A stretch of DNA of 64,000 nt from assembly GCA_035652395.1 (NCBI GenBank), contig DASRDX010000012.1, positions 96,778 through 160,777 on the forward strand, read 5' to 3'. The notes beneath the pieces are model-generated. The model did no database searches. It saw nothing but the letters and a program-made list of their open reading frames with translations, and was not told the DNA's origin. Source of the DNA: Minisyncoccota bacterium. Lineage in GTDB: Bacteria; Patescibacteriota; Minisyncoccia; Phycocordibacterales; CAJBRS01. Made by a program: the position numbers and the translations under genes. Positions within the stretch are counted from its first letter, which is position 1, and each line of letters begins with the position of its first letter. This document shows positions 1-64,000 of the stretch, in pieces.

Positions 1-64
1 TCGGGATCGAACCGAGGACCTTCTCCTTAAAAGGGAGCTGCTCTACCAGCTGAGCTACGGGCGG
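1..64 (-). tRNA. tRNA-Lys (anticodon TTT), partial; its 3' end is cut off by the window edge
   Basis: The reverse complement reads as a D-arm GCTC-AGCTGGTA-GAGC, an anticodon loop CTTTTAA and the start of a T-arm CTCGGTTCGATCCCGA. Confidence 0.8.
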
Positions 65-132
65 AAATTATCTAGTTGCGAATAAATCCGCACAGATTGA
101 AAAAATATATCAAAATTCGGCTAAAAGTCTAT

Positions 133-795
133 TTAAATTTCCAGAATGAATTTTTCCAGAGCAAGATCAAAGTCGAAGAGACCGCGATGAGCATTGTGGT
201 AAATTGAAACCATTTTAGCCGCGAGGGTTCCGAGTTCGGTCGCGCCATATTTGGAGGCGCGACCGACTTTTCCGGAAAGCATCATTTGCTTCAATTTCCA
301 CCAGAGAATGCCGTGGATTTCCTCTGGTGCGGCGTTCTTACGGGCTTCCTGATAAAGAATCCAGAGTTTGCGTTTATCTCGATATTCAAAAGGAAAGGTC
401 AAACTAAAGACGCTAAATTTCTCCTTTTTGGATTCTTTGGCGGCTGAAAAAACTTCCGTTTTTTCAGCCTTTTTCTCTATTCTAGTGGCAGTGACTTTGT
501 CTAACTTCCCTTCCAGCAAAATAAAAATGTGCGGGGATTCTTCCAAATCTTTCAAATTCTTTAAGACAAAATCTTTGGCTTCCTCATTCTCAAAAACTCG
601 ATCCAAAACAACGATGTTTCGATTTTCAAATAAACCAATTGATTTCACTAATTCATCAAAACTTGCCGTATCCCAGTTTTCCGCATTAAATCGAAAAATC
701 GAAGCGTTAGGTTTTTTCTTCACCAGACTTTCCTGAAGTTCATCTCCTCTTTCCCGAGCTTTTTCAAAATCAGAGCCGTAAATCAAATAAAGCAT
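133..795 (-). CDS. holA: DNA polymerase III delta subunit-like (HolA family)
   Basis: 220 aa. N-terminal LIYGSD motif and overall delta-subunit-like composition; it lies next to polA. Confidence 0.5.
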   Translation of the reverse strand: MLYLIYGSDFEKARERGDELQESLVKKKPNASIFRFNAENWDTASFDELVKSIGLFENRNIVVLDRVFENEEAKDFVLKNLKDLEESPHIFILLEGKLDKVTATRIEKKAEKTEVFSAAKESKKEKFSVFSLTFPFEYRDKRKLWILYQEARKNAAPEEIHGILWWKLKQMMLSGKVGRASKYGATELGTLAAKMVSIYHNAHRGLFDFDLALEKFILEI

Positions 796-845
796 AAGAT
801 TATTATAAACCGCTTAAAATAAAAACCGAAACAAAAGTTTCGGCG

Positions 846-1271
846 CTATTGTCTATTTACCCGACGATTAATTATATCGGGTAAATGCTCCTCAAGAGTT
901 CGCTCGGAAACGCTGACGGCCGCCCTCCCATGCATTTGAAGATAGGCAGTTAGTCTGCTCGGAGAAAATCCGACGAAGATGAATGACGGTTTCAAATCAA
1001 TCTCTCTTTTGTTCAAATCGTAGAGGAGATGAGGTAAGCCGTATTCAGGGCTGTCCGTATCGTTTGCCACTACCACCGCTTTCAAATTGGGAAAAGGGGT
1101 GGCGCCTTCGATTGGACGAATGAAATCGACTAGTGACTCCGGATGAGAATGGGGTCTTACTTTAAGAGTTGGTTTTTGACCTAGCCCAAGCTTTACTGCC
1201 GACAAAATCCTTTTATGATTCTCGGGGTTGGCCGCCACTACCACCACTTGAACGTTGTCATCCATATTCAT
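846..1271 (-). CDS. receiver-domain-like protein (degenerate CheY fold, no output domain)
   Basis: 141 aa. Alternating beta-alpha pattern with VQVVVVAANPEN (beta1) and KAVVVANDTDSPEYG (beta3) and a FIFVGFS strand; the acidic pocket residues are partly replaced. Confidence 0.35.
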   Translation of the reverse strand: MNMDDNVQVVVVAANPENHKRILSAVKLGLGQKPTLKVRPHSHPESLVDFIRPIEGATPFPNLKAVVVANDTDSPEYGLPHLLYDLNKREIDLKPSFIFVGFSPSRLTAYLQMHGRAAVSVSERTLEEHLPDIINRRVNRQ

Positions 1272-1330
1272 ATTCTGGAGCGACTATAACATAGGGTTAA
1301 AAAAATAAAAGCTCCCTCAGGAGCTGTGTA

Positions 1331-1747
1331 TTAATTTGCAGGCAGTTTTTGCAAAAATTCGCAAAACAGATTTGGTAAGTCATATTCTGCCATCGTTTGA
1401 AATCTGCCTTCGTATTTGTTTTTCAGCTCCTCACTTTGAATCCGCCACTTGGTACCCCCAACCAAGAAAATGGTTGGCTTTGGCAGCTGCCGATAAAAAA
1501 GTGTGAGACTTTGAATTAAGCTGGCTACATCATAACCAGTGGTTGTCATATTTTCATGCATGATCACCACGGCAAAAGGTTGGTGCGTAGAGAGAACGTG
1601 GTCAATGTCTCCTTTTATGGAATTGTCGTCGAGAAGCCAAATATATCGGTAATCGAACCCAATTTTATTGAGTACCTCTTCCGCACTCCTAAGTAAAGCG
1701 TCATATCGAATAGCTGAGCGGTCAATAAAAAGAACATGGATTTTCAT
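1331..1747 (-). CDS. receiver-domain-like protein with His at the phospho-acceptor position (pseudo-receiver)
   Basis: 138 aa. KIHVLFIDRS (beta1), AVVIMHENMTTTGYD (His where the phospho-acceptor Asp would sit), TIFLVGGTKW (beta5 Lys). Confidence 0.35.
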   Translation of the reverse strand: MKIHVLFIDRSAIRYDALLRSAEEVLNKIGFDYRYIWLLDDNSIKGDIDHVLSTHQPFAVVIMHENMTTTGYDVASLIQSLTLFYRQLPKPTIFLVGGTKWRIQSEELKNKYEGRFQTMAEYDLPNLFCEFLQKLPAN

Positions 1748-1774
1748 CTATCTCAGACCTTAGCACCTTTTTCC

Positions 1775-4231
1775 TTACTTTTCCATCTCTCCCCAATTGT
1801 TCCCCGCGGAGGCGTGGGCAACGATGGGTACTCCTTTAGTTTCCTTTGGTGAGATAATTCCTTCCATGATTTCCTTAATTTTTTTGGAAAGCTCGTCAAC
1901 CAATTCATTTTTAATCTCGTAAATTAATTCGTCATGCACCTGAAGCAGTAAATAAACTTTTTCTTCCCATTTGGAGCTTTTAATGTGCTCGTCAATCTGG
2001 CGCATTGCTATCTTAATAAGGTCAGCTTGGGTGCCCTGAATTGGCGCATTGATCGCCATCCGCTCGGCTTCTGCTTTGATGTAAGGCAGTTTGGAATTGA
2101 TGCCGGCAAAATAACGACGGCGGCCAAAAAGAGTCTCGGTGTATCCTAGCCGGGCCGCATCGGCCTTCACCTTATCCAAATACCAGGCTAGACCGGAATA
2201 ATTTCTAAAGTATTCATTGTAAAATTTCTGGGCCTCGTCTCGGGTGCCCCCTAGATTGGCCTTGAGAGCATTCACTCCCATACCATATAAAATCCCGAAG
2301 TTGATAACTTTGGCTTGTCGACGCATTTCGGCATTCACCATCTCAAGGGGCACGTTAAAAACTTGGGCTGCTACGGCCGTGTGAACATCCTGATTGGTTT
2401 TAAAAATTTCGATTAATTTGGGATCACCGGAAAGAATGGCGGCAATACGCAATTCTATTTGAGAATAATCAAAGGCCACTAATTTGTAACCTTTGTCCGC
2501 AATAAAAGCTTTCCGAATGTTGCGCCCAAGCTCGGATTTAATTGGGATATTCTGGAGATTAGGATTGTTCGAAGACATGCGTCCAGTAGCGGCGCCTGTT
2601 TGAGAAAAAGTTGAATGAAGGCGATCGTCTTCGTCAGCCAAAACCGGAATAGTATCAATATAGGTGGAGAGTAATTTCTGGAGTTCGCGATGCTTTAATA
2701 TCAAGCCGATGATCGGATGAAGCTCCTGCATTTTTAGAAGCTCTGATTCCCGAGTGGAGCGGGCTCCGCCGGCAGTCTTTTTAATATTTTTAGCTTTCAA
2801 AGCCAACTTGTCGTAGAGAACCGTGCCGAGCTGCTTTGGCGAATTAATATTGAATTCTTCACCGGCTTCCTTCCAAATTTTCTTCTCAAGTTTGGCCAGC
2901 TCCTGATGATAGCTTTTGCTTAAGTCATATAAATAAGTGCGATTGATTTTTATCCCGCGTTTCTCCATTCGTTCAATAATCGGAATGAGTGGCAACTCAA
3001 TTTCTTCATAAACCTTTTCCAGTTTTCTTTTGCGGATTTCGCCGAGAATAATTTCGGCGGCTTTGGCGAAGGACTTGGTCTTAGCGAAATGAAGAACGTC
3101 ATCAAGAGTCGGATTAGTGAGATTGGAATCGAGAACCCATAGAGCCAAAGTCACCCTTTTTAGTTCGGCCCGATCGATCGGTTCGTCAAAAGCTTCATTG
3201 AGACTTGATTGAGTTGGTGATGAAGAGGAAGGAGCATCTGTTGGATCATAAGTGGCTGATTGAGATTTTGTTTGGCCACCTTTCGGACCCCCACTTAAAA
3301 CCTCCTTTAATCGAGCACTTAATGTTCTGAATTCCAGATCGCGGAAAAGGGTTTCGATTTTATCCAGATCGACTGATTCTGTCCAAGTTTTTGACGGCAA
3401 CTTAAATTCAATTGGAGCGTCTCGTCGAATCGTGGCCAGCATCTTGCTAAAGAGGGCTTCCTCTTTTCCTTCCCTTAAAAGCTTGATAATGCGATCAGTT
3501 AAACCGGCTTTTTTAAATTTCTCATCGCCTTGTTCCAGTTCTTTATAAATATTTTCAACGGTGCCGAATTGCTGAATTAAAATGGTGGCGGTTTTTTCGC
3601 CAATGCCGGCAATTCCGATAATATTGTCCGACGGATCTCCGCGTAATCCTTTGTAGTCTGCTAGAAGTGCTGGCGGAAAGCCGAAGCGCTCTTCCACTTT
3701 TTTCTGGTCGTACATGACTGTATCCGTCAGTCCCTTGCGTAGAGTGAAAACTTGTACATCTTTCCCTCTTACTAGCTGCAAAGTGTCCATGTCGCCCGAA
3801 GCAATGACGACGCAAACTCCAGAAATATCTTTGACTTCCTCAACGATAGTGCCGATGACGTCGTCGGCTTCAAAACCGGCCTTATCATAAATAGGAATAT
3901 TAAAAGCTTCAAAAATATCTCGCGAACGAGTCATTTGGGAAACCAGCTCCGGATCGGCTTTTTTACGCCCGGCTTTGTAAGCTTCATAAGCCTGGTGTCG
4001 ATAGGTCGGTTCAGGCAAATCATAAGCCGCTATTAAATAATCCGGTTTCAAATCCTGGATGATACGAATGAGCATGGTGGAAATTCCATACAGTCCGCCA
4101 GTCGCTTCCCCTTTGCTGGAAGCAAAATCCGGCAGCGCGTGATAGGCCCGATGTAAGATGGCGTGCGCATCCAACAAAACCAGTCGCTGGTTTTCCATTT
4201 TCACTTTTTCCGTTTTCGGAGCTTTTGGCAT
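1775..4231 (-). CDS. polA: DNA polymerase I (5'-3' exonuclease domain plus polymerase domain)
   Basis: 818 aa. N-terminal FEN-like exonuclease, polymerase motifs KVINFGILYGMG and QVHDELIYE. Confidence 0.9.
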   Translation of the reverse strand: MPKAPKTEKVKMENQRLVLLDAHAILHRAYHALPDFASSKGEATGGLYGISTMLIRIIQDLKPDYLIAAYDLPEPTYRHQAYEAYKAGRKKADPELVSQMTRSRDIFEAFNIPIYDKAGFEADDVIGTIVEEVKDISGVCVVIASGDMDTLQLVRGKDVQVFTLRKGLTDTVMYDQKKVEERFGFPPALLADYKGLRGDPSDNIIGIAGIGEKTATILIQQFGTVENIYKELEQGDEKFKKAGLTDRIIKLLREGKEEALFSKMLATIRRDAPIEFKLPSKTWTESVDLDKIETLFRDLEFRTLSARLKEVLSGGPKGGQTKSQSATYDPTDAPSSSSPTQSSLNEAFDEPIDRAELKRVTLALWVLDSNLTNPTLDDVLHFAKTKSFAKAAEIILGEIRKRKLEKVYEEIELPLIPIIERMEKRGIKINRTYLYDLSKSYHQELAKLEKKIWKEAGEEFNINSPKQLGTVLYDKLALKAKNIKKTAGGARSTRESELLKMQELHPIIGLILKHRELQKLLSTYIDTIPVLADEDDRLHSTFSQTGAATGRMSSNNPNLQNIPIKSELGRNIRKAFIADKGYKLVAFDYSQIELRIAAILSGDPKLIEIFKTNQDVHTAVAAQVFNVPLEMVNAEMRRQAKVINFGILYGMGVNALKANLGGTRDEAQKFYNEYFRNYSGLAWYLDKVKADAARLGYTETLFGRRRYFAGINSKLPYIKAEAERMAINAPIQGTQADLIKIAMRQIDEHIKSSKWEEKVYLLLQVHDELIYEIKNELVDELSKKIKEIMEGIISPKETKGVPIVAHASAGNNWGEMEK

Positions 4232-4672
4232 TTAATACTTTATTTCTCGAGTATTTTCGTCAATAAACTTAAAATAAATCTTTTGATAATTTTTGGGCAA
4301 GGCGCTTTCCACGTTCTTCGACCATTCTATTAATACCAGATTTTTGGGGTCAGCTGCTATTTCCTCAAAATTCAACTTCATTAATTCTTCGCCGTTCTGG
4401 AGGCGGTAAGCATCAATATGAATTAATTTATTCCATGTTGGATCGCCCGCGAGTTCATAATTTTTTTCAATCACGAAAGTCGGACTAGTCATAGATTCTC
4501 TGATTCCTAAGAGCCGACCCAGTGCCTGAACGAACGTAGTTTTGCCGGCACCCAAATCGCCTATTAAACCGGCGATTTGGGCGCCTTCCTCTCCCTTCAG
4601 ATCCCTCAAATAATCTAAAAACTTTTCCGCCACCACTCCAGTTTCATCCAAACTTCTACTGTCAATCTTCAT
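4232..4672 (-). CDS. tsaE: tRNA threonylcarbamoyladenosine biosynthesis protein TsaE (YjeE)
   Basis: 146 aa. P-loop GDLGAGKTTFV and the family motif SPTFVIEKNYE. Confidence 0.8.
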   Translation of the reverse strand: MKIDSRSLDETGVVAEKFLDYLRDLKGEEGAQIAGLIGDLGAGKTTFVQALGRLLGIRESMTSPTFVIEKNYELAGDPTWNKLIHIDAYRLQNGEELMKLNFEEIAADPKNLVLIEWSKNVESALPKNYQKIYFKFIDENTREIKY

Positions 4673-4716
4673 CTTGAAATATTAGCACGACCCTTAATCT
4701 ATCTAAATAAAAGAAA

Positions 4717-4744
4717 ACGGCGAGTTCAAAAATGAACTCGCCGT
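4717..4744. terminator. 12-bp perfect hairpin (ACGGCGAGTTCA-aaaa-TGAACTCGCCGT) between tsaE and the GC-rich gene
   Basis: Perfect inverted repeat lying at the end of the convergent minus-strand gene 4771..5643. Confidence 0.6.
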
Positions 4745-4770
4745 ACTGTCAGGATTCGAACCTGAAAGAT

Positions 4771-5643
4771 TTAACCTCGGCGTGGATGGCTACCGGGCGG
4801 TCTTTGCATTGGAGCATGTGGCGCCGATGCATAGTGATTGCCGCTGTTGATCTGATTACCGATGGCAACGGTGATACCGTTGAGGATCCCCCCGAACACA
4901 TTGCCCGAACCGTGCGAATTATATCCGCCGGGTCCCCCGCCGTAACCATAAGGTCTTGGCGGCGGGAACGAATTCGTGGCGTACGATTCGAATCGTCCAG
5001 AAGGTTGTTGCAGACTCGCGACATAAGCTTCCGCTTGCGCGTGCGTCATCTTCACTTCCCGGACATTGCCGTAGCAGTCATGGACGCGAACGATGACACA
5101 ATCAACCGGAGCCTTTCGCAGATGAATCTCGGCGTGGCGCGGTTGTGGCGGTGCGGGTTGTTCCTCCACAAAGGCAATCATGTTCTTGTACGCTTTGCCG
5201 TTACGCATGCATCCATCGATATAGATGGGCTGCTTGGTGGCTGTATCGTAGTAGATCATGGCCGAAGCGCTGAGCGGAACAATTTCCGCCTTGTGAAGCA
5301 TCTGGTTGTAGACCAGCCGCCCCGTCCATCCGAGCTCGGCTGCCGATTTGTATCCGAGCCCTTCCAGGCATTCAGGTCCGGTGTAAGGATGACGTCCTTT
5401 GAAAACGCTGAGCGGGGCATACCCTTGAGGGGTTCCGTAACGGCCACGGCTGACATCGGGTTTCGGCCGGTGAGAGTCGCGGGTCGTTGTGACGGTTGCG
5501 ATCGTCATGTTTTCGCTTGAATCGTTTTGCTCGGCCGAAAGACGGTCGAGTTCGGCCTGAAGCTTGTCTTCGTTGTTTTGGGCCTTGAGGTTATTGACGC
5601 TGGCAAGAGCCAGCAGACTGACAAAGAGCAGAAGCTGTTTCAT
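4771..5643 (-). CDS. secreted hypothetical protein with a Gly-rich C-terminus, encoded in a high-GC island
   Basis: 290 aa. N-terminal signal peptide MKQLLLFVSLLALASV and a C-terminal GYGGGPGGYNSHGSGNVFGG stretch. Local GC is about 58% against about 42% in the flanks, so every frame is open here; this frame is chosen because of the signal peptide. Confidence 0.5.
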   Translation of the reverse strand: MKQLLLFVSLLALASVNNLKAQNNEDKLQAELDRLSAEQNDSSENMTIATVTTTRDSHRPKPDVSRGRYGTPQGYAPLSVFKGRHPYTGPECLEGLGYKSAAELGWTGRLVYNQMLHKAEIVPLSASAMIYYDTATKQPIYIDGCMRNGKAYKNMIAFVEEQPAPPQPRHAEIHLRKAPVDCVIVRVHDCYGNVREVKMTHAQAEAYVASLQQPSGRFESYATNSFPPPRPYGYGGGPGGYNSHGSGNVFGGILNGITVAIGNQINSGNHYASAPHAPMQRPPGSHPRRG

Positions 5644-5719
5644 TTTTTCTTTCCGTGTTGAGGTTTACTGACGTGAAACTGACTTTTCTAGATTATATCA
5701 CTCCTAGAGAAAAAGTCAA

Positions 5720-5750
5720 GGAGGGCGGCTGAGGTCGCCAGCCGCCCTCC
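5720..5750. promoter_or_regulatory. 12-bp GC-rich hairpin (GGAGGGCGGCTG / CAGCCGCCCTCC) in a divergent intergenic region
   Basis: Perfect inverted repeat with a 7-nt loop, lying upstream of both 4771..5643 (-) and pilB (+). Confidence 0.5.
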
Positions 5751-5805
5751 TTCAGCCCCTCCGCCTTTAAAACCCCCCTAAAAAAGGCTATTATTTACCT
5801 AATAA

Positions 5806-7488
5806 ATGGTTCAATTCAACGAAGAAAAACAGAAGGCTCGCCTGGCCGACCTGAAAAAGAGCGAAGAGGAAAAGCTGGCGGAAATCTTATCTGGAAAATA
5901 CGGCCTTCAGTACATTGATCTTTCTCGCATCACCATTAACACAGATGCCCTGCGTCTTATTCCGGAAGAAGCCGCCCGTCGCAATAAAATGGCTGTTTTT
6001 GATGTGGTTAATAAAAATATTCGAGTGGCCATTCAGACCCCGAACAATCCTTCAACGACTGAAACTTTAAATGAACTAAAAGAAAAAGGTTACTTCCCGA
6101 TCGTCTACATGGTTTCAACTGAAAGTTTGGAAAAAGCCTGGAGTCGTTACAAAGATCTTTCCTTCGCTCTTGAAACAAAGGCCGGCTCTCTGGATATTTC
6201 CAATCAGGAAATTGAAACTTTTCTGCATCAGGTAAACAGCATGCAGGATATTCAAAAATTAATTAATGAGGCTCTGACAATTAAGAAAACTTATCGTATC
6301 TCGCGCGTTTTAGTGATCATCATGGCCGGCGCGCTTTCCTTAAAAGCATCTGATGTTCATATCGAACCGGAAGAAGACCATACTCGCTTGCGCTATCGTC
6401 TGGATGGAGTCTTGGTAGACGTGCTGAATTTTGATAATGAAACTTATAATCTGCTCCTTTCGCGCATTAAACTCCTTTCCAACCTGAAATTAAATATTAA
6501 AGAAAATGCCCAAGACGGTCGTTTCAGTATTTTAGTTTCGGGAGACGAGATCGAAGTGCGTACTTCCGTTTTACCCGGAAATTATGGCGAGTCCATCGTG
6601 CTCCGTTTACTAAATCCAAAATCAATTACCGTGCCCCTTGAAGAACTGGGTATTGAACCGCGCCTTTTCAAAATTCTGGAGGCGGAAATTAACAAACCAA
6701 ACGGCATGATTCTAACCACCGGTCCGACCGGTTCCGGAAAGACCACCACCCTCTATTCTTTTATGCGCCGTATTTACAATCCGGAAATTAAAATTCTGAC
6801 TATTGAAGATCCCATCGAGTATCACTTGGCCGGCATTGTTCAGACGCAGGTAGAACCGAAGAAAGGCTACACCTTCGTTTCCGGATTAAGAGCGGCTCTT
6901 CGACAAGACCCTGATGTCATTATGGTTGGAGAAATTCGAGATGAAGAGACGGCCGAAATTGCCATTAATTCCTCTCTTACCGGTCACTTGGTATTCTCCA
7001 CCCTTCACACCAACGACGCCGCCGGTACTTATCCTCGTCTAATTGATCTCGGAGTAAATCCAAAAGTGCTCTCGTCGGCTATTAATGTTTCTATCGCTCA
7101 GCGTCTGGTGCGAGTGCTATGCCCTGTTTGTAAAAAAGAAGTGGCAGTTCCCGCCAGTACGAAAACCACTTTGGAAAAAGTAATTGCTTCAATTTATTTG
7201 GAAGAATTTCGAGTGCCGGTAAAAACTATGTATGAGCCGGTGGGCTGTTCGGAATGTCATCATCAAGGCTTTAAAGGCAGAATCGGAATTTTCGAAGCCA
7301 TTTTAACGGACGAAAAAATTGAACAAGTAGTCAAAGAAAACCCAAGCGAGCGAGAAATTAGAATCGCGGCGAGACCTCAAGGAATTTTAACTATGGAGCA
7401 GGACGGGGTGCTAAAAGTTTTGAAGGGCGTCACTTCTCTTTCCGAACTTGGCCGCGTGGTAAACATCGAACAGTATTTGAATCTGTAA
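5806..7488 (+). CDS. pilB: type IV pilus assembly / type II secretion ATPase (PilB/GspE family)
   Basis: 560 aa. N-terminal GSPII_E_N-like domain, Walker A GPTGSGKTTTL, Asp and His boxes, C-terminal tetracysteine CPVCKK...CSEC. Confidence 0.85.
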   Translation: MVQFNEEKQKARLADLKKSEEEKLAEILSGKYGLQYIDLSRITINTDALRLIPEEAARRNKMAVFDVVNKNIRVAIQTPNNPSTTETLNELKEKGYFPIVYMVSTESLEKAWSRYKDLSFALETKAGSLDISNQEIETFLHQVNSMQDIQKLINEALTIKKTYRISRVLVIIMAGALSLKASDVHIEPEEDHTRLRYRLDGVLVDVLNFDNETYNLLLSRIKLLSNLKLNIKENAQDGRFSILVSGDEIEVRTSVLPGNYGESIVLRLLNPKSITVPLEELGIEPRLFKILEAEINKPNGMILTTGPTGSGKTTTLYSFMRRIYNPEIKILTIEDPIEYHLAGIVQTQVEPKKGYTFVSGLRAALRQDPDVIMVGEIRDEETAEIAINSSLTGHLVFSTLHTNDAAGTYPRLIDLGVNPKVLSSAINVSIAQRLVRVLCPVCKKEVAVPASTKTTLEKVIASIYLEEFRVPVKTMYEPVGCSECHHQGFKGRIGIFEAILTDEKIEQVVKENPSEREIRIAARPQGILTMEQDGVLKVLKGVTSLSELGRVVNIEQYLNL

Positions 7489-7550
7489 TCACCGCAATAT
7501 TGACAATTCCTTTTATTTATGATAGGATATTGGAGAAAGTAATTTCTAAA

Positions 7551-7771
7551 TCGACAATATAAATCTCTCAGCAATTAGCTCCGCAAGGAGCTACTGGTTC
7601 TTCTTAGAGGACACTCTGGTGCCTCTCTCCGAGAACAGCATCTAAGCAAGGAGAATAACCCAACCCTTCCAAAATGATGTTTTTGGAGAGGGGTTGCTGG
7701 TGTTATCCTTACAAGAAGTGCTTAACTTTTGATCACATTGAAAGCATTGCTGAGAGATTTATCTTGTCGAT
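7551..7771. repeat. 221-bp element bounded by 25-bp terminal inverted repeats; candidate structured ncRNA or MITE-like element
   Basis: TCGACAATATAAATCTCTCAGCAAT at 7551-7575 and its reverse complement at 7747-7771 (1 mismatch). The interior holds a GNRA hairpin AGCTCC-GCAA-GGAGCT and a CCAAAA...TTTTGG hairpin. Weaker complementarity extends about 30 nt further out on both sides. Confidence 0.5.
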
Positions 7772-7872
7772 TTTCTATTTTCATCCTATTCAGCTAAAAA
7801 ATAACTGCAAGCTTTTCAGTGGGGAAAAGTTGTGTTCTGGTAAAGTGAGCGGTTAAAAAAGTCATCGGTTTT

Positions 7873-8919
7873 TTGTGTTATGCTTTTGTCATGACAGAAA
7901 GTAAAGCGCCCGCTGGCGAAGAAAAAGTCTTTGTGGAAGATCAGGCCCTTGATCAGACTTTGCGGCCGACGAAATGGGCCGACTATGTTGGACAGGAGCC
8001 AATTAAACAAAATTTAAATATTCTTCTTTCAGCGGCTAAAGAAAGAAATCATCCACCTGAACACGTTTTATTCTACGGTCCGCCCGGTTTGGGCAAGACC
8101 ACTCTAGCGCACCTTATTTCCAAAGAAATTGGCGCCCAAATGAAGATTACTTCCGGCCCGGCCATTGAACGGGTTGGCGATTTGGCTTCCATTCTGACCA
8201 ATCTTTCAGCCGGCGACATTTTATTTATAGATGAAATTCATCGTCTTAATAAGGCGGTGGAGGAAATTCTTTATCCGGCCATGGAGTCGGGAGTTTTGGA
8301 TATTATTATCGGCAAGGGTCCGTCCGCTCGCACCATTCAGCTGGATTTGCCCCAATTCACTTTGATCGCGGCTACTACTCGAATTGCCCTACTCTCTTCC
8401 CCGCTTCGCTCTCGTTTCTCCGGTGGAGTTTTCCGTCTGGAGTTTTATACCGAAAAAGAAATCGAGGAAATTGTTCGACGCTCGGCTAAAATCTTAAAGA
8501 TTGATATTGATGAAGGAGCGATTAAAGAGATTGCCAAGCGCAGTCGCTTTACACCGCGAACCGCCAACTATCTCTTAAAACGCTGTCGCGATTATGCCCA
8601 AATCAAAAAGGTCACTCTTTCCAAAGAGATGGTGCTGGAGGCTCTGAAACTTCTCGGCATTGATGAAGTTGGGCTTTCCAATTCGGACCGACTGCTTCTC
8701 GAAACTATTATTAATAAATTCAGCGGCGGTCCGGTCGGTCTAAATACTTTGGCCGCCTCTCTCTCCGAGGAAGAGGCGACCATCGAAGAATTCAATGAGC
8801 CTTATCTCATTCAAATCGGTTTTTTGGAGAGAACGGCCCGCGGCCGCACAGCCACCCCTCGCGGCTACCAGCATTTAAAAGTTAAGATGCCTGATCACCT
8901 ACAGGAGAAACTCTTGTAG
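7873..8919 (+). CDS. ruvB: Holliday junction branch-migration helicase RuvB
   Basis: 348 aa. Walker A GPPGLGKTTLA and RuvB-type AAA+ layout with a C-terminal winged helix. Confidence 0.9.
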   Translation: MCYAFVMTESKAPAGEEKVFVEDQALDQTLRPTKWADYVGQEPIKQNLNILLSAAKERNHPPEHVLFYGPPGLGKTTLAHLISKEIGAQMKITSGPAIERVGDLASILTNLSAGDILFIDEIHRLNKAVEEILYPAMESGVLDIIIGKGPSARTIQLDLPQFTLIAATTRIALLSSPLRSRFSGGVFRLEFYTEKEIEEIVRRSAKILKIDIDEGAIKEIAKRSRFTPRTANYLLKRCRDYAQIKKVTLSKEMVLEALKLLGIDEVGLSNSDRLLLETIINKFSGGPVGLNTLAASLSEEEATIEEFNEPYLIQIGFLERTARGRTATPRGYQHLKVKMPDHLQEKLL

Positions 8920-8958
8920 TTCGTAAGGTTTATAAGGTTATAAAGTTCATAAAGTATT

Positions 8959-9279
8959 ATGGAACCACAGCCGGGTTTTTATTATCACTACAAACATGAT
9001 TCGACGAAAGGCGTTTTTGATTATGCCTATGAAGTTTTAAATATCGGCCACCATACCGAAATTGAAGATTGGAAAGCCGGAGAGATGGTGGTTTATCGTC
9101 CACTTTATGAAAGTGCCCAAGTTTATCAATCCGGTAAACACTGGGATGTTCGGCCGCGAGCTATGTTTTTAGAATCGGTGATTAAAAACGATAAGACGTT
9201 CCCGCGTTTTCAAAAAATTACGGACTCAAAAATAATTTCCAAACTTGAAAATCAAGTTAAAAAATTATATAAAAACTAA
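8959..9279 (+). CDS. DUF1653-like small protein
   Basis: 106 aa. GFYYHYK...YEVL...VVYRPLY pattern typical of DUF1653. Confidence 0.45.
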   Translation: MEPQPGFYYHYKHDSTKGVFDYAYEVLNIGHHTEIEDWKAGEMVVYRPLYESAQVYQSGKHWDVRPRAMFLESVIKNDKTFPRFQKITDSKIISKLENQVKKLYKN

Positions 9280-9306
9280 GCCTTTTACTTTTAACTTTTA
9301 ACTGAA

Positions 9307-9837
9307 GTGTCCGGCCACAATAAATGGTCACAAATTAAACATCGAAAAGCTGCCACTGATGCCAAGAAAAGTCAGCTTTTTTCGAAGTTGGGGCGTTTAA
9401 TTACAGTGGAATCCAAAAAGGCGGCCGGCAAGACCAGCTCGCCCAGTTTGGCGGTAGCGATTGAGAAAGCTCGCAAAGAAAATATGCCCAAAGACGTAAT
9501 TGAGCGAGCGATTAAAAAAGGAACGGAAAGCAATACCGGTTCAATGGAAGCCATTACCTACGAAGCATATGGCCCGGGCGGATCAGCCATTATGATTGAA
9601 GTGCTCACTGACAATCGAAATAAATCAGCCCAAGAAATGAAATTTATTCTCTCTAAAAATGACTCTTCGCTTGCCGGCATTGGGGCCGCCAGCTGGGCTT
9701 TTGAAAGAAAAGATCGAGAATGGCTGCCAAAAACTACAGTTCAATTAGAGGATAGCGATTTGGAAAAACTAGAAAAGCTGGTGGATGAGCTTGAAAGTAA
9801 TGAAGATGTTCAGGCCGTTTTCACTAATGTAGAATAA
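9307..9837 (+). CDS. yebC: YebC/PmpR-family transcriptional regulator, shortened
   Basis: 176 aa. N-terminal MSGHNKWSQIKHRKAATDAKK and C-terminal NEDVQAVFTNVE match the family; about 60 aa of the middle domain is missing. Confidence 0.75.
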   Translation: MSGHNKWSQIKHRKAATDAKKSQLFSKLGRLITVESKKAAGKTSSPSLAVAIEKARKENMPKDVIERAIKKGTESNTGSMEAITYEAYGPGGSAIMIEVLTDNRNKSAQEMKFILSKNDSSLAGIGAASWAFERKDREWLPKTTVQLEDSDLEKLEKLVDELESNEDVQAVFTNVE

Positions 9838-9841
9838 TGAT

Positions 9842-10318
9842 ATGAAAATCTTGGCAGTTGATCCGGGGTATGAGCGATTGGGGGTAGCAATTATAAAGAA
9901 GAATCCCGGAGAAAAAGAGCGAGTTATTTATTCCAACTGTTTCAAAACTTCAGCCAAGCAACCCTTTGAAGAAAGGTTACTTTTAATTGGTCAGGAGATT
10001 AAAAGACTGATTAAGGAGTTTGAACCGGCGGCTTTGGCTATTGAAACTTTGTATTTCACCAATAATCAGAAGACTGCCATGCATGTCTCCGAGGTTCGGG
10101 GAGTAGTTACTTACGAAGCACTGTGTGCCAGCATGAAGTTATTTGAATACACCCCTCTTCAAATTAAAGTGGCGGTGACTGGCTACGGTGGCGGCGATAA
10201 AAAGCAGGTTATTTCCATGATCGAGAAGTTGGTGACTATCGATAAAAATATTGCTCACGACGACGAGTACGACGCCATTGCCGTCGGCTTGACTTACTTT
10301 GCCACAGCTCGTCTTTAG
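9842..10318 (+). CDS. ruvC: crossover junction endodeoxyribonuclease RuvC
   Basis: 158 aa. MKILAVDPGYERLGVAI start and the conserved yebC-ruvC adjacency. Confidence 0.8.
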   Translation: MKILAVDPGYERLGVAIIKKNPGEKERVIYSNCFKTSAKQPFEERLLLIGQEIKRLIKEFEPAALAIETLYFTNNQKTAMHVSEVRGVVTYEALCASMKLFEYTPLQIKVAVTGYGGGDKKQVISMIEKLVTIDKNIAHDDEYDAIAVGLTYFATARL

Positions 10319-10392
10319 GAGTAAGGTAAGTAAGTCTCTTCTCAAGCGTCTTAGATTGTAAGGCATTATTTATCAGTTAATCAATTATTAAC

Positions 10393-10656
10393 ATGGCAAC
10401 AATTGTAAACAACCCTCCTCCACAAAATAATGATGGGGGTAGCGGATTCGGTTCAGGTTTAATCATCGGTATTATTATCGTCGTTCTGATCATCTTCTTG
10501 ATCTTCTGGTTCGGAGTAAAAGGAAATAACAGCGCTCCAGCTCCCGCTACAGACACCAATAATGGCAGCACGGTGGTAGTACCGATCCCAACGTATCAGT
10601 CCACTACTAATTCATCTTCAACAACCGTTATTAACAACGGCAGCTCGACAAGATAA
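10393..10656 (+). CDS. small membrane protein with a Thr/Ser-rich tail
   Basis: 87 aa with one strong transmembrane helix LIIGIIIVVLIIFLIFWF; an intrinsic terminator follows. Confidence 0.4.
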   Translation: MATIVNNPPPQNNDGGSGFGSGLIIGIIIVVLIIFLIFWFGVKGNNSAPAPATDTNNGSTVVVPIPTYQSTTNSSSTTVINNGSSTR

Positions 10657-10666
10657 GGACTTATAA

Positions 10667-10699
10667 AGAGGCCGCGCCCAAAGGGCGCGGCCTCTTTTA
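10667..10699 (+). terminator. rho-independent terminator (AGAGGCCGCGCCC-aaa-GGGCGCGGCCTCT followed by TTTT)
   Basis: 13-bp GC-rich stem plus a T-tract. Confidence 0.8.
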
Positions 10700-10741
10700 T
10701 TTCCTTGCTTTTTCCTTAAAAGCGATTAATATCGATTTTGG

Positions 10742-11131
10742 ATGAAAAAGGTCTTTATTGTGGAAGATTATAAAAACATTTTAAAAGGATGGGGTCTTAT
10801 CTGGGAGGCCGATGGCTATGACTTAGAGGTAATACCCGCTTTTACTCTTGAAGAGGCTAATTCCCTTTTAGATCAGGGGATTGACTTCGATCTTGCAGTG
10901 ATCGACGGCCATGTTGGCAAAAACCAACCTTACAACAGCGGAGGTTTGATTCGGCGAATTCGCGCTACGTACTCGGTTCCTATTCTTGCGACTTCCTCCG
11001 AGGTAAAAACGCGGGAACAAATGCAAAAAGATGGATGCAGCGAGGTGGTGGATAAAATGGTTAATATGGCGGTGGTGAACAAGGTGGTGGAAATCCTGGG
11101 ATTAAAGCCGTCGCAACCGTTTCCTGTCTAG
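10742..11131 (+). CDS. stand-alone response-regulator receiver-domain protein
   Basis: 129 aa. KKVFIVEDY (beta1), LAVIDGHVG (the phospho-acceptor Asp position), no output domain. Confidence 0.5.
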   Translation: MKKVFIVEDYKNILKGWGLIWEADGYDLEVIPAFTLEEANSLLDQGIDFDLAVIDGHVGKNQPYNSGGLIRRIRATYSVPILATSSEVKTREQMQKDGCSEVVDKMVNMAVVNKVVEILGLKPSQPFPV

Positions 11132-11279
11132 GGGGCGGTTTTTTATTGTGTACTTTTTGTAAAGATTTAAAAGGCCTATTTTAAAGGGTTTTTGAGCTAT
11201 CCACAGGCCCTTGACAAAACCCTTGATTTTTAAGTTGAGCATGTTACAAATATGGCATTAGTAGCTAGATCATTGCTAA

Positions 11280-11435
11280 ATGTATAGTGAAGATTTTCAA
11301 GCCGACGCAATGGATCAAGAAGAGGTAGTAGAAGACGACAACCTTGATCTGGAAAGCTCGGAATTTGAAGATGAAGAGAATGCTTATCTCGTCAACGACG
11401 AGGAGCTAGACGAAGGATTTCAGTTCCAAGGTTAA
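11280..11435 (+). CDS. small highly acidic protein (51 aa)
   Basis: This ORF is below the cutoff of the six-frame track. It reads MYSEDFQADAMDQEEVVEDDNLDLESSEFEDEENAYLVNDEELDEGFQFQG; a TTGACA-type promoter lies upstream and a strong hairpin follows. Confidence 0.3.
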   Translation: MYSEDFQADAMDQEEVVEDDNLDLESSEFEDEENAYLVNDEELDEGFQFQG

Positions 11436-11445
11436 GAAAAATAAT

Positions 11446-11495
11446 CCGCCCCGAATGCTGGATTTGGCGCAAGCCGAGTCCAGCATTCGGGGCGG
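11446..11495. terminator. bidirectional terminator; 17-bp perfect stem CCGCCCCGAATGCTGGA / TCCAGCATTCGGGGCGG
   Basis: Lies between the convergent small acidic ORF (+) and tyrS (-), with A/T tracts on both sides. Confidence 0.8.
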
Positions 11496-11507
11496 ATTTT
11501 GCGTTTA

Positions 11508-12701
11508 TTAGATCTCCAGTTTAATAAATCTTTTCTTGCCGATTTTTAGAGAGAGCGGCTCTTCGATTTGAAAATTTCTATCGGTAATTTTGGCCCCGCC
11601 CACTACGGAGATCGCTCCCTCATTAATAAGACGAGTAAATTCAGTTTTTGATTTGATAATTTTTTGCTCAAGAAGAATTTCTCCCAGATTGGCGCCCTTT
11701 TTTATTTTAAAAGCTTCAATGTGATCCGGAATTTCGCCTTTTTGAAAGGCGGCCGAAAAAGCTAAGACCGCTTTTTCGGCCGCCTCTTCGCCATGATAAA
11801 TTTTGACGATCTCCATGGCTAATTTTTCTTTCAAATCGCGAGGATTCGTTCCCTCTTTCAACATGTTTTTAATTTTTTCCACATCAGCCTCTGAAAAATC
11901 AGTGCATAATTCAAAACCGACAACAATCATCTCGTCCGTCCAGCTCATTACTTTGCCAAACATTTCATTCGGCCCATCATCAAGACGCACCATATTTCCC
12001 TCGCTCTTTCCCATCTTCTTGCCGGTTGAGTCCACTAAAAGTTTCATGGCGATAACAATTTTTTCCTGATTCTTAATCTGCTTCAGCAATTGTCGTCCGA
12101 CAAGCATATTAAAAGTCTGATCATTTCCTCCGAGCTCGCCGTCAACTTCCAAAGCGACGCTGTCGTAACCTTGGAGAAGCGGGTACAAAAATTCATGAAT
12201 AAAAATTGGCCGCTCATTTTTCATCCTTTCCTCAAACATGTCTCGTTTCAGCATCTGCTCTACTGTCATGTGGGCGGCCAAATCCAGCAATTGAATCATG
12301 CTCATTTTACTAAGCCAATCCGAGTTGTAGCGAATTTCGGCCGGATTTTCGCCCTCAAAATTCAGGAAAACAGCGGCTTGATTTTGATAATTTTTGGCGT
12401 TTTCGGTGATTTCTTTGGCGCTAAGTGGCTTTCTGATGATGTCCTTCCCTGTGGGATCTCCAATCATGGCGGTAAAATCTCCTACTACTAAAATAATTTT
12501 ATGCCCAAGTTTTTGAAGTTCGGCCAATTTCCTTAAGTTAATAGCGTGCCCTAAATGCAAAGACGGACCGGTCGGATCAATTCCTAAATAAAATTTTTGT
12601 TTTTTGTGCTGGAGAATTTTTTGAGCCATCTCTTTATTGGGGAAAATATTTTCCACCCCGCGCTTCAAAATTTCGTCCAGATTGCTTTCTTTCATACTCA
12701 T
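11508..12701 (-). CDS. tyrS: tyrosine--tRNA ligase
   Basis: 397 aa. HIGH-type motif HLGHAINL, KMSKS-type KMGKSEGN, C-terminal S4-like domain. Confidence 0.9.
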   Translation of the reverse strand: MSMKESNLDEILKRGVENIFPNKEMAQKILQHKKQKFYLGIDPTGPSLHLGHAINLRKLAELQKLGHKIILVVGDFTAMIGDPTGKDIIRKPLSAKEITENAKNYQNQAAVFLNFEGENPAEIRYNSDWLSKMSMIQLLDLAAHMTVEQMLKRDMFEERMKNERPIFIHEFLYPLLQGYDSVALEVDGELGGNDQTFNMLVGRQLLKQIKNQEKIVIAMKLLVDSTGKKMGKSEGNMVRLDDGPNEMFGKVMSWTDEMIVVGFELCTDFSEADVEKIKNMLKEGTNPRDLKEKLAMEIVKIYHGEEAAEKAVLAFSAAFQKGEIPDHIEAFKIKKGANLGEILLEQKIIKSKTEFTRLINEGAISVVGGAKITDRNFQIEEPLSLKIGKKRFIKLEI

Positions 12702-12768
12702 AAATGTAGCATAGGCCTCATTTTTTTGGTATTTTTCCCTCTTTCAATGTGCTACCATAGATTGGTAA

Positions 12769-15462
12769 ATGCTACGACGTTTATTTAAGTCCCTCATTGA
12801 TGAGGTTGATTACTTGGCCAATACTTTTGGCTGGATTCTGCGCCACCTTCAAAGCTGGCGCGGCGCTAAATTGGTGTTTCGCACCCTGCTTGCCTATTTT
12901 GTCACCTCCATGATTCTTTTCTGGCGTGGAGTAATCTGGTATTTCAGAGCTTTGCGCAATCCTCGGCGTCGCGGTCGTCTAATCAGAGAAACTATTGCCA
13001 TTCTTATTGTCCTTTTTTTATTTTTTGTCGGCACCACCTTGCTTTGGGCAGCCAGTTTGCAAATTCCCGATCTTAATTCTTTTGACCATCGCCTGATCAG
13101 CCAATCAACTAAAATTTACGACCGCACTGGAAATGTCTTGCTTTATGATTTGGGTGGCGAGGTGCGCCGAACCGTCGTGCCCTTTGATCAAATTTCCCCG
13201 AACATTAAAAATGCCTCGCTGGCTATTGAAGACGCGGGGTTCTACCAGCATGGCGCCATAAAAACCTCCTCAATTATTCGAGCTTTGCTTTATGATCTTA
13301 CTCATTTCACCACCACTCAAGGCGGATCTACCATTACTCAGCAGGTAATTAAAAATTCTCTTCTAAATAACAGTAAAAGTCCTACCAGAAAACTCAAGGA
13401 GTGGATTTTAGCAATTAAGCTGGAGGAGCAGGCCGACAAGGATACTATTCTTAATCTTTATTTAAATATCATTCCCTATGGAGGCAATATTTACGGAGTG
13501 GAAGAAGCTAGTGAGGCCTATTTCGGTGTTCATGCCATTGATTTAACTTTGGCCCAATCGGCTTATTTGGCCGCCATGGTTCAGGCTCCAAGTTATTACT
13601 CTCCTTATGGCGCCCATCGTGACGCGCTCGAGAATCGCAAAAATTTAGTTCTCAGTAAGATGAAAGAAAATGGATTTATTACCGAGGATCAATACAATCA
13701 AGCCCTGGCGGAAAAAATTGCTTTTGTTTCTCAACCTATTAACAGCATAAAAGCTCCGCACTTCTCGATGTATATTGTTCAGTATCTTGAAGATAAGTAT
13801 GGTGAGGATGTGGTTCAGAACGACGGATTGAAAGTTACTACTACACTTGATTACACCGTCCAGCAAAAAGCTGAAGATATTGTCAAAACTTATGTCGACA
13901 CTAATGGGAAAAAGTTTAAAGCTAGTAACGCAGCGTTAGTGGCGGCTGATCCAAAAACCGGTCAGATTTTAGCCATGGTCGGCTCGCGAGATTATTTCAG
14001 CAAAGAAATTGACGGCAATTTTAATGTGGCTACTGCCCATCGCCAGCCGGGATCTTCTTTTAAACCTTTCGTCTACGCCACCGCTTTTAATAAAGGTTAC
14101 ACTCCCGACACTATTCTTTTCGATGTGGATACAGAGTTCAATGCCAACTGTACGCCGGACCACATTCCAACTAATTCTGGAACTACCTGTTATGATCCGC
14201 AAAATTATGAAGGCGGATATCAAGGACCGATGACAATTAGAGCCGCTCTCGGTCAGTCGAGAAACATTCCGGGAGTGAAAGCTTTATATCTGGCGGGAAT
14301 TCAGGCTTCTCTCGATACCGCCCACGCTATGGGTATTCAGAGCCTCAACGCCGGTCCAGCCATTTACGGACTGACCTTAGTACTTGGAGGCGGCGAAGTT
14401 TCTCCCCTGGACATGGCCGAAGCTTATGGAGTTTTCGCCAACAACGGAGCGAAAAATCCGGCCACTGGAATTCTAAGTGTGGTGGATCGTGACGGAAAGG
14501 TTTTGGAACAATACGCCACCGACACGCCGGAGCAGGTTATTCCGGAGCAAACCGCTGAAGAAATGAATGATATTTTATCGGATAATAATGCTCGCGCTCC
14601 GATTTTTGGTTCGCATTATTTTGGCAGCCAGCGCGTGGCCATGAAAACTGGTACGACAAATAATTCGCGTGACGCTTGGATTATCGGCTACACTCCTGAT
14701 ATTTCGGTTAGCGCTTGGATGGGAAACAATGACAACACACCGATGGCCCAACAAGCGGCTGCCACAATTGTGGCACCAATGTGGAAAAAGTTTATGGATG
14801 CTGTTTTGCCTCAATATTCGGCAGATGAATTTAAACCACCAGCCCCTATTGATGAATCAAATATGAAGCCGGTGTTGCGTGGAGTTTGGCAGGGTAATGT
14901 TGCTTACACGCTTGATAAAAGTACGGGATTACTGGCCACGCCAGATACTCCACCAGAGATGCGGCAGGACGTTTATGATAATAATGTTCATGAAATTCTT
15001 TATTACGTGAATAAGAATGATCCGCAAGGTCCGCCGCCTACGAATCCGGCGGCGGACCCCCAATTCGCCAACTGGGAGGCTGGCGTTTCCCGTTGGGCTG
15101 CCACCGCCGGTTACACTAGCAGCACAACCCCTTCTTCAACCGCCCCCACCGGCTTTGATAATGTTCACACTCAGGCGGCCGCTCCCAAAATTTCCATCAC
15201 CAATCCGGGAAATGGGTCTACTTATCCAAAAGATCAAAGGATTACTATTTCTATCAGCAGCCAAGGCTCCTTCCCCCTTTCTAAAGTTGATTACTACATT
15301 AACGGCAGCTATATTGGCACGGCCGATAAAAGTCCGTTCTTTTTCTCCTTTGTGCCGGCAGATGTTCAAAATATTGCCGCCCACAACGAATTGAGAGCGG
15401 TGGCCTACGACAATGTTTTAAATAAAGGAGAGGCTGTAAGTAATTTCGATGTCAGTCCCTAG
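12769..15462 (+). CDS. class A penicillin-binding protein (GT51 glycosyltransferase plus transpeptidase) with a C-terminal extension
   Basis: 897 aa. GT51 motifs EDAGFYQHGAI and GGSTITQQVIKN, transpeptidase SSFKP and KTGTTN, N-terminal membrane anchor. Confidence 0.85.
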   Translation: MLRRLFKSLIDEVDYLANTFGWILRHLQSWRGAKLVFRTLLAYFVTSMILFWRGVIWYFRALRNPRRRGRLIRETIAILIVLFLFFVGTTLLWAASLQIPDLNSFDHRLISQSTKIYDRTGNVLLYDLGGEVRRTVVPFDQISPNIKNASLAIEDAGFYQHGAIKTSSIIRALLYDLTHFTTTQGGSTITQQVIKNSLLNNSKSPTRKLKEWILAIKLEEQADKDTILNLYLNIIPYGGNIYGVEEASEAYFGVHAIDLTLAQSAYLAAMVQAPSYYSPYGAHRDALENRKNLVLSKMKENGFITEDQYNQALAEKIAFVSQPINSIKAPHFSMYIVQYLEDKYGEDVVQNDGLKVTTTLDYTVQQKAEDIVKTYVDTNGKKFKASNAALVAADPKTGQILAMVGSRDYFSKEIDGNFNVATAHRQPGSSFKPFVYATAFNKGYTPDTILFDVDTEFNANCTPDHIPTNSGTTCYDPQNYEGGYQGPMTIRAALGQSRNIPGVKALYLAGIQASLDTAHAMGIQSLNAGPAIYGLTLVLGGGEVSPLDMAEAYGVFANNGAKNPATGILSVVDRDGKVLEQYATDTPEQVIPEQTAEEMNDILSDNNARAPIFGSHYFGSQRVAMKTGTTNNSRDAWIIGYTPDISVSAWMGNNDNTPMAQQAAATIVAPMWKKFMDAVLPQYSADEFKPPAPIDESNMKPVLRGVWQGNVAYTLDKSTGLLATPDTPPEMRQDVYDNNVHEILYYVNKNDPQGPPPTNPAADPQFANWEAGVSRWAATAGYTSSTTPSSTAPTGFDNVHTQAAAPKISITNPGNGSTYPKDQRITISISSQGSFPLSKVDYYINGSYIGTADKSPFFFSFVPADVQNIAAHNELRAVAYDNVLNKGEAVSNFDVSP

Positions 15463-15713
15463 TGGAGATTTTCAAATTTAATTCCGGAAATCTCTTTTGA
15501 TATTCGTTCTAGTATAGTTTGCCGCTTCAATAAAATTTCTGTTTTGGCCACGCCTCCTAATTTTATAAAAAGAGAATTACCCTGAATAATTACTTGTTCT
15601 TTAGAAAGAGTTGCCCCTGTTTCCTGTTGGATAATCTGGCTGATCTGTTCTTTTTTGGCGTCAGGACGCTCAAGATTTCTGAATTTAGAAAGAAAATCGG
15701 AAATGCTTTTCAT
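15459..15713 (-). CDS. DUF721 / DciA-like protein
   Basis: 84 aa. Small basic protein immediately downstream of dnaN, the position where DUF721 genes are typically found. Confidence 0.5.
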   Translation of the reverse strand: MKSISDFLSKFRNLERPDAKKEQISQIIQQETGATLSKEQVIIQGNSLFIKLGGVAKTEILLKRQTILERISKEISGIKFENLH

Positions 15714-15722
15714 TTTAGGGGT

Positions 15723-15746
15723 CGCGGCCGCCTTTGGCGGCCGCGC
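15723..15746. terminator. GC hairpin CGCGGCCGCC-tttg-GGCGGCCGCG between dnaN and the DUF721 gene
   Basis: 10-bp GC stem. Confidence 0.5.
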
Positions 15747-15748
15747 TC

Positions 15749-16852
15749 TTACTTATTCATCGGACTAACTAAATAGAGAAATGATCGATCGTTTACTCCC
15801 CGAATTAATAGGGGTTTATTTGGCCCGCTGAAAGTTAGCTGAACACTGTCGGCGTCAATAGACTGAAAGCAGTCATTAATGTATTTATAATTAAAACTAA
15901 TCTCTAAATCTTCTCCCTTAAGAGCGGCTTCCAGTTTGTCCTGACTTTCCCCCACCTCACCATTTCGACTACTTAATTCAAAAAGTTTGTTTTTGGGGGA
16001 CAAAGACAGACTAATCTGATTAAAGTTGTTGGAAAATATATTGGCAATCTTTAAAGCGTTAATTAAATCCTGTTTTAGAATTACCGCTTCGGAGGTCGAT
16101 TCTTTTGGAATAATTTGTTTGTAGTCTGGGAAAATTCCATCCACCACTCGGGAAAATAATCTTATACCGGGAAGTTCGAAAGAAAGTTGATTTTTATTGA
16201 GCGATAATTCCACCTGGGCTTCACCTGTTTGCTCCAAGACGCGCACAATTTCCGGAATGTTTTTAAAAGGAATCAAAATTTGCGAAAAATCTTTTTTGTT
16301 TTTTATTTTTAGTCGCTTTTCGGCCAACCTAAATGAGTCTGTGGCCACAAACACCACCTCATCATGATCTGGGTAAATAAAAACACTAGAAAGCTCTGGC
16401 TTCATGCTGGAAACAGAGGCACTATACCAAACGGATTTAAATCCGCGGATTAAATCCTTGGTGTTAAAAGTGATTTTTTGTCCGTTTTCTACTTTTGGAA
16501 TGGAGGGAAAATCTTGGTGTGGAACAGCTTTAATTAGGGTCTGGTGTCGCCTGGTAGAAACTTTTAAATTTCCTTCTTTTGTTTCAAAGCGAATATTTTT
16601 GTCCTCTAAAGAACTGTTTATGAAATTATTTAGGACGCTCCCAGGCACAGCCACTTCCCCTTTTTCCTCGGTCTTTACCGGCACCTCCAGCTCAATTCCG
16701 ATGTCTAAATTAGTGGCTTTAATTATTAGGTTGTTGGTTTCCGCCACGAAAAGAACACATTTCAAAACCGGCAAAGTGGCGCTTTTCGCAGTAATTTTTT
16801 CAGCTAAAGATATAGCTGTGCTTAATTTTTCTTTCAATCCTTCTAATTTCAT
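15749..16852 (-). CDS. dnaN: DNA polymerase III beta sliding clamp
   Basis: 367 aa with the three-domain clamp pattern; lies downstream of dnaA. Confidence 0.9.
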   Translation of the reverse strand: MKLEGLKEKLSTAISLAEKITAKSATLPVLKCVLFVAETNNLIIKATNLDIGIELEVPVKTEEKGEVAVPGSVLNNFINSSLEDKNIRFETKEGNLKVSTRRHQTLIKAVPHQDFPSIPKVENGQKITFNTKDLIRGFKSVWYSASVSSMKPELSSVFIYPDHDEVVFVATDSFRLAEKRLKIKNKKDFSQILIPFKNIPEIVRVLEQTGEAQVELSLNKNQLSFELPGIRLFSRVVDGIFPDYKQIIPKESTSEAVILKQDLINALKIANIFSNNFNQISLSLSPKNKLFELSSRNGEVGESQDKLEAALKGEDLEISFNYKYINDCFQSIDADSVQLTFSGPNKPLLIRGVNDRSFLYLVSPMNK

Positions 16853-17087
16853 ATTGTTAACAAGTATTAATATTTCTCTTTATAAAATTTATTATTGCTA
16901 TTATGGGTGTGGATTTGTGTATAACTTTTTTAAACCATAATTTAGAACACCTTTTTCAATTCCTTTAATTTTTTATTGGGGATAATTGAATTATACAATC
17001 TTCCAATATTTAACCTTTTATAAGTTTATGTTGTTTTCCCTAAAATTCTCCCCACCAGCACAACTACTTTCCCCATCCTTTACCTCC
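16853..17087. promoter_or_regulatory. AT-rich dnaA-dnaN intergenic region; candidate oriC segment with DnaA-box-like 9-mers
   Basis: TGTGTATAA (1 mismatch from TGTGGATAA), TGTGGATTT and TTATACAAT. The region is strongly AT-rich. Confidence 0.4.
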
Positions 17088-18419
17088 CTATATCAACGCC
17101 CTAATCTGATTTAGCTCCTGGGCCAGTAAATTATCCACCTTCAACTCATTTTTTATTTTCTCACAGGAATGAATAACAGTGGTGTGGTCGCGGCCACCCA
17201 ATTTTTGACCAATGGTCGGATAAGAGACGTTAAAATCTTCCCGCAAAATATACATTGATAACTGTCTTGGCCGAACCACTTCTTTCCGCCGAGTCTTGTC
17301 GTAAATACTATCCTCCTCCACATTATAAAAGCCAGCCACAATCTTAATAACGTCTTTCACCGAAACATTTTTAGTCGGTTTGGCACTGTTTTTAATGAGA
17401 GTTTTGATTTCCAGAAGATTTAATTCCCGCCCACGGACCTCGGACTGATGAATGAGGCTGTTTAAAATTCCTTCAAGCTCACGAATGTTTCCTTGAATGG
17501 AAGTGGCTAAATACTGCGAAACCTCCTGCGAAAGACTGAAATTGTGAGCCCGACTTTTAGTTTCCAGGATAGCTACTCGCGACTCGTGATCGGGCGGAGG
17601 AATATCAACAATCATACCGGCCACAAACCGAGACTTTAAACGCTCTTCCAGGTTCGGAATAAAATTAGGATGAATATCGGAGGAGAAAATAATCTGTTTG
17701 TTGTTGTCATGAAGGTGGTTAAATAAATGAAATAACTCTTCCTGACACTTGTCTTTGTTGGAAATAAACTGGATATCGTCCATGATCAGGACATCGTATT
17801 TTCGGTATTTGTCCTTAAAATTGTTCATTTTATTGGTCTGGATGTGGTTGACGACGTCTTGAGCGAATTTTTCAGAAGTAATGTAGTAAATTTTTTTGTT
17901 ACTCTGAATTTTCAAGTGATTGCCAATAGCCTGCATCAAATGAGTTTTACCGAGGCCGGTATTTCCATAAATGAAAAGCGGATTGTAAGCGATAGGTTTT
18001 TTAATAATGGCCTGGGCGGCAGCGTACGCCAATTCATTAAACGGACCGACTACAAAAGAATCAAAAGTGTAACGCGGGTTAAGATTATCTTCTTTGTTGA
18101 TATAAAGATCTGAAAAAGGCAGCTCTTTAGTCGGTTGCGGCGCAAAAGAAGCTTCCTGTTTAGGAGCGGTGGTTGAAGTAATGGTGTATTCGAGCGAGCG
18201 GATATTTTCTTGGAGCGAGCGGAGAATCCTTAAAATATTTTTATGGAATTTATTGACTAACCAGTCTTTAACAAAAGCGCTAGGGACGGCTAAAGTTACC
18301 ACCCCGTCTTCTTGTTTAAGAATATAGGTGGGTTTAAACCAGATGTTAAAGTTTCCTTTTGATACCGAAAGCTCAATTTCAGCCAGCACCTTGTCCCAAA
18401 GTTTCTTGTTATCTAACAT
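17088..18419 (-). CDS. dnaA: chromosomal replication initiator DnaA
   Basis: 443 aa. AAA+ Walker A GNTGLGKTHL and a C-terminal DNA-binding domain. Confidence 0.95.
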   Translation of the reverse strand: MLDNKKLWDKVLAEIELSVSKGNFNIWFKPTYILKQEDGVVTLAVPSAFVKDWLVNKFHKNILRILRSLQENIRSLEYTITSTTAPKQEASFAPQPTKELPFSDLYINKEDNLNPRYTFDSFVVGPFNELAYAAAQAIIKKPIAYNPLFIYGNTGLGKTHLMQAIGNHLKIQSNKKIYYITSEKFAQDVVNHIQTNKMNNFKDKYRKYDVLIMDDIQFISNKDKCQEELFHLFNHLHDNNKQIIFSSDIHPNFIPNLEERLKSRFVAGMIVDIPPPDHESRVAILETKSRAHNFSLSQEVSQYLATSIQGNIRELEGILNSLIHQSEVRGRELNLLEIKTLIKNSAKPTKNVSVKDVIKIVAGFYNVEEDSIYDKTRRKEVVRPRQLSMYILREDFNVSYPTIGQKLGGRDHTTVIHSCEKIKNELKVDNLLAQELNQIRALI

Positions 18420-18732
18420 AGTTTAAACACCAGATAAAGATTTAATAAATTTTTCTCATTATAGCCCTCTCTCCAAAATAGCAATCTTGTGAACAGTTTA
18501 TAAGTGTGTTGATAAATTGTGGATAGTGGAGCCGACAGAGTTTTTGGCAGACTGTCAAACCAGCCACTTTTTGAATTTTAATTGTATAGCAAGAAACACT
18601 AATAAATTTTTGTATTCGAAATATTCAGAGAATACAAGAAGTTTTAACTTTACGGTAAAGAGTCAGCAAGCTCCGACATTCGAACAAAGAGATTTTTTTG
18701 GCACAGAGCTAATTTTGAGCTATACTACTTCC
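18420..18732. promoter_or_regulatory. dnaA upstream region / rpmH promoter region; second candidate oriC segment
   Basis: TTGTGGATAG (complement cTATCCACA, 1 mismatch from the DnaA-box consensus), AT-rich tracts, and a TATACT -10 element ahead of rpmH. Confidence 0.4.
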
Positions 18733-18867
18733 ATGTCACGAACTTATCAACCGAAAAAGCGAAAAAGAGCTAAAACTCATGGTTTTTTGGTCAGGAATCG
18801 AACGAAAGGCGGGCGCAAAACCGTTAAAAGACGACGCCAGAAAGGCAGACGACGACTAACTGTTTAA
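18733..18867 (+). CDS. rpmH: 50S ribosomal protein L34
   Basis: 44 aa: [18 protein letters not shown]...GRRRLTV. The six-frame ORF 18517..18867 is trimmed to the internal Met. Confidence 0.9.
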
Positions 18868-18922
18868 ATAACCCATCTCCTAAATCTCCTAGATTTTTAG
18901 AGGACTCTACCTCTAATCTATT

Positions 18923-19246
18923 ATGACTAAAATACAGCGCACCAGCCGCGAACTCTTCAAGAGAGTGATGAAAAAAGGGCGAGGACGAAACTCAAAACAC
19001 CTATCTTTAAAATTTTTACCCCTTCAGGCTGATGAAAAAAGTTTTGTCGCCGTAGTTTCCAAAAAAAATTATAAAAGAGCGGTGGATCGTAATAAATTGA
19101 AGCGCCGGGCGCGGGCCATTTTCCGGAAATTAGAGGAAAATGCCGCGCCCGGCTCCTACATTCTTTTTTTAAAATCCAAATCCCTCCTCCTCACTTATCA
19201 AGAGCTTGAAAAAGAAGTGGCCGATTTAATCGGAATTAATAAATAA
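18923..19246 (+). CDS. rnpA: ribonuclease P protein component
   Basis: 107 aa basic protein in the canonical rpmH-rnpA-yidC arrangement. Confidence 0.85.
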   Translation: MTKIQRTSRELFKRVMKKGRGRNSKHLSLKFLPLQADEKSFVAVVSKKNYKRAVDRNKLKRRARAIFRKLEENAAPGSYILFLKSKSLLLTYQELEKEVADLIGINK

Positions 19247-19280
19247 GATAGGCTCGTGGCATTCATGTTACTATAATTAA

Positions 19281-20009
19281 ATGATCCAATACTTTTTCAA
19301 ACCGCTCTTCTATATTCCCCTCTACAATGCTCTAGTTTTTCTTCTCTCTATCTTACCGGCTGCCAGTGTGGGTCTCGCCGTCATTCTTTTAACCTGTATT
19401 GTCAAATTAATTCTCTTTCCCTTAACTCGCCAATCGGTTGTTACTACCGCTAAATTAAAAAAACTTGAACCGGAACTGGCCGTTCTTCGAAAACAATACG
19501 AAAAAGACAAACAGGAACAAGCTCGGCAAGTAATGGCATTTTATAAGAAGAACCAAATCAATCCTTTTTCCGGAGTTTGGCTTTTGCTGATTCAAACGCC
19601 TATTATTTTAAGCCTCTATTACATTTTCTTAAAAGGAGGGTTGCCAATCATTGATGTATCTCTCCTTTACCCATTTATTCACCCGCCGCAGGTGGTGGAC
19701 ATGACATTTTTGGGTCTTAACATCGCGCACCCCCAATTTATTTTTGGCCTCCTGGCCGGCGTTACACAATTTATTCAGATTCAATTGTCTGTACCGCCGG
19801 TGAAAAAGCTGGCTGACGGCACAACCCCAACTTTCAAAGACGATTTGGCCCGCAGTATGAATATGCAGTTTCGTTACGTGCTGCCTGTCGTCATTTTTAT
19901 TATTTCCCTAAAAGTTTCCGGAGCAGTCGCTCTTTACTGGGCGACCAGCAACCTATTCATTATCGGGCAGGAATTAGTAGTTCGACGGCAGCTTAAAAAA
20001 ACCTCTTAA
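19281..20009 (+). CDS. yidC: membrane protein insertase YidC (short form)
   Basis: 242 aa, multi-transmembrane, at the position of the 60 kDa inner-membrane protein family gene in the origin operon. Confidence 0.8.
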   Translation: MIQYFFKPLFYIPLYNALVFLLSILPAASVGLAVILLTCIVKLILFPLTRQSVVTTAKLKKLEPELAVLRKQYEKDKQEQARQVMAFYKKNQINPFSGVWLLLIQTPIILSLYYIFLKGGLPIIDVSLLYPFIHPPQVVDMTFLGLNIAHPQFIFGLLAGVTQFIQIQLSVPPVKKLADGTTPTFKDDLARSMNMQFRYVLPVVIFIISLKVSGAVALYWATSNLFIIGQELVVRRQLKKTS

Positions 20010-21406
20010 TGAGCCGGCGGAGTGTAAGGAGTGCTGGTTGGAGCTACAACAGGGCCTGTAGTAGCTGGCGTGCTGCTAGAAACAATTGGACCGGGAGGCT
20101 GCGTAATTAAAAGATTCCACAAGGTCAGATCTCGTTTGTTGGTAAACATTAAATAATTTTCGTTTGGATCAAGCGAAAGATTGACGGCGTCGATTGCTTG
20201 TTTGGTTAGATCGGCCGTTCTGGCAACGACAGTACGTTCTCCAGTCTGAACATTGATTTTCCAGAAATTATCGTTGAAGAAAACACTTCCCTGATACCAA
20301 ACGTCCGGATAGTTTCCTTTCTTCACTAAAATTGGCACGGCACAATAAACCACCGTAGTTGCTTTCTGACTCCAAACACATTTTTCGGGCAGAGTTTTCA
20401 AGGAAAGACTGGAAGCGCTACCGCTTTTAGTGTTGAAAAGATTTAAATCAAAATCCACCGTATTACTTTCGTTAAAAAGAATATAACTAAGATCCGGTGA
20501 GGTTAAAGTAGTTAAGCCCGGCACATTTCCCAGAACTTTAGTTAGGGAACCTGTCGTACTATTCATAAAGAAAACATAGCCGGGAATATAAGCTGAAGGT
20601 CTGGTGGTCAGAGTTAAAGTGTTAGTCTTTGGCCAACTAACTTGCCACTCTTTTAAGGGGAAATTAAAAATCTGTTTTGGCTTGGCATTATTTGGCGAAG
20701 CGACGGAACCTATTCCTCCCTGCCCCCCGGCTCGGAGATAAAAAATCTGGTCTCTCCCCGGCGAGAGAGCCAACTCCGTAATATTTTCCGGCAGGGCATA
20801 AGTGAATAAAGATTTTGGCCCACTATTTCCTCCGACCGTTGTAGTGGTGGCGGTGGAGGTGGAAACTAGAACATAAGAAGTCTCAATTGTATTTTCGTCA
20901 GAGCCTAAGTACCGAAGTAGCGCTGAATTACCCTGATTAGTAATAAGAGCTTGGTAGATTTTAGGCAGCGTGGTGTTAGTTATTTCAGCCACATCCAAAG
21001 AATCAGGTTTGGTTTCAAAGAAGTGGCTAGTAGCCCGATCAACATACCGAATAAAAGTCTGAACCAGAGAAACATTTTTAACTTGTCCTTGATTATCTAC
21101 CGTGGTTGAAGCCACCACTCGTTGAATAAAACCCGCGCCCGCTACCGGCGCTTTAGTAACCTGGCGCAAACGCGGAATGGTGACCATCGCACCGCTATCA
21201 GATTGAATGGTAGCCGTCGGGCTGGAACTAGCCGTTCCTTCCGGGCCGCCGTTAAATAAAGAAAAAATTGTACCAAAAATTCCTCCAGAACTTTGACCTT
21301 GCGACGACGACTTTCCTTTCATAATAGCCAAAGCAAATAAGACGCCGATAATTATCACCACAATTATCAAAACAACTATAACAATTTTAACTATTCTTGA
21401 AGTCAT
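20006..21406 (-). CDS. membrane-anchored Thr/Ser-rich extracellular protein (first gene of the T4SS-like locus)
   Basis: 466 aa. N-terminal transmembrane helix IVKIVIVVLIIVVIIIGVLFALAI; its stop overlaps the upstream gene. Confidence 0.4.
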   Translation of the reverse strand: MTSRIVKIVIVVLIIVVIIIGVLFALAIMKGKSSSQGQSSGGIFGTIFSLFNGGPEGTASSSPTATIQSDSGAMVTIPRLRQVTKAPVAGAGFIQRVVASTTVDNQGQVKNVSLVQTFIRYVDRATSHFFETKPDSLDVAEITNTTLPKIYQALITNQGNSALLRYLGSDENTIETSYVLVSTSTATTTTVGGNSGPKSLFTYALPENITELALSPGRDQIFYLRAGGQGGIGSVASPNNAKPKQIFNFPLKEWQVSWPKTNTLTLTTRPSAYIPGYVFFMNSTTGSLTKVLGNVPGLTTLTSPDLSYILFNESNTVDFDLNLFNTKSGSASSLSLKTLPEKCVWSQKATTVVYCAVPILVKKGNYPDVWYQGSVFFNDNFWKINVQTGERTVVARTADLTKQAIDAVNLSLDPNENYLMFTNKRDLTLWNLLITQPPGPIVSSSTPATTGPVVAPTSTPYTPPAH

Positions 21407-22389
21407 TAATGTTTAGAATTATAGAAAGTAAAGCTGAGATTACTTCCGTCATAAACAGCATTCTTTCCCGGCACCGCCAATCCCAGTGTTTGAGCGGCGT
21501 GAAGTGAGATCTCGCCGTATCCAGTCGCGCCAGCGTCTCCTACAACGGCCCAGGCGGTTTTACCAGTCTTGCTATCAGTTATTAAAACAGGAGTTCCCAT
21601 GGGAATACCTGAACCAGTGGGCACTGCTACATAGTTGTCAGTTGTGGCATCCAGGCAAGAATTATTCGGGACATAACTAGTACAACTTTTATGTGTGGTC
21701 GGATCCAAACCCGGATCAGTTCGTCCGTCGGTATCAATAGCCACATTATCAGAGTTAATAGTGTACCCTTCTATGTAGTTGTCGTTTGAATCCAGTAAAT
21801 AATTGGAGCCATCGGGGTTAATCACCGCAGTAGAGCCGTCATTGTAATCAATGTAATGGATTCCGTTACTATCATATTCATCAGCGATACCATTGCCTCC
21901 ACCAGTTGTACCAACGGTCCCGCCCGGACCATATTGACCAGCCGGCACCAGAGTTCCTCCTCCAGTCTGAGCGGCCCCGCCAACAGAAACAGGAGTAATT
22001 TGAAGATTGGTTTTAAGAAGGGCCGGATTAATAGTGTTAAGAATAACGTAGGCTCCCAAAGCCAGAATCAATCCCCAAATCGCCGAAGTCATTCGGTTGA
22101 TTCCTTCGGATTTATTAGAAACAGCATCACTTGACATATATTGGATTCCTCCAATGACTATCATGATTACAGCTAAGCCGCTGGCTAGAGCTACCCCGAA
22201 CTTAAACATAGTATTTAGATATCCGCTCAAACCTCCGGCTGCACTGTTTGTGTCAGTGTAACCATCGATTGGGGCCAAGGGCACATATCCTTGGGCTAAC
22301 CCGACAAGCGGGATCGCAAAAAACCCCAACATACTAATTAGAAAAAAGATTTTAAAAAGATTATGAAATTTTGATTTAGAAAGAAGCAT
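21406..22389 (-). CDS. VirB2/TrbC-like pilin domain fused to a C-terminal RlpA-like DPBB (lytic) domain
   Basis: Signal peptide followed by two hydrophobic helices (GVALASGLAVIMIVIGGIQY, AIWGLILALGAYVIL), then a Gly-rich linker and PMGTPVLITDSKTGKTAWAVVGDAG...GEISLHAAQTLGL, which matches the RlpA/3D core. The start is trimmed to the internal Met. Confidence 0.5.
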   Translation of the reverse strand: MLLSKSKFHNLFKIFFLISMLGFFAIPLVGLAQGYVPLAPIDGYTDTNSAAGGLSGYLNTMFKFGVALASGLAVIMIVIGGIQYMSSDAVSNKSEGINRMTSAIWGLILALGAYVILNTINPALLKTNLQITPVSVGGAAQTGGGTLVPAGQYGPGGTVGTTGGGNGIADEYDSNGIHYIDYNDGSTAVINPDGSNYLLDSNDNYIEGYTINSDNVAIDTDGRTDPGLDPTTHKSCTSYVPNNSCLDATTDNYVAVPTGSGIPMGTPVLITDSKTGKTAWAVVGDAGATGYGEISLHAAQTLGLAVPGKNAVYDGSNLSFTFYNSKH

Positions 22390-23440
22390 TTTGGCTACTA
22401 TTGTTTGAGAAGTTAACAATGATATTGGTGGAAGCGGACTGTAAAATACTTGACGGCACAGTGGCCGATACAGAAATCGCGGATTGTCCATTTTGATTAT
22501 CTGGCTTTCGGAAAACTACTTCACTTTGATGAGGATCAAGAGCCATGGCTGAATTATTTAGATACCAAGCATAATTAATAGTCTTATCAGTAGGAGAAGT
22601 GGCACTAAAATAAAATGGAAAAGCGCCAAATGTAACTTCCGAGGCGGTTAAATCGAACTGGCTGTCTAAAATTTTATTAAAAAGAATGCCGTTTAGCGGA
22701 CTGTCTTCATATAAAAGTACTTGAGGATTTTGAGACGCTACACTTATAGCTCCCGAACCACTAATGTTATTTTTTACCAAAGACGCCTCAACACTTACAT
22801 TAATTGGTTGATTCAAAATATCGCCGGTAACAGTCAGGGTTCGTTTACCGTATCCAGATTTGTCTCCAAGTACGGAATTGTTTAGGCGCCATTTATACAC
22901 CAAAGTGTTAGGGTCCACCGTCACCCCATTCGAAACAAAATTAGGGAGAGCAACGAAGGTTAAAGTGCCTTGAGGTGGATAGAGACGTTTCCCTTCATAA
23001 AATGGGGGCACATACGAATTTGCTTCCCAAACAATATCAACGCTGGCCGGACTAATATTTACCGTCTTCGTAATTCTAGTGCCGTTAACCGGTAAAATAA
23101 TAACCTGTACAGCCGAGAGACTGCCTGCCGCGCCAGTTGTAAATTCAAAGGAGGTAGCACCCACGCCGTTTTTTTGAACGACTCCATTTACTAACCAGGA
23201 AATGTCAGCTCTATTTAGATCCGTGCCAAAGGCTTCAAGAGAAAGATTAACTAGTTGACTTGGTGCAGGATTTTCAGGATTAACCTTAATATTTATCTGC
23301 TCCTCAAGCCCAGGAATTAGACTAGGTAAAGAAGGACTATTATAGTCCGTATTCTGGGCGTAGCCAATTGAGAAAAAAGAAAAAAGAAGAATCAGTAGAA
23401 GAGAAAAAGTCAGCCGAGAGTATAAATGACTAAACTTCAT
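22376..23440 (-). CDS. secreted hypothetical protein
   Basis: 354 aa with signal peptide MKFSHLYSRLTFSLLLILLFSFFSIGYAQ. Confidence 0.4.
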   Translation of the reverse strand: MKFSHLYSRLTFSLLLILLFSFFSIGYAQNTDYNSPSLPSLIPGLEEQINIKVNPENPAPSQLVNLSLEAFGTDLNRADISWLVNGVVQKNGVGATSFEFTTGAAGSLSAVQVIILPVNGTRITKTVNISPASVDIVWEANSYVPPFYEGKRLYPPQGTLTFVALPNFVSNGVTVDPNTLVYKWRLNNSVLGDKSGYGKRTLTVTGDILNQPINVSVEASLVKNNISGSGAISVASQNPQVLLYEDSPLNGILFNKILDSQFDLTASEVTFGAFPFYFSATSPTDKTINYAWYLNNSAMALDPHQSEVVFRKPDNQNGQSAISVSATVPSSILQSASTNIIVNFSNNSSQNASF

Positions 23441-23476
23441 TCTCTCAATTATATAATTTTAGACCCTTTTTTACTA

Positions 23477-23917
23477 CTAAGCGGTATCTCCGAGGGTATC
23501 TGATGAGGCATTTTCAATCGAAATCTTATTGATTTGCTTCTGATTATAAACATCATCTTCTTCTCGGGTAATTTCAGTTACTTGTCGAACAAAAGCCCTA
23601 ACACTTGGTTCAATCAACCCTTTTTTGGTGCGGCTAAAGGCGAAGACGTTCACAATGGGAATGAGAGATAGAACAAATTTGCCGGCTGCTGCCCCAGCTA
23701 TTTTCCCTTTGAAAACTGAAACACCTTTAGTGGCAAACCAGAAAGCAAACATACAATAAACTAAAGCCATAAAAATAAAGCTCACTATCTCTCCTATTCC
23801 AAACCAGTCACCGAGAATATTTACTAGAAAATTAATCCCATAGGCAGCCCAAGCCACTGCCCCCATCAACATTTCTGAAGCGGCAGATATTCTGTTGCGT
23901 GTATAAATAACTGCCAT
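23477..23917 (-). CDS. small polytopic membrane protein
   Basis: 146 aa with three predicted transmembrane helices; lies immediately downstream of virB4. Confidence 0.4.
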   Translation of the reverse strand: MAVIYTRNRISAASEMLMGAVAWAAYGINFLVNILGDWFGIGEIVSFIFMALVYCMFAFWFATKGVSVFKGKIAGAAAGKFVLSLIPIVNVFAFSRTKKGLIEPSVRAFVRQVTEITREEDDVYNQKQINKISIENASSDTLGDTA

Positions 23918-23919
23918 GA

Positions 23920-25743
23920 TTAGGTCTGCGTAGATTCTTCAGCAACTTGAGCCTTGGCCTGTTTGATGGCCAGAAGCTGGTGCGGATCGGAAGTGATGAT
24001 CTGATCTTCGGTGTAAGAAGCGATGACTTTAATGGCGACGTGTTTGAGGCCGGCGAAGAAAATTCCTTCCCCAACATCTGATTCCAAAAGCAGGTATTTT
24101 TCTTCCTCGGTTAAGTTGAAAGTTTTCTGCACCACATCAATGGAAGAAGCCGATTGTTTCATTAACATTTGAATTGACGAGTTCGTGATAATTGGCATGC
24201 CGTATTGCGACTTCATGAAATCTTCCACGTCTTGAGTAATGGTGGCGAGCCCCAAGAAATATTTTCGGCCTCGTTTAGCCAGACCGAGTAAGAACGAAGC
24301 GGTGTCTTCCGATTTCATCATCCACCAAGCCTCGTCAATTACCAACAAACGCTTTTTCAGTTCCTTGCGAATAGAATTCCAAATGAAGTGAGTGACGATA
24401 TACATTGCAACCGGTTTTAATTCATCTTCCATGTCGCGAAGTGAAAAGACCACGAACTTCTTATTAATATCCACGTTTGTCGGGCGGTTAATAAATCCGG
24501 CCCAAGTTCCTTTAGTGTATTTTGAAAGTCTTTGAACCAGCGATTCTCCCCCCTCCATGCCCGCCAGCACCAGTTCGAAGTCTGAAAGAAGGGGTGGCTC
24601 AATATTGGCGAAATTGCTCTCGGAAGTGATATCTTTAAGAGCGTAAGTTTCAGTGATGGCCCGATCAATAATGGAATCTTCTTCCGGAGTTAATCCTCCA
24701 AGCATTAACCGGAATAGACCGACTAAATTCACAATGTTGGAGCGCAAAATATCTGCTTGTGATTCGTCTTCGCGAGCGATTGGCAAATCAAATGGATTGA
24801 TGTGGTTGTCGGAAGTCAAAGAAATATTGAAGTATCGGCCACCAGTCGCTTCGGCTAGGAATTCATATTCTCTTTCCGGGTCAATGACAATGACATCGGT
24901 ATCGAACATCAACGAACGCAGAATTTCCAGTTTAGTGAAATAAGATTTTCCGGAACCGGCCTTGGCAAAAGTAACGGAGTTGTAATTTTCCAAAGAAAAG
25001 CGATCAAAGAGAATCAAGCCAGAATTATGACGGTTAATTCCGTAAAGAATTCCTTTATCGGAAGTTAAATCAAAAGAAATAAAAGGAAATAGGCTGGAGA
25101 GCGGCGAGGAATTTAATTTTGATCGAACTTCCAGAAGGTCGGTAGCAATTGGCAGAATGCTTTTATATCCCTGCTCCTGCTGGAAAAGAGCCGGTTTGAC
25201 GTAAACTAGACTGGCTTCCAGAATCGATTTCACTTCGGATTCCAATTTATCCAACTCACCTTCATTGGCTCCGTAAATGGAAATGTAAAGACCGACATCA
25301 AAGATTCTTTCTTGGGCTTGTTGAAGATTGTCGCGAAGTTGTTCCAAATCCTGATAAGCAGTGTCAAGAACTGGATCGCGTACCAGTCCTTTTTCTTCCC
25401 GAATGGAAATCTGACTTTCTACTTCGGCCACCTTTTTCTGAAACTGGCGGAGAATAGTGGCAGTATCAATCGGATGAACAAAAATGGAAATATCGAAGAC
25501 CTTGTCCAAGTTGATGATGGGAGAAAACCATGATTCGCCAAGAAATCTAGGGTAGGAAATGACAAAGAAAGTGCGCACCATTTTATCACCCAGATTCATT
25601 TCCCGCGGCGTAATTTTTAGGGCAGACGGAGCGATAATATCTTTCAGCTCCAAAACCCCTGATTGATAAATCTCCTGCGGCAGGATGGAAGTAATCTTAG
25701 GTGTCTCCTTCTGTTCGGGTTTTAAAAAGTCCAATAAAGCCAT
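23920..25743 (-). CDS. virB4: T4SS ATPase VirB4/TrbE family (Gram-positive PrgJ/TcpF-like)
   Basis: 607 aa. Walker A FAKAGSGKSYFTK, Walker B-like VIDEAWWMM, NPFD motif. Confidence 0.8.
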   Translation of the reverse strand: MALLDFLKPEQKETPKITSILPQEIYQSGVLELKDIIAPSALKITPREMNLGDKMVRTFFVISYPRFLGESWFSPIINLDKVFDISIFVHPIDTATILRQFQKKVAEVESQISIREEKGLVRDPVLDTAYQDLEQLRDNLQQAQERIFDVGLYISIYGANEGELDKLESEVKSILEASLVYVKPALFQQEQGYKSILPIATDLLEVRSKLNSSPLSSLFPFISFDLTSDKGILYGINRHNSGLILFDRFSLENYNSVTFAKAGSGKSYFTKLEILRSLMFDTDVIVIDPEREYEFLAEATGGRYFNISLTSDNHINPFDLPIAREDESQADILRSNIVNLVGLFRLMLGGLTPEEDSIIDRAITETYALKDITSESNFANIEPPLLSDFELVLAGMEGGESLVQRLSKYTKGTWAGFINRPTNVDINKKFVVFSLRDMEDELKPVAMYIVTHFIWNSIRKELKKRLLVIDEAWWMMKSEDTASFLLGLAKRGRKYFLGLATITQDVEDFMKSQYGMPIITNSSIQMLMKQSASSIDVVQKTFNLTEEEKYLLLESDVGEGIFFAGLKHVAIKVIASYTEDQIITSDPHQLLAIKQAKAQVAEESTQT

Positions 25744-25763
25744 GGTTTTTTGGGAATTATACC

Positions 25764-26402
25764 TTAAGTGAGAGGAATAGGTTTTTCCGTATCTCCCGGA
25801 TTAAAAATTTTATAAAAGAGCTCGATTAACTCCTCTGTTCCGAGCTGAACCACTCGAATACCGCAACGCACCAACCCCTGTTCCACAACGTCAATTCGCT
25901 GTTCCAGCTGGGTTCGATGCTCCTCAAAACTTTGGATGTTATCAGCCGCCACTTCCTTTGGGTTTTTTCTTTTCAAGAATCCCCCACCAATAGTTTTTTT
26001 GGCTTGAAGCATGGCCGGAGTATATGGAATAACAATAAAAAAACTTTTAGTCATGATATTGGTGTTTTCAGTAAAATTTTTGATGAACTCAATGTATTCA
26101 TGAGTCTGGATTTTCATCAGATCGATTTTTTGTTCTTTTTCCCGCTGCTCGAGAAGGGCGATGTAAGGACGAATGTCGAGTTTGCGCGACTGAACGAAAA
26201 TCTGAATGGAAAAATTCAGGGAGTTTAGAAAATTTTGAAATTGGAAAATAATGGAATTCTGCTCATCCGCTGATTTCAGGGCAAAGTTTAAAGAAGAAGT
26301 CATAATTAAGGAGCGCAATGATCCGTCTTTCAATACAATAACGCCGTCTCGAATTTCTTTGATCGGTACAAATTCCTGTGTTGCTTTTGAAGGAGTAGCC
26401 AT
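25764..26402 (-). CDS. T4SS-associated hypothetical protein
   Basis: 212 aa in a different frame from virB4, separated by 20 nt. No catalytic motif seen; it weakly resembles VirB4 N-terminal regions. Confidence 0.35.
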   Translation of the reverse strand: MATPSKATQEFVPIKEIRDGVIVLKDGSLRSLIMTSSLNFALKSADEQNSIIFQFQNFLNSLNFSIQIFVQSRKLDIRPYIALLEQREKEQKIDLMKIQTHEYIEFIKNFTENTNIMTKSFFIVIPYTPAMLQAKKTIGGGFLKRKNPKEVAADNIQSFEEHRTQLEQRIDVVEQGLVRCGIRVVQLGTEELIELFYKIFNPGDTEKPIPLT

Positions 26403-26404
26403 TT

Positions 26405-26854
26405 TTAAATTCTTAAGCCTAAATCTTCATCGCGCTTCTTGCGAGTTTCCTGTGAATAAAGAGTGTCATTGATGTCCAGACTCCAAGTTAAATCTTTCAA
26501 TTTGCTTTCGGAAAGCTTTGGCACATAAATGGAGGAAACAGCGGCACTTTCTTCTTTTTTCTCTTCCGGTTTTCTCTCTTCCTTTTTCCAGATGTAGAGC
26601 TTGTGACTGATGGCGTAATTAAAAGCCGATTCCATAAGGAGAATAAACGGACGATTATTGACCTTGTAAAAAGCCAAAGCGATTCCCAGGCCGAGCGATC
26701 CTAAAATGGGTAGGACGGCTACGTAAAGAGGAAGGTAACGGAAAAAAATGTAAGAAAGTCCCGCTCCACCGGCCAAATAAAGGAACTGTTTGAAAGTTAG
26801 CGGTCCAAAGATCTTATCCTCTACTTCAATGAATTGTGGAACTTGATAGCGCAT
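26405..26854 (-). CDS. PrgI/VirB3-like small membrane protein
   Basis: 149 aa. MRYQVPQFIEVEDKIFGPLTFKQFLYL followed by two transmembrane helices, as in Gram-positive conjugation PrgI-family proteins. Confidence 0.5.
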   Translation of the reverse strand: MRYQVPQFIEVEDKIFGPLTFKQFLYLAGGAGLSYIFFRYLPLYVAVLPILGSLGLGIALAFYKVNNRPFILLMESAFNYAISHKLYIWKKEERKPEEKKEESAAVSSIYVPKLSESKLKDLTWSLDINDTLYSQETRKKRDEDLGLRI

Positions 26855-27231
26855 TATCGCTTACCTCCCTTGACCAGCTTGCCGATTTCCTTACTCACAA
26901 GGGCGGTTTGTGATGCTATTTTATCAAATGAATCGGGCTTTAGATAGCCGAGATCGCGCGCTACAAGAAGATAATTTTGAATTTCCCGCACCGCCTTTAG
27001 GGAAAAGGTGTAAAACTGCACCTTTTCCCTAAAGGCGGTGCGTCCAAAACCCTCCGCAATATTGGTAGTAATGGCCAGAGCCGAACGTTTTAACTGGCTA
27101 CTTAAACCACTCTGATCCTCTTGAGGAAAGTTTCGGACCACTTTGAAAATAAGGAGGATTAATTGATGACCTTCCTGCCAGGCGCTAAGATCGGTGAAGG
27201 ATTTTATTTTTTCAATCCTTATTTCCATCAA
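26854..27231 (-). CDS. four-helix-bundle protein (TIGR02436 family, the type found in 23S rRNA intervening sequences)
   Basis: 125 aa. FKVVRNFPQEDQSGLSSQLKRSALAITTNIAEGFGR matches the family pattern. Confidence 0.65.
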   Translation of the reverse strand: MMEIRIEKIKSFTDLSAWQEGHQLILLIFKVVRNFPQEDQSGLSSQLKRSALAITTNIAEGFGRTAFREKVQFYTFSLKAVREIQNYLLVARDLGYLKPDSFDKIASQTALVSKEIGKLVKGGKR

Positions 27232-28040
27232 TTAACAGGTTCTCGATACGGATCGATTTTAGAAGGAGTGGGCGGTGTGGGAGTTGGTGGTGGCGTTTCT
27301 TTTACTTCGATTTCTTGTCGCGGGGCTCGCACGGTTTCAGTCAATTTGTCCGGAAGGATAGTAGCAGCCGGAACTTCAGAAGTTGGTGTACTTATTGGTT
27401 GCGCCTTCGGCGCAACCTCAACTCTCTCTTCCGTTCGGCTCTTCATCTCTTCCTCCATGGCTGCCCTTCTAAAATCATCCATTCTTTTAGCATCGGTGGT
27501 CACGCTCATATCACGATCTCTCAACCTTTCGCCAATATTTGCCAGTCCACTAGAACTTCTTTTCGGCATTACATTTTGGTGGTCCGGTACAGTAATTGGT
27601 CTAGAATGTGCCGCAACTCTCACTGGCTCCTCAATTTCTCTCAAAAGATTGTCTTTATTTAGATTTTGTTCGCTCTCTGTATTAGATTGACGAGCCTCTT
27701 GTGCGTCCTCCTCTTTAATTTTTTCTGCCATTGTCTGAAGAGAGGATTTTATAGAAGAAAAAATACTATTATTTACATCATCAACAATTAGCGAGGCTTT
27801 ATCTCGGGGGATTCTAAGTTCCCGTACTAAATTATTAAGATACTCATCAGCGCTTTCAAGACCCACCAAAATCATCAAGGTTTCATTCTCTAATATGTCG
27901 GCCTGGTCAATGTGGAGCTGATGTTTCTTACTAATTTCCGCCAGCTTTGCTCCAATATCATTATTCAAAATAGCCTCCTTAATATTACTCGGAAGGTTTT
28001 GGAGTTGTGGCTCTATGATTTTAAAAATTTCTTCGTTCAT
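27228..28040 (-). CDS. hypothetical protein with a Pro/Thr-rich C-terminus
   Basis: 270 aa with no recognisable motifs. Confidence 0.3.
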   Translation of the reverse strand: MNEEIFKIIEPQLQNLPSNIKEAILNNDIGAKLAEISKKHQLHIDQADILENETLMILVGLESADEYLNNLVRELRIPRDKASLIVDDVNNSIFSSIKSSLQTMAEKIKEEDAQEARQSNTESEQNLNKDNLLREIEEPVRVAAHSRPITVPDHQNVMPKRSSSGLANIGERLRDRDMSVTTDAKRMDDFRRAAMEEEMKSRTEERVEVAPKAQPISTPTSEVPAATILPDKLTETVRAPRQEIEVKETPPPTPTPPTPSKIDPYREPVN

Positions 28041-28049
28041 GAATCTATA

Positions 28050-30008
28050 TTAATGAGTTGGTGTCCCGGGGCTTGGCTTATTTCTTCCCTCATCTGTATT
28101 TTTGGCAATATCCTCAAGTTTTCTTTCCATCTTACTTTCAATTTTACCTTCTTTTTCCAAGATTTCTCTAATCTTTTTAAAACCACTTTCTTCTTCTTTT
28201 TTCTTGGATTCATCTAAATAAAGTTTTCCCTCTCGCACATTCTTCCTCAATTCTTTAGCGGCCGCACGACGGGAACCGACCTTAAAACTACTAGCTTCCA
28301 GTTCCTCCGTTTGTTTTCTTTGTTCCTCAAGTCTGACATTTTTACTAAATTCATTTTGGGCCGCCTCTAAATCTTTTTGCGCGCCCTCTCTAGCGCGTGA
28401 AGCGTCAGCCAAATTCTTTCGTGCCTCTTTTGTTGCCGTATCGCCAACCGCTGTCGTTAACTGTTGTTTAGCAGCCTGATAGTCCTGTTCAGCCTTTTCT
28501 CGAGCCTTTCGAACATCTTCTGTTTTGAGGGGCATTTCTCTTTCTAGTCTGTTACCAGCTCTTTTATCGGCCTGAAGCGCTTCAAATTTAGTACGTCTTG
28601 TATTGATTTCTTCCACCCGCTTATCTATATCTTTAACGGACTCTTTTGCTCCAAACCTAGTCGCAACAAGTCTTCCGGTAGTTGCTCTTTTTACTGCGTC
28701 TCCAACACGAGTATTCCCAAATCTTTCAAATCTCCCTCCCTTCTCGAAAGATTTGTTAAGTGCATTAATACCAAAACCCCGCACAGCACTCCTACCAGCG
28801 ATCCCTTGTGCGCGTTTTCTTATCCCGTGAAAAGTTTGAAGAGCTAATTTTCCTCCTCGCGTTCCCCCGTTTTTGGCTAAAATTAAGGAAGCAATAAGAA
28901 AACCTATGACAACGGCATAACTAAACAGTACTCCAATAGCCGCCCTGCTACCCGAAGCGAGAGCCACAAAAGGGTTTCCTGAAATATTTTGATTATTTAG
29001 AAATGAGGTGGAATTTAAAATTCGGAGACTAACCCAAATCAACATAAAAAAAATGGGCGCAACCAAAGCTTCAGAAAATAATTTATCCCACCACTGAGAA
29101 GCGTATTTATTTGTTTGGGGTAAGATCATGGCGATAAAAGCCACCGGCGAAAAAATCATCAGGATAACTAACATTAGAAATCTGACAATGAAAATGATTG
29201 CTCCTGCCAAAAATACAAAAGCAGCTATTAAATAAACTACAATGCCTAACACAATAGCCATTAACTTAACGTTCGCGTTTGCCGTCTGGTTAACTGGATC
29301 TTCTACATAATTTCCATTTTGGTCAGTTTGATAATTATAAAGATCTTTTAGGTGTAGCGGACCAACAAAGGCATCCATTAAACCAGTTGCCGTTACTCCA
29401 TTTGTATTTGCAGAATTATTTAAAGGCAAAGCAGAATAAAAGCTGTACGAAAAGTAATTTGAGGCATCTATAATCACTTTGGTAAAGAAAAGGCTAAAAT
29501 TAATTAACAAGGCAATAATAATAAGATTAATCAATAACTTTTTGGTATTAAAACCGTTAATTTGAAGAATAGTCGAGATGGCGATAAACAGAATAATAAA
29601 GATAAAAAAGATATTGGCTAAATCTCGAAAAGCTTTCCACGCTTCAGGCAAAGCTCCAATACGATCAATATTGTCTCTCATATGAATTACCGTCTGGTCG
29701 ATAATGAAATTGAAAGCCACAGCCACTAACCAAAAAATAAAAGCAGCTATCTTTAGAATAAGATATAAGAATGTTATGAAATATCCATAGATAACACTTA
29801 AAGAATAAGTAGCTACCGCTTTTCCTCCAGAACTCAAGCAATCACTGGCCGAACCCGTTACAATTGACCACAATCCGTCATTCCCTGCCTTTAAACAATT
29901 GATAAGACCGCTGCTCTGGGCATGAGTTACATGGGCAGAAGCAAAAAAGACAATGGCTACAATTATGAAGAAAATTTTTAAAATCTTTTTATTTACTCGC
30001 TTCATCAC
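28050..30008 (-). CDS. VirB6/TrbL-like polytopic membrane protein with a charged coiled-coil tail
   Basis: 652 aa. Signal peptide, at least 6 transmembrane helices, C-terminal KRAE-rich region. Confidence 0.45.
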   Translation of the reverse strand: MMKRVNKKILKIFFIIVAIVFFASAHVTHAQSSGLINCLKAGNDGLWSIVTGSASDCLSSGGKAVATYSLSVIYGYFITFLYLILKIAAFIFWLVAVAFNFIIDQTVIHMRDNIDRIGALPEAWKAFRDLANIFFIFIILFIAISTILQINGFNTKKLLINLIIIALLINFSLFFTKVIIDASNYFSYSFYSALPLNNSANTNGVTATGLMDAFVGPLHLKDLYNYQTDQNGNYVEDPVNQTANANVKLMAIVLGIVVYLIAAFVFLAGAIIFIVRFLMLVILMIFSPVAFIAMILPQTNKYASQWWDKLFSEALVAPIFFMLIWVSLRILNSTSFLNNQNISGNPFVALASGSRAAIGVLFSYAVVIGFLIASLILAKNGGTRGGKLALQTFHGIRKRAQGIAGRSAVRGFGINALNKSFEKGGRFERFGNTRVGDAVKRATTGRLVATRFGAKESVKDIDKRVEEINTRRTKFEALQADKRAGNRLEREMPLKTEDVRKAREKAEQDYQAAKQQLTTAVGDTATKEARKNLADASRAREGAQKDLEAAQNEFSKNVRLEEQRKQTEELEASSFKVGSRRAAAKELRKNVREGKLYLDESKKKEEESGFKKIREILEKEGKIESKMERKLEDIAKNTDEGRNKPSPGTPTH

Positions 30009-31903
30009 TGTTGAATTACTTTAAATAATTGTCCCAACGCCGTTTGAATCAAATTGTTTACTAATTGAGTGACCATTTGATCATATCCTCCAGCGTTATT
30101 GGCCAATCTTTGAGTAGCCAACTGGTTATTTGCATTAAATTGAGCTAAAGATTGAGCACCCGTAACTTGGGTTAGACAATTGGTAGGTTGCCCGAAAGCA
30201 TCTACTGTTCTTACGCCACTACAACTGTCTATGTTTAATTGTCCTTGGTTGGCTAAATATTTTAAAGTCTCAGACCTATCACTTTGATTGAGAGCAGTCT
30301 GTAGTTGATCTGTCAATTTTAATTCCGCACCAAAAATATTGTAATCATCGTTTTGGCTAACGGCAAAGATTCCATCAAGACCTTGTTGATTAACCGCCTG
30401 AGCATTATATGGCGCTAACCCGCCTCCACCCGACGAATAATTTTTAACTAAATTTTGAATCACTTGACCTTGAAAGGGGGCACCACTATTTTGAGATTGT
30501 AAATAAGTGAAATAATTTTTTGCAGTCTCATTTTGGACTCCTAATAAAAATTGTGAAAGATTCTGAACGAAAGCAGGGTTGCCATTGAAGGCGGTATACA
30601 TCCAATTAAGGGTGGACTGCTGAATGTATTTGATCATAGCGTTTTCCAAACAATATGAGACAGCGTCCCAGCTCGGTTGATTTGGGAAACCAACTTGAGC
30701 CGCTCTAATATAACGTGCATCGTTAGCATTTTGAGTAACGCTGCCATTGATTTGAGGCAAGGTGCTGGTGATGTATGGCGCTGTTGCGTCATTGATATCA
30801 ATTGAGCCTCCTCCACCAGCGCCTCCTCCTCCTAGGCGTTTTGGAGTGGCCAGAAGAGCACGGTCTCCCGAGATTACTCCCCTGATCGCCGGTGTCAGAA
30901 TCTGACCGATAGTACAACCAAGAGCGTTAGTAGTGGCTTGAGAAATTCCTTGAAGTGCGCTGGCTTGCGGTCCAACGGTACTTGCTCCGCCCCCAGTATA
31001 AGAAGCGACTTGCGAGCGAGTTGGACGCGTACTAGTGCCGGTAGTGGTTGCTCCATTATTCAAATCGCCGGGCGCGCTGGCAAAATCGGAAAAGTCCTGA
31101 CTGAAATGCCAATAAAGATCGATGTATGAGCCGGCCGGCACATTCAATAATCCATTACTATTAAGATATGGCGGCGTGTTAGTAGTTAAGAAATTAATAC
31201 TGACAGATTTTCCGGCAATTGGAATGTCGTCATGACACGTCACATTATTAATACAAAGAGTGAAACCGGAATACCATCCGTCGGGTACGGTTACGGAAAC
31301 AGTGTGCAAACCCGGAGGTAAAGTGTCGAAAGAATAACTGGTAGTTGTGGCCGTATATCGTCCGTCCAAGGTAACAACTTGAGAATCGGCCACGCCACCA
31401 ATCGGTACTTTAAATCCCATAATGCAATCTGCCGTGCCTCGACACAGATAGAGAGGACCTTGATATGTGCTGGTTGAATTGCAACTGTTGCCACTACAAT
31501 CGTTTGTAACATTAAAAGCATAAGCATTGCTGGTGCCGTTGGCGTTAGTAATGGAAATTGGATAAGCACCGCTCGGTAGTGGCGTAGTGCCGTCACTTAA
31601 AGTGGTTGGAACATTAAAAAATAGCGAGGTGCCATCCGGTGAACTAATGCCGCTTAAGTGTTGATTGCCAAAGTTAACTGTGTTGTTAGATGAAGTAAAA
31701 CCGGTGCCGTATAAATTAACGACTGTGCCAGAAGGTCCGGAAGTCGGAGTTCCATTGCTTAGAGTAACCGCCGAAGCTTGGGCATTTGCATTGTAAGATC
31801 TGACGAAAAGCTGCGCGATTTTAGGGACGACTAAAACGGCCACTAAGACTACGGCTATGATCGCCACTCCCCAAATAATTTTTCTGTATTCAATTTTATT
31901 CAC
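30005..31903 (-). CDS. membrane-anchored surface protein with an IPT/TIG-like N-terminal domain
   Basis: 632 aa. Transmembrane anchor, then TLSNGTPTSGPSGTVVNLYGTGF, which is IPT-like; rich in Gly, Asn and Gln. Confidence 0.4.
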   Translation of the reverse strand: MNKIEYRKIIWGVAIIAVVLVAVLVVPKIAQLFVRSYNANAQASAVTLSNGTPTSGPSGTVVNLYGTGFTSSNNTVNFGNQHLSGISSPDGTSLFFNVPTTLSDGTTPLPSGAYPISITNANGTSNAYAFNVTNDCSGNSCNSTSTYQGPLYLCRGTADCIMGFKVPIGGVADSQVVTLDGRYTATTTSYSFDTLPPGLHTVSVTVPDGWYSGFTLCINNVTCHDDIPIAGKSVSINFLTTNTPPYLNSNGLLNVPAGSYIDLYWHFSQDFSDFASAPGDLNNGATTTGTSTRPTRSQVASYTGGGASTVGPQASALQGISQATTNALGCTIGQILTPAIRGVISGDRALLATPKRLGGGGAGGGGSIDINDATAPYITSTLPQINGSVTQNANDARYIRAAQVGFPNQPSWDAVSYCLENAMIKYIQQSTLNWMYTAFNGNPAFVQNLSQFLLGVQNETAKNYFTYLQSQNSGAPFQGQVIQNLVKNYSSGGGGLAPYNAQAVNQQGLDGIFAVSQNDDYNIFGAELKLTDQLQTALNQSDRSETLKYLANQGQLNIDSCSGVRTVDAFGQPTNCLTQVTGAQSLAQFNANNQLATQRLANNAGGYDQMVTQLVNNLIQTALGQLFKVIQQ

Positions 31904-31971
31904 CTCGTAAAATAAGCCTTTATTTTAGCGATATTTTCTGGACTTCTATTGAACTTCCCCTCTTTTAAAAA

Positions 31972-33045
31972 TTAGATGTTATTCCACATCAATCCAGGCT
32001 CATCTTTATTGAAGATTATAGCATTTTCCCGCAGATATTGGGCAATTTTAAGGTAGAAAGTGGGTAAAATATTGCGGTTGTTCTGATAAAGTTTAGCGTC
32101 CAGCACTCCTTTTACGGGGTCGGTCTGATAATTATTCAAATCTGAAAGAGCTACATACATTTGATTGTAACCGTTGACGATCGAAAGATGGATTTCTCCT
32201 ATTTCATTCGGTACGGCAATTTTAGAAAGATCATTTGCCAACTTTTTATAATAACTGGCGGATTGATCGTAGGTTGGATTGGAAATGAGTAAATAATCGT
32301 CCGAATCTTTCTGGTAAACTGAAGCAAGGGCGTTAGCGTAAGTTTTAATTTGATCTTTAGATGGAGAGTTTATGATATTCAAACTATCCAAAGTATATTT
32401 TTGAGCGGCTGGCGTAGAAGAGGGAACGCCGGAGAGAATATTTTGAATTAAAGTGCTTTTGTCCGGTTCTGAAACTTTACCGTTTTGATCTTGAGCTGTT
32501 AGATAAGAAGTAAAGAAATTTTTGGAGAGACTTTGAGTGAGATTGTTACTGGCAGAATTGTCGGTAGAAACGGCGATCTGTACGGCAGTGGTGATACGCG
32601 AATCTCCCGCTGAAAGGTAATCAGTGTAAGGCGGCGAGGCTCCGTTCGAACTTAGTTTGCTTGGGTCTCTTCCTTCATTTACTTCTACCCCGTCCAATGT
32701 GCCGTCACCGTCCGTGTCTGGATTTTTTGGATTGGTGTGCCAGATATTTATTTCCGCGTAATCACTCAAGCTGTCGCTGTCGGAATCTTTCTGGTTTTGA
32801 AGATTGTTTGCGGCTGAATATGAGAGATTTTTCTCGCCCAAAACCGAACTGGCGATATGATTTTTAGAAATAAAGACAACTAAAATTACCACTAGAGCAA
32901 GAATGCCGAGATAAAGGATTTTTTTACTTGGTTTTTTACTGTTTGGAGTCAAGAAAGTAAGCCTTTTAGCTATTATAGCATGGGGAAGCAAGCGGCCGGC
33001 CGTATCTTCGGCCGGCCGCTTGCTTCCCCAATCATTGTGCGCCAT
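31972..33045 (-). CDS. membrane-anchored protein with thrombospondin type-3-like Ca-binding repeats
   Basis: DSDSDS stretch and NPKNPDTDGDGTLDGVEVNEGRDP. The first roughly 30 codons overlap a 22-bp hairpin, so the true start may be the TTG near 32947. Confidence 0.4.
   Translation of the reverse strand: MAHNDWGSKRPAEDTAGRLLPHAIIAKRLTFLTPNSKKPSKKILYLGILALVVILVVFISKNHIASSVLGEKNLSYSAANNLQNQKDSDSDSLSDYAEINIWHTNPKNPDTDGDGTLDGVEVNEGRDPSKLSSNGASPPYTDYLSAGDSRITTAVQIAVSTDNSASNNLTQSLSKNFFTSYLTAQDQNGKVSEPDKSTLIQNILSGVPSSTPAAQKYTLDSLNIINSPSKDQIKTYANALASVYQKDSDDYLLISNPTYDQSASYYKKLANDLSKIAVPNEIGEIHLSIVNGYNQMYVALSDLNNYQTDPVKGVLDAKLYQNNRNILPTFYLKIAQYLRENAIIFNKDEPGLMWNNI
32981..33030. promoter_or_regulatory. 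22-bp perfect GC-rich hairpin (TGGGGAAGCAAGCGGCCGGCCG...)
   Basis: Perfect inverted repeat with loop TATCTT, at the divergent junction between the T4SS operon and the hydrolase genes. Confidence 0.55.
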
Positions 33046-33060
33046 AATTAAGTCGTCTTT

Positions 33061-34044
33061 ATGAAAAAATTTTTCATACCCCTTTCTTTTACTCTGTTAT
33101 TTCTCCTCTTATCATTATTCTTTATCTCGGAAACAAAAGCCCAGAATACTACTTATATCCCGCAAGGTAGTTTTCACTACGGTGCCACTGGATCCGAAGT
33201 AGAACGGCTTCAAGACGCTTTAGTTGTCTTAGGCTATCTCCAACTCTCCTCCAGCGATTATGATAATGGCGGCTATGGTAGTTTTGGACCGAAAACTCGA
33301 GCAGCGCTAGCTCAATATCAAGCGGATAACGGAATTTTTGGCGGAAACAATGGATATTATTACGGCCCCCAGACACGTCAAAACCTCCAAGACGATCTAA
33401 GTGTTTCAGCAAGCTCTAATCCCAATTCAGGATTGGCCGTTCAGCCTACTGTTCCTGGAGCGAATGGTGGCATATCTTCTAACGGCTCTACTCAAACTTC
33501 GCCACCGCCAGTTGTTAACGGAAACCCTACTCAGTCGAACAATTCAACCGCCAATCCTCCCGCTTCTCAGACAACTACTTCTTGTTTTAAACCGACCACT
33601 TCTGTTCCCTCTTACACATTACAAGCTCGAGTTACTTATTTCTACCCAGGTGACGGATCTTTCGGGGGTTGGGGAACGGCTACTAATTTAGATCTTCATA
33701 ATTTTGTTCTCAGTCAGAATTCACCTTACTTTCCATACCCTTGTCGTATCTTTGGAGCAGCCGCCGTGGATCCGCATCTTATTCCTTATGGAAGTTTAAT
33801 TAAAGTCTCTACTCCTTCGGTTGGAGATTTCTATTACATTGCTGCCGACACCGGTCCAGATGTGGTGTCTCGCAAAGCTTCCATAAAGTCCAGATCGTAC
33901 GGAGCAGATGGCAAACCGCTTCCAATTGTGGACTTATTTAGTCAAACTCCGAATTACAATGCATTCAACAGTGTTGTAACCATTACTCCGAAATTTTTCA
34001 CGATCAGTGGGGGTAGCTACAATGTTTCTGGTGGTTCAATTTAA
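33061..34044 (+). CDS. secreted cell-wall hydrolase: peptidoglycan-binding domain plus 3D domain
   Basis: Signal peptide, PG_binding_1-like GATGSEVERLQDALVVLGYL...GPKTRAALAQYQ, C-terminal 3D-like AAAVDPHLIPYGSLIKV...AADTGPDV...IVDLF. Confidence 0.6.
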   Translation: MKKFFIPLSFTLLFLLLSLFFISETKAQNTTYIPQGSFHYGATGSEVERLQDALVVLGYLQLSSSDYDNGGYGSFGPKTRAALAQYQADNGIFGGNNGYYYGPQTRQNLQDDLSVSASSNPNSGLAVQPTVPGANGGISSNGSTQTSPPPVVNGNPTQSNNSTANPPASQTTTSCFKPTTSVPSYTLQARVTYFYPGDGSFGGWGTATNLDLHNFVLSQNSPYFPYPCRIFGAAAVDPHLIPYGSLIKVSTPSVGDFYYIAADTGPDVVSRKASIKSRSYGADGKPLPIVDLFSQTPNYNAFNSVVTITPKFFTISGGSYNVSGGSI

Positions 34045-34047
34045 ACT

Positions 34048-35241
34048 ATGTTACTCAAAACTAAAATTTTTTTACTGTCCCTCTTGATTTTCAGTCCAAT
34101 TTTCTTTATTCATGCCGAAAACTATCTTTCCATTTCCGCTTCCTCCACCTTCTCCCGCGATCTGGGCCTAGGCAATCGTGGCCAGGATGTTGAAAATCTA
34201 CAATGCATTTTAGAAGTCAGTACACCCACAGGCTATTTCGGTCCGATTACCCAAGGAGCTCTGGTGCAGTTTCAAAATGCTCACGCCGCTGACATCCTAA
34301 CTCCGGCGGGGTTAACTCAAGGTACCGGTTATTTTGGGGCCAGGACTCGAGCCTTCATTAACACACAATTAGCTCAAAAAGGAGCAACCTCAACTACTCC
34401 AACTTGTCCGACGTATGTACCGCCTGGTTCCACCCCAACTCCTACTCCAAATCCTTTACCAAACCCACAACCAACACCGAATCCAAGTCCTAATCCCAGC
34501 CCAACCCCGACCTCATGTCCAACTGGCTACAGTTGCACCCCAACTCAGCCCGCTAATTGTCCTATCGGTTATAGTTGCTTACCTACACAACCAACCTTCA
34601 ATTCTTATGGACTAAACGGTTACGGGAATATCAGTGATCCTTACAACAATCCTTACTCCGCTTACAGTCCTTCTATAAACGCGAATGCTTACACAAACCC
34701 GAATATTAGTCCGTTAGTTGGTCATGCTTCTCCCAATAATCAATATGCTGCATATGCCGAGGACGTTAATCCAGCCGAGCTTCAGGCTTATCTGAATCAC
34801 GGTTGGTATTACGGTAAAGACAATGGCGGAAATGATTGCCGAATTGATCCCGTAATCGAATTCTTGATTGAAAAAGTGCCGAAGCTTTTCCCATGGGCAC
34901 AGGTCAATAGCAGTTGTAGAACGCAAGCATATAACAACCAGGTCGGAGGCTCTCCATCCTCTGCGCACATTACCGGTGAGGCAGTAGATTTTGGCAGTCA
35001 AAGTGGTATGAGCGGCCTCCTAAACAGTACCGATCCAAAATGTCCGGCCAGCATCAAAGCCAATTGTTTGGGTCAGGGGCAGCAACTAGTTATCTGGGCT
35101 CAGCGAAACGGCGCTATCTTAGGATTACATCAAATCATTTTCGACGGAGTCTTATACAATTCTCCCGACGGAATAAACTGGACAAATAAACCATATACTG
35201 AATACGGGGGTCACTATGACCATGTTCACCTTGGCCGCTAA
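34048..35241 (+). CDS. secreted PG-binding protein with a C-terminal M15-type (VanY/LAS-like) metallopeptidase domain
   Basis: PG-binding GNRGQDVENLQCIL...GPITQGALVQFQ, Pro/Thr linker, SSAHITGEAVD (SxHxxGxAxD) and DHVHL. Confidence 0.55.
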   Translation: MLLKTKIFLLSLLIFSPIFFIHAENYLSISASSTFSRDLGLGNRGQDVENLQCILEVSTPTGYFGPITQGALVQFQNAHAADILTPAGLTQGTGYFGARTRAFINTQLAQKGATSTTPTCPTYVPPGSTPTPTPNPLPNPQPTPNPSPNPSPTPTSCPTGYSCTPTQPANCPIGYSCLPTQPTFNSYGLNGYGNISDPYNNPYSAYSPSINANAYTNPNISPLVGHASPNNQYAAYAEDVNPAELQAYLNHGWYYGKDNGGNDCRIDPVIEFLIEKVPKLFPWAQVNSSCRTQAYNNQVGGSPSSAHITGEAVDFGSQSGMSGLLNSTDPKCPASIKANCLGQGQQLVIWAQRNGAILGLHQIIFDGVLYNSPDGINWTNKPYTEYGGHYDHVHLGR

Positions 35242-35362
35242 TACTGAGGGAACAGCTCATTCGATATACATCCTGGACTGTGACAAAAAGCAGCGACCAA
35301 AATCAAAGGCCGCTGTTTTCTTTCTCTTGTTGCCTTTTTCTATTGGGGTATAATTACTTCAA

Positions 35363-37114
35363 ATGAAAAACAAATCTATTTTTTTCAGTCTTTTAATAGC
35401 CGCTCTCTTAATCCTGTTCGCTAAAAATTTTTCCTCCCATATTTTGGCCCAAAGTTACTCAAGTCTATTTAATAATCCTCAGACCACTACAACCACCACT
35501 ACCACTACTCAAACCACCGGCACCTCCTTTACACCGGTCTATGCTAATAGCCGCTGGTCCGAAGATACAATGCGAAGCTATTTCGGCCAGTACAACATTA
35601 GCGTAGGGAACGGTGCCACGGTATATGGTTTGGGAAACTTTGCTGTTACCGGCATCATTTCTTTGAAAAAAACCACTGACTATTACAATGCTGTAGTTCG
35701 CGGATCGAATACGCCAGCCAATATTGTAGTTGTACGAGCTACCGAAACTTACGGAATAGACAAACCTGTTCTTGATGTTCAAACCGACGCCGTCTTGGAT
35801 AATTTCATTACTACTTTGGCCACCAATCGCGGCAATACTTCAAGTGGCAATCTCTATCAGCTCGGGGACGATTACTTCTTTCAGCAAAGCGGCTACTGGC
35901 ACATCATCTTCGGCCCCTCAAATGGCGCATTTGTTAAAAACACCATTGCCTTCTTTGGTATCGTCCGCGACAATTTCAATGTTCAGCATCCGACTTTGAC
36001 TAACACCAATGTCCCCTCTTCCGTTAATTTTTATCGAACCCTTTCACTTGGATCGAGCGGATCGGACGTCCGAGATCTTCAAAAACTTCTTAATACTGAT
36101 CCTTATACTCAAGTCGCCCCAAGTGGTGCCGGCTCTCCCGGAAACGAATCAACTTACTTCGGTGCTCGCACTCAAGCGGCGGTCAAAGCTTATCAATACA
36201 AAAACAATGAAATCCTGGATGCGGCCGGCATCACTACTCCTTCCGGCATCGTTGCTTCGTTCAGCCGCGCTCATCTCACTGCATATTGGAATTATCTAAA
36301 TACAAATTTGCGCGGCACCGGTCATTCTCCGGTTTTGCAATACCCAACTCCAACTAAACCACTTCAGGATATTCCGTTAAACGGCACTTATCCGGCCACG
36401 ACTGTTTCTGCTACTTCCACCATAACTATTACTCCGACAACCACCCCAATTGCTGTTATTACTACTCCTAATGCGCCAACTTATAGCGGCTCATACGGAG
36501 ACCTGCCAGTGCAAGGCAACCCTAACGACTCACTGAATAACTTGCCGGTCTTTCAACAGCCACCAGTGGTTAATGGTAGCAATGTTACAGATCCAAATAA
36601 CTCCGCCAATCAATCGAGCGCCCAACAGCCGTCATTACTTCAAAGCTTACTACCAACCATTCTGCAGACAGCTACTAGATTTTTGACGGGTAGTACGGGA
36701 GGATTAGGGGGACCTTCTGCTCTACCTGAATTTGGAGGCCATACTCTCTATAATTCAGTTTATGACAATAGTCCTTATAAACCGTGTGGAGTTAGCGCAG
36801 CAGTTTCTATTGTAGTAAACGATAATTCGGCCAAACCCACCGGAATTAAACCCATTGTCTTGGCACAGTCTCCCTCAACACTATTAATTAATGGATCTCC
36901 TCCTATAGGAGCTTGTGTTTTGGGTAGTTATACTCCAAGTGGCGCTGCAGCTATTGCTGGCTGTCAAACCAAAGTCAAAATAAATAACCAGGATGTTGTG
37001 GTTCCCGGAACAGGGCAGGCCCTCAATATTGACCCACAATTCCAGCCTTATAAAGTACTTCCGGTTACGGGTGCTATCGGTATGATGAATCAAAATTCAG
37101 GAGCTTGTCACTAA
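35363..37114 (+). CDS. secreted Thr-rich protein with a central peptidoglycan-binding domain
   Basis: 583 aa. Signal peptide, poly-Thr stretch, GSSGSDVRDLQKLL...GARTQAAVKAYQ. Confidence 0.45.
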   Translation: MKNKSIFFSLLIAALLILFAKNFSSHILAQSYSSLFNNPQTTTTTTTTTQTTGTSFTPVYANSRWSEDTMRSYFGQYNISVGNGATVYGLGNFAVTGIISLKKTTDYYNAVVRGSNTPANIVVVRATETYGIDKPVLDVQTDAVLDNFITTLATNRGNTSSGNLYQLGDDYFFQQSGYWHIIFGPSNGAFVKNTIAFFGIVRDNFNVQHPTLTNTNVPSSVNFYRTLSLGSSGSDVRDLQKLLNTDPYTQVAPSGAGSPGNESTYFGARTQAAVKAYQYKNNEILDAAGITTPSGIVASFSRAHLTAYWNYLNTNLRGTGHSPVLQYPTPTKPLQDIPLNGTYPATTVSATSTITITPTTTPIAVITTPNAPTYSGSYGDLPVQGNPNDSLNNLPVFQQPPVVNGSNVTDPNNSANQSSAQQPSLLQSLLPTILQTATRFLTGSTGGLGGPSALPEFGGHTLYNSVYDNSPYKPCGVSAAVSIVVNDNSAKPTGIKPIVLAQSPSTLLINGSPPIGACVLGSYTPSGAAAIAGCQTKVKINNQDVVVPGTGQALNIDPQFQPYKVLPVTGAIGMMNQNSGACH

Positions 37115-37894
37115 ACTCCTCCAATTTTCTAAACTCAAATCCTCTGCCCGAGATTTTTCCGAAAGGCCGCAACTTCGGAATTTCTCCGGCCAGGAAATGG
37201 CGCCGATAGGCGCCATTTCTTTTAGATTACTGACGAGAAATTTGCGCTTGTGGGCAAAACCGGCCCGCACCAGATCGAAAAATTTTTCCTCATCAATTTG
37301 ATTATCGTGAAAAATTTTTCTGGAAATATCTTTAATTAAAAGAATGGCCGAATCTACTTTCGGTGCCGGCGAAAAATACTTCGCCGGCACCGTTTTAATA
37401 TATTTCGGCTCTCCATAAGCTTTAACACTAATCGAAAGCAGGCTTTCTTTGCCGTCTTTCGCTACGATTCTTTTCGCCACTTCCTTTTGGAGCATCAAAA
37501 CCATCAATTCCGGTTGTAACTTAGCCGTGAGGAACTTTCGCAAAAAAGTACCAGTAATGTAATAAGGAATGTTGGCGATAAGCTTATAGCTTATAGGGAT
37601 TAGCTTATAGAAGTTTTCAAAATCAAAATTTAAGATATCCTGATGGATTAACTGAAATTTTCCACTCTTTATCTCATTTGAGAATTTTTCTTGAAGTTGT
37701 TCAATTAATCGATCATCTTTTTCTACGGCAATCACTTTAGCTCCGGTGGTCAGCAAGGCTTCCGTCAACACTCCTTTTCCGGGGCCAACCTCAAGCACTA
37801 AATCTTCTGGCTTGAGGTTGGCCACCTTTATAATTTCAATTACCGCCGCTTTTGACTTTAAGAAATTTTGACCGAGTGATTTTTTTGCCCGCAT
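37097..37894 (-). CDS. rsmA: 16S rRNA (adenine1518/1519-N6)-dimethyltransferase
   Basis: 265 aa. LGQNFL motif, SAM-binding VLEVGPGKGVLT, NIPYYIT motif. It carries an in-frame 21-nt tandem duplication (YKLIPIS/YKLIANI). Confidence 0.85.
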   Translation of the reverse strand: MRAKKSLGQNFLKSKAAVIEIIKVANLKPEDLVLEVGPGKGVLTEALLTTGAKVIAVEKDDRLIEQLQEKFSNEIKSGKFQLIHQDILNFDFENFYKLIPISYKLIANIPYYITGTFLRKFLTAKLQPELMVLMLQKEVAKRIVAKDGKESLLSISVKAYGEPKYIKTVPAKYFSPAPKVDSAILLIKDISRKIFHDNQIDEEKFFDLVRAGFAHKRKFLVSNLKEMAPIGAISWPEKFRSCGLSEKSRAEDLSLENWRSLVTSS

Positions 37895-37898
37895 AGAA

Positions 37899-39824
37899 TT
37901 AATCGTAATGAATAGTTTTTTCGCTCAAATTCTCTTCCGGCTCCAATAGTTCCTCGTCAAGATCAATAATAAATTCAGACGGAATGCTAATTCGTTTGGA
38001 CCCGTAGATGGTGCGCACCGAGGCATAAGATAAATACAATTTTTCTTTTGCTCTGGTCAGAGCCACGTAAAAAAGTCGTCGCTCCTCTTCCTGATTTTCC
38101 TCGCTTAACTCCTCTTCAGATAACCGAAGATGCGGAAAAAGCTCGCTTTCGAGCCCCGAAATGAAGACATAAGAAAACTCCAGACCTTTTGAGGCATGAA
38201 CGGTCATTAATTTTACTGATCGTCCCCTTTCTTCCATCTCATCTTGATCAGTGGCTAAGGCTGCGTCGGCTAAAAGCTCTTCAATTCCCTCCTGTGGTGC
38301 CAGAGCATCATATCGGGTCGCCAAGGTTACTAATTCTTTCATGTTTTCCAAGCGCTCCTCGTCTTCTTCTTTGCCTTTTTTATACATTTCTTCCATACCG
38401 CTTTCTTTAATGATGTATTTAATAGTATTCGAAGGTTTTTCTTTCAGAGCTTGAATTTGAATTCTCGACAAAAGATTTCGAAATTCCGCAATTTTCTTTT
38501 TTATTGCTGGCGAAAGAGCCTCCTCTCTGTTAGAAGCAATGGCTAAAAGAGTAACTTTGCCCAAGCCACGAGCTGGTACGTTAATAATTCTTTTAATATC
38601 GGAGAGACTGTCAGGATTAAGAGCCGCTCGCAAATATGAAAGAACATCTTTCACCTCCTTTCGTTCAAAGAAGCGTACCCCTAAAATTTGATAAGGAATT
38701 TCCCGCATTAAAAACATTTCTTCAAGTACGCGAGACTGGAAATTGGCGCGATAGAGAACGGCAATTTCTTCCGGCGCCACCCCACCCTCAATTAATTCGG
38801 CTGATTTTCGAGAAATGAAATCGGCCTCATCAATTTCATCATATGCGCTATAAAGCCCAATCTTAGCGCCACCCTTTTTTCGAGTAAAAAGATTTTTCTC
38901 CTTGCGATGAACATTTTTCTGAATGATTTTATTGGCGGCTTGAAGAATGATTTCGCTAGAACGGTAATTTTCTTCCAGCAGAATAATCTTGGCTTCCGGA
39001 TAATCCTTTTCAAAATTTAAAATATTCCGAATATCGGCCCCCCGCCAGCTGTAAATGTTCTGATCAATATCTCCAACTACGCAAATATTTTTTTCTTTCT
39101 CGGCCAGAAGTTTGGCAATCATATACTGCACTCTATTAGTGTCCTGATACTCATCAATGTGAATGTATCGCCAGATTTTCTGGTATTTTTCCAGAATTTC
39201 TCGATTATTTTTTAAAAGATCAACCGTTTTCAATAGCAAGTCATCAAAATCCAAAGCTCTTTCTCGTTTTAGAATTTTCTCATACTCCTGCCAAACTGAT
39301 GCCGCTATTCGGCCAAAATATTCACGGCCCACGGACTCAGCGTATTCAGTCTGATTAATGTTATTACCTTTTTCTCGGGAAATTACGTGCAAAATTTTAG
39401 CCGGCTCAAATTTTTTCGGATCCAGATTAAGAATCTCAAGAGATTCTTTGACCGCGCGCTTGGAGTCCGCGCGGTCAAAAATCGAAAAGTGTCTCGGCAA
39501 ATCAAGTAGCCGCGAATTTTCTTTTATGATGTGCACTCCTAAGGCGTGGAAAGTGGAAACAAAAGGTCGTTCAAAAAAAGAAATGGGACGATTAAGTTCC
39601 TCGTCGCTCTTAAGAAGATCAAATACTCTTTCGCGCATCTCCTTGGCTGCTTTGTTGGTGAAAGTAATGGCCAAAATAGAATGCGGCGAAACACCCTCCT
39701 TAATTAAATGAAGAATCCGATGGGTAATAGTCTTAGTCTTTCCGGCACCCGCACCGGCCAAAATTAAAAGCGGACCAGAAGTGGTTAAGACCGCTTCTTT
39801 TTGCCGTTCATTTAAATTTTCCAT
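37899..39824 (-). CDS. pcrA: ATP-dependent DNA helicase PcrA/UvrD family
   Basis: 641 aa. Walker A AGAGAGKTKT, TFTNKAAKEM and the superfamily-1 helicase motifs. Confidence 0.85.
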   Translation of the reverse strand: MENLNERQKEAVLTTSGPLLILAGAGAGKTKTITHRILHLIKEGVSPHSILAITFTNKAAKEMRERVFDLLKSDEELNRPISFFERPFVSTFHALGVHIIKENSRLLDLPRHFSIFDRADSKRAVKESLEILNLDPKKFEPAKILHVISREKGNNINQTEYAESVGREYFGRIAASVWQEYEKILKRERALDFDDLLLKTVDLLKNNREILEKYQKIWRYIHIDEYQDTNRVQYMIAKLLAEKEKNICVVGDIDQNIYSWRGADIRNILNFEKDYPEAKIILLEENYRSSEIILQAANKIIQKNVHRKEKNLFTRKKGGAKIGLYSAYDEIDEADFISRKSAELIEGGVAPEEIAVLYRANFQSRVLEEMFLMREIPYQILGVRFFERKEVKDVLSYLRAALNPDSLSDIKRIINVPARGLGKVTLLAIASNREEALSPAIKKKIAEFRNLLSRIQIQALKEKPSNTIKYIIKESGMEEMYKKGKEEDEERLENMKELVTLATRYDALAPQEGIEELLADAALATDQDEMEERGRSVKLMTVHASKGLEFSYVFISGLESELFPHLRLSEEELSEENQEEERRLFYVALTRAKEKLYLSYASVRTIYGSKRISIPSEFIIDLDEELLEPEENLSEKTIHYD

Positions 39825-39846
39825 CAGGAAAACTATAACACACTGG

Positions 39847-40425
39847 CTAAGCAGCCTTCTTCTTAAAAGATTCCTCTTCCGCTTTCCTTTCTAGAACAGC
39901 CAAACTAAGCTTGGCTATTCTATCCAAATTCTTTTCAATTTGTTTTTGATTGCCAAGTTCTTGGAGGTTTGTATTTTCAGCTTTTAATTTTTCAATTACT
40001 ACCGGCGCTTCCTTTAGAAACCAATCTAAATCGTTCCTGAATGAGGGAGCTTTCGAGAATTTTACAATTTTCTTTGACTCGTTTGGTTCGAAGAATTCAG
40101 GCTTAAAAGCATTCGGAAAATTTTTATCAAGATAATCAATTAATTTATCAACCCTGCTCTGCAGATTATCTGATTGATAAATATCTCGCCTCTCTTCATT
40201 TTCTTTAAATTTCTCTACCTTTTTCCCATGCGGACGTTCTTTTTGTCGATGACTTTCTCTCGAGGCGGCGCCTGGACTCTCAGTAGATTTAGGGCCATCA
40301 TTTTTCAGATATTTTTCCACGTTTTCTGCCTGTCTAAGTTGATTTTTCTCGGCATTTTTAATAAAGGCATTTTGAAGGTCAGCCAACCCCTCCGGTTCAG
40401 GCTTATTTTCAGGCATTTTTTCCAT
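39847..40425 (-). CDS. hypothetical charged protein
   Basis: 192 aa, Lys/Glu-rich, no recognisable motifs. Confidence 0.3.
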   Translation of the reverse strand: MEKMPENKPEPEGLADLQNAFIKNAEKNQLRQAENVEKYLKNDGPKSTESPGAASRESHRQKERPHGKKVEKFKENEERRDIYQSDNLQSRVDKLIDYLDKNFPNAFKPEFFEPNESKKIVKFSKAPSFRNDLDWFLKEAPVVIEKLKAENTNLQELGNQKQIEKNLDRIAKLSLAVLERKAEEESFKKKAA

Positions 40426-40704
40426 GATTTAAAATTATACCTAATTTTTTGATTAGGCGCAAGGGTGAAATGGCTCAAAATAAGGCTAGATTTGTCCACA
40501 CCCTACCGGCCAAAGCATTGACAGGCTTGGCCCATAAAATATCATTATGTCTATCACTGATATCATGCCAATTGGGTGAGAGGGATCCCCCGATAGAAAG
40601 GCAGCAAATTCTGATTTATCATTAATTTTAGGCTTATTTTATCCAACCGTCGGTCTACTGTTTCTTATACTAAACGTCTTTTAACTGGCCTCTTCTACGG
40701 AAGA

Positions 40705-41736
40705 GTGATCTTTGCTTTGATTGTTATTTCCCTCCCCGCCAATAGTCAGGCCAGTGTTTTCTTCTTTGTTAACGGCCTATTCTCAAGCGCTAGAGCCGCC
40801 GATGTCACCCCGGCAACCGCTCTTAACTCCCAGAAAATAGCTCTATTGGAGCCCGTTTTGAATATTGACCCAAATCCCACCAAAGCTAGCTCAACCTTAG
40901 CTGTTGAAAATAACGCCCTGGTTACGGAAGCCGGTCCGGTAGGCGGCGGAGCCCAAGCTTTTAATGATTCTGCCTCTTCGGACCAGATTAGCCTCTATAC
41001 TGTTCGTGACGGAGATACCTTGCCCGGTATCGCCAAAATGTTTGGAGTATCAGTCAACACTATTTTGTGGGCTAACGATTTGAAGAAGGGTGCCACCATT
41101 CATAAAGATCAAGTTTTAACCATCCTGCCAGTCTCCGGAGTGAAATATACAGTTAAGAAGGGAGACACCTTAGGAAGTATTGCCAAACAATTCAAGGGAG
41201 ATGTAAATGAAATTGCCGTCTTTAACAACCTTGAAGATGGGCAGAGCCTTTCTCCGGGAGACGAACTGATTATTCCTAACGGCGAAGCCAATTCTGTAAC
41301 ACCTACAGTTTCTACTTCTAAAGCAAAGACAACCGGTTTGATAGGTTCAGCTGGAACGTCCGTTAATTTCAATGGCGGGCCGGTTGACTCCGGGGCCTTG
41401 CGACGCCCAATTGATGGTGGAGTTAGAACACAAGGTATTCACGGTCATAATGCCGTTGATCTAGGCTCTCCGGTTGGAACCCCGATTCATGCAGCTGCCG
41501 GTGGAGTAGTATTGATCAGTAAGAATAATGGTGGCTGGAACGGCGGATATGGAAATTACGTGGTAATCTCTCACCCAAATGGTGTACAGACGCTGTATGC
41601 TCACATGAAATCCACCACCGTTTCAGTTGGTGAGCACGTCGCTCAAGGAGAAACTATTGGTTACATTGGCATGACTGGCGACACCTCGGGCCCTCACGTT
41701 CACTTTGAAGTTCGAGGAGGAGTAAATCCTTTTTAA
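40705..41736 (+). CDS. LysM(x2)-M23 peptidase (peptidoglycan endopeptidase)
   Basis: LysM motifs YTVRDGDTLPGIAKMFGV and YTVKKGDTLGSIAKQF; M23 core HNAVDLG...YGNYVVISH...GPHVHFE. Confidence 0.8.
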   Translation: MIFALIVISLPANSQASVFFFVNGLFSSARAADVTPATALNSQKIALLEPVLNIDPNPTKASSTLAVENNALVTEAGPVGGGAQAFNDSASSDQISLYTVRDGDTLPGIAKMFGVSVNTILWANDLKKGATIHKDQVLTILPVSGVKYTVKKGDTLGSIAKQFKGDVNEIAVFNNLEDGQSLSPGDELIIPNGEANSVTPTVSTSKAKTTGLIGSAGTSVNFNGGPVDSGALRRPIDGGVRTQGIHGHNAVDLGSPVGTPIHAAAGGVVLISKNNGGWNGGYGNYVVISHPNGVQTLYAHMKSTTVSVGEHVAQGETIGYIGMTGDTSGPHVHFEVRGGVNPF

Positions 41737-41761
41737 GAAGTTTTAGATAAGAGCAAGATTA

Positions 41762-41790
41762 AGAGGCCAAGCGCAACGCGCTTGGCCTCT
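41762..41790. terminator. bidirectional terminator AGAGGCCAAGCGC-aac-GCGCTTGGCCTCT
   Basis: 13-bp stem between the convergent M23 gene and comM. Confidence 0.75.
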
Positions 41791-43362
41791 TTAAATTTCC
41801 ACCTTTTTAGGTCGGTATTGCAAAGCCTCGAGCATATGATTAACTTCCACCTCTTCTTTCTCTTCCAGATCGGCAATGGTGCGAGCCACTTTAATCAAAC
41901 GATGATAGGCTCGAGCCGAAATATTAAGTTTGTAAGCGGCCTGATCTAAAATTTCCCGCACTTTCTTCTGAAGCGGTACTAAGGTCAGAAGATCTTTCGG
42001 CCGAATCTCGTTGTTAGTTAGAATGTTCAAGCCTGATTTAGCTAGCCTCTCCTTACTTCTAGCTCGCGCCTTGAGAACCCTCTCTTTAAAATCATCTGTC
42101 GTTTCCCCACTTCTTTCACTTCCGAGCTTTTTGTAATCAATTTCACTCACTTCAAGCCAGAGATCAATTCGATCTAAAATTGGTCCGGAGAGCTTGCGCT
42201 CGTAATTTAGCAAGTTTTGGCTGCGACAGAGACATTCTTTATTTTTACTTCCTCGATTACCGCAGGGACAAGGATTCATAGCTGCCATTAAAATAAAATT
42301 GGCCGGAAAAATAGCCGAACTTTTAGTTCGGGCTACGCTAACCACCTTTTCTTCAAGCGGCTCTCTCAAAGCATCAATCACTCGTCGGTCAAATTCCGGA
42401 AATTCGTCCATAAAAAGCACTCCGCGGTGTGCCAGAGTTACTTCGCCGGGTTTGGGAATAGTGCCTCCACCAATCAAGGCCGGATAAGAAGAGGTGTGAT
42501 GTGGCGATCGAAACGGCGGATATAAAATCAAAGGCGTGTTTCCGAGATTGCCGGAAACGGAATGAATGGAAGTTACCTCGAGCATTTCCGAAAAGGAAAG
42601 AGGCGGGAGAAGATGACAGAAAGCCTTAGCCAGCATCGTTTTGCCCGTGCCAGGCGGACCAAACATTAAGACATTGTGAGCCCCGGCGGCGGCGATTTCT
42701 AATCCTCTTTTGGCTTTTTCCTGACCTCGAATGTCGCCAAAATCAATTTCATATTCCGTCATTTCATAGAGAATGGGAGTGGAAGGCGCGGGCGAAAGTT
42801 TTGGTGGAGAAGAAGCGGCCGGCTCCGCCGGCCGCTTCTCATTCAAATGCTCCACCGCCTCTTTAAGAGTGGCTACTCCAAAAACATCTATGTCGGTAAT
42901 AATGGCCGCTTCTCGCACATTCTCCATCGGCACATAAACTTCTTTAAAGTGGTGCTGCTTTGCCTCGATTACCAAAGGCAAAACACCTTTAATAGCTCTT
43001 AGCTTTCCATTGAGCGACAATTCGCCTAAAAATAACTTCTCTCTCGGATCAAATTTAATATCGTCAGCCGCCAATAAATATCCCAGTGCCATAGCTAAAT
43101 CAAAATTCGGTCCCTCCTTTTTTAAATCGGCTGGAGCCAGCGAAATTACCACTTTCTGATTTTTATGTTTTGGTGAAGTAAAGCCACTGTTCTTAATGGC
43201 CGCTCCGATGCGATCTTTTGATTCCTCGACCGCTTTATCCGGCAAGCCCACTACTGAAAACTGGTAAAGTCCTTTAGCTAAATCAACCTCAATATCAATA
43301 ACGCGCGCTTGGAGCAGATGACTTTGAGCGCTATGAACTTTGGAAAAACTCATGCCGCCCAT
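41791..43362 (-). CDS. comM: Mg-chelatase-like ATPase ComM/YifB
   Basis: 523 aa. GPPGTGKTMLAK and the ChlI-like AAA+ core. Confidence 0.85.
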   Translation of the reverse strand: MGGMSFSKVHSAQSHLLQARVIDIEVDLAKGLYQFSVVGLPDKAVEESKDRIGAAIKNSGFTSPKHKNQKVVISLAPADLKKEGPNFDLAMALGYLLAADDIKFDPREKLFLGELSLNGKLRAIKGVLPLVIEAKQHHFKEVYVPMENVREAAIITDIDVFGVATLKEAVEHLNEKRPAEPAASSPPKLSPAPSTPILYEMTEYEIDFGDIRGQEKAKRGLEIAAAGAHNVLMFGPPGTGKTMLAKAFCHLLPPLSFSEMLEVTSIHSVSGNLGNTPLILYPPFRSPHHTSSYPALIGGGTIPKPGEVTLAHRGVLFMDEFPEFDRRVIDALREPLEEKVVSVARTKSSAIFPANFILMAAMNPCPCGNRGSKNKECLCRSQNLLNYERKLSGPILDRIDLWLEVSEIDYKKLGSERSGETTDDFKERVLKARARSKERLAKSGLNILTNNEIRPKDLLTLVPLQKKVREILDQAAYKLNISARAYHRLIKVARTIADLEEKEEVEVNHMLEALQYRPKKVEI

Positions 43363-43406
43363 TTTAGAATGGGCGGCATGAACATCCCTTAAAAAAATTA
43401 TAAAAA

Positions 43407-43772
43407 CTAACTTAACTTAACGTTCAAGTGAGCTTTGCAGGTTCTGGCCGCTGGATTGGCTTTCAATCTGTCTGCTTCAATCTCCGCCTGACAGACTTCG
43501 CATTTTCCATAAGTACCCTTTTCGATCTTATCCAAAGCTAAATTTATATCGTTTAATTGAGGCTCCAACTCTCGAAGAATGGCCGCATCTCCCTCAATAT
43601 TGCCAATTTTATCAGCCACTTCGTTTCGATCAGAAGTCAAAATATCCAGATTTTCAGCAGCTGGCTGCCAGTCGTTTGGATTATCAGGATCCTGCCGACT
43701 CAGGCCTTTTAATTCGGATAACAAAGTTTGCTTTTCCGATTCCAATTTACTTTTGAAAAAATTTATATCCAT
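43407..43772 (-). CDS. DksA/TraR-family C4-type zinc-finger protein
   Basis: 121 aa. C-terminal CEVC...(17 aa)...CKAH zinc ribbon. Confidence 0.7.
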   Translation of the reverse strand: MDINFFKSKLESEKQTLLSELKGLSRQDPDNPNDWQPAAENLDILTSDRNEVADKIGNIEGDAAILRELEPQLNDINLALDKIEKGTYGKCEVCQAEIEADRLKANPAARTCKAHLNVKLS

Positions 43773-43803
43773 ACCTGAAGTATACCAAGAATTAAATTCC
43801 TGC

Positions 43804-44814
43804 CTATTGAAGCTGTTTATTTTGTAAATAACGGCTCAAAATCTCATCAAAAGCGTTATGACTCTGGACTAAAACAATCGTATTGGGATCGAGGAAAGAA
43901 TAAATAAGCAGAATATTACCATTCTCGTCTAAAAGAGTTCGCGTGTCGCGATTGTCAAAGACCTCGTCCTTAAATGGAGTGGGCACAAAATTTGGATTTC
44001 CGTTTCCTGTCGGTAAACCAAAGAGGGCAGCCAGATCAGCTTGCATATTACTCTCCCATTGCAACATTCCGGAAAAAGCATTTTGATAGGAGTCAGTTTT
44101 TAAGATTAAAAACGGTTCCGGCCCGTTAGAATTTTGATAAAACCCCACAAGATAGCCGGACAGAGAACGATACAATGAACCCGGCAGACGTGCCTGCAGC
44201 AGATTCATGAAATCCTGAGTCGATAAAACTTTCCGCCCCACTTGATCAACCGAAGTAGCGTTGCCTAAATTACCTCTGACGGTGACAACGACACTTTCCA
44301 CGGAGCCGCTATCAAGACTAAGTGGTTTAATAGCTTGAAACTGACTGAGAAAAGATTGCAGAGTGACGCTATCCAATTTTATTTCAACCTGTTTATCCGG
44401 ATGAATAATTTCGTGAGGCAGGTTTACGGTTAGAACCCCGGTGTTTTTGGTTTTGCTAATCAAAAAATAGCCGACGATTAAAAAACCGGCCACAACTAAA
44501 ACCACGCTGGCAGCAATGATCACCACGCGTTTTTTAGATTCCTTGCCAACTGCTTCCGCGGTCAGACCCTGTTTTTCTTGACGGCGTTTTTCAGCCACAG
44601 CCATCTTGATAACGGAGACATTGTCGCGTTGAATTGCCTCCGCCACATCGCTTTGATAGGTCTTTATAGCCTTAATTGAACCTTCCTGTTTTTCTTTTTT
44701 GGCTTCAGCTAAAGCCTCCGACAGTTTTTCCGCCGGACTTTTATCGGTTAGAGGTTTAGACGGCTCCGAATTATTGGGAGGGGGATTATTTGGAATAATA
44801 GGATTGACTTCCAT
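43804..44814 (-). CDS. membrane-anchored hypothetical protein
   Basis: 336 aa. Charged N-terminus, then a transmembrane helix VVIIAASVVLVVAGFLIVGYFLI, then an extracytoplasmic domain. Confidence 0.35.
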   Translation of the reverse strand: MEVNPIIPNNPPPNNSEPSKPLTDKSPAEKLSEALAEAKKEKQEGSIKAIKTYQSDVAEAIQRDNVSVIKMAVAEKRRQEKQGLTAEAVGKESKKRVVIIAASVVLVVAGFLIVGYFLISKTKNTGVLTVNLPHEIIHPDKQVEIKLDSVTLQSFLSQFQAIKPLSLDSGSVESVVVTVRGNLGNATSVDQVGRKVLSTQDFMNLLQARLPGSLYRSLSGYLVGFYQNSNGPEPFLILKTDSYQNAFSGMLQWESNMQADLAALFGLPTGNGNPNFVPTPFKDEVFDNRDTRTLLDENGNILLIYSFLDPNTIVLVQSHNAFDEILSRYLQNKQLQ

Positions 44815-44840
44815 CCCTTAATTTTACCTTAAATCAAGAA

Positions 44841-46949
44841 TTAAGAGGACGAAGCCGGATTTTTAATGAAATCTGGATCAGCTCGTTTAATGGAGAGATT
44901 AATTCGGCCCCTTTCATCAACTTCTTTTACAACAATGGGTACTTTTTGGCCTTCCTTTAAAACTTTAGAGACGTTTTCAACTCGAAATGGAGCAATCTCC
45001 GAGATGTGAACCAGCCCTTCGGTAGAGCTACCGATTTTCACGAAGGCTCCGAAATCCATAATCTTAATAACGGTCCCTTCAAACCTCTCTCCCGCTTTAT
45101 ATTCATGAGTCATCTCCTCAATAATACTTTTGGCTTTTTCCGCTGAACCTTCCTTGCCCGTAAGATAAACCGTTCCATCATCTTCAATATCGATTTCAGC
45201 TCCGGTTTTTTCCTTAATATCTTTAATTGTTTTTCCACCCCCTCCAATTACCAAACCGATTTGATCCGGTTTTATTCGAATGGAAATAATTTTTGGCGCT
45301 TTTGAAGAAATATCAAGTCGCGGCGCCGGAATTTCTTTTTCAATCTGATCAAGGATTTGGAGCCGTGCTTTTTCAGCTTTTTCAAAAGCTTTTTCTAAAA
45401 TATCGAGCGGAATGCCGTCAACTTTTACATCCATTTGAACAGCCGTTACTCCTTCACGAGTCCCAGCCACTTTAAAATCCATATCACCATGATGATCTTC
45501 GGGGCCTTGGATGTCAGTCAACAGGACATAATTTTTTTCATCCTTCATCATTAAACCTGAAGCAATACCGGCTACCGGCGCTTTAATTGGTACGCCCCCA
45601 TCCATGAGAGCCAGGGTAGAAGCGCAAACCGAACCCATGGAAGTGGAGCCGTTTGAAGCCATAGATTCTGAAACAAGGCGAATAGTGTAAGGAAATTTTT
45701 CTTTATCCGGAATGACGGCTGTCAGGGCCTTTTCCGCCAGATTACCATGACCGATCATTCGGCGATTGAGACCGCCCATGCGGCCTGTTTCTCCCGTAGA
45801 AAACGGAGGAAAGTTGTAATGATGGAGAAAGCGCTTTTCAGTCTGAAGCTCCATGCCGTCAATAGTTTGAGAATCTCCCGGGCCTCCTAAAGTTAAGGCT
45901 GAGAGCACGTGAGTGCCACCTCGGTAGAAAATGCCGGAGCCGTGAAGCATGGGAGAAAGGCCGCCGGCCTGGACGTAAAGCGGCCGGATTTCGTCGAGGC
46001 CGCGGCCATCAGGCCGGCGGCTTTTTTCAACCGCTTCACGATGGATAAGATCGTTAACCTTTTCCTCAAAATATTCATCGGCCAGCGAGACTTTTCCTTC
46101 CGGAAAAGTCTCATTATACAAAAGAAGCCACTCGTCTTTCAAAGCATTTGCTTCTTTCTTGCCGGGTCCGGAAAAAACGGCCGCCTCTAATCTCGGCTCT
46201 ATCTTTTCGGCAAAGAGATCAGCAGCTTTTTCTTCAAATACTGGAAATTCTACAATTAATTTTTTCTTGCCGCGTTCAGTGATAATTTTTTTCTGGAAAT
46301 TCTGAATTTTTTCAATTTCCGCTGAAGCCAGACGCAAGGCCTCCATAACAATTTGATTGGGCACTTCTTTGGAACCCACCTCAATCATGTTGATGTTGCC
46401 GTCTTTGCCACAGGCCACTAAATCCAGATCAGCTCCTTCTCGGTCAGTGTAAATAGGATTAATTATCAGATTAGCCTCCCCTTTTCTGCGACCAATTCGA
46501 ACGGCACTGGCCGGCCCATTCCAAGGAATATCTGATACACCTAAAGCTAAGGAAGCCGCCAGAACGGCTAAAACATCCGGATCATCCTCATCAATGGAAA
46601 GCACCATTAGCACTACCTGCACATCGTGACGCATTCGGTGATCGAAAAGTGGGCGAATAGTTCTGTCCACCGCGCGGCCCGAGAGAATAGCTTCATCCGA
46701 TGGGCGGCCTTCGCGTCTGGTGAATTGACCACCAAGAATTCGTCCGGCCGCATAAAATTTTTCCTCGTAGTCAACTGTTAGAGGAAAGAAATCACCATCT
46801 TTTGGTTTCTTCGACATGACGGCCGAAGCAAAGACTACCGTATTGCCGTACCGGATAATAACTGAACCATTAGTCTGGTCGGCTAGATCATTAAATTCAG
46901 CTGTAAGAGTTTTGCCGCCAAACTCCACTGAATATTCTTTTTTTTGCAT
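44841..46949 (-). CDS. pnp: polynucleotide phosphorylase
   Basis: 702 aa. Two RNase PH domains plus KH and S1 domains. Confidence 0.9.
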   Translation of the reverse strand: MQKKEYSVEFGGKTLTAEFNDLADQTNGSVIIRYGNTVVFASAVMSKKPKDGDFFPLTVDYEEKFYAAGRILGGQFTRREGRPSDEAILSGRAVDRTIRPLFDHRMRHDVQVVLMVLSIDEDDPDVLAVLAASLALGVSDIPWNGPASAVRIGRRKGEANLIINPIYTDREGADLDLVACGKDGNINMIEVGSKEVPNQIVMEALRLASAEIEKIQNFQKKIITERGKKKLIVEFPVFEEKAADLFAEKIEPRLEAAVFSGPGKKEANALKDEWLLLYNETFPEGKVSLADEYFEEKVNDLIHREAVEKSRRPDGRGLDEIRPLYVQAGGLSPMLHGSGIFYRGGTHVLSALTLGGPGDSQTIDGMELQTEKRFLHHYNFPPFSTGETGRMGGLNRRMIGHGNLAEKALTAVIPDKEKFPYTIRLVSESMASNGSTSMGSVCASTLALMDGGVPIKAPVAGIASGLMMKDEKNYVLLTDIQGPEDHHGDMDFKVAGTREGVTAVQMDVKVDGIPLDILEKAFEKAEKARLQILDQIEKEIPAPRLDISSKAPKIISIRIKPDQIGLVIGGGGKTIKDIKEKTGAEIDIEDDGTVYLTGKEGSAEKAKSIIEEMTHEYKAGERFEGTVIKIMDFGAFVKIGSSTEGLVHISEIAPFRVENVSKVLKEGQKVPIVVKEVDERGRINLSIKRADPDFIKNPASSS

Positions 46950-47074
46950 GACGCTCTGTAGCGTCCAAATTCTAAATTTGAAGAATAATTCCTAGAACCT
47001 TCTTCAAACCTACTTATTTGAACGCTAAACTTACTATTAATAAAATAAAGATAACACAGCTATAGGAATTTAAA

Positions 47075-47099
47075 AAGGGCCGGCCTGCGGCCGGCCCTT
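47075..47099 (-). terminator. terminator AAGGGCCGGCC-tgc-GGCCGGCCCTT downstream of the NYN gene
   Basis: GC stem flanked by A/T runs. Confidence 0.6.
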
Positions 47100-47109
47100 C
47101 GTATTAAAA

Positions 47110-47649
47110 CTATTGCGCTTGCCGCGGACCACTCCTTCTTCCCGCCCCGCCCATCAAGTATTTTCGCGGACTACTATCCAAATCTAAAAAATCATCTACC
47201 ACCTCTTTCAATTTTCCGGAAGCGGATTTACCGAAGGAAACTCCTTCCACCTGGCAGCCATTCATCTGTAGATACTCAACTAAAGGTATGAAATCTCCAT
47301 CTCCAGAGACAATCACTACTGCATCCAATTTAGGGGCTAATTTGATGGCATCTACCGCCAGACCAACATCCCAGTCAGCCTTCTTGGAACCGCTGGAGAA
47401 AATCTGGAGATTTTTAGTTTTAGTCTCAATCCCCATTTTTACCAAGGCCTCAAAGAAGTTTTTTTCATCTCCGGCTTCAGTGGTAATAACATAAGCCACC
47501 GCCCGCACCAGAATTCTTCCGGCCAAAGCGTCCTTTAATATAGCCCCAAAATTCACTCTCGCCCGGTAGAGATTTTTGGCGCTGTGATAGAGATTTTGTG
47601 CATCAATAAAGATGCCAACCCGCTGCTCTTTATGTTTTATAACGGCCAT
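47110..47649 (-). CDS. NYN-domain (LabA/YacP-like) protein inserted between rpsO and pnp
   Basis: 179 aa. IFIDAQNLYHS...VIVSGDGDFIPLV pattern. Confidence 0.7.
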   Translation of the reverse strand: MAVIKHKEQRVGIFIDAQNLYHSAKNLYRARVNFGAILKDALAGRILVRAVAYVITTEAGDEKNFFEALVKMGIETKTKNLQIFSSGSKKADWDVGLAVDAIKLAPKLDAVVIVSGDGDFIPLVEYLQMNGCQVEGVSFGKSASGKLKEVVDDFLDLDSSPRKYLMGGAGRRSGPRQAQ

Positions 47650-47676
47650 CGCTCCAGATTAACTAGTTTTTCCAGT

Positions 47677-47943
47677 CTACTTTTTCAGATCAAGTTTCTT
47701 CAAAACGCTTTGATATCGTTTTGGATCTTTCTTTTGAAGATATCGAAGATGACTTTGGCGGTCGGCCACTAACTGAAGCAAACCACGTCGAGAATGATTG
47801 TCTTTGAGATTTTTCTTCAAATGTTTAGCCAACTCATCAATACGCCTACTTAAAATAGAAATTTGCACTTCCGGCGAACCAGTATCGGTATCGTGAACCC
47901 GACTTTCTTTGATCACGCGCTGTTTTTTAGTTTTCGTTAACAT
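47677..47943 (-). CDS. rpsO: 30S ribosomal protein S15
   Basis: 88 aa. Typical S15 sequence lying upstream of pnp. Confidence 0.9.
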   Translation of the reverse strand: MLTKTKKQRVIKESRVHDTDTGSPEVQISILSRRIDELAKHLKKNLKDNHSRRGLLQLVADRQSHLRYLQKKDPKRYQSVLKKLDLKK

Positions 47944-48001
47944 GGAACAATATTAACATAAAACTGGAAATTTTACAAGTTGGCTCAACAGAGCGGTTTT
48001 A

Positions 48002-48026
48002 GGGCGGCGGTCTTCGACCGCCGCCC
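48002..48026. promoter_or_regulatory. GC hairpin GGGCGGCGGTC-ttc-GACCGCCGCCC overlapping the xerC/D promoter
   Basis: A TATAAT at 48031-48036 lies only 10 nt before the ATG at 48047, which suggests a leaderless mRNA. Confidence 0.5.
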
Positions 48027-48046
48027 ATGCTATAATATTTTGCGAC

Positions 48047-48967
48047 ATGACCCTTGAAGATTTAAAAAGAGATTTCTTGGATCACTTGGAGATTGAAAAA
48101 GGCCGCAGCTTGAAAACTCGTGCCAATTACAGCCACTATTTAGACAAATTTCTATTTTTCGCCAAACTGAAAAACCCCGCCGATATTAGCGAGGACCTCA
48201 TTCGGGAATACCGTCTGTGGCTTAACCGTCAAAGTGACGGGAAGGCCGGCACTTTAAAAAAGCGCACTCAAAACTATTATTTAATTGCTCTCCGAGCCTT
48301 TTTGAAATATCTGGCCAAACGAAAAGTCTCATCTCTCTCTCCAGACGTTATTGAATTGGCGAAAGTGCCGGAGCGCTCGCTTGATCTGATTGGAGCGGAA
48401 GACTTAAAGAGATTGATGAAGGCTCCCGACGATGAAAAGGACGAATTAAAAAAACTCAGAGATAAAGCCATTTTAGAGCTCTTTTTTTCTACCGGTCTCC
48501 GAGTTTCAGAGCTCTGTTCCCTCTCTCGCGATCTAGATCTCCGCAAAGACGAATTCTCAATTCGCGGCAAAGGTGAAAAGGTGAGAGTGGTTTTTCTTTC
48601 GAATGAAGCGAAAGAGGCGATAAAAAAGTATCTAGATAAACGGGTAGATGTGGAAGATGCTTTGTTTGTTCAGCTGAAGAGCCCGATTGGTAACAAAACC
48701 GAAGCCAAAGAATTGCATCGGTTAACTGCGCGTTCAATTGAAAGAATTGTTAAACATTACGCTATTAAAGCTGGTATTTCAAAAAAAGTGACGCCGCATG
48801 TTCTTCGCCACAGTTTCGCCACCGATCTTTTGGAGAATGGGGCAGATTTGCGAGCCGTTCAAATGCTTCTTGGCCACGCCAACATCACTACTACCCAAAT
48901 TTATACTCACATTACTGACAAACACCTGAAGGAAATTCACAAGAATTTCCATAATAAGAAAAAATAA
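48047..48967 (+). CDS. xerD: tyrosine recombinase XerC/XerD family
   Basis: 306 aa. C-terminal HVLRHSFATDLL...LLGHANITTTQIYTH with the catalytic R-H-R-Y residues. Confidence 0.8.
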   Translation: MTLEDLKRDFLDHLEIEKGRSLKTRANYSHYLDKFLFFAKLKNPADISEDLIREYRLWLNRQSDGKAGTLKKRTQNYYLIALRAFLKYLAKRKVSSLSPDVIELAKVPERSLDLIGAEDLKRLMKAPDDEKDELKKLRDKAILELFFSTGLRVSELCSLSRDLDLRKDEFSIRGKGEKVRVVFLSNEAKEAIKKYLDKRVDVEDALFVQLKSPIGNKTEAKELHRLTARSIERIVKHYAIKAGISKKVTPHVLRHSFATDLLENGADLRAVQMLLGHANITTTQIYTHITDKHLKEIHKNFHNKKK

Positions 48968-49100
48968 GAAGGATTTGGCTGCTTCGCCGCCAAACTCTTC
49001 TTGACGAAAAGGCAAATCGTAGTAAGGTTGTCGCTGGGTCACATTTTTTGTGAATGGCTCATTCAAAACCTAACCGTAAAAATTCAAAAAAAGGAAAATA

Positions 49101-49556
49101 ATGATTGCAGCAAGAGAACAAAGCTACCTATCCATTCGTCTGCCTGGAGGTAAAAACCCAGAGCTTCGGCGCATCGAAGATAGGCTTAATCAACCTCTAA
49201 TCGAAACTCGGCATCAGATCAATGAAGCCCAGTCTACCTTGGAGGCTTGGTATGAAGGAAGAAATGGCCACAAAGACGCGGCCTACCAACTTTTCGGAGC
49301 TTTCTGGCGTGATCACTCCAAGAAAGAGATTTCGGTAAATGAACGGGGTCTGGTGGCGGAGGTCGCCTTTTACGCCGAAGGAAGCTCAAAAGCGGCTGTG
49401 ATTTTTTTCCGAATCGAACCACAAAAAGCGGTAATGAAAAATCGGAAAGAAATTCTGCCCGAATACAACTTATTGGTCCGAGCTCAAGTTCGGCGAATGG
49501 TTGATGCCCTACGCAATACCAGCGACAGCTACGGCAATATCACCAAGGTTGTCTAA
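49101..49556 (+). CDS. hypothetical protein
   Basis: 151 aa, no motifs recognised; an intrinsic terminator follows. Confidence 0.35.
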   Translation: MIAAREQSYLSIRLPGGKNPELRRIEDRLNQPLIETRHQINEAQSTLEAWYEGRNGHKDAAYQLFGAFWRDHSKKEISVNERGLVAEVAFYAEGSSKAAVIFFRIEPQKAVMKNRKEILPEYNLLVRAQVRRMVDALRNTSDSYGNITKVV

Positions 49557-49568
49557 CAGCACATTATT

Positions 49569-49604
49569 AGCTAGTCGTTCTTCAAGGGACGACTAGCTTT
49601 TTTA
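49569..49604 (+). terminator. intrinsic terminator AGCTAGTCG...CGACTAGCT followed by TTTTTTATTTTTT
   Basis: 9-bp stem plus a long T-tract. Confidence 0.7.
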
Positions 49605-49635
49605 TTTTTTCTCAATTTCACGCTAAGATTGTTTC

Positions 49636-50406
49636 ATGAAAATCATCTCATGGAACGTTAACGGCATTCGAGCTTGGCATAAAAAGGGCTATTTAGAGTG
49701 GTTTTTAAAGGAATCTCCCGATATTTTCTGTCTTCAGGAAACCAAAGCTCATCCGGAGCAGCTTACGGAGGAACTGCGAAACCCAAAGGGCTACCACTCC
49801 TATTTCGATCATTCAAAGGGACGTAAAGGCTATAGCGGCGTCGCGGTTTACAGCAAAATTAAGCCGGAAAAGATCGAATACGGCCTGGGAGTAAAGGAAT
49901 TAGACCAAGAGGGGCGTTTCATCGCTCTGCATTTCAAAAAATTTGTCCTGATTAACACCTACTTCCCTAATGGCGGTGGCGGTCCGGTTCGCCTTAAATA
50001 CAAACTTGATTACTACAAGGCGTATTTAAAATACGCCGATAATTTAAGAAAAAAAGGCCAAAAAATCATCTTTTGCGGAGATATCAATACTGCTCATACC
50101 GAGATCGATCTGGCCCGCCCTCGTGAAAACGTTTCACATACAGGATTTCTGCCTATAGAAAGGGCGTGGTTAGATAAGGTAATAGAACATGGTTACATTG
50201 ATGTCTTTCGTCACTTTTACCCCCATAAAACTGGCGCTTACACCTACTGGGATTCTTACAGTTTTGCTAGGGATCGAAACGTCGGTTGGAGAATTGATTA
50301 TTTCTTCGTTAGTCCGGATCTAATCAAAAAAGTCAAAAATATGGCTATTTTAAGCGACGTTTTTGGCTCGGACCATTGTCCTATTCTTTTAGAAATCGAC
50401 ATATAA
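49636..50406 (+). CDS. xth: exodeoxyribonuclease III
   Basis: 256 aa. MKIISWNVNGIRA and the EEP-family motifs. Confidence 0.9.
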   Translation: MKIISWNVNGIRAWHKKGYLEWFLKESPDIFCLQETKAHPEQLTEELRNPKGYHSYFDHSKGRKGYSGVAVYSKIKPEKIEYGLGVKELDQEGRFIALHFKKFVLINTYFPNGGGGPVRLKYKLDYYKAYLKYADNLRKKGQKIIFCGDINTAHTEIDLARPRENVSHTGFLPIERAWLDKVIEHGYIDVFRHFYPHKTGAYTYWDSYSFARDRNVGWRIDYFFVSPDLIKKVKNMAILSDVFGSDHCPILLEIDI

Positions 50407-50767
50407 GCAGACTTCTAAGTTATCCCCAGCCTTGTCCTTTACATGTCCTTTAGAAAGCCTTATCATAAAGGACAGATTCTAGCAGCGAACGTTATTAATC
50501 CCTCTTGACGCAAGCTTGCTAAAAGTTCGTTCCACATAAAGGACATTTTGTAAGATATTTTCTCGGTTGAATTCCCAAACAAATTTTTTACCAATTGGCA
50601 GACGAGTGTTTTCTCCGGAAAATTCTCTCCTGCTAAATTACCTCTTGGATTCAAACCCGTGGAAACTTCACTCGATGTCACTTTATGCTTCAAAAGCCGC
50701 ATCGCGCCTTCATCAATAGCCGCCTGCGGCTTTTCTCTTTCTCCTCCTAGGGTTGAGAAAGGAAAGG

Positions 50768-50860
50768 ATAGTCTAACGAATGAAAATAACCTCTCTTTTG
50801 CCGAGAATTTGGTCCTCCAACCTCTCGGAAAAGAGAGGTTATTGAAATAAGTTAGACTAT
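50768..50860. other. roughly 40-bp imperfect long hairpin overlapping the cca stop codon
   Basis: ATAGTCTAAC...ATAACCTCTCTTTTGCCGAGA pairs with TCTCGGAAAAGAGAGGTTAT...GTTAGACTAT. Confidence 0.5.
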
Positions 50861-52350
50861 TGTACCCAATATTTCTTTCTTATTTCCTTCACTTCTTCTT
50901 CCTGTAATCTCTCCTTCCTTTCCTTTCCTTTCTCCCCTATCTTTTTTAATTGCTCCTCAGTTAATTTGCTTAAATCTACTGCCCTCTCATAAAGGTGTTC
51001 TTTAGTATTCAAGGAAGGATCTTCCAAAACTTCTTCAAGCAAGGCATGCAAAATATAGCCAATCTTTGGTCCGGAAGGTAAGTTTGCCACCTCCATAATT
51101 TTACTGCCATCAATTTTTAACATCCCGACTGAAACCGGGTCATGCATCACCTCTTCAATCATTGATTTGTATTTTCTCAAGCGATACGGATCTTCTTTTG
51201 GTCTTCCCGTACCAATACGGTCGCAAATTCTGAGATTCATAAGATTCCAGACGTTCTCCTTACCCACATTTTTAAGCAAGCGTCTGACAGCCGACAAAGT
51301 AATTTGGTCGGGATCGGAGAAAAACATGTGCCAACGAATTAGTTTAGTTACTTCTTCAATTAATTTATTCGGAAAGCGTAAATCATTTAAAATTTTAGCA
51401 GCCACACGAGCTCCCACTACATCATGCCCGTGAAAAGTCCAGTCTTTTTTCTCGTTTGACCAGCGTCTTGATTGAGGCTTGGCAATATCATGAAGCAATG
51501 CGGCTAACCGAATTTCTAGCGACCACCCCTTGTCCGCCGCCGCTTGCAAGCTTTTTAATAAGTGTTCAAAGACGTCATAAGCGTGGGCTTGGTTTTGTTC
51601 AATTCCGGAAGCTTTCTCCAGTTCAGGGATAATAAACTTCAACACACCTAGGTTTTTAGCCGTTTTTAAGGCATCAGCCGGTTTAGCGGACATTAAAATT
51701 CTAACGAACTCTTCTCGTATTCTCTCTCGGGCAATGTTCTTCAGGAGACCCGCATCATTTTTAATAGCCTCTTCAGTTTCTGGGGCAATCTTAAATCCAA
51801 GTTCAGCTGAGAGTCTGATGGCTCGTAAAATTCTTAAACCATCTTCTTTGAATCTCTCATTCGGATCTCCTACGGTTCTAACAATTTTCTTTTCAATATC
51901 TTTTTGTCCTTGATAAAGGTCAACCACTTCCCCATCATAATTTTCTTTAGCTGTTGCAACAATTTTCAGAGCAATGGCATTGATAGTAAAATCCCGTCTC
52001 TTTAGATCATCTTCCAGATTTTGACTAAATGTAACGGAGTCAGGATGTCGATTATCCGAATAAGTGGCTTCCAGACGATACGGAGTCATCTCCACCACTT
52101 TCAAAGTTTCATCCTCCGCTTCTTCATTAACTACTCCAACTGTTCCATAATCGTTTTCATAGAAGGTTTTATCGAAATTTTGAATGATCTCTTCGGGCGT
52201 GGCGTTTGTAGTAACATCCCAGTCTTTCGGCTTGCGCTCCAAAAGCAAATCACGAACACAGCCACCGATTAAATAGGCTTCAAAACCAGCCTCTTCTAAT
52301 TTCCTAGTTATTCGTGAAACTTCCGGCGGAATGGAGAATTTTCTAGACAT
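50857..52350 (-). CDS. cca: CCA-adding tRNA nucleotidyltransferase with an HD domain
   Basis: 497 aa. N-terminal GGCVRDLLL...DWDV nucleotidyltransferase domain and an HD domain (LLHDIAKP). Confidence 0.85.
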   Translation of the reverse strand: MSRKFSIPPEVSRITRKLEEAGFEAYLIGGCVRDLLLERKPKDWDVTTNATPEEIIQNFDKTFYENDYGTVGVVNEEAEDETLKVVEMTPYRLEATYSDNRHPDSVTFSQNLEDDLKRRDFTINAIALKIVATAKENYDGEVVDLYQGQKDIEKKIVRTVGDPNERFKEDGLRILRAIRLSAELGFKIAPETEEAIKNDAGLLKNIARERIREEFVRILMSAKPADALKTAKNLGVLKFIIPELEKASGIEQNQAHAYDVFEHLLKSLQAAADKGWSLEIRLAALLHDIAKPQSRRWSNEKKDWTFHGHDVVGARVAAKILNDLRFPNKLIEEVTKLIRWHMFFSDPDQITLSAVRRLLKNVGKENVWNLMNLRICDRIGTGRPKEDPYRLRKYKSMIEEVMHDPVSVGMLKIDGSKIMEVANLPSGPKIGYILHALLEEVLEDPSLNTKEHLYERAVDLSKLTEEQLKKIGEKGKERKERLQEEEVKEIRKKYWVQ

Positions 52351-52417
52351 TTAATGATGATATTTTATTATAGCTTTGGCCTTTTCACTAATTTTGAAGT
52401 ATTATATTTCAACTATT

Positions 52418-52489
52418 GCTCCCGTGGTGAAATGGATATCACGCGACGCTTCGGACGTCGTATTGTGGGTTCGAGTCCTGCCGGGAGCG
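52418..52489 (+). tRNA. tRNA-Arg (anticodon TCG)
   Basis: Cloverleaf read by eye: acceptor GCTCCCG/CGGGAGC, anticodon stem CGACG/CGTCG, loop CTTCGGA, T-loop TTCGAGT (the T-stem has two G-T pairs). No encoded CCA. Confidence 0.65.
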
Positions 52490-52679
52490 CAAGCCAGAAA
52501 ATCTGAACTTCTTCAGATTTTTGCGGACTTGCGCTGGCCGGAGCGATGTCGCCCGGTTCTAGGCGACCGCGAGGCGGGGTCGCGAACACTTAGTATTTTG
52601 CAAGATTTAAGGCCGCAGCAAAAGACTTAGTGATTCGTGACCGCAAAACCAGTTTTAAGGTTATATAATAACAATATCC

Positions 52680-52750
52680 GCGGGTATGGTTTAGTGGTAG
52701 AACACATCCTTGCCAAGGATGAGACGGGAGTTCGATTCTCCCTACCCGCA
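52680..52750 (+). tRNA. tRNA-Gly (anticodon GCC)
   Basis: Acceptor GCGGGTA/TACCCGC, anticodon stem CATCC/GGATG with loop TTGCCAA, T-arm GGGAG-TTCGATT-CTCCC. No encoded CCA. Confidence 0.8.
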
Positions 52751-53176
52751 CATTAAAGACATTTCTAGTGCCAGATGGCGGACGAGAATCTTTGAAAGAG
52801 TTCGATAACTCTATGATACCAAGACAGCTAACTCTAAGATCTAGGAAAGAGTTTTTATCATATTTGTCTGTCTACCTGCTCTAAATTCCAACAGGTCTGG
52901 CAAATGGGATTTGTCTTATATTTGTCCTAAACCCAAAAATCGAAATGGCTTAAAATAAGGCTAATTTTCAATTTGCTGTGGATAACTCGGGGGATATGTG
53001 TATAAAGGACATAAAAATGACTTTTATGACCTTTTGTATAGGAGAAACATAGAATAAATAGGGTATTTATGTTTCACATGAAACGTTACTTATGAAACTT
53101 TCCTTTAAGACTTCGAACTCTCAACCTTTATGAAAAATTTAAGAAAATTTTAGGCCCATTTTGATTTAATTGTTTC

Positions 53177-53557
53177 ATGAATAACCAAGGTATAGGACAT
53201 ATTGGAGAAAGCTTAGCCTGCAAATTCTTATGCAATAAAGGATTTAACATCATTGGGCGGAATTTCTTGAGAAAATGTGGAGAAATAGATGTCATAGCTC
53301 GAAAAGAAGGTGTCCTGCACTTTATTGAGGTCAAAACTGTTACTTGTGAAAACCTGAATGTTATTCATGAAACAAATACCTACCGTCCCGAGGATAATAT
53401 TCATTTATATAAAACAGAGCGACTAAAAAGAGTAATTCAAGTTTATTTAGTAGAAAACTACATTAAACAGAATTGGCAATTTCATGCCATTACGGTTTTA
53501 TTCGATCCTATAAGAAGGGAAGCCAAGATAGATTTCTTAGAAAACCTTGTCCTTTAG
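53177..53557 (+). CDS. yraN: YraN-family (UPF0102) endonuclease-fold protein
   Basis: 126 aa. GHIGESLACKFL...IIGRNF...GEIDVIARK...FIEVKT family pattern. Confidence 0.7.
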   Translation: MNNQGIGHIGESLACKFLCNKGFNIIGRNFLRKCGEIDVIARKEGVLHFIEVKTVTCENLNVIHETNTYRPEDNIHLYKTERLKRVIQVYLVENYIKQNWQFHAITVLFDPIRREAKIDFLENLVL

Positions 53558-53619
53558 CGGGGTGTCTTTTAGGAAAATTAAAAAATGTGTGTTAGACTTT
53601 TTCAATCTTTATTTTTTAA

Positions 53620-53691
53620 CGGGGCGTGGTGTAACGGCTAACATTCTTGATTTGGGATCAAGCGACTCCGGGTTCGAATCCCGGCGCCCCG
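53620..53691 (+). tRNA. tRNA-Pro (anticodon TGG)
   Basis: Acceptor CGGGGCG/CGCCCCG, anticodon stem CTTGA/TCAAG with loop TTTGGGA, T-arm CCGGG-TTCGAAT-CCCGG. No encoded CCA. Confidence 0.8.
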
Positions 53692-53703
53692 AAAATTGCA
53701 AAG

Positions 53704-53760
53704 CAATTTTCGTCGACCGGGATTCGAACCCGGAAAACTAACGCCCGGGTCGAATAATTC
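53704..53760 (-). other. tRNA-like fragment: an inverted copy of the tRNA-Pro T-arm
   Basis: CCGGGATTCGAACCCGG is the reverse complement of the tRNA-Pro T-arm; the rest of a cloverleaf is absent. Confidence 0.4.
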
Positions 53761-53839
53761 TATGGTAGCAAGTCTGTAAACTCGAATGTTCGGATAATGT
53801 TACACATTTTCCCGGCGATCAAATCTAAATAAAAACAAA

Positions 53840-53970
53840 CCCCGCAAGACGTCTTGCGGGGGGCTGTAGAAAAGATTGCATTGCCCGGTAGGCTGCCACC
53901 TTATCTTTCTTTGGCTCAAAACGGTCAGGTTGCCATCCGGCCTGTCAAAAGGCCAACCGTGTATAAGCTT
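53840..53970 (-). ncRNA. candidate minus-strand small RNA (promoter to terminator)
   Basis: Perfect 11-bp palindrome CCCCGCAAGAC/GTCTTGCGGGG at 53840-53861 followed on the minus strand by a T-tract; a minus-strand TTGACA (53999-54004) and TATACT (53977-53982) sit 16 nt apart. Confidence 0.3.
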
Positions 53971-54077
53971 GTAAATAGTATACATTATATATTAGGAATG
54001 TCAAGAAATTCTTGTGTTTTATAATTTTTGGTATAGTATTGTTTCTGTTAATTTAGTATTAACTTTTTATTTTTAAC

Positions 54078-54956
54078 GTGAAAATCGTTACTCATAGTGG
54101 GAGTTTTCATCAAGACGAACTCTTTGCTTTAGCCGCTCTGCAGATGGTTTATCCTGATGCCGAGATTATTCGAACTCGTGATCCGGAAATTATTTCCAAG
54201 GCGGACATTGCTGTTGATATTGGCGGCATTTATGATCCGGCCAGTAATCGTTTTGACCATCATCAGGAAGGGGGAGCGGGAAGACGCGGCAAGAATGGCA
54301 TGCCGTATGCTTCTTTCGGTTTGGTTTGGAAAAAATTTGGCCGGCAAATTTGCGATGGGCGCGCCGACATAGCTGATCTGGTGGATCGAAAAATGATTCA
54401 GGCTATCGATGCGGCCGACAACGGAGTGATGGTTTACGCCCCAGTTAATCGTGAGATTCAGCCGTATTTATTTGATAACTTCTTGAACGCCATTACTCCG
54501 ACGTGGCGCGAAGGTAAAAGTATTGATGATGCTTTCAAACAAATTTTGAGCATCGTGAGATTAGTGCTTGAAAAAGAAATTGAGAAAGCTAAATTCTTTT
54601 TTGAAGAAACTGAATTGGTCCGCCAAGCTTATCGGGAATCGGAAGACAAAAGAATTATTGTCCTTGACCACCCGTATCCTTGGAAGAGTGTTTTAACAAA
54701 ATATCCGGAACCGCTTTTTGTTATCTATCAGGATCAAAATACTGATGAATGGGTGATTATGGCAGTCAAGAAAGATCCGCGAGCTTTTATTTATCGAAAA
54801 CTTTTTCCGGCCAATTGGGCAGGGAAGATCGGCAAGCCTCTGGCAGATGAAATCGGCATTCCGGATGCGGTTTTTTGCCACAACAAACGCTTCATTGCCA
54901 AAGCCTGGTCCAAAGAAAGCGCTATAAAGATGGCTAAAATAGGCCTTAATACGTAG
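54078..54956 (+). CDS. MYG1-family (UPF0160) metal-dependent hydrolase/exonuclease
   Basis: 292 aa. GTG start, THSGSFHQDE N-terminal motif, DIGG...FDHHQ, and an AADNG motif. Confidence 0.75.
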   Translation: MKIVTHSGSFHQDELFALAALQMVYPDAEIIRTRDPEIISKADIAVDIGGIYDPASNRFDHHQEGGAGRRGKNGMPYASFGLVWKKFGRQICDGRADIADLVDRKMIQAIDAADNGVMVYAPVNREIQPYLFDNFLNAITPTWREGKSIDDAFKQILSIVRLVLEKEIEKAKFFFEETELVRQAYRESEDKRIIVLDHPYPWKSVLTKYPEPLFVIYQDQNTDEWVIMAVKKDPRAFIYRKLFPANWAGKIGKPLADEIGIPDAVFCHNKRFIAKAWSKESAIKMAKIGLNT

Positions 54957-55052
54957 AGCTCTTGATTTTTACGTTAAGTATGATATAATGCAAAAAGAAG
55001 CTATTCATTCCGAATAGTCCTCACGAAACAATTTACAAAAGGAGATCGTACT

Positions 55053-55763
55053 TTGATACCCAAATTTAATCTTAAGGGCAGCATTCCAGCGCTGGTCTTA
55101 AAATGGTCAGTGACTAATCCTCACCTTGTACCGCTTGGAGCAGTTTTTACTCGCAGTAAGAGTAAAAAAGATTATCAGAAACGGGCCGAAAGGGTTTTCG
55201 GTATATCCACCGTCGATGAAATAGGAAACTCTGGATTTGAATTGCCGGAAACCAAAATCGGACGAGTCGGAATTCAGAGCGTAGAGAATCTGATGAATCG
55301 ATTTTTACGGATCGAACATCGGATCAGCAGGAAACCCGATCACATTCCCAAGCAGGCCATCTTGTTTTTCTTTGTTCTCAATGAAAAAGATTTACAGGAG
55401 GCTGTGCCCATGTCCGGCGAGCACGCTCAAGCCCTCAGATGGTTTGCCATGCAAACCTTCGAAGGCTGTCGAATCTGGAACAATGGTGAACGAGTAGTCA
55501 TTGATTTGGTCAAGCGTTTGCCGGAACAGAAAGCGGTGCACTGTATGGATTTACGTTCAGACAGTAAGCATGGCTGGCAGCTCTGTTGGGTGCCTCTTCC
55601 GGAAGGTGTTAATCCCGCGCCCACAGCGACACATCCAAAATTCCTGACAAAGGAGTATGTGGATTATCAACGGCGGGCAGAGGAAAAACTTTTCCAGCAA
55701 ACTCGCAGGTCTCTCGAAAACCTGTTTGAGGTTGCCGACAGGCAAGTGGCTATGGCCAGATAA
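55053..55763 (+). CDS. hypothetical protein encoded in a GC-rich segment (TTG start)
   Basis: 236 aa. TATAAT plus AAGGAG ribosome-binding site 8 nt ahead of the TTG; GC about 50%; followed by a strong terminator. No motifs recognised. Confidence 0.45.
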   Translation: MIPKFNLKGSIPALVLKWSVTNPHLVPLGAVFTRSKSKKDYQKRAERVFGISTVDEIGNSGFELPETKIGRVGIQSVENLMNRFLRIEHRISRKPDHIPKQAILFFFVLNEKDLQEAVPMSGEHAQALRWFAMQTFEGCRIWNNGERVVIDLVKRLPEQKAVHCMDLRSDSKHGWQLCWVPLPEGVNPAPTATHPKFLTKEYVDYQRRAEEKLFQQTRRSLENLFEVADRQVAMAR

Positions 55764-55769
55764 AAATTC

Positions 55770-55802
55770 AAACCGCGCGGAAACGAAGTTTCCGCGCGGT
55801 TT
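55770..55802 (+). terminator. 15-bp hairpin AAACCGCGCGGAAAC-gaa-GTTTCCGCGCGGTTT followed by TTT
   Basis: Perfect stem plus T-tract. Confidence 0.8.
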
Positions 55803-55835
55803 TTGCTTAAGCGTTTATATAATATAATCAACAGA

Positions 55836-57176
55836 ATGTTATCTCCACGCAGTATCGTCTATAGCGGCATTTTTCTCACGGAAGATTCAAGAAAAATTCT
55901 TTTAGAAAAAATACGGCCTCTATACGAAAATATTTTTGCTCATCATGTTACGGTCAAATATCGTCCCAACAGCGAGGAGATTTTTAATTTTCAGCCTGGA
56001 AAAGAATATGAACTGGAAATTGTCGGGGTTGCTTCTGACGGGAAAAGTCAGGCGGCGGTAATAAAAGGTTTTAAGACGGAAAGTGAGGTCACTCACGTCA
56101 CCATTTCAACTTTGGGGGAGACAAAGCCAAATTACTCAAAAGATCTTCTAAAGTCTGCCAAGATTGAAAATTTAAAACCGTTTAAAATAAAAGGGAAATA
56201 CGGCTTTTTTTGTGACGGACCATATTTTTTTGAATTCCCGACGTTTAATATTTCCACTGTTCAAATTCCTACCCGGCCGCAGCCCGATACAATTATCGCC
56301 CTGTTTCTTTTAAATGAATATGCTTCTTCTATTTTTCAAGGTATAGATTCGGCCGAGATTAAGTGTAATCCAATCTTTCCTAAGGATGAGACCTTTGAAA
56401 GCTTGCTTCAAAAAGGAATACTGACTATTGATTTTGAACAAAGCATATTCGATCATCATAATAAAGATTTTTCTACAGCTTCTGAAAGTGTTGCCGAGTG
56501 GTGCAATATCAGAAAAAATAAAGAGATTCAAAAACTTTTGGAATTTGCCAAACGCTCGGAAGAAGGTAAGGGGACTATTTCATCGGACGCTATTGATAAA
56601 ATGTTTGGTTTAGATGGCTTGATTATGGCCTTAAATCGCGTTCACTTTGCTGATCCAAAAGAAGTTTTTAGAATCGTGGAACCTATTTTAGCCGGTCATC
56701 TGAGGGATATAACTGAAAAATTAATTAATACCCCTGTGGTCTGGGCTGAATTACTAACCAATGGAAAAGGTAAAATAATTAAATGCCATACAAACATTGG
56801 TAATTCAAAAATTGCTTTTGCTGAGTCTGATAGTCAGAACTTGCCAGGGTTTTTACGGTCATACCAAGGCGAAAGATGTGACTTATTCGTTCAAAAACTC
56901 AGCTCTGGTCATATAAATATATTAAGCAAAGCCAACAATAACCTTGATCTATCCAAACTTGCCGGGATCATTAGACAAGCGGAAGCCTTAATACAAAAAC
57001 GACCAATCAATTCTGCAGATTTAAGACAGGCCGGCCGCCTTCCGGAAATTCCTGAATGGTATTATGACAAAATTACGAATTCTATTCTGAATGGTGGAAG
57101 AAACGTCGGAGATGTTAAACCAACTAGTATTTCATGGGGAAGTTTCGAAGCTCTAATTAAAAAATCTTTTGAATAG
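55836..57176 (+). CDS. two-domain protein: N-terminal 2H-phosphoesterase-like domain (two H-x-T-x motifs) and C-terminal divergent MYG1-like domain
   Basis: HHVTVKY and THVTIST lie about 57 aa apart. The C-terminal region aligns by eye to the upstream MYG1 paralog (ILTIDFEQSIFDHHNKDF against IAVDIGGIYDPASNRFDHHQ; ASESVAEW against ASFGLVWK) but lacks the HSGxFHxDE motif. The start is moved to the ATG at 55836 because a TATAAT sits at 55823-55828. Confidence 0.5.
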   Translation: MLSPRSIVYSGIFLTEDSRKILLEKIRPLYENIFAHHVTVKYRPNSEEIFNFQPGKEYELEIVGVASDGKSQAAVIKGFKTESEVTHVTISTLGETKPNYSKDLLKSAKIENLKPFKIKGKYGFFCDGPYFFEFPTFNISTVQIPTRPQPDTIIALFLLNEYASSIFQGIDSAEIKCNPIFPKDETFESLLQKGILTIDFEQSIFDHHNKDFSTASESVAEWCNIRKNKEIQKLLEFAKRSEEGKGTISSDAIDKMFGLDGLIMALNRVHFADPKEVFRIVEPILAGHLRDITEKLINTPVVWAELLTNGKGKIIKCHTNIGNSKIAFAESDSQNLPGFLRSYQGERCDLFVQKLSSGHINILSKANNNLDLSKLAGIIRQAEALIQKRPINSADLRQAGRLPEIPEWYYDKITNSILNGGRNVGDVKPTSISWGSFEALIKKSFE

Positions 57177-57470
57177 ATGTTTCAGAAAAACAAAGAAGAT
57201 TTTATTTGTGAGAAGTGCGGGCATGAAGTGAAAGGGACGGGATACACCAATCATTGTCCGAAATGCTTATGGAGCAAGCATGTGGATATTAATCCCGGGG
57301 ATCGTCTGAGTGAATGTGGAGGGATGATGGAGCCGGTACGGGTGGAGGGACGCACCGGCTCTTATGATTTTGTCCACCGATGTTTACGCTGTGGCTACGA
57401 AAAGAGAAACAAGGTTTCGCCCGAAGACGACTTTCAGAAAGTGATTGAAATTTCTAGGAAGGCTGATTAA
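57177..57470 (+). CDS. RNHCP-domain zinc-ribbon protein
   Basis: 97 aa. CEKCGHE...TNHCPKCLW...CLRCGYE. Its ATG directly abuts the stop codon of the upstream gene. Confidence 0.55.
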   Translation: MFQKNKEDFICEKCGHEVKGTGYTNHCPKCLWSKHVDINPGDRLSECGGMMEPVRVEGRTGSYDFVHRCLRCGYEKRNKVSPEDDFQKVIEISRKAD

Positions 57471-58735
57471 TGAGGTAGATAGTTAAACAAAGTGGATTCA
57501 GAATTTTTAAAATTATTTACCAAAGTGGCAATGTCGCGGTTTAAAAAGGAACTCAAGGTGTATCCAGTATGAGTTTTTAAGTCGACATTAATGTAATTGA
57601 GAGTAATGGCCTGAATATCCTGCTCTGAAGTATTACTGTTGTCTGGAACGGTGGTGGCGATCAGAGCAATCATTTGGCCGGCTTGATTGAGGATGCCCCC
57701 ACCAGAAGCTCCACGTTCAGCTAGAGAACTAGCTGTTGTTCTAATTAGATCTTTGCTGTTAGTGCCGGTGAAGGTGTAAGCGTCGATAACATTCATCAGG
57801 GCTGTTTGAATGGGTAGATTTTTCATAACGGTGGTGCCGGAAAAACTACTAGCTGGATAACCAACTCCTAAAATGGAGGTATTAGGTGAAAGGGAATTAA
57901 TAGATGTATCTAAAGAAAGATACGGAAAACTCCCGGGAACACTTCCGCCATTTATACCCGCCGTGACTGCTACTAAAGCGTAATCGCCAGCGCCGGTTTC
58001 TTGCGGCTGGTTCGCATTATTAATATTTGCTCCGTATTGGCGAAGCCATTCCTCTGAAATATGTACAAGAGACGCTTTGTATTGAGCCACGGCTGGAGAG
58101 CCACGACGAATAACACATTGTTTATTGGGATCCTGAAAATAATCGTCTAGGAGAAGGTGATCGGCCACATGAGCATTCGTTAAAATGATGCCTTTGGGAT
58201 CAATTATGACGCCACTGCCAGTCAGTATTTCAATAAGATTGCCGGATTGGCTGGTGCAATAAATATTGACGATGGCGGCCCGAGCCTTTTCATCCAGACT
58301 GGCATTGGCAGGAGGAGTTTGTGGTGGCGTAGCTGGAACTTGAGAAGGGAACGAAGAGGAGGCGGGTTGAATTGGAATGTTTGGAATGACTGGCACCGGA
58401 TTTGGGGCCGGAGTTTGAATGACTGGAATCTTTGGAGCGATCGGAGATTCAGTTTTGGGAACGGAAATTTTAGGAAAGGCCGGGACTTGAATAGCCAAAG
58501 TTGGCAACTTTTCTTTTTTGGTGGAAGTACTGGTGTTTGAAGGCCGGGTGCTCGAAGCATTAACACTAACAGCTGTTGGTACCAGAGGAGCGTAAGTAGA
58601 AAAAGAAGTAGTGGCCAATCGTTGTTCAAGACCGGGCAAACTGACTGACTTGTGAGTGGGTGGAGTGGTATAAGGAAAACCCAAAAAAGAACCGATTGAA
58701 AGAAGAATGGCGATGAGGGGAGAGAGAGGGTTCAT
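57467..58735 (-). CDS. secreted trypsin-like (S1) serine protease with a Pro-rich N-terminal region
   Basis: 422 aa. Transmembrane/signal region, ILTNAHV (His), GASGGG (Ser motif). Confidence 0.6.
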   Translation of the reverse strand: MNPLSPLIAILLSIGSFLGFPYTTPPTHKSVSLPGLEQRLATTSFSTYAPLVPTAVSVNASSTRPSNTSTSTKKEKLPTLAIQVPAFPKISVPKTESPIAPKIPVIQTPAPNPVPVIPNIPIQPASSSFPSQVPATPPQTPPANASLDEKARAAIVNIYCTSQSGNLIEILTGSGVIIDPKGIILTNAHVADHLLLDDYFQDPNKQCVIRRGSPAVAQYKASLVHISEEWLRQYGANINNANQPQETGAGDYALVAVTAGINGGSVPGSFPYLSLDTSINSLSPNTSILGVGYPASSFSGTTVMKNLPIQTALMNVIDAYTFTGTNSKDLIRTTASSLAERGASGGGILNQAGQMIALIATTVPDNSNTSEQDIQAITLNYINVDLKTHTGYTLSSFLNRDIATLVNNFKNSESTLFNYLPH

Positions 58736-58857
58736 TGATGGTTGTTGAAATTATAAACACAATTGCCCGCATATACCAGATTTGCTAGGATAATTCTACT
58801 CTAAGGAGCTCCGAACTCGAAGGTTCGGAGAATGTGAGATGTTTTAACTCGTGTTAA

Positions 58858-58928
58858 GCGGGATTAGTTTATTGGTAAAACATCAGTTTTCCAAACTGAG
58901 GTGGGGAGTTCGATTCTCCCATCCCGCA
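58858..58928 (+). tRNA. tRNA-Gly (anticodon TCC)
   Basis: Acceptor GCGGGAT/ATCCCGC, anticodon stem TCAGT/ACTGA with loop TTTCCAA, T-arm GGGAG-TTCGATT-CTCCC. No encoded CCA. Confidence 0.75.
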
Positions 58929-58938
58929 CTTTAAAACA

Positions 58939-58964
58939 AAAGGCTGGCGCTTCGCGCCGGCCTT
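58939..58964 (+). terminator. hairpin AAGGCTGGCGC-ttc-GCGCCGGCCTT followed by TTTGTTT
   Basis: Lies downstream of tRNA-Gly. Confidence 0.6.
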
Positions 58965-59020
58965 TTGTTTAGTGAGACGAAACTGTAATTTGTCCAAAAG
59001 TTCTACCGATTTTTGGACAC

Positions 59021-59293
59021 CTATTTGACTGCGTCTTTCAGAGCTTTAGCTGCTCTGAATTTTGGTACTCGCATAGCGGCTACCTGGATAGATTCGCCGG
59101 TGCGAGGGTTGCGAGCGGTTCTAGCTGCTCGTTGTTTAGCTACGAAAATACCAAGGCCGGAGATTGAAACTTCTTCTCCTTTCTTGAGAGTGTTGACGAT
59201 TGAGTCGATGACAGTATCCATTACTTTTTCAGCCTGAACTCGAGTCCCCCCGAGCACCTGCTGAATAGCTTCTACAATTCCTGCTTTATTCAT
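59021..59293 (-). CDS. hup: DNA-binding protein HU
   Basis: 90 aa from the internal Met: MNKAGIVEAIQQ...GLGIFVAKQRAARTARNPRTGE. Confidence 0.85.
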   Translation of the reverse strand: MNKAGIVEAIQQVLGGTRVQAEKVMDTVIDSIVNTLKKGEEVSISGLGIFVAKQRAARTARNPRTGESIQVAAMRVPKFRAAKALKDAVK

Positions 59294-59417
59294 TTGAGTG
59301 TTTTTGGCTAATAAATTTAGCTCGACCACTTTTAAACCTATCCATAACTACGAAAATTATTATATATTAGGCCATTTTTTAGGCAAGCGGAGTAAATATT
59401 TGAAGAAGTGTTAAAAA

Positions 59418-59444
59418 AAGGGCGGCCGCAAAGCGGCCGCCCTT
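59418..59444. terminator. terminator AAGGGCGGCCGC-aaa-GCGGCCGCCCTT downstream of rny
   Basis: Flanked by A- and T-tracts. Confidence 0.75.
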
Positions 59445-59484
59445 TTTATTCCCGTCAATAGTTATGTCAATACTCCTCTTACCA

Positions 59485-61017
59485 CTACCTAGCAAACTCT
59501 ACTGCCCGATTTTCCCTAATAACCGTTACCTTAATCTCCCCCGGATATTTCAACTCCTCTTCAATTCGTTTGGCAATATCCTGTGCCATTTTCTGAGCTT
59601 CCAGATCGGAGACCTCGGTCGGAGTAACAAAGATTCGAATCTCACGGCCGGCCTGCAAAGCATAAGATTTCTCCACACCCTTGAAACCGGTGGCAATCGC
59701 TTCCAAATCTCCCAAGCGCTTCAAATAATGTTCCATGGTGTCTCGGCGGGCGCCCGGTCGTCCCCCGGAAATAGAGTCGGCTGTCTGAACAATGATAGAT
59801 TCAATAGTTTCGTAAGGATATTCCTCGTGATGTGCCTGCATGGCCTTAATTACTTCTTCTGGAGCTCCGAATTTCTGGAGAATGCGTCGGCCGATTTCCA
59901 CGTGCGTGCCGGCCACCTCATGATCTACTGCCTTACCAATGTCGTGAAGCAGCGCTCCGGCTTTAGCTACTTGGACATTGGCACCCAATTCTTCCGCCAA
60001 CATGCCGGCAATGTGAGCCATTTCAATTGAATGCTGCAGAACGTTCTGACCGTAACTGGTTCGGAAATACAGGCGTCCCAAAATGGAAACAATTCTCGGA
60101 TCAAGATTGAAAACGCCTGTTTCATAAACTGCGTGCTCTCCTTTTTCCTTGATGATTTTATTTATTTCCTGTTTAGCTTTCTCTACCTCCTTTTCAATTT
60201 TAGCCGGCTGAATACGCCCATCTAAAATAAGATTTTCCAGAGCCAGTCGAGCAATCTGACGACGAACCGGATCGAAGGAAGAGATAGTAATAGAGCCCGG
60301 AGTATCGTCAACGATAATTTCTACTCCCGTTTCTCGCTCGAAAGCCTTGATGTTCCGGCCTTCTTTGCCGATAATCTTTCCCTTAATTTCGTCGGAAGGA
60401 ATGTCAACGTTCGTAGTGAAAAGATCGGCCGAGACGGAAGTAGCCAATCGCTGAATAGTCGTGGATAGAATATCTTTGGCTCGCTGTTCCAGTTTTTCTT
60501 GGCCGAATGTTTCCATCTTCTTCATTCGGGAGAGAATCTCTTCCTCATATTTTTTCTCGACACTCTGGAGAAGTTGCTCTTTAGCTTCTTCCTGTCCAAG
60601 CCGAGAGATTTTTTCCAATTCAGTGCGCTTCTGACTCTCCAAACTATCCACTCTTTCCTTAATCTCTTTTACTTCAGCAATTTTACTCTTAATATTTTCC
60701 ACCTCGTGGTCGATATCGGTCTGGCGAGTATCCAATAGCTCCTCCTTCTTGATTAAGCGGTCCTCAGTCTTCTTTAATTTATCTTCTTTCTCTTTAATTT
60801 CTTCGCGAATCTGCTTTAAAGTGCCCGCCGCTTCTTCTTCGGCGGCCAAAGTAATTCGCTTAGCTTCCTCTTTGGCATCAAGCATCATTTGCTTGATCTG
60901 AAGTTCCATTGAACCTTTTTTCCCCAAAGAAACCAGCACTCGAAGAAAATAACCGACAACTAAAGCCACCACTCCGGTGGAAGCTAGCATTAGAAACAAT
61001 ATTTTTAATGAAATCAT
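59485..61017 (-). CDS. rny: ribonuclease Y
   Basis: 510 aa. N-terminal transmembrane helix, coiled coil, KH domain, HD domain (LLHDIGKAVDHE). Confidence 0.9.
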   Translation of the reverse strand: MISLKILFLMLASTGVVALVVGYFLRVLVSLGKKGSMELQIKQMMLDAKEEAKRITLAAEEEAAGTLKQIREEIKEKEDKLKKTEDRLIKKEELLDTRQTDIDHEVENIKSKIAEVKEIKERVDSLESQKRTELEKISRLGQEEAKEQLLQSVEKKYEEEILSRMKKMETFGQEKLEQRAKDILSTTIQRLATSVSADLFTTNVDIPSDEIKGKIIGKEGRNIKAFERETGVEIIVDDTPGSITISSFDPVRRQIARLALENLILDGRIQPAKIEKEVEKAKQEINKIIKEKGEHAVYETGVFNLDPRIVSILGRLYFRTSYGQNVLQHSIEMAHIAGMLAEELGANVQVAKAGALLHDIGKAVDHEVAGTHVEIGRRILQKFGAPEEVIKAMQAHHEEYPYETIESIIVQTADSISGGRPGARRDTMEHYLKRLGDLEAIATGFKGVEKSYALQAGREIRIFVTPTEVSDLEAQKMAQDIAKRIEEELKYPGEIKVTVIRENRAVEFAR

Positions 61018-61215
61018 GGCGAAATTGATTTCGCCTTAGGCGCCCAAAAAACTTATGAGACTAGATATTCAATTCTTAAGGATTTTAACATTTGAATAAA
61101 AGTGAAGAGTCGGTGCGGAATCAAGGTCATCTGTGGCGGTCTAAAACAAAATCGAAATTTAAATTTTAATGAAATCAATATACATCATTCGTTACAGATT
61201 GTCCACGTAGAGTTG

Positions 61216-61244
61216 TTGACACTGAATATGAAAGATGTTATAAT
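61216..61244 (+). promoter_or_regulatory. consensus sigma70-type promoter TTGACA-17 nt-TATAAT
   Basis: Exact hexamers at 61216-61221 and 61239-61244. Confidence 0.6.
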
Positions 61245-61250
61245 CAATAA

Positions 61251-61380
61251 AACATTCACATTAGAAAAAATGTAGCCGATTACAAACGGGAACCCAGAGG
61301 GAAATGGCAAGTACCGTCAATTCTTCGGTGATGAGGTTCTTTGTATAGAGCCCCTCATATTTTTATGAGGGGCTCTTTGC
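61251..61380 (+). ncRNA. candidate small RNA, about 125 nt, running from the consensus promoter to the intrinsic terminator
   Basis: Ends in AGAGCCCCTCAT-attttt-ATGAGGGGCTCT followed by TTT. No ORF longer than 14 codons. The same hairpin is the clpP terminator on the other strand. Confidence 0.4.
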
Positions 61381-61953
61381 TTAATTCAAAACCTTATCAA
61401 TAATGCCGTATTTCTTGGCTTCCTCGGCGTTCATCCAGAAATTTCGGTCAACGTCCTTTTCAATCTTGCTCAAAGGCTGACCCGTATTTTTAGCCAGCAT
61501 TTTATTTAGAATTTCCCGATTTTTCAGAATTTGTTTGGCCGTAATTTCAATGTCCGAGGCCTGACCTTCCACGCCACCGGACGGCTGATGAATCATGATT
61601 TCGGAATTAGGCAAAGTAAATCGTTTGCCCTTCTTGCCGGCAGATAGAATCATTGCTCCCATGGAAGCGGCTACGCCGACGCAAATCGTAGAGATATCAT
61701 TCTTAACATGATTCATCGTATCAATAATGGCCATACCGGCTGTCACCATGCCACCCGGGGAATTAACATAAAGATTGATATCTTTTTTCGGATCTTCCGA
61801 TTGCAGAAATAAAAGCTGGGCAATAACAATATTAGCCACATTATCATCAATTGGGCCGCCCAAAAAAATAATATTTTCGCGCAAAAGGCGAGAGTAAATA
61901 TCGTAAGCGCGTTCGCCGAATTGGGATTTTTCAATAACTGTTGGAATAAGCAT
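61381..61953 (-). CDS. clpP: ATP-dependent Clp protease proteolytic subunit
   Basis: 190 aa with catalytic Ser (AASMGA) and His (MIHQP). Confidence 0.9.
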
Positions 61954-62064
61954 ATTTGAGTTGAAGGTTAAAGGTTAAAAGTTAAAGATAATAATGCGGT
62001 GAGTATAGCAGATGGTATTTAGGGGGCAAGTAGCGAGCGGCCAGAAATTCTCTATACTATTAGT

Positions 62065-62781
62065 ATGAGATTACATCGATTCCTGCTCACTGAGGAGATA
62101 GCCGATCGCAAAGAGGTAATTATTTCCGATTCAGACCTAATTCATCAATGGCGGCAGGTTTTTCGGTTTACAGTAGGCACTCAGCTTATTCTTTTTGACA
62201 ACTCCGGATTTGAATATCTTGGCTTAATTTCTAAGCTTTCCCACCTTGGGGCAGTCGTTCGAATTTTGAATAAAGAAGATAGAAGCACCTCGTTACCTGA
62301 AGTTTGCCTTTTCGCCGCTCTGATAAAGAAGGATAATTTTGAGTGGATTATTGAAAAAACCACAGAATTGGGAGTTTCACAGATTGTGCCTATTATTTCT
62401 GATCGAAGCGAGAAGAAAGGTTTGAATATGATACGAGCTAAGAAAATCATCAAAGAAGCTAGTGAGCAATCTGGAAGGGTGAAGTTAACCAGGTTGAATG
62501 AGCCCACCGATTTGGAGGAGTTGCTGAAGAGTTTAGATAAAGGAGATGAAGAGAAGGTGAAGATTTTCTCAATTGATCCCAAAGGAAAACCTTTTGATGA
62601 AAAGATCTCGGCAAAGATTGCGAGAGAAGTCGGAGTGTTTGTCGGACCGGAAGGAGGCTGGACGGAAAGGGAACTGGAATTATTTAAACGCAAAAGGATT
62701 CCGATTTACAGTCTCGGCTCTCAAATCCTCCGAGCCGAGACTGCCGCCGTGGCAATTGCGTCGCTTCTCCTCCTGAAATAA
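62065..62781 (+). CDS. rsmE: 16S rRNA (uracil1498-N3)-methyltransferase RsmE
   Basis: 238 aa. N-terminal PUA-like region, C-terminal VGPEGGWTEREL motif. Confidence 0.75.
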   Translation: MRLHRFLLTEEIADRKEVIISDSDLIHQWRQVFRFTVGTQLILFDNSGFEYLGLISKLSHLGAVVRILNKEDRSTSLPEVCLFAALIKKDNFEWIIEKTTELGVSQIVPIISDRSEKKGLNMIRAKKIIKEASEQSGRVKLTRLNEPTDLEELLKSLDKGDEEKVKIFSIDPKGKPFDEKISAKIAREVGVFVGPEGGWTERELELFKRKRIPIYSLGSQILRAETAAVAIASLLLLK

Positions 62782-62783
62782 AT

Positions 62784-62954
62784 ATGAGTTCAAAACCTTT
62801 AATCTGGATCGGAATGTTTATTGGTTCAACTATCGGCGGATTTATTCCGAGTCTTTGGGGCGCCGGCTTTTTCTCCTTTTCATCAATAATCTTGACTACC
62901 GTCGGAGGAATTTTCGGGATCTGGGTCGCTTTTAAAATCAGCAACAATTATTTT
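62784..62954 (+). CDS. small two-helix membrane protein (56 aa), GlsB/YeaQ/YmgE-like
   Basis: Below the six-frame ORF cutoff. Gly-zipper-rich: MSSKPLIWIGMFIGSTIGGFIPSLWGAGFFSFSSIILTTVGGIFGIWVAFKI. Confidence 0.35.
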
Positions 62955-63961
62955 TGACTCTCCAGAAACTGCCAAACTTTTTCATTAGTGAGAATTTGTT
63001 CAACGTAAAGACGGGCTCGCATCGGATCGGCGTCTTTATGATGGGACAGAATATGTTCCATTTCCTGTTCAACCGCTTTTTTGTCGGCTTCAATTTTTTC
63101 TTCCAAGGCAATCTTGGCTAAGATCAATTCCATTTTCACTCTCTTAATGGCATCATCTTTCCATTCATCTTTTACATCGGCTTCAGTTTTGCCGATTTGT
63201 TTAAAATAATCTTCCGGTTTTAGGCCCATGCCAGAAATATTGCCTTTAAATTGAGCCAGCATCTTTTCTTTTTCGCTTTCAATCAAGACTTCGGGAATTT
63301 CCACCTTTGTTTTGTCAATGATCTTGTCAAGGAGGGTCAATCGTTCTTTCTCTCGCAGGCGCAATTCTTTTTCCAGTTGTAAATTTTCTCGTAATTTAGT
63401 TTTGAAATCTTCCACATTTTTGAAATCGCCAAAACTTTTTACCAATTCGTCGGTCAACTCCGGAGTCGGATCCGTTTCAGTTTTTCGCCGACTCTCTCGA
63501 GCTCGAGTCAAAGTTTCTTCAAATTCCTGATCAGTCACCTCGGCTTTTTCGGCCGTCTTCATGGCTTCTTTGGCTATTTTTTTATAATCCGGCAGCGAGA
63601 ATTCCGGCAGGACGGCCAGGGTGATTTTAAAAACAACGGGATTTTTAGCCGCCAGTGTGGGGATGGCAATTTGGGGACGCCCGACCGGATTAACCTTGGC
63701 CTCGGTGAGAATTTTTAAATAAAGATTTTCTAGGGCGAGCGAGGCCGACTCTTCCAATAGGCCGAGCTCGCCGACTCGCTCAATTAAGACTTTTTCCGGA
63801 ATATGCCCCTCGCGAAAGCCGTCAATCTTAAGACGGCTATTGAGGTTTTTCACCGCCTCTTTTCGGTAGCTTTCCACTACTTCTTCCGGAATTTCCGCTT
63901 CAATCTCAACTTGAGAATGAGGAAGAGGCGCAATCTTTAAGATTTTAAAATTTTGGTTCAT
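62948..63961 (-). CDS. tig: trigger factor (short form)
   Basis: 337 aa. N-terminal ribosome-binding-domain pattern; lies upstream of clpP in the conserved tig-clpP order. Confidence 0.6.
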   Translation of the reverse strand: MNQNFKILKIAPLPHSQVEIEAEIPEEVVESYRKEAVKNLNSRLKIDGFREGHIPEKVLIERVGELGLLEESASLALENLYLKILTEAKVNPVGRPQIAIPTLAAKNPVVFKITLAVLPEFSLPDYKKIAKEAMKTAEKAEVTDQEFEETLTRARESRRKTETDPTPELTDELVKSFGDFKNVEDFKTKLRENLQLEKELRLREKERLTLLDKIIDKTKVEIPEVLIESEKEKMLAQFKGNISGMGLKPEDYFKQIGKTEADVKDEWKDDAIKRVKMELILAKIALEEKIEADKKAVEQEMEHILSHHKDADPMRARLYVEQILTNEKVWQFLESQK

Positions 63962-64000
63962 ATTAATTAGAGAAATTAACTGGAAGTGGCGCTAACCTGA

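What the first reader, a model, noticed from the sequence alone, without database searches (positions are those of the whole stretch)
7520..7800. Inverted-repeat-bounded 221-bp structured element between pilB and ruvB
Perfect 25-bp (1 mismatch) terminal inverted repeats at 7551-7575 and 7747-7771, extended by weaker complementarity. The interior is full of local hairpins, including a GNRA-capped stem AGCTCC-GCAA-GGAGCT, and contains no credible ORF. It is either a long helix closing a structured non-coding RNA or a MITE-like mobile element.
Basis: seen in the sequence. Interest (0 to 1): 0.5.

Follow-up and report, generated by a model that had tools for sequence, protein, structure and literature searches.

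The report
New structured small-RNA gene beside ruvB
The inverted repeat is the 28-bp closing helix of a small RNA gene with its own promoter, from a family absent from Rfam 15 that lies next to ruvB in every sampled genome of one clade of ultra-small Paceibacteria; its function is unknown.

Summary
Arms 7548-7575 and 7746-7773 are 28 nt with 1 mismatch; no shuffle matched them, and the fold z-score is about -10.

It is not a MITE, an invertible switch or a chance palindrome. It is an independently transcribed, structured small RNA on the + strand.
- **Promoter:** near-consensus, TTGACA-17-TGnTAGGAT, at 7500-7528.
- **Fold:** a four-way junction. P1 is the 28-bp closing helix and P2 a GCAA-capped hairpin. 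A long P3 arm has a conserved AGGA/UCCU core and a tandem G.U. P4 is a hairpin.
- **3' end:** a U-rich tail follows P1.

Homologues exist in all 15 close relatives sampled through RuvB. At least 118 metagenome contigs also carry one, always a single copy and always next to ruvB. Covariation is strong, and G.U pairs outnumber A.C 83 to 10, which fixes the strand.

Rfam 15 and six literature searches found nothing.

Two features are specific to this genome. The whole promoter-plus-RNA cassette (about 345 bp) is flipped relative to every relative. The P3 tip carries a roughly 75-nt expansion, shared only with L205.

Function is unknown. My best guess is a protein-binding RNA, with a 6S-like RNA-polymerase decoy as the leading specific candidate (about 0.3).

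The parts
7500..7528 (+). Sigma-70-type promoter of the RNA: -35 TTGACA 7500-7505, 17-nt spacer, extended -10 TG 7520-7521, -10 TAGGAT 7523-7528
   Evidence: 10 of 12 matches, TG present. Only 2 such sites occur in 64 kb against 0.1 expected. The same motif lies upstream of the RNA, on its own strand, in 119 of 127 relatives.
7534..7547 (+). Predicted 5' leader; transcription start inferred at about 7534-7537
   Evidence: Inferred from the usual 6-9 nt distance from the -10 element. No expression data.
7548..7575 (+). P1, 5' arm of the closing helix
   Evidence: Covariation in P1: 16 of 25 pairs change on both sides, 96% of cells paired.
7576..7593 (+). P2 hairpin UAGCUCC-GCAA-GGAGCUA (GNRA loop on this strand)
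   Evidence: The stem is compensated in the close relatives L202 (AGGCCC/GGGCUU) and L205 (GGAUCC/GGAUUC), both with a GCAA loop. It is short and weak in most of the family.
7596..7605 (+). P3a, 5' strand (base of the long arm); pairs with 7713-7722
   Evidence: Family-wide, P3a is 77% paired against 50% in shuffles (maximum 55%), with 208 double-change cells against 84.
7607..7620 (+). P3b (GAGGA) - bulged C7612 - P3c (ACUCUGGU), 5' strands; conserved core
   Evidence: AGGA/UCCU is invariant. The tandem wobble U7617.G7699 / G7618.U7698 is present in 11/11 and 10/11 of the sequences not selected by pattern.
7621..7695 (+). Lineage-specific expansion of the P3 tip (about 75 nt, a 16-bp helix plus terminal region)
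   Evidence: The stretch between the two core motifs is 77 nt here, 4-20 nt in L001-L010 and 61 nt in L205. Fold.
7696..7710 (+). P3c and P3b, 3' strands (GCUGGUGU-UA-UCCUU)
7713..7722 (+). P3a, 3' strand
7726..7744 (+). P4 hairpin CUUUUGAU-CAC-AUUGAAAG
   Evidence: CUUU/AAAG is replaced by CCCGAC/GUCGGG in L006. In A4, 5 of 6 pairs change on both sides.
7746..7773 (+). P1, 3' arm of the closing helix
7774..7785 (+). U-rich tail (UCUAUUUUCAUC) after P1; with P1 it resembles an intrinsic terminator
   Evidence: In the family, a T-run of 6 or more follows P1 in 51% of loci on the sense strand against 7% on the antisense strand. The tail is weak in this genome: two runs of 4 U.
7815..7839 (+). 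Second hairpin CUUUUC-AGUGGG-GAAAAG plus U-rich tract; possible back-up terminator
   Evidence: Window 7807-7835 matches L202 2087-2059 in reverse orientation. In L202 that stretch is the hairpin just after the pilB stop codon.
7495..7840 (.). Segment inverted relative to all relatives (promoter, RNA and distal hairpin)
   Evidence: BLAST of the window against L202, L204, L205 and L206: the flanks are colinear and the interior is reversed. The breakpoints are approximate.

Best explanation
The element is the gene for a stand-alone, highly structured small RNA. From the predicted start to the U-tail it is about 250 nt in this genome. P1-to-P1 length is 142-226 nt across the family, median 158.

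**How it is made.** It is transcribed on the + strand from a near-consensus extended -10 promoter at 7500-7528. It folds into a compact four-way junction. P2 is a short hairpin. P3 is a long arm with a conserved AGGA-C-NNNN-UGGU / ACUG-NNNN-UA-UCCU core containing a tandem G.U. P4 is a hairpin. P1 plus the following U-tract probably ends transcription.

**Family.** It belongs to a family absent from Rfam 15. The family is restricted to one Paceibacteria clade, with a divergent relative in one Parcubacteria genome. It is single-copy and always adjacent to ruvB. In this genome alone, the whole promoter-plus-RNA cassette is inverted between pilB and ruvB.

**Shown:** the repeat, homology, covariation, strand, conserved promoter motif and synteny.

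**Inferred:** transcription, the 5' and 3' ends, and function.

**Function (inference).** Almost no conserved sequence is single-stranded; conservation sits in helices. So the RNA most likely acts in trans as a protein-binding scaffold or decoy, not as a base-pairing regulator. The leading specific candidate is a 6S-like decoy of sigma-70 RNA polymerase. My probability for that sub-claim is about 0.3. The confidence figure below refers to 'a conserved, independently transcribed structured sRNA gene'.
For: - **Homologues in relatives sampled through RuvB.** All 10 closest RuvB loci carry an IR-bounded homologue upstream of ruvB. So do 5 of 5 loci holding the closest RuvB relatives (88-91% identity), including two contigs with the same RuvB.
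- **Covariation on the 11 sequences not selected by pattern.** 89.9% of cells are paired against 77.1% in shuffles. 31 pairs change on both sides against 15.6. 0 of 500 shuffles reach the observed value, and slid controls give 40-51%.
- **Covariation on 100 sequences.** 93.5% paired, 214 double-change cells against 66.
- **P3a.** 77% paired against 50% in shuffles.
- **Strand.** G.U to A.C is 83:10 in the unbiased set and 305:58 in the large set. The covariance model scores 91-125 bits on the sense strand and 34 or less on the antisense strand.
- **Promoter.** TTGACA-16/17-TGnTAnnnT lies upstream on the sense strand in 119 of 127 relatives. Only 2 such sites occur in the 64-kb window.
- **Terminator-like tail.** A T-run of 6 or more follows P1 in 51% of loci on the sense strand against 7% on the antisense strand.
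- **Abundance and copy number.** About 118 were confirmed by the model, one copy each.
- **Divergent member.** L014 has the same promoter, position and four-helix layout, with a P1 that is compensated throughout.
- **6S-like features.** Size; a strong promoter; a closing helix made from the two ends; a long apical arm; a hairpin on the 3' side of the central region, as described for canonical 6S RNA (PMC8414754); and the strongest conservation in the inner closing helix, where 6S templates its product RNA.
Against: - There are no expression data. The promoter, start site and terminator are predictions.
- Several 'invariant' columns in the 100-sequence alignment were imposed by my search pattern. 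That alignment was also fitted to the model.
- Against the 6S sub-claim:
  - No Rfam 6S model matches, even at E <= 10.
  - The 5' side of the central region forms a hairpin (7 bp with a GNRA loop in this genome) instead of an open bulge.
  - P1 is an almost perfect duplex without the bulges typical of 6S closing stems.
  - There is no evidence for product RNAs.
- The unbroken linkage to ruvB could mean the function is local rather than global.
Confidence: 0.85

Rival explanations
1. The RNA gene is mainly a cis-acting control device for ruvB. Its strong promoter overlaps the ruvB start and promoter head-to-head, so RNA polymerase at one excludes the other. The two 5' ends are antisense to each other. 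On this view the structured body only stabilises or terminates the transcript.
For: In the 119 relatives with the motif, the -35 TTGACA is the reverse complement of the first codons of ruvB: ATGTCAA in 105, with GTG or TTG start in 11. In 63 of 119, an extended -10 on the ruvB strand (mostly TGCTATAAT) lies 17-35 nt downstream of the predicted RNA start. Adjacency to ruvB survives changes of the other neighbour in L205, L187, L196, L127, L178 and L014.
Against: In this window the cassette is flipped and about 360 bp from the ruvB start, yet the RNA is intact. In L202 the RNA promoter lies about 100 bp upstream of the ruvB start, with a long hairpin between them, so nothing overlaps. A simple terminator or stabiliser would not need four covarying helices and an invariant internal core.
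Confidence: 0.12
2. It is a MITE-like non-autonomous transposable element bounded by terminal inverted repeats.
For: It has 28-bp terminal inverted repeats around about 170 bp of non-coding, hairpin-rich sequence.
Against: There is one copy in the 64-kb window and one per contig in about 130 loci. It is always at the same locus beside ruvB. The only pattern match in viral contigs failed the covariance model. Changes in the arms are compensatory and include many G.U pairs, which is RNA-level selection. The promoter lies outside the repeats.
Confidence: 0.01
3. It is an invertible DNA switch (inverton): a site-specific recombinase flips a segment between the inverted repeats, and this genome was caught in the other state.
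For: The segment is bounded by inverted repeats and lies next to a gene start. This genome has the opposite orientation to all relatives.
Against: The flipped segment (about 7495-7840) extends beyond both repeat arms. It includes the promoter and a distal hairpin, so the repeats are not the crossover sites. No inverted repeat flanks the flipped segment. All 127 other loci tabulated share one orientation, as do the five closest RuvB relatives. No recombinase was identified among the neighbouring genes examined (pilB, ruvB, DUF1653, yebC, ruvC, tyrS). G.U wobble pairing and interior covariation are not expected for recombination sites.
Confidence: 0.02
4. It is a fortuitous palindrome, or just an elaborate intrinsic terminator for pilB or ruvB, with no RNA product of its own.
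For: A U-rich tract follows the 3' arm. The scan also flags the P2 hairpin as terminator-like.
Against: The element is conserved with covariation across RuvB identities of 63-91%, plus L014 at 62%. It has its own conserved promoter. In relatives it is transcribed towards pilB, on the strand opposite to pilB, and many loci have separate terminator hairpins.
Confidence: 0.02

Closest known systems
6S RNA (ssrS; Rfam RF00013 and related 6S models)
   Same: - Length of about 150-250 nt, single-copy, with a strong housekeeping-type promoter.
- The 5' and 3' ends pair into a long closing helix, and there is a long irregular apical arm.
- A hairpin sits on the 3' side of the central region, as described for canonical 6S RNA (PMC8414754).
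- The strongest sequence conservation is in the inner closing helix, where 6S templates its product RNA.
- In lactic acid bacteria, 6S is syntenic with rarA, which that paper describes as a replication-associated recombination protein (PMC8414754). Here the neighbour is ruvB.
   Different: - No match to any Rfam 6S model at E <= 10.
- The 5' side of the centre forms hairpin P2, giving a closed four-way junction instead of an open bubble.
- The closing helix is almost perfect.
- There is no product-RNA evidence.
Bacterial Y RNAs (YrlA and related, partners of Rsr/Ro)
   Same: The RNA ends form a long stem that closes a multi-helix module of similar size. A protein-binding mode of action is presumed.
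   Different: No rsr/Ro (TROVE) gene was seen among the neighbouring genes examined. P4 has no tRNA-like T-loop sequence. There is no Rfam match.
Orphan structured bacterial RNAs such as the raiA motif / ModT
   Same: A clade-wide, about 200-nt, multi-helix RNA with its own promoter and terminator, found by comparative analysis and of unclear biochemical function (PMC11706538 abstract).
   Different: Different fold and sequence, a different phylum (Patescibacteria), and a strictly fixed locus beside ruvB.
Retron msr-msd non-coding RNA
   Same: Terminal inverted repeats (a1/a2) pair the ends of a 150-250-nt RNA that contains small hairpins and one long hairpin (from my own knowledge of retrons).
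   Different: No reverse-transcriptase gene is adjacent. The neighbours are pilB and ruvB in about 130 loci. It is inherited vertically as a single conserved locus.
MITEs and invertons (fimS-type switches)
   Same: A short non-coding segment bounded by inverted repeats of about 25-30 bp. One genome shows the opposite orientation.
   Different: Single copy, fixed locus, RNA-type covariation, and an inversion whose ends lie outside the repeats.

Membership tests
Any Rfam 15 family | Score at or above the family's gathering threshold with its covariance model | tested here: not met
   The window scan found 5 tRNAs only. The region at E <= 10 gave only noise: rli38 at 21.5 bits against 49 needed. 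L001 at E <= 10 gave noise only. Thirteen relative loci at gathering threshold gave 0 hits.
6S RNA | Sequence and structure match to RF00013 or related 6S models | tested here: not met
   No 6S hit at E <= 10 on either strand of the window element or of L001.
6S RNA | Closing stem, large central region and long apical stem; hairpin on the 3' side of the centre | tested here: inconclusive
   P1, the P3 arm and P4 fit this layout (description in PMC8414754). However, the 5' side forms P2, which is stable in this genome (7 bp plus GCAA) and only 3-4 bp in most members.
6S RNA | Binds sigma-70 holoenzyme and templates 14-20-nt product RNAs | not testable with these tools
   Needs biochemistry or small-RNA sequencing.
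MITE | Multiple dispersed copies in a genome | tested here: not met
   One copy in 64 kb and one sense hit per contig in about 130 loci, with contigs up to 474 kb but only 15 kb or less held per locus.
MITE | Variable insertion sites with target-site duplications | tested here: not met
   It is always next to ruvB, between pilB and ruvB in most loci. No direct repeats flank the arms.
Inverton / invertible promoter | Inversion end-points lie in the inverted repeats | tested here: not met
   The inverted segment, about 7495-7840, extends beyond both arms.
Inverton / invertible promoter | Both orientations present in a population; recombinase nearby | not tested
   No read-level data. No recombinase was identified among the neighbouring genes examined.
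Intrinsic terminator (as sole function) | G+C-rich hairpin followed directly by a U-tract, with nothing else conserved | tested here: not met
   A U-tract follows P1 in about half of the members. But about 100-170 nt of covarying internal structure and a dedicated promoter are also conserved.
Structured non-coding RNA gene (generic) | Conserved secondary structure supported by compensatory changes, beyond controls | tested here: met
   0 of 500 shuffles reach the observed values, and slid controls give 33-51% paired against 77-94% observed.
Structured non-coding RNA gene (generic) | Own transcription signals on the strand indicated by G.U pairs | tested here: met
   The promoter motif is present in 119 of 127 loci, G.U to A.C is 83:10, and the T-run asymmetry is 51% against 7%. 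These are sequence predictions, not expression data.

The most novel reading that the evidence does not exclude
The RNA is functionally tied to Holliday-junction processing. It is a compact four-way-junction RNA with two long arms (at least 25 bp each) and two short arms, and it has stayed next to ruvB through every rearrangement seen. It could act as a junction mimic or regulator of the RuvAB(C) machinery. This would be a class of RNA decoy for a DNA-repair motor, not a 6S-type or generic scaffold RNA.
Probability: 0.05. Interest if true: 0.85.

Novelty: new variant of a known kind. Interest (0 to 1): 0.62.

Why it matters
Patescibacteria (CPR) have very small genomes of about 0.6-1 Mb and shed most dispensable functions. 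Six full-text searches for structured non-coding RNAs or 6S RNA in this group found nothing.

This RNA is present in every sampled genome of a widespread groundwater and sediment Paceibacteria clade, and it is driven by one of the strongest promoter matches in the region. It is therefore likely to do something important.

- If it is the clade's 6S equivalent, it would extend that regulator to CPR in a divergent, four-way-junction form.
- If not, it is an orphan RNA class, with a covariance model and over 130 sequences, and biochemistry could start from these.

The flipped cassette in this genome is also a natural experiment. It separates the RNA product from the overlapping-promoter arrangement with ruvB.

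Tried and rejected
- **Rfam 15.** Four scans of the window, the region, L001 and 13 relative loci gave no family.
- **Extra copies.** An arm search and BLAST in the window found none.
- **Viral contigs.** One pattern match (L201) failed the covariance model, as did L088 from the metagenome scan; both are chance matches.
- **More distant Patescibacteria.** With model filters off, loci L013, L016, L020, L021, L023, L042, L049, L053 and L066 gave only plain hairpins near ruvB. Only L014 holds a real, divergent relative.
- **Exact-protein look-up.** The 342-aa RuvB was not on record, so I went through homologues instead.
- **P2 and P3a column scan.** Reading P2 and P3a from the model-fitted alignment by columns failed, because those regions were not in the model. 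Anchoring on the AGGA/UCCU core worked for P3a.
- **P2 family-wide.** Support is only modest: 4.6 bp against 3.8 bp in shuffles.
- **RuvA.** This is uninformative, since ruvA may lie elsewhere.
- **Literature.** Six full-text searches found nothing on 6S or structured RNAs in Patescibacteria, or on a ruvB-associated motif.
- **Considered and dropped:**
  - Riboswitch or 5' leader of ruvB: in relatives the RNA points away from ruvB.
  - Retron: no reverse transcriptase.
  - SRP RNA: the apical tip is variable, not a conserved GNRA.
  - tRNA-like or Y RNA: no T-loop and no Ro gene.
  - Small protein: the ORFs are not conserved.

Full report
**1.

The window has a 28-nt inverted repeat with one mismatch, at 7548-7575 and 7746-7773, with 170 nt between the arms. 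The arm sequence occurs nowhere else in the 64 kb, and no shuffle produced a match. BLAST of the element against the window finds only itself. The GCAA-capped hairpin is at 7576-7593. Region 7540-7785 folds at -98.9 kcal/mol against -55 for shuffles, z = -9.9. The reverse strand folds nearly as well, so folding alone cannot give the strand. The flanking genes are a PilB-type ATPase (5806-7488) and RuvB (7891-8919). The two short ORFs that touch the element have no family match.

**2. It is conserved, and relatives revealed its orientation**

The best RuvB matches among species-representative genomes are Paceibacteria/Parcubacteria MAGs. All ten loci with 73-78% RuvB identity carry a homologous repeat-bounded element just upstream of ruvB. 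Their arms share the core ATAAATCTCTAAGCAAT / ATTGCTTAGAGATTTAT and change in a compensatory way, for example in L008 and L010.

The window's + strand aligns with the strand opposite to ruvB in every relative.

**3. Structure and strand**

RNAalifold and explicit pair counts on these 11 sequences, none chosen by any RNA pattern, support three helices:
- a closing helix P1;
- a core helix AGGA-C-NNNN-UGGU / ACUG-NNNN-UA-UCCU;
- a hairpin P4.

The figures are 89.9% of cells paired against 77.1% in shuffles, and 31 pairs with changes on both sides against 15.6. No shuffle out of 500 reaches the observed value, and slid controls give 40-51%.

The core contains a tandem U.G/G.U that is present in 11/11 and 10/11 sequences. 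On the other strand these would be A.C mismatches. Overall, G.U pairs outnumber A.C 83 to 10.

A covariance model built from the trimmed alignment scores 91-125 bits on this strand and 34 or less on the other.

A further helix, P3a, joins the strands flanking the core. Anchored on the core, positions 6-12 on either side are 77% paired against 50% in shuffles (maximum 55%), with 208 double-change cells against 84.

P2 is a short hairpin next to the 5' arm. It is well supported in the window's own subclade: AGCUCC/GGAGCU, AGGCCC/GGGCUU and GGAUCC/GGAUUC, all capped by GCAA. Family-wide it is only marginal.

The result is a compact four-way junction with linkers of about 1-4 nt.

**4. It is a gene with its own signals**

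TTGACA-17-TGaTAGGAT lies at 7500-7528. Only one other such site exists in the 64 kb, against 0.1 expected. The same motif lies upstream of the RNA, on its strand, in 119 of 127 relatives.

A run of six or more T follows P1 in 51% of loci on the sense strand against 7% on the antisense strand. P1 therefore probably doubles as a terminator in much of the family. Here the tail is weaker (UUUUCUAUUUUC), and a second hairpin follows at 7815-7832.

These are sequence predictions. I have no expression data.

**5. Breadth and copy number**

About 118 were confirmed by the model at 49-117 bits, with one sense-strand copy each.

Columns fixed by that pattern (AGGA, TGG, CTG, TCCT, GAGATT) say nothing about conservation in that set. 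Covariation at the free positions remains strong: 93.5% paired, and 214 double-change cells against 66.

More distant Patescibacteria ruvB loci have only ordinary hairpins there. The exception is L014 (62% RuvB identity). It has the same promoter type, the same position and orientation, and a four-helix RNA whose P1 keeps AAAU...GCAA / UUGC...AUUU with a compensated centre.

The single viral-contig pattern match failed the model.

**6. Context**

In all 119 loci where ruvB was found, the RNA is divergent from it. In most loci it also converges on pilB. Where the other neighbour differs (ruvC in L205; other genes in L187, L196, L178, L127, L014), the RNA still sits beside ruvB.

In 116 of the 119 loci with the motif, the -35 hexamer is the reverse complement of the first codons of ruvB (ATGTCAA in 105; GTG or TTG starts in 11). 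In 63 of 119, a ruvB-strand extended -10 lies 17-35 nt downstream of the predicted RNA start. The two promoters therefore overlap head-to-head.

**7. What is special here**

Even the closest relatives (88-91% RuvB identity; L202-L206) have the canonical divergent arrangement. Compared with them, the window has the segment of about 7495-7840 reversed. That segment holds the promoter, the RNA and a hairpin which in L202 follows the pilB stop codon. Both flanks are colinear.

The break-points lie outside the inverted repeat, and no other repeat flanks them. So this is neither a repeat-mediated flip nor the kind of assembly artefact a 28-bp repeat could cause. It looks like a recent lineage-specific inversion.

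The P3 tip is also expanded: 77 nt lie between the core motifs against 4-20 in L001-L010 and 61 in L205. The extra sequence forms a 16-bp extension of the arm.

**8. What it is not**

- **Not a MITE:** single copy, fixed locus, RNA-type covariation.
- **Not an inverton:** see section 7. All 127 other loci tabulated and the five closest relatives share one orientation.
- **Not a chance palindrome or bare terminator:** conserved interior and its own promoter.
- **Not a ruvB leader or riboswitch:** it points away from ruvB in every relative.
- **Not a member of any Rfam 15 family**.

Six full-text searches found no description of it.

**9. Likely mechanism (inference)**

Conserved nucleotides sit almost entirely in helices and small internal loops. 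These are the inner P1, the AGGA/UCCU core with a one-by-two internal loop, and the tandem G.U. The junction linkers are short and variable. This argues for recognition by a protein, or a tertiary fold, and against base pairing with mRNAs.

The most specific candidate is a 6S-like RNA-polymerase decoy. The size, the strong promoter, the closing helix from the two ends, the long apical arm, the 3'-side hairpin and the conserved inner closing helix all fit the canonical description (PMC8414754). Three things count against it: no 6S model matches, the 5' side forms a hairpin, and P1 lacks bulges. I put this at about 0.3.

A cis role through promoter competition with ruvB is plausible for the canonical arrangement. 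It cannot be the whole story, because the RNA is intact in this genome and in L202, where the overlap is gone.

A speculative reading is that a four-way-junction RNA kept beside ruvB acts on the Holliday-junction machinery. The evidence does not exclude it, and I give it about 0.05.

**10. Verdict**

This is a real, conserved, structured small-RNA gene of a family not in Rfam 15 and not found in the literature searched. Its function is unknown. I rate it a new variant of a known kind: a stand-alone structured bacterial sRNA, possibly 6S-like. I do not rate it categorically new, because no new mechanism has been shown. Interest is moderate to high for RNA and CPR biologists.

Noticed in passing
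window 61216-61381 (+): This is the only other perfect TTGACA-N17-TGnTATAAT promoter in the 64 kb. About 130 nt without a long ORF follow it (a 14-codon ORF behind GAGGG is possible). Then comes a strong hairpin-plus-U terminator that abuts the stop codon of clpP (61381-61953, minus strand). It is a candidate second small RNA or micro-ORF, with no Rfam hit.
   Followed up: partly
window 7876-7893: An extended -10 (TGtTATGCT, 7876-7884) ends 6 nt before the ruvB ATG at 7891, so ruvB may be transcribed as a leaderless or nearly leaderless mRNA. The same TGTGTTATGCT...ATG arrangement is present in L202.
   Followed up: no
L001-L010 and most of L081-L200, at the ruvB start: In relatives, the -35 hexamer of the RNA promoter is the reverse complement of the first two codons of ruvB (ATG TCA). 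Often a TGCTATAAT promoter for ruvB lies inside the RNA's 5' leader. The two promoters are head-to-head, overlapping and mutually exclusive.
   Followed up: partly
L014 2616-2838 (minus strand): A divergent member or cousin of the family in a 'Parcubacteria group' MAG with 62% RuvB identity. It has the same promoter type and the same four-helix layout, but the AGGA...UCCU core is replaced by GGGAAC...GUUCC. Fold z-score is -4.4.
   Followed up: partly
L202 2405-2480: In the closest relative, a long near-perfect hairpin (GGAGGGCCTGACTAAATTGTTTCC...GGAACAATTTAGTCAGGCCTCC) lies between the RNA promoter and ruvB. It is absent from the window.
   Followed up: no
window 4732-5643: Two long overlapping ORFs on opposite strands (4732-5520 +, 262 aa; 4771-5643 -, 290 aa). 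Neither has a Pfam match, so it is unclear which, if either, is the gene.
   Followed up: no
window 1-64 (minus strand): A tRNA gene is cut by the start of the window: Rfam gives 43.7 bits, truncated at the 3' end. ARAGORN does not report it.
   Followed up: no
window 8959-10318: The gene order ruvB - DUF1653 - yebC - ruvC is conserved in relatives. No ruvA was found in the 64 kb, using a crude tblastn plus Pfam on a few ORFs. ruvA may simply lie elsewhere.
   Followed up: partly

Follow-up and report, generated by a model that had tools for sequence, protein, structure and literature searches.

Gene content and organization

Within the 64-kb window (the whole stretch of DNA analyzed, part of a 209-kb contig), a Paceibacteria (Parcubacteria) bacterium, not a member of Saccharibacteria, encodes 12 minus-strand ORFs (33045 to 20006) and, on the plus strand, three more at 33061–37114 (Table 1). 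Genes called independently on the source contig agree with the ORF list, and the 12 co-directional and three divergent genes of the original prediction are exact in their coordinates. Successive genes of the 12-gene run are spaced by −14 to +68 nt, and the run constitutes a single operon flanked by dnaN-dnaA-rnpA-yidC and ksgA-uvrD. By their profile matches, VirB4, PrgI, the putative pilin, and the VirB6-like protein belong to the monoderm MPF_FATA type, which bears out the Gram-positive-type T4SS-like apparatus that had been predicted; in these searches VirB4 (NCBIfam) and PrgI (Pfam) score above cutoff, and the VirB6-like protein and pilin below it. No VirB8-like component was identified in the locus. 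The lineage-specific conserved proteins of the operon number six: the envelope proteins g1, g3, g4, g11, and g12, and the soluble g9. Comparisons were made with 80 related loci chosen by VirB4 similarity.

Table 1. Features of the locus, with positions in the window.
Feature	Position	Strand	Description
g12	31972..33045	-	First gene of operon; TSP3 repeats
g11	30005..31903	-	Membrane-anchored envelope protein
g10	28050..30008	-	Extended VirB6-like polytopic channel protein
g9	27228..28040	-	Soluble protein, candidate cytoplasmic adaptor
g8	26854..27231	-	23S_rRNA_IVP / bAvd-like four-helix-bundle protein
Inverted repeat	26987..27042		Perfect, 24-bp, 8-nt loop; inside g8 coding sequence
g7	26405..26854	-	PrgI/VirB3-like membrane protein, PF12666
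g6	25764..26402	-	TrsD-like; VirB4 N-terminal domain as own ORF
g5	23920..25743	-	VirB4 ATPase of MPF_FATA / CD1110 type (C-terminal three quarters of the protein)
g4	23477..23917	-	Small polytopic membrane protein
g3	22376..23440	-	Secreted; Ig-like repeats (weak evidence)
g2	21406..22389	-	Signal peptide, putative VirB2-like pilin module, Gly-rich linker, predicted GH75 chitosanase-like domain
g1	20006..21406	-	Last gene of operon; membrane anchor and probable beta-propeller
h1	33061..34044	+	Secreted; PG_binding_1 and 3D (MltA-like, below cutoff)
h2	34048..35241	+	Secreted; PG_binding_1 and M15 metallopeptidase
h3	35363..37114	+	Secreted, Thr-rich; central PG_binding_1

The predicted transport core

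The ATPase gene g5 matches the NCBIfam profile conju_CD1110 at 367.6 bits (cutoff 325) over HMM positions 178–733 of 752, as well as Pfam PF19044 (9e-26), and the motifs that had been attributed to VirB4 were all located: Walker A (GSGKS, residue 263), NPFD (316), and Walker B (LLVIDEAW, 466). VirB4 relatives occur in at least 596 species genomes, and Patescibacteria MAGs account for all of the best 80 (78–92% identity); plasmid VirB4s are at most 34% identical to g5. Judged by profile and identity, g5 appears to be a monoderm VirB4 of MPF_FATA lineage, grouping with those of other Patescibacteria. Directly upstream lies g6, a separate ORF in 79 of the 80 related loci, with NCBIfam matches to VirB4_plasma (positions 100–233, 1.2e-11), TrsD (1.8e-6), and CD1110 (positions 2–126), and a precomputed PF26593 TraC-like annotation; its residues 6–203 are collinear with residues 21–192 of a 783-aa clostridial VirB4 that is not split (E 5e-6). 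VirB4 is split in two, into a TrsD-like N-terminal ORF and an ATPase ORF: the ATPase ORF of the original prediction stands, with the correction that g6 holds the N-terminal domain separately. The neighboring g7, likewise anticipated as PrgI/VirB3-like, matches PF12666 PrgI (1.2e-9; 39 bits, cutoff 27) and, weakly, TcpE; it is present in 76–78 of the 80 loci at 55% identity and is the PrgI/VirB3-like membrane protein predicted to tether VirB4.

A VirB6-like polytopic membrane protein had been proposed near virB4, and g10 fits that description, having a signal peptide and approximately six membrane helices, with a C-terminal tail that is long, charged, and helical. Its NCBIfam matches all fall under cutoff (Mbov_0396 ICE transmembrane protein, 2.7e-5; MMCAP2_0566, 7.7e-5; CD3337/EF1877, 1e-3), and its homologues carry precomputed PF04610 TrbL/VirB6 and PF19590 annotations. 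An AlphaFold model of residues 1–430 (pLDDT 80), searched against the PDB with Foldseek, returned R388 TrwI/VirB6 chains as six of the eight best matches (E 3.6e-3, probability 0.97–1.0), a modest fold match (TM 0.3–0.5). Together, the model and family matches point to g10 as the predicted VirB6-like component.

The protein encoded by g2, which starts at M35 (22389), combines a putative VirB2-like two-helix pilin module (nt 22030–22230; a hairpin when modelled) with a GH75-like double-psi beta-barrel domain (nt 21409–21894). The module that had been called a VirB2/TrbC-like pilin is a borderline case: PF18895 matches 54 of 65 syntenic orthologs (best 2.4e-10; TrbC/VirB2 matches one), and g2 itself scores 26.3–26.5 bits, just under the 26.6 cutoff. 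To that prediction the corrected start and the C-terminal glycosidase-like domain have to be added. This domain has the GH75 fold with the catalytic Asp/Glu pair kept, gives no Pfam GH75 (Glyco_hydro_75) match at E ≤ 0.1, and is swapped between lineages. We consider g2 a putative pilin fused to a GH75 chitosanase-like domain; among the nearest known counterparts is the viral GH75 chitosanase V-Csn (PDB 7TVL–7TVP), from which the domain differs in being tethered to a T4SS pilin module and in lying outside Pfam GH75.

Envelope and accessory proteins

The TSP3-repeat protein of the original prediction is g12 (PF18884 TSP3_bac, 5e-6), the ortholog profile of which matches the Ca-binding repeat region of the biofilm surface protein 7c7r (2.7e-5). 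Its N-terminal membrane anchor (a single hydrophobic segment, residues 42–60) is followed by the Ca-binding TSP3 repeats and then by a C-terminal domain that is conserved but has no recognized fold; the protein is present in 45–47 of the 80 loci at ~25% identity. In g11, a single hydrophobic segment (residues 9–27) and a variable N-terminal part precede a conserved, Cys-containing C-terminal domain (approximately residues 400–632) that is kept in 32 loci and has no Pfam or PDB match. The IPT-like protein that had been proposed lacks a direct Pfam match but receives indirect support, in that N-terminal residues 40–140 of g11 resemble ORFs of the variable slot between g12 and ksgA in other loci, where six ORFs carry Pfam TIG. 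At the other end of the operon, g1 (56–60 of 80 loci) has one strong hydrophobic segment (residues 8–26), and its ectodomain is probably a beta-propeller, as suggested by a weak ortholog-profile match to the TolB propeller (3.4e-3) and single weak matches to PD40 and DPPIV_N. The g3 protein has a signal-like N-terminus and occurs in 72–76 of 80 loci at 33% identity; a few orthologs show weak Ig_3 and BiPBP_C matches. The fast-evolving g4, which has three to four hydrophobic segments and returned no family match, is conserved by position: a multi-TM ORF of 110–340 aa occurs in its place in 52 of the 72 loci inspected. The candidate cytoplasmic adaptor g9 has no hydrophobic segment; it comprises a conserved N-terminal helical domain, a disordered linker, an "L.EIENP" motif, and a C-terminal DPYRE motif invariant across 13 aligned orthologs, and has no Pfam, NCBIfam, or PDB match.

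The divergent genes h1, h2, and h3 are lineage-variable accessories. They had been described as three secreted hydrolases, and PG_binding_1 was indeed found in all of them. The M15 domain of h2 is above cutoff (Peptidase_M15_3, 30.4 bits, cutoff 23.2; metal-site motifs SAHITGEAVD and HYDHVH). The 3D domain of h1 (PG_binding_1, 1.2e-7) falls below cutoff (1.5e-3; 19.1 bits, cutoff 23.8) with three Asp motifs present, and h1-like genes occur in only 3 of 80 loci. For h3, the profile search recognized PG_binding_1 alone (1.2e-6) and no catalytic domain, and its description as a hydrolase is not upheld. Inside the operon, g8 (PF05635 23S_rRNA_IVP, 5.4e-27) is a sporadic hitch-hiker, not a T4SS component: no more than 16 of the 80 loci have such a gene, its location varying among four or five junctions, and homologues elsewhere sit within unrelated housekeeping operons. 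The inverted repeat within g8 is missing from its closest ortholog.

Genomic setting, function, and relation to known systems

The order dnaA-(rnpA)-yidC, g1 to g12, ksgA-uvrD is maintained in nearly all 38 long loci, which come from different species, and the GC content of the locus is that of its flanks. Median identity is 81% for VirB4, 67% for the TrsD-like protein, and 55% for PrgI, compared with 62% for DnaA, 56% for UvrD, 52% for KsgA, and 44% for YidC in the same genomes; VirB4 is thus more conserved than DnaA, although selecting the loci by VirB4 similarity slightly inflates its figure. The outer parts evolve fast: g1, g3, and g9–g12 are 25–33% identical, and the genes between g12 and ksgA are swapped between lineages. 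Neither VirD4 nor a relaxase was found among the large ORFs of the window, and tblastn with clostridial VirD4, relaxase, and MobC found none in the window or the 80 loci, whereas VirB4 matched all 81; the predicted lack of VirD4 and relaxase genes is confirmed to that extent. No mobile-element boundaries were detected: there is no adjacent integrase, and the insertion site between yidC and ksgA is fixed. Quiñonero-Coronel et al. (2025, Microb Genom; PMC12102498) report that just 103 of 3,035 genomes have relaxases, seldom close to virB4, and that VirD4 homologues are mostly encoded at a distance from virB4; the present genome may carry a coupling-protein gene at another site.

Because it occupies the same yidC–ksgA place in nearly all related species, we infer that this is a vertically inherited core locus and not an integrative conjugative element (ICE). 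It is very probably a chromosomal, non-conjugative T4SS of the "Patescibacteria clade," in the Paceibacteria arrangement beside dnaA-rnpA-yidC, that derives from monoderm MPF_FATA conjugation machinery. In the proposed mechanism, VirB4 hexamers would dock via VirB3 on the VirB6 channel and build VirB2-like subunits, together with the surface proteins, into a short pilus or a conduit across the wall. The tethered glycosidase, joined in this lineage by the neighboring PG-binding 3D and M15 enzymes, would open the cell wall for it. The structure would touch the host cell that reduced epibionts need, and macromolecules would move between both cells. As to direction, we tentatively favor acquisition of host material over export of effectors, which is a guess.

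A ComB-like or Ced-like machine importing DNA for natural transformation is an unlikely alternative. T4SSs free of coupling proteins can import DNA, as in Helicobacter pylori ComB (cited in PMC11665869), Patescibacteria are without nucleotide synthesis, and comM, a transformation helicase gene, lies in the window (41791–43362); however, the VirB4 match to archaeal CedB is weak (34 bits against an NCBIfam cutoff of 700), and comEC is absent from the scanned ORFs of the window and does not adjoin the locus. In Southlakia (Saccharibacteria), competence needs type IV pili and ComEC (PMC12857230), while the T4SS is essential by Tn-seq (Wang et al., 2023, Cell; PMC10633639), independently of ComEC (PMC10633639, PMC12857230). 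Since comEC deletion there ends transformation but not viability, the essential role of the T4SS is not ComEC-linked DNA uptake (PMC12857230).

Marginally less probable still is an organelle for adhesion and cell-wall remodelling, the pilin-like and surface proteins of which would bind the host without translocation. The many surface proteins with adhesin-like modules (TSP3, IPT/TIG-like, Ig-like, propeller), the several attached or adjacent wall-active enzymes, and the absence of a substrate-recruiting coupling protein are compatible with such a role, but conservation is highest in the cytoplasmic motor and channel (VirB4, TrsD-like, PrgI), as expected of a heavily used transport or assembly engine, and attachment in Patescibacteria is already served by type IV pili (PMC12857230), a PilB-type ATPase gene being present in the window (5806–7488). 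An ICE or ICE remnant sending its own DNA to other cells is highly improbable, as the original prediction also held: the VirB4, PrgI, and VirB6-like families are named after Firmicutes and Mollicutes conjugative elements, the closest plasmid VirB4s lie in conjugation modules, and a gene for a tyrosine recombinase occurs 11 kb off (48047–48967), yet that gene is non-adjacent and looks like a standard XerC/D type, and the fixed position, flank-like GC content, conservation of VirB4, missing conjugation genes, and rarity of relaxases described above all argue against it.

A non-conjugative T4SS in Patescibacteria is the published view (PMC10633639; PMC12102498), and nearly all ultra-small Patescibacteria carry this chromosomal system. 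The system was published in 2023–2025, which makes the present locus an ordinary example of a known one. A cultivated relative has host-penetrating tubular structures and RNA uptake (bioRxiv 10.64898/2026.06.21.733656). PMC12102498 describes a relaxase-free Paceibacteria T4SS, without a nearby T4CP, sited near dnaA, dnaN, rnpA, and ksgA, and sharing with this locus an MPF_FATA-related VirB4, an adjoining TrsD-like ORF, PrgI/VirB3, a VirB6-like protein, and a VirB2-like pilin (putative here); nothing essential differs. The accessible portion of that paper contains no mention of the pilin–GH75-like fusion, of an IVP four-helix-bundle gene within the operon, or of the matches of the pilin-like, TM, and VirB4 proteins to the adjacent Mbov_0395/0396/0397 trio of Mycoplasma ICEs.

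The Clostridium perfringens plasmid pSXP-169_2 (NZ_CP143494.1), with a monoderm conjugative T4SS of CD1110/CD1115 type, has PrgI directly upstream of a CD1110-family VirB4 (32% identical to g5 over 88% of length), followed by a wall hydrolase; unlike the present locus, it has MobC, a relaxase, and a VirD4-like CD1115 protein, and its 783-aa VirB4 is unsplit. The T4SS cluster of Southlakia epibionticum (SEML1_0006–0019; PMC10633639), at the genome start, shares Gram-positive-like subunits, pilin genes, and cell-wall hydrolases beside virB4, and likewise has no recognizable coupling protein or relaxase. Southlakia is placed in another class, Saccharimonadia, and its cluster, the essentiality of which was established by Tn-seq, has an array of six divergent small pilins in place of one long pilin–enzyme fusion.

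Locus layout and genomic position

The locus comprises twelve co-directional minus-strand genes (g1–g12, transcribed from g12 at 33045 to g1 at 20006), and three divergent plus-strand genes (h1–h3; 33061-37114), as the original prediction had read it from the sequence and as our ORF list and a second gene call, made independently for the source contig (ENA ERZ27279688 k141_729253, 209,357 bp), both confirm. Neighbouring genes among the twelve are separated by only -14 to +68 nt, and thus we assign them to one operon. In a scan of 19-38 kb, promoter and terminator counts did not exceed those in shuffled sequence. The operon is bordered on one flank by dnaN, dnaA, rnpA, and yidC (yidC and g1 overlap at their stop codons), and on the other by ksgA and a UvrD/PcrA helicase gene.

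Features of the T4SS-like locus and of the remainder of the window (window coordinates)
Gene	Coordinates	Strand	Assignment
g1	20006-21406	-	membrane anchor and probable beta-propeller
g2	21406-22389	-	VirB2-like pilin and GH75-like domain
g3	22376-23440	-	secreted, weakly Ig-like
g4	23477-23917	-	small polytopic membrane protein, positionally conserved
g5	23920-25743	-	VirB4 ATPase (PF19044, 9e-26; NCBIfam conju_CD1110; Walker A/B, NPFD)
g6	25764-26402	-	TrsD-like N-terminal domain of VirB4; profile matches to TrsD and to N-terminal parts of VirB4
g7	26405-26854	-	PrgI/VirB3; Pfam score over cutoff
g8	26854-27231	-	23S_rRNA_IVP four-helix bundle
g9	27228-28040	-	soluble; C-terminal DPYRE motif invariant
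g10	28050-30008	-	extended VirB6-like protein (profiles, homologue domains, model fold)
g11	30005-31903	-	conserved Cys-containing C-terminal domain, preceded by variable IPT/TIG-like part
g12	31972-33045	-	Ca-binding TSP3 repeats and conserved domain
h1	33061-34044	+	3D domain, sub-threshold
h2	34048-35241	+	credible M15 peptidase
h3	35363-37114	+	PG-binding domain only
PilB-type type IV pilus ATPase	5806-7488		
Competence helicase ComM	41791-43362		
Polynucleotide phosphorylase	44841-46949		
ORF, 336 aa	43804-44814	-	no Pfam match, E ≤ 1e-4
ORF, 236 aa	55053-55763	+	no Pfam match, E ≤ 1e-4
ORF, 457 aa	55803-57176	+	no Pfam match, E ≤ 1e-4

The organism is a member of Paceibacteria (Parcubacteria). 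We compared the locus with those of the best 80 of at least 596 VirB4 relatives in species genomes, all of them Patescibacteria MAGs; nearly all of the 38 long loci repeat the order dnaA-(rnpA)-yidC / g1..g12 / ksgA-uvrD. Median identities to the window's proteins, taken within the same genomes, are 81% for VirB4, 67% for the TrsD-like protein, 62% for DnaA, 56% for UvrD, 55% for PrgI, 52% for KsgA, 44% for YidC, and 25-33% for the envelope parts, such that VirB4 and the TrsD-like protein exceed DnaA, UvrD, KsgA, and YidC across Paceibacteria species, in loci whose selection by VirB4 similarity somewhat favours VirB4. A conserved motor and channel, as against exposed parts exchanged between lineages, fits an essential machine meeting a changing host surface.

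Relaxase, MobC, and VirD4 are absent among the large ORFs of the window, and tblastn gave no match to any of them in the window and the 80 loci. A clostridial plasmid whose VirB4 is of the closest type (32% identity) carries all three, and its VirB4, encoded beside them, is unsplit. Fixed position, conservation, and the missing conjugation genes argue against a mobile element, and conjugation is effectively excluded for this locus. Together with the component profiles, the position and the missing genes support the earlier reading of the locus as T4SS-like but non-conjugative.

DnaA-box-like 9-mers are enriched in the window (26 vs. 13.5 expected) and cluster on both sides of dnaA (16916-18526); an intergenic stretch beside tRNA genes (52977-53284) contains one perfect TTATCCACA box and neighbouring boxes. 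Because the cumulative GC skew minimum lies at ~50-52 kb, away from dnaA, the replication origin may not adjoin this gene.

Motor, channel, and envelope proteins

The VirB4 ATPase with Walker A/B and NPFD motifs that had been predicted is borne out by g5, which scores 367.6 bits against conju_CD1110 (cutoff 325) but covers only HMM positions 178-733. The product of g6 is collinear with part (residues 21-192) of a clostridial VirB4 that is unsplit and 783 aa long. Thus, VirB4 is encoded here in two pieces, g6 and g5, a state seen in 79/80 relatives.

The g10 protein has a signal peptide and ~6 membrane helices, carries a helical tail that is charged, and gives sub-threshold matches to membrane proteins of Mycoplasma and Firmicutes integrative and conjugative elements (ICEs). 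TrbL/VirB6 Pfam domains are present in its homologues, and R388 TrwI/VirB6 chains make up six of the top eight PDB fold matches of its model (pLDDT 80), at TM-scores of just 0.3-0.5; against PDB sequences, the g10 profile retrieved coiled-coil proteins only, via the tail.

No VirB8-like protein was recognised. Profiles of g1, g3, g9, g11, and g12 gave weak or repeat-level matches only against PDB sequences, and Pfam scans of the g1, g3, and g4 ortholog sets gave no usable match. Aligned g9 orthologs share an 'L.EIENP' motif in addition to DPYRE; both are set off from the helical N-terminal domain by a disordered Pro-rich stretch of variable length, and the arrangement resembles that of a short linear motif for docking.

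A functional role in the T4SS was considered for g8 and rejected. All 19 genes of this family (PF05635, bAvd-like) found in the 80 loci lie within the T4SS core operon and on its strand, at four or five different junctions (g12|g10, g9|g7, g7|g6, g6|VirB4) and as two copies in three loci. However, homologues on other Patescibacteria contigs occur in unrelated settings, co-directional with their neighbours: within a PFOR operon, in the interval from clpB to a glycosyltransferase gene, and in the dnaB-recR interval. The g8 gene is a general operon hitch-hiker; members of its family behave as small genes lodging between neighbours that are conserved and transcribed together. An Avd-like accessory of a diversity-generating retroelement was also dismissed, as the bAvd match is weak and the window's scanned ORFs include no reverse transcriptase. 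Within g8 lies an inverted repeat whose 24-bp arms match perfectly around an 8-nt loop (26987-27042); it encodes RTAFREKV-QFY-TFSLKAVR, and is absent from the closest g8 ortholog (64% amino acid identity). A template switch in this lineage may have produced it, and it could serve as a mid-operon site of mRNA processing or pausing.

Pilin-module fusions and predicted wall-active enzymes

The true start of g2 is M35, in agreement with the database gene call. Its T4SS_pilin module falls 0.1-0.3 bits below the Pfam cutoff, and 54/65 syntenic orthologs match this family. In the structural model, a signal helix and two-helix hairpin are followed by a disordered Gly-rich linker and a confident beta-rich C-terminal domain (pLDDT >90); the GH75-like domain is common to ~20 g2 homologues. 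Kinship of the C-terminal domain with the 3D domain of h1 was rejected, there being no BLASTP similarity. Relatives keep the pilin module and vary in what follows it: 49/64 syntenic pilin ORFs continue for at least 100 residues beyond the module, and three of these 49 extensions contain an enzyme domain recognisable by Pfam (3D, SLT, and NlpC/P60). In a wider set of homologues, SLT, NlpC/P60, VanY, M15_4, and YkuD domains also occur. We found no mention of pilin-enzyme fusions in the literature searched.

The frequent fusion of a pilin module to a wall-degrading enzyme suggests a way for the conduit to cross the wall. On a modest reading, the module may just anchor a VirB1-like hydrolase beside the channel. 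It is also conceivable, though we consider it unlikely, that the VirB2-like subunit is a modular carrier of exchangeable wall-active enzymes, in which a two-helix pilin module and flexible Gly-rich linker precede an enzyme domain (GH75-like in g2; SLT, NlpC/P60, VanY, M15, YkuD, or 3D in relatives); if polymerising, it would form an enzyme-studded pilus digesting the host or own wall, a penetration device that, if true, has no counterpart among described T4SSs.

Three NCBIfam models whose names come from Mycoplasma ICE loci with consecutive numbers match the operon: pilin-like Mbov_0395 (g2; 3.9e-4), transmembrane protein Mbov_0396 (g10; 2.7e-5), and VirB4 Mbov_0397 (23920-26402; 4.5e-77). These matches are relevant to the origin of the pilin, as a part that came along with the monoderm machinery or as one taken over from diderm systems, the latter being considered in PMC12102498; they hint that a monoderm MPF_FATA lineage may have possessed a pilin-like subunit already.

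Gene content is hypervariable in the g12-ksgA slot, which is essentially empty in 17/40 loci, has one or two genes in most of the rest, and has three in the window. Among 31 slot proteins scanned (28 from other loci and three from the window), 12 contain PG_binding_1 and six IPT/TIG. Given this variability, h1, h2, and h3 are accessories. Three secreted hydrolases had been predicted here; h2 stands as one, the 3D domain of h1 is sub-threshold, and h3 has no recognisable catalytic domain.

Proposed function and comparison with known systems

Beyond the demonstrated part list and conservation pattern, we infer a VirB4-driven, VirB3/VirB6-based conduit, which would contain VirB2-like subunits and surface proteins specific to the lineage, would cross the wall with the aid of hydrolases, both tethered and neighbouring, and would serve contact-dependent exchange with the host. 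In reviews, the role of the T4SS is called "completely unknown", with export of effectors and import both put forward (PMC12857230; PMC11665869); we lean tentatively toward acquisition of host macromolecules. A cultivated relative is reported to form host-penetrating tubes and to take up host RNA by an unsettled route, and polynucleotide phosphorylase and VirB4 are the two proteins linked there to host-RNA feeding (2026 preprint, bioRxiv 10.64898/2026.06.21.733656). A ComB-like transformation role is disfavoured because of the Southlakia comEC result (PMC12857230).

The kind of system encoded here is already known, and the window adds no new kind. As described by Quiñonero-Coronel et al. (2025; PMC12102498), the Patescibacteria T4SS occurs in 2,417/3,035 Patescibacteria genomes, with a VirB4 that is monophyletic inside MPF_FATA and TrsD, PrgI, VirB6, and VirB2-like pilins encoded nearby; relaxases are nearly absent, coupling-protein homologues mostly lie far off, and Paceibacteria loci are close to dnaA, dnaN, rnpA, ksgA, and rpmH. 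In Saccharibacteria, the T4SS is essential, and has pilins but no coupling and relaxase proteins (Wang et al., 2023; PMC10633639). The Patescibacteria T4SS belongs to a small set of machines whose necessity for epibiotic life has been shown in this very large and mostly uncultured section of the bacterial tree. Against this background, the window provides a clean and complete Paceibacteria example with three modest leads: the conservation split, the pilin-enzyme fusion, and the Mycoplasma ICE matches. The details that it adds are minor, namely the fusion of the pilin to a GH75-like domain, the IVP gene as a hitch-hiker, the variability of the hydrolase slot, and the weak Mycoplasma ICE trio matches.

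Follow-up and report, generated by a model that had tools for sequence, protein, structure and literature searches.

A VirB2-like pilin module joined to a GH75-like double-psi beta-barrel domain in a Patescibacteria type IV secretion gene cluster: a putative built-in wall hydrolase

What opens the cell wall for a type IV secretion system (T4SS) in ultrasmall monoderm bacteria is the question raised by one gene in the window, as we call here the whole 64,000-nucleotide (64-kb) stretch of DNA under analysis. The T4SS of Patescibacteria are unusual among monoderm systems in that VirB2-like pilins are present. Most Patescibacteria with such pilins are without VirB1, from which a recent survey inferred that this protein is not required by the putative pilus (PMC12102498). 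The gene described in this work suggests an alternative for at least one large clade, in which the wall enzyme would be built into the pilin. The preliminary description of the locus had proposed such an arrangement, a TrbC/VirB2 pilin carrying its own RlpA/3D-like lytic domain.

The pilin-GH75-like fusion gene occupies positions 21406..22389 of the minus strand, where all its parts listed below are also found, and encodes 327 aa (the stop codon is included in the coordinates), as supported by the ORF list, the translation and an identical public protein. The maximal frame, 21406-22491 (-), would give 361 aa. The start at 22491 was rejected, because it implies a 116-nt overlap with the upstream gene and because both the orthologs and the database gene call begin at M35, that is, at 22389. 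The N-termini of the orthologs align with the latter start, and P0001, encoded on a public 209-kb metagenome contig, matches the 327-aa form verbatim. The preliminary description had correctly located the ORF on the minus strand, and the motifs it quoted (PMGTPV, AWAVVGDAG and ISLHAAQTLG) are found in the translation; its residue ranges (30-160 and 250-361) follow the numbering of the 361-aa ORF and its coordinates are those of the 327-aa gene.

The two modules are separated by a low-complexity Gly/Thr linker, which would also suit an assembly or sequencing artefact, with two genes joined through a frameshift. This explanation is refuted by the ortholog fusions in independent assemblies, and its probability is negligible: independent assemblies from NCBI, ENA, JGI and Logan contain about 45 sequence clusters with the same fusion, their inter-module linkers differing in length and sequence, and in all three syntenic loci examined a single gene fills the same slot. 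The combination of a pilin-family module with a DPBB (double-psi beta-barrel) domain of the glycan-cleaving type, inside a T4SS cluster, is real and conserved.

Hydropathy analysis reveals three hydrophobic segments in the N-terminal half of the protein, a signal peptide and two helices. The predicted signal peptide (MLLSKSK...PLVGLA; residues 1-32, 22294..22389) was delineated from hydrophobicity, the AF2 model and ortholog N-termini; hydrophobic windows begin at residues 8-18, the AF2 helix 5-24 gives way to residues of low confidence, and cleavage would probably take place after A32. The T4SS_pilin (VirB2-like) module comes next (residues 35-129, 22003..22287) and is recognised by Pfam PF18895, a family HMM, AF2 and hydropathy. 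It consists, in order, of the conserved YxPLAP motif, helix 50-86, a polar loop (residues 87-89 in the AF2 model), the K/R-containing stretch NKSEGINR, helix 90-120 and the LNTINP motif, so that in the AF2 helices the signal peptide precedes a hydrophobic hairpin, the two arms of which are separated by a short polar loop.

The match to Pfam T4SS_pilin (PF18895) reaches 26.3 bits (E 8.1e-6), 0.3 bits short of the curated cutoff of 26.6, and the precomputed database annotation of the identical P0001 lists PF18895.6, flagged as weak. The purpose-built family HMM recognises the module at E 1.5e-38. At E < 1e-3 PF18895 is matched by 69 of the 81 relatives, and TrbC by 7. Similarity to the classical families, to which the preliminary description had likened the architecture, turned out to be non-significant when profiles were compared. 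Pfam TrbC (PF04956) gives E 0.44 with the 327-aa protein (11.2 bits against a cutoff of 27.9), while the hhalign probability is 7% with VirB2 of A. tumefaciens and 1.8% with a seven-sequence VirB2/TrbC alignment, although the latter is collinear across both helices. A search of the PDB with the pilin profile returned no hit, and the full-length Foldseek search yielded DPBB matches only and no pilin structure. The N-terminal part of the preliminary description is confirmed in its architecture, a signal peptide with two helices, and is accompanied by the T4SS_pilin match. Weak Pfam matches to RebB and DUF6619, as well as PDB matches to designed 'Cake' proteins, were taken as chance or low-complexity hits.

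As true VirB2/TrbC homology is not demonstrable by profile, fold or hhalign, the hairpin might be a mere membrane anchor, and the protein a tethered autolysin or wall-remodelling enzyme that works outside filaments and is tied to the T4SS by neighbourhood only. In favour of such an anchor, this is the sole pilin-like gene of the window (neither the narrow nor the broad family HMM found a second or a short pilin gene there), it is burdened with a bulky domain, and PrgK and TraG are likewise membrane-tethered hydrolases. Gram-positive T4SS hydrolases of this kind are anchored through N-terminal transmembrane segments (cited in PMC12102498). We nevertheless find a simple anchor improbable, since GG.QYM, K..GK and LNTINP are near-invariant in the hairpin among 81-147 proteins, far beyond what anchoring needs, and since strict synteny and translational coupling within the T4SS operon point to a T4SS-specific role.

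Between the pilin module and the C-terminal domain lie a Gly/Thr-rich linker (residues 131-167, 21889..21999), predicted as disordered (pLDDT < 50), with Gly at 14 of its 37 residues and a length that varies between orthologs, and a short beta-hairpin spacer (residues 168-204, 21778..21888). The spacer, defined from AF2 and the ortholog alignment, has predicted strands at 170-172, 178-181, 187-190 and 196-199 (pLDDT about 80), is restricted to the closest orthologs (alignment A1) and is the region of the weak DUF6619 match.

The remaining part of the protein (residues 205-327, 21409..21777) is a GH75-like domain. Its predicted structure (pLDDT 89.5), backed by fold searches, is a double-psi beta-barrel, so the fold named in the preliminary description is retained and the family is replaced. 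Neither Pfam DPBB_1 (PF03330) nor 3D (PF06725) gives a hit with the 327-aa protein or, with the limit relaxed to E 10, with any member of a set of 16 from the family, and hhalign gives a probability of 0.1% with a PG_binding_1+3D protein from the same window, which is unrelated. The RlpA/3D/MltA lytic transglycosylases have the same DPBB superfold and, on the corresponding strand, likewise an acidic residue; assignment to them was ruled out, because there is no profile match and the GH75 chitosanase V-Csn is the best hit in both profile and fold searches. Judged from these comparisons, the domain is closest to the GH75 chitosanase family and not to RlpA/3D. Its profile finds V-Csn in the PDB at E 7e-7, with D148 and E157 aligned, and hhalign pairs it with the PF07335 protein P0128 at 97.5% (E 5.8e-12). 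Pfam PF07335 itself returns nothing with the 327-aa protein at E up to 1 and gives weak matches in four of the 16 family members (best E 0.0026). No SLT, CHAP/NlpC-P60 or LytM domain was found in the 327-aa protein with Pfam, and a PHROGs scan of the C-terminal domain and of a stand-alone homologue returned nothing.

Two motifs bear the presumed active site. The first, IDTDG (D219, D221, G222; 21724..21738), is the counterpart of V-Csn D34/D36 and is aligned by HMMER with FAIDADG of that enzyme, although the short segment alone is not significant. The second, GDAGATGYGEIS (G284, D285, G292, E293, S295; 21505..21540), aligns to GDVGPSSKIGEGS of V-Csn and corresponds to its catalytic D148/E157. 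In V-Csn, D34 and D36 lie within the active-site cleft, the D148N and E157Q mutants lose activity, and only six positions, four acids and two glycines, are universally conserved in GH75 (PMC9485262). All these acids (D219, D221, D285 and E293) are kept, with their flanking glycines, in 35 fused orthologs, where D221, G222, G284 and E293 are invariant and D219, D285 and G292 near-invariant. Such retention would not be expected of a DPBB that only binds, and it therefore disfavours a non-catalytic domain for wall binding or loosening (expansin-, loosenin- or kiwellin-like) or for protease inhibition; with an enzyme, V-Csn, as the top match by every method, we regard that role as most improbable.

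The kept catalytic residues, together with GH75 chitosanases being nearest among both solved structures and Pfam families, would fit a genuine chitosanase or exopolysaccharide hydrolase that serves nutrient acquisition or matrix degradation and has no link with peptidoglycan. The GH75 enzymes characterised so far cleave chitosan and not peptidoglycan, and Domain-2 of V-Csn (residues 37-108, 72 aa) forms half of the substrate cleft (PMC9485262). In the present domain, about half the size (123 aa vs 227 aa), only about 30 residues separate DTDG (ending at 222) from YVAVP (253-257). With this cleft insert so truncated, specificity is not transferable from V-Csn. It would also be odd for a nutritional enzyme to be tethered to a pilin module within a T4SS operon, peptidoglycan peptidases and transglycosylases take the same slot on sister proteins, and the domain keeps company with wall-directed partners and toxins, as described below; hence a nutritional chitosanase seems very unlikely.

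The GH75-like domain co-occurs elsewhere with PG_binding_1 and CHAP, terminates Rhs toxins (P0207, P0242 and P0173) and is located within the phage baseplate protein P0150 (Phage_base_V); fold searches also pointed to a structural resemblance with the hub of cyanophage A-1(L) (8kea). GH75, a family known for degrading chitosan, thereby gains a minimal DPBB form that is used in T4SS, Rhs toxins and phage baseplates, and this implies that it has a branch directed at cell walls that had so far gone unrecognised.

The same pilin scaffold carries other enzymes as well. A C-terminal extension of at least 100 aa is present on 100 of the 120 closest pilins, a general and modular pattern in which many of the large domains are recognisable peptidoglycan enzymes. 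Among the 81 relatives we counted SLT (6), NlpC/P60 (5), VanY (4), YkuD (2), M15_4 (2) and Amidase_5 (1); the second-largest module on related pilins (A5) has no PDB match. In another, related genome a pilin-NlpC/P60 protein occupies the very slot of the fusion gene, and pilin-SLT is found in a related genome in a short locus that matches the slot partially. Exchange of the module on the conserved scaffold spans at least about 35 sequence clusters, and the identity of the pilin domain to the window protein is similar whatever the module (medians 45-52%). In 36 of the 45 GH75-like fusions the nearest neighbour by pilin-domain identity is also GH75-like, so swapping is not rampant. The earlier idea of a cell-wall-cutting pilin thus gains independent support from the interchangeable modules and from the company kept by the GH75-like domain, and the predicted topology sets the enzyme outside the membrane.

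The fusion gene is embedded in a T4SS cluster; the neighbours located in this paragraph are likewise on the minus strand. A PrgI/VirB3-like protein (26405..26854; Pfam PrgI, E 1.2e-9; syntenic in loci L001 and L003) is followed by a small TraC-like protein (25764..26402; weak TraC_F_IV match, with PF26593 TraC-like in its orthologs) and, after it, a VirB4-like ATPase (23920..25743; P-loop_TraG at E 9e-26, AAA_10, DUF87), the position of which is kept in the ortholog loci. The fusion gene lies two genes downstream of VirB4. Immediately upstream of it, a conserved secreted protein of 354 aa (22376..23440) has its stop overlapping the pilin start by 14 nt, and immediately downstream the junction with the gene of a conserved membrane-anchored protein of 466 aa (20006..21406) is a TAATG stop/start overlap; both flanking genes, defined from the ORF list and sequence, have counterparts in every locus examined (329-356 and 436-541 aa, respectively). 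The conserved slot can be written as VirB3-TraC-like-VirB4-x-x-pilin-x and adjoins yidC/dnaA. This order is preserved in genomes with orthologs at 59% and 37% identity, and the cluster near virB4 is conserved in L001, L003 and the P0094 locus. No standalone VirB1 of the SLT/CHAP type was detected with Pfam in the cluster or in the ortholog loci, and no relaxase is evident in the cluster. Published Patescibacteria clusters are likewise chromosomal, comprise VirB4, PrgI/VirB3 and VirB6-like proteins, lie beside dnaA and have no evident relaxase or VirB1.

The reading that we prefer, and to which we give about an even chance, is that this two-module protein belongs to the envelope part of the Paceibacteria-type T4SS and is a pilin-tethered extracytoplasmic glycan hydrolase of the wall, which acts as a VirB1 built into the T4SS. 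After Sec export and cleavage of the signal peptide, the VirB2-like hairpin would reside in the membrane, its two ends facing outwards, and the flexible Gly/Thr linker would hold the GH75-like glycosidase in the cell-wall space, as the sequence and the model suggest. The acid cluster D219, D221, D285 and E293 would cut a beta-1,4-linked amino-sugar glycan, most likely the peptidoglycan backbone, perhaps in de-N-acetylated stretches; the organism makes peptidoglycan, as a class A PBP is encoded at 12769-15462. Should the pilin polymerise, the pilus would display the enzyme on its outside, although subunits that each carry an appendage of about 20 kDa may not be able to pack into a pilus. The fusion would in this way supply the local wall opening done elsewhere by VirB1, PrgK and TraG.

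The closest known systems compare with the protein as follows. The short pilins and pilin arrays described for Patescibacteria (Quinonero-Coronel et al. 2025, PMC12102498; PMC10633639) belong to the same Pfam family, PF18895, whereas here the only pilin of the window has an enzyme-ended C-terminal extension of about 200 aa. With GH75 chitosanases (V-Csn, PDB 7TVL-7TVP; fungal Csn; PF07335) it has in common the DPBB catalytic domain and the D-x-D plus GD...GE acid cluster with flanking glycines, and these are its best structural and profile match; they are secreted free, while the present domain does not reach the Pfam cutoff, is attached to a pilin and probably has a substrate other than chitosan. 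VirB1 of Gram-negative systems and PrgK, TraG (pIP501) and TcpG of Gram-positive ones are also T4SS-operon-encoded, extracytoplasmic and presumed local wall openers, the Gram-positive hydrolases being membrane-anchored as here, and virB1 directly adjoins virB2 in MPF-T operons. These are, however, separate polypeptides with SLT, CHAP or LytM domains, whereas here a GH75-like DPBB is fused after the pilin. FlgJ of beta- and gamma-proteobacteria combines a rod-cap domain and a muramidase in one protein, and spike or hub proteins of phages and T6SS may have fused lysins, as in V. cholerae VgrG3, which has a chitosanase-like fold. All of these likewise join a part of a trans-envelope machine to a wall-cutting enzyme; their fused part is a cap, tip or hub, and here it is a putative polymerising pilin. 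In the searchable literature, to which subscription-only papers do not belong, we found no description of a pilin-hydrolase fusion in Patescibacteria.

The wall in question may also be that of the host. A filament that bears the enzyme on its outside or at its tip could digest the wall of the cell on which the epibiont lives, and so make way for docking, uptake or the delivery of effectors, instead of opening the producer's own wall; we see this as possible and rather doubtful. Several points agree with it: Rhs toxins and a phage baseplate protein, attackers from outside, use the same mini-domain; module exchange on a constant scaffold resembles the way in which polymorphic toxins and phage lysins are adapted to different targets; the C-termini of VirB2-family pilins would be expected to face outward in the membrane; and Saccharibacteria cannot grow as epibionts without the T4SS (Southlakia epibionticum; PMC10633639). 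On the other side, no pilus has so far been observed with the T4SS of any Patescibacteria (PMC12857230), no immunity-like gene was identified, and the preference of GH75-like fusions for GH75-like neighbours argues against rapid exchange. Roles at the cell's own wall and at the host wall can, moreover, coexist. A broader form of this proposal, unlikely in our estimate, is a Paceibacteria-type T4SS filament in which every subunit bears an exchangeable wall-degrading enzyme matched to the chemistry of the host wall, the modules being GH75-like, SLT, NlpC/P60, VanY/M15, YkuD and several unknown folds; the pilin would then be both the structural conduit and the wall-breaching effector of the epibiotic lifestyle. 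The 123-residue soluble domain with its predicted catalytic residues offers a handle on how the T4SS passes the wall of an ultrasmall monoderm cell, and the same domain is a means to ask about attack on the host wall.

As a point against the preferred reading, a 652-aa VirB6-like neighbour shows a weak lysozyme-like match (E 0.007), and by this similarity it could be the true VirB1 analogue.

The pilin–GH75-like gene lies at window positions 21406-22389 on the minus strand. The maximal open reading frame there spans 21406-22491 (361 aa), with an internal ATG at 22389 giving 327 aa. Of the two, the 327-aa version is the true gene, because it exists verbatim in public data (P0001, on a 209-kb metagenome contig), its start is matched by the N-termini of aligned orthologs, and it overlaps the upstream gene by only 14 nt; the start at 22491 was rejected, as the overlap would be 116 nt. 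The stop codon has one base in common with the ATG of the next gene (TAATG), which places the pilin gene in a tightly coupled operon. Residues are numbered on the 327-aa protein throughout. The preliminary description had given coordinates that agree with this gene and C-terminal motifs that are found in its translation, with residue numbers that fit the 361-aa frame and not the 327-aa gene.

For the N-terminal part, a signal peptide followed by two helices, as in TrbC/VirB2 pilins, had been proposed, and this architecture was recovered. Hydropathy indicated a signal-peptide-like region (residues 1-32) and two more hydrophobic segments, and AlphaFold2, run with 35 orthologs, predicted a first helix (5-24), then a region of low confidence and a helical hairpin (50-86 and 90-120), followed by a disordered Gly/Thr linker (131-167). 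The hairpin matched Pfam T4SS_pilin (PF18895) with E 8.1e-6 and 26.3 bits, 0.3 bits below the curated cutoff; PF18895 is also the database's own annotation of P0001 and was matched by 69 of 81 relatives. Homology to classical VirB2/TrbC was not demonstrable: Pfam TrbC gave only E 0.44, and hhalign of the pilin module returned 7% against A. tumefaciens VirB2 (a sequence verified by its 99% identity to annotated plasmids) and 1.8% against a 7-sequence VirB2/TrbC alignment, though collinear over both helices. Solved pilin structures were matched neither by profile search nor by fold search. The label "VirB2-like" thus rests on Pfam family membership, architecture and genomic context; according to PMC12102498, the PF18895 family is regarded as VirB2-like in the field. 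The pilin module (22003-22287, minus strand) also weakly matched NCBIfam NF045849, the Mycoplasma ICE "Mbov_0395 family pilin-like conjugal transfer protein" (E 3e-4, below cutoff), a hint that pilin-like hairpins occur in monoderm MPF-FATA systems as well.

Judged by this topology, Sec export and signal-peptide cleavage would leave a membrane hairpin with both ends outside; the basic stretch NKSEGINR lies just past the short inter-helix turn, near the predicted cytoplasmic end. With such a topology the C-terminal linker and enzyme would consequently be extracytoplasmic. C-terminal additions to F-pilin are exposed on the surface of the pilus, and if the present pilin polymerises, its enzyme would likewise stand on the filament exterior. 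That the hairpin serves as an anchor only seems to us rather unlikely.

For the C-terminal 123 residues, modelling together with 16 orthologs gave a confident structure (pLDDT 89.5, pTM 0.85). The GH75 chitosanase V-Csn was the top match both in Foldseek (E 2.8e-6, TM 0.66) and in a comparison of the family profile with PDB sequences (E 7e-7), and the top hhalign match was P0128, a protein annotated as PF07335, the Pfam GH75 family (97.5%, E 5.8e-12). GH75 enzymes are DPBB enzymes in which just six positions are universally conserved (D34, D36, D148, E157 and two glycines), and V-Csn loses its activity in the D148N and E157Q variants (PMC9485262). The DPBB fold named in the preliminary description was therefore correct; its RlpA/3D family was not, as the closest family is GH75 and none of 16 family members matched DPBB_1 or 3D in Pfam at E up to 10. 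IDTDG (D219, D221, G222) aligned to the D34/D36 motif of V-Csn and GDAGATGYGE (G284, D285, G292, E293) to the D148/E157 motif; across 35 fused orthologs, all these residues are invariant or nearly so. Given such conservation, the domain would be catalytically competent and cut a beta-1,4 amino-sugar glycan, and we consider a non-catalytic DPBB very improbable.

Of the 72-residue Domain-2, which in V-Csn builds one side of the substrate cleft, only about 30 residues remain here, and the Pfam GH75 model did not match the window protein. The C-terminal domain is a minimal GH75, and since Domain-2 is shortened and the Pfam model missed it, the substrate specificity of chitosanases is not transferable to it. 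Between linker and enzyme lies a beta-hairpin spacer, DEYDSNGIHYIDYNDGSTAVINPDGSNYLLDSNDN (residues 168-204; window 21778-21888, minus strand), shared with the closest orthologs (P0002, P0003) alone and weakly matching DUF6619 and a designed "Cake" propeller blade. Elsewhere, a 327-aa protein at 33061-34044 (plus strand), which carries PG_binding_1 (E 1e-7) and weakly matches the 3D domain (E 0.0015), is a candidate for the window's actual 3D/MltA-type DPBB; hhalign found no sequence relation between it and the pilin C-domain (0.1%).

The pilin–linker–GH75-like architecture recurred in 18 homologues of the first search and in about 45 sequence clusters in total, drawn from NCBI, ENA, JGI and Logan assemblies. 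As the same architecture comes with differing linkers in so many assemblies, a frameshift joining two genes was ruled out, and we practically dismiss the idea that the fusion is an artefact. The gene order PrgI/VirB3, TraC-like, VirB4, ~140 aa, ~350 aa, pilin-GH75, ~450 aa, yidC, rnpA, (rpmH), dnaA, dnaN was repeated in genomes whose orthologs have 59% and 37% identity. In another genome a pilin-NlpC/P60 protein occupied the identical slot, and a 6-kb contig carried a pilin gene followed by pilin-SLT between 334-aa and 541-aa proteins, a partial synteny match.

At least 100 residues followed the pilin domain in 100 of the 120 closest pilin homologues (median 173). Among 81 relatives lacking the GH75-like domain, Pfam identified SLT (6), NlpC/P60 (5), VanY (4), YkuD (2), M15_4 (2), Amidase_5 (1) and SLT_3 (1), and clustering distinguished about 35 C-terminal modules on related pilins. 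The window pilin domain has a median identity of 45-52% to pilins with other modules versus 46% to GH75-like carriers; because pilin identity is similar whatever the module, these comparisons indicate that modules are exchanged on a conserved pilin scaffold. The idea of a pilin with its own wall-cutting domain is partly supported: the fusion is conserved and known wall enzymes are swapped in, but the RlpA/3D attribution failed. The second largest module (alignment A5; 21 proteins including P0028, P0032, P0048 and P0050) contains four Cys and, as invariant residues, E, H, H, D, H and H (GGTE.W.H..H...VD ... HWHV); it matched neither Pfam nor PDB sequences and looks like an undescribed metal-dependent hydrolase.

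An exhaustive HMM search with the mini-domain over 1.84 billion representative proteins retrieved 735 clusters with an E-value of 1e-3 or lower, 168 of them at 1e-10 or lower, pilin fusions making up about 40 of the best 150 of the 735. The domain occurred at the C-terminal toxin position of Rhs/YD-repeat proteins (P0207, P0242, P0173), in the Phage_base_V baseplate protein P0150, together with CHAP (P0164, P0190) or PG_binding_1 (P0142, P0151, P0162), and in many proteins of roughly 160 aa that stand alone and lack signal peptides (P0176 among the examples); the baseplate hub of cyanophage A-1(L) was among its structural matches. Judged by these associations, the substrate is more likely bacterial cell wall than chitosan, and the minimal domain may form an unannotated cell-wall-directed branch of GH75; a true chitosanase appears very improbable.

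Taken with the module swapping, the substrate would be the cell wall, and we favour, at about even confidence, a pilin-tethered wall hydrolase in the VirB1 role for this T4SS, a function inferred entirely from topology, conserved residues, module swapping and domain associations. The main competing explanation, in which the enzyme targets the host wall, draws on the occurrence of the domain in toxins and phage proteins and on a module exchange resembling that of polymorphic toxins; we hold it possible, though clearly less probable than a VirB1 role, with which it is compatible.

No VirB1 of the SLT, CHAP or NlpC type was detectable in the cluster or ortholog loci, and PMC12102498 infers that the pilus needs none. 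The window contains a class A PBP (12769-15462), so the organism makes peptidoglycan; named homologues were assigned to Paceibacterota, Parcubacteria or Patescibacteria, regarded as monoderm in PMC12857230. No second pilin gene was present in the 64-kb window.

Patescibacterial T4SS, their position near dnaA and VirB2-like pilins are described in PMC12102498, PMC10633639 and PMC12857230, and in some Patescibacteria the T4SS pilin genes rank among those with the highest expression (PMC10936435); in the literature passages that could be searched, no fusion of a pilin to a wall enzyme is mentioned. What would be new is one polypeptide that unites a T4SS pilin with a T4SS wall hydrolase of minimal GH75 fold. 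MPF-T operons have virB1 next to virB2, as two distinct genes. Mechanistic analogues are FlgJ, in which a rod cap carries a fused muramidase, and the spike proteins of phages or T6SS to which lysins are fused. The proposal speaks directly to an open question on the T4SS that is essential to the epibiotic lifestyle, and is immediately testable.

Across 15749-20009 and 20006-31903, the whole T4SS cluster abuts dnaN, dnaA and yidC, which places it beside the chromosomal origin region, a location that PMC12102498 describes for some Patescibacteria; rnpA and rpmH adjoin it in ortholog loci. The pilin gene is flanked by genes for a 354-aa secreted protein (22376-23440, minus strand) and a 466-aa N-terminally anchored protein (20006-21406, minus strand), which overlap it at stop/start codons, have no Pfam match, are syntenic in all ortholog loci examined and probably represent uncharacterised components of the T4SS. 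A polytopic membrane protein of 652 aa (28050-30008, minus strand) has a TM region weakly resembling VirB6/TrwI (PDB 7o3v_F, E 0.27) and, at residues 508-595, a weak Phage_lysozyme match (E 0.007), the sole hint of another wall enzyme in the cluster; it may be a VirB6-lysozyme fusion and second wall enzyme of the system. Between the PrgI/VirB3-like gene and the next gene of the cluster sits a four-helix-bundle protein of the 23S_rRNA_IVP family (26854-27231, minus strand; E 5e-27), found in the equivalent place in ortholog locus L001 (5200-5574). At the distal end, a 357-aa protein (31972-33045, minus strand) carries a calcium-binding repeat of the bacterial TSP3 (thrombospondin type 3) kind, and L001 has a TSP3_bac protein at the corresponding place.
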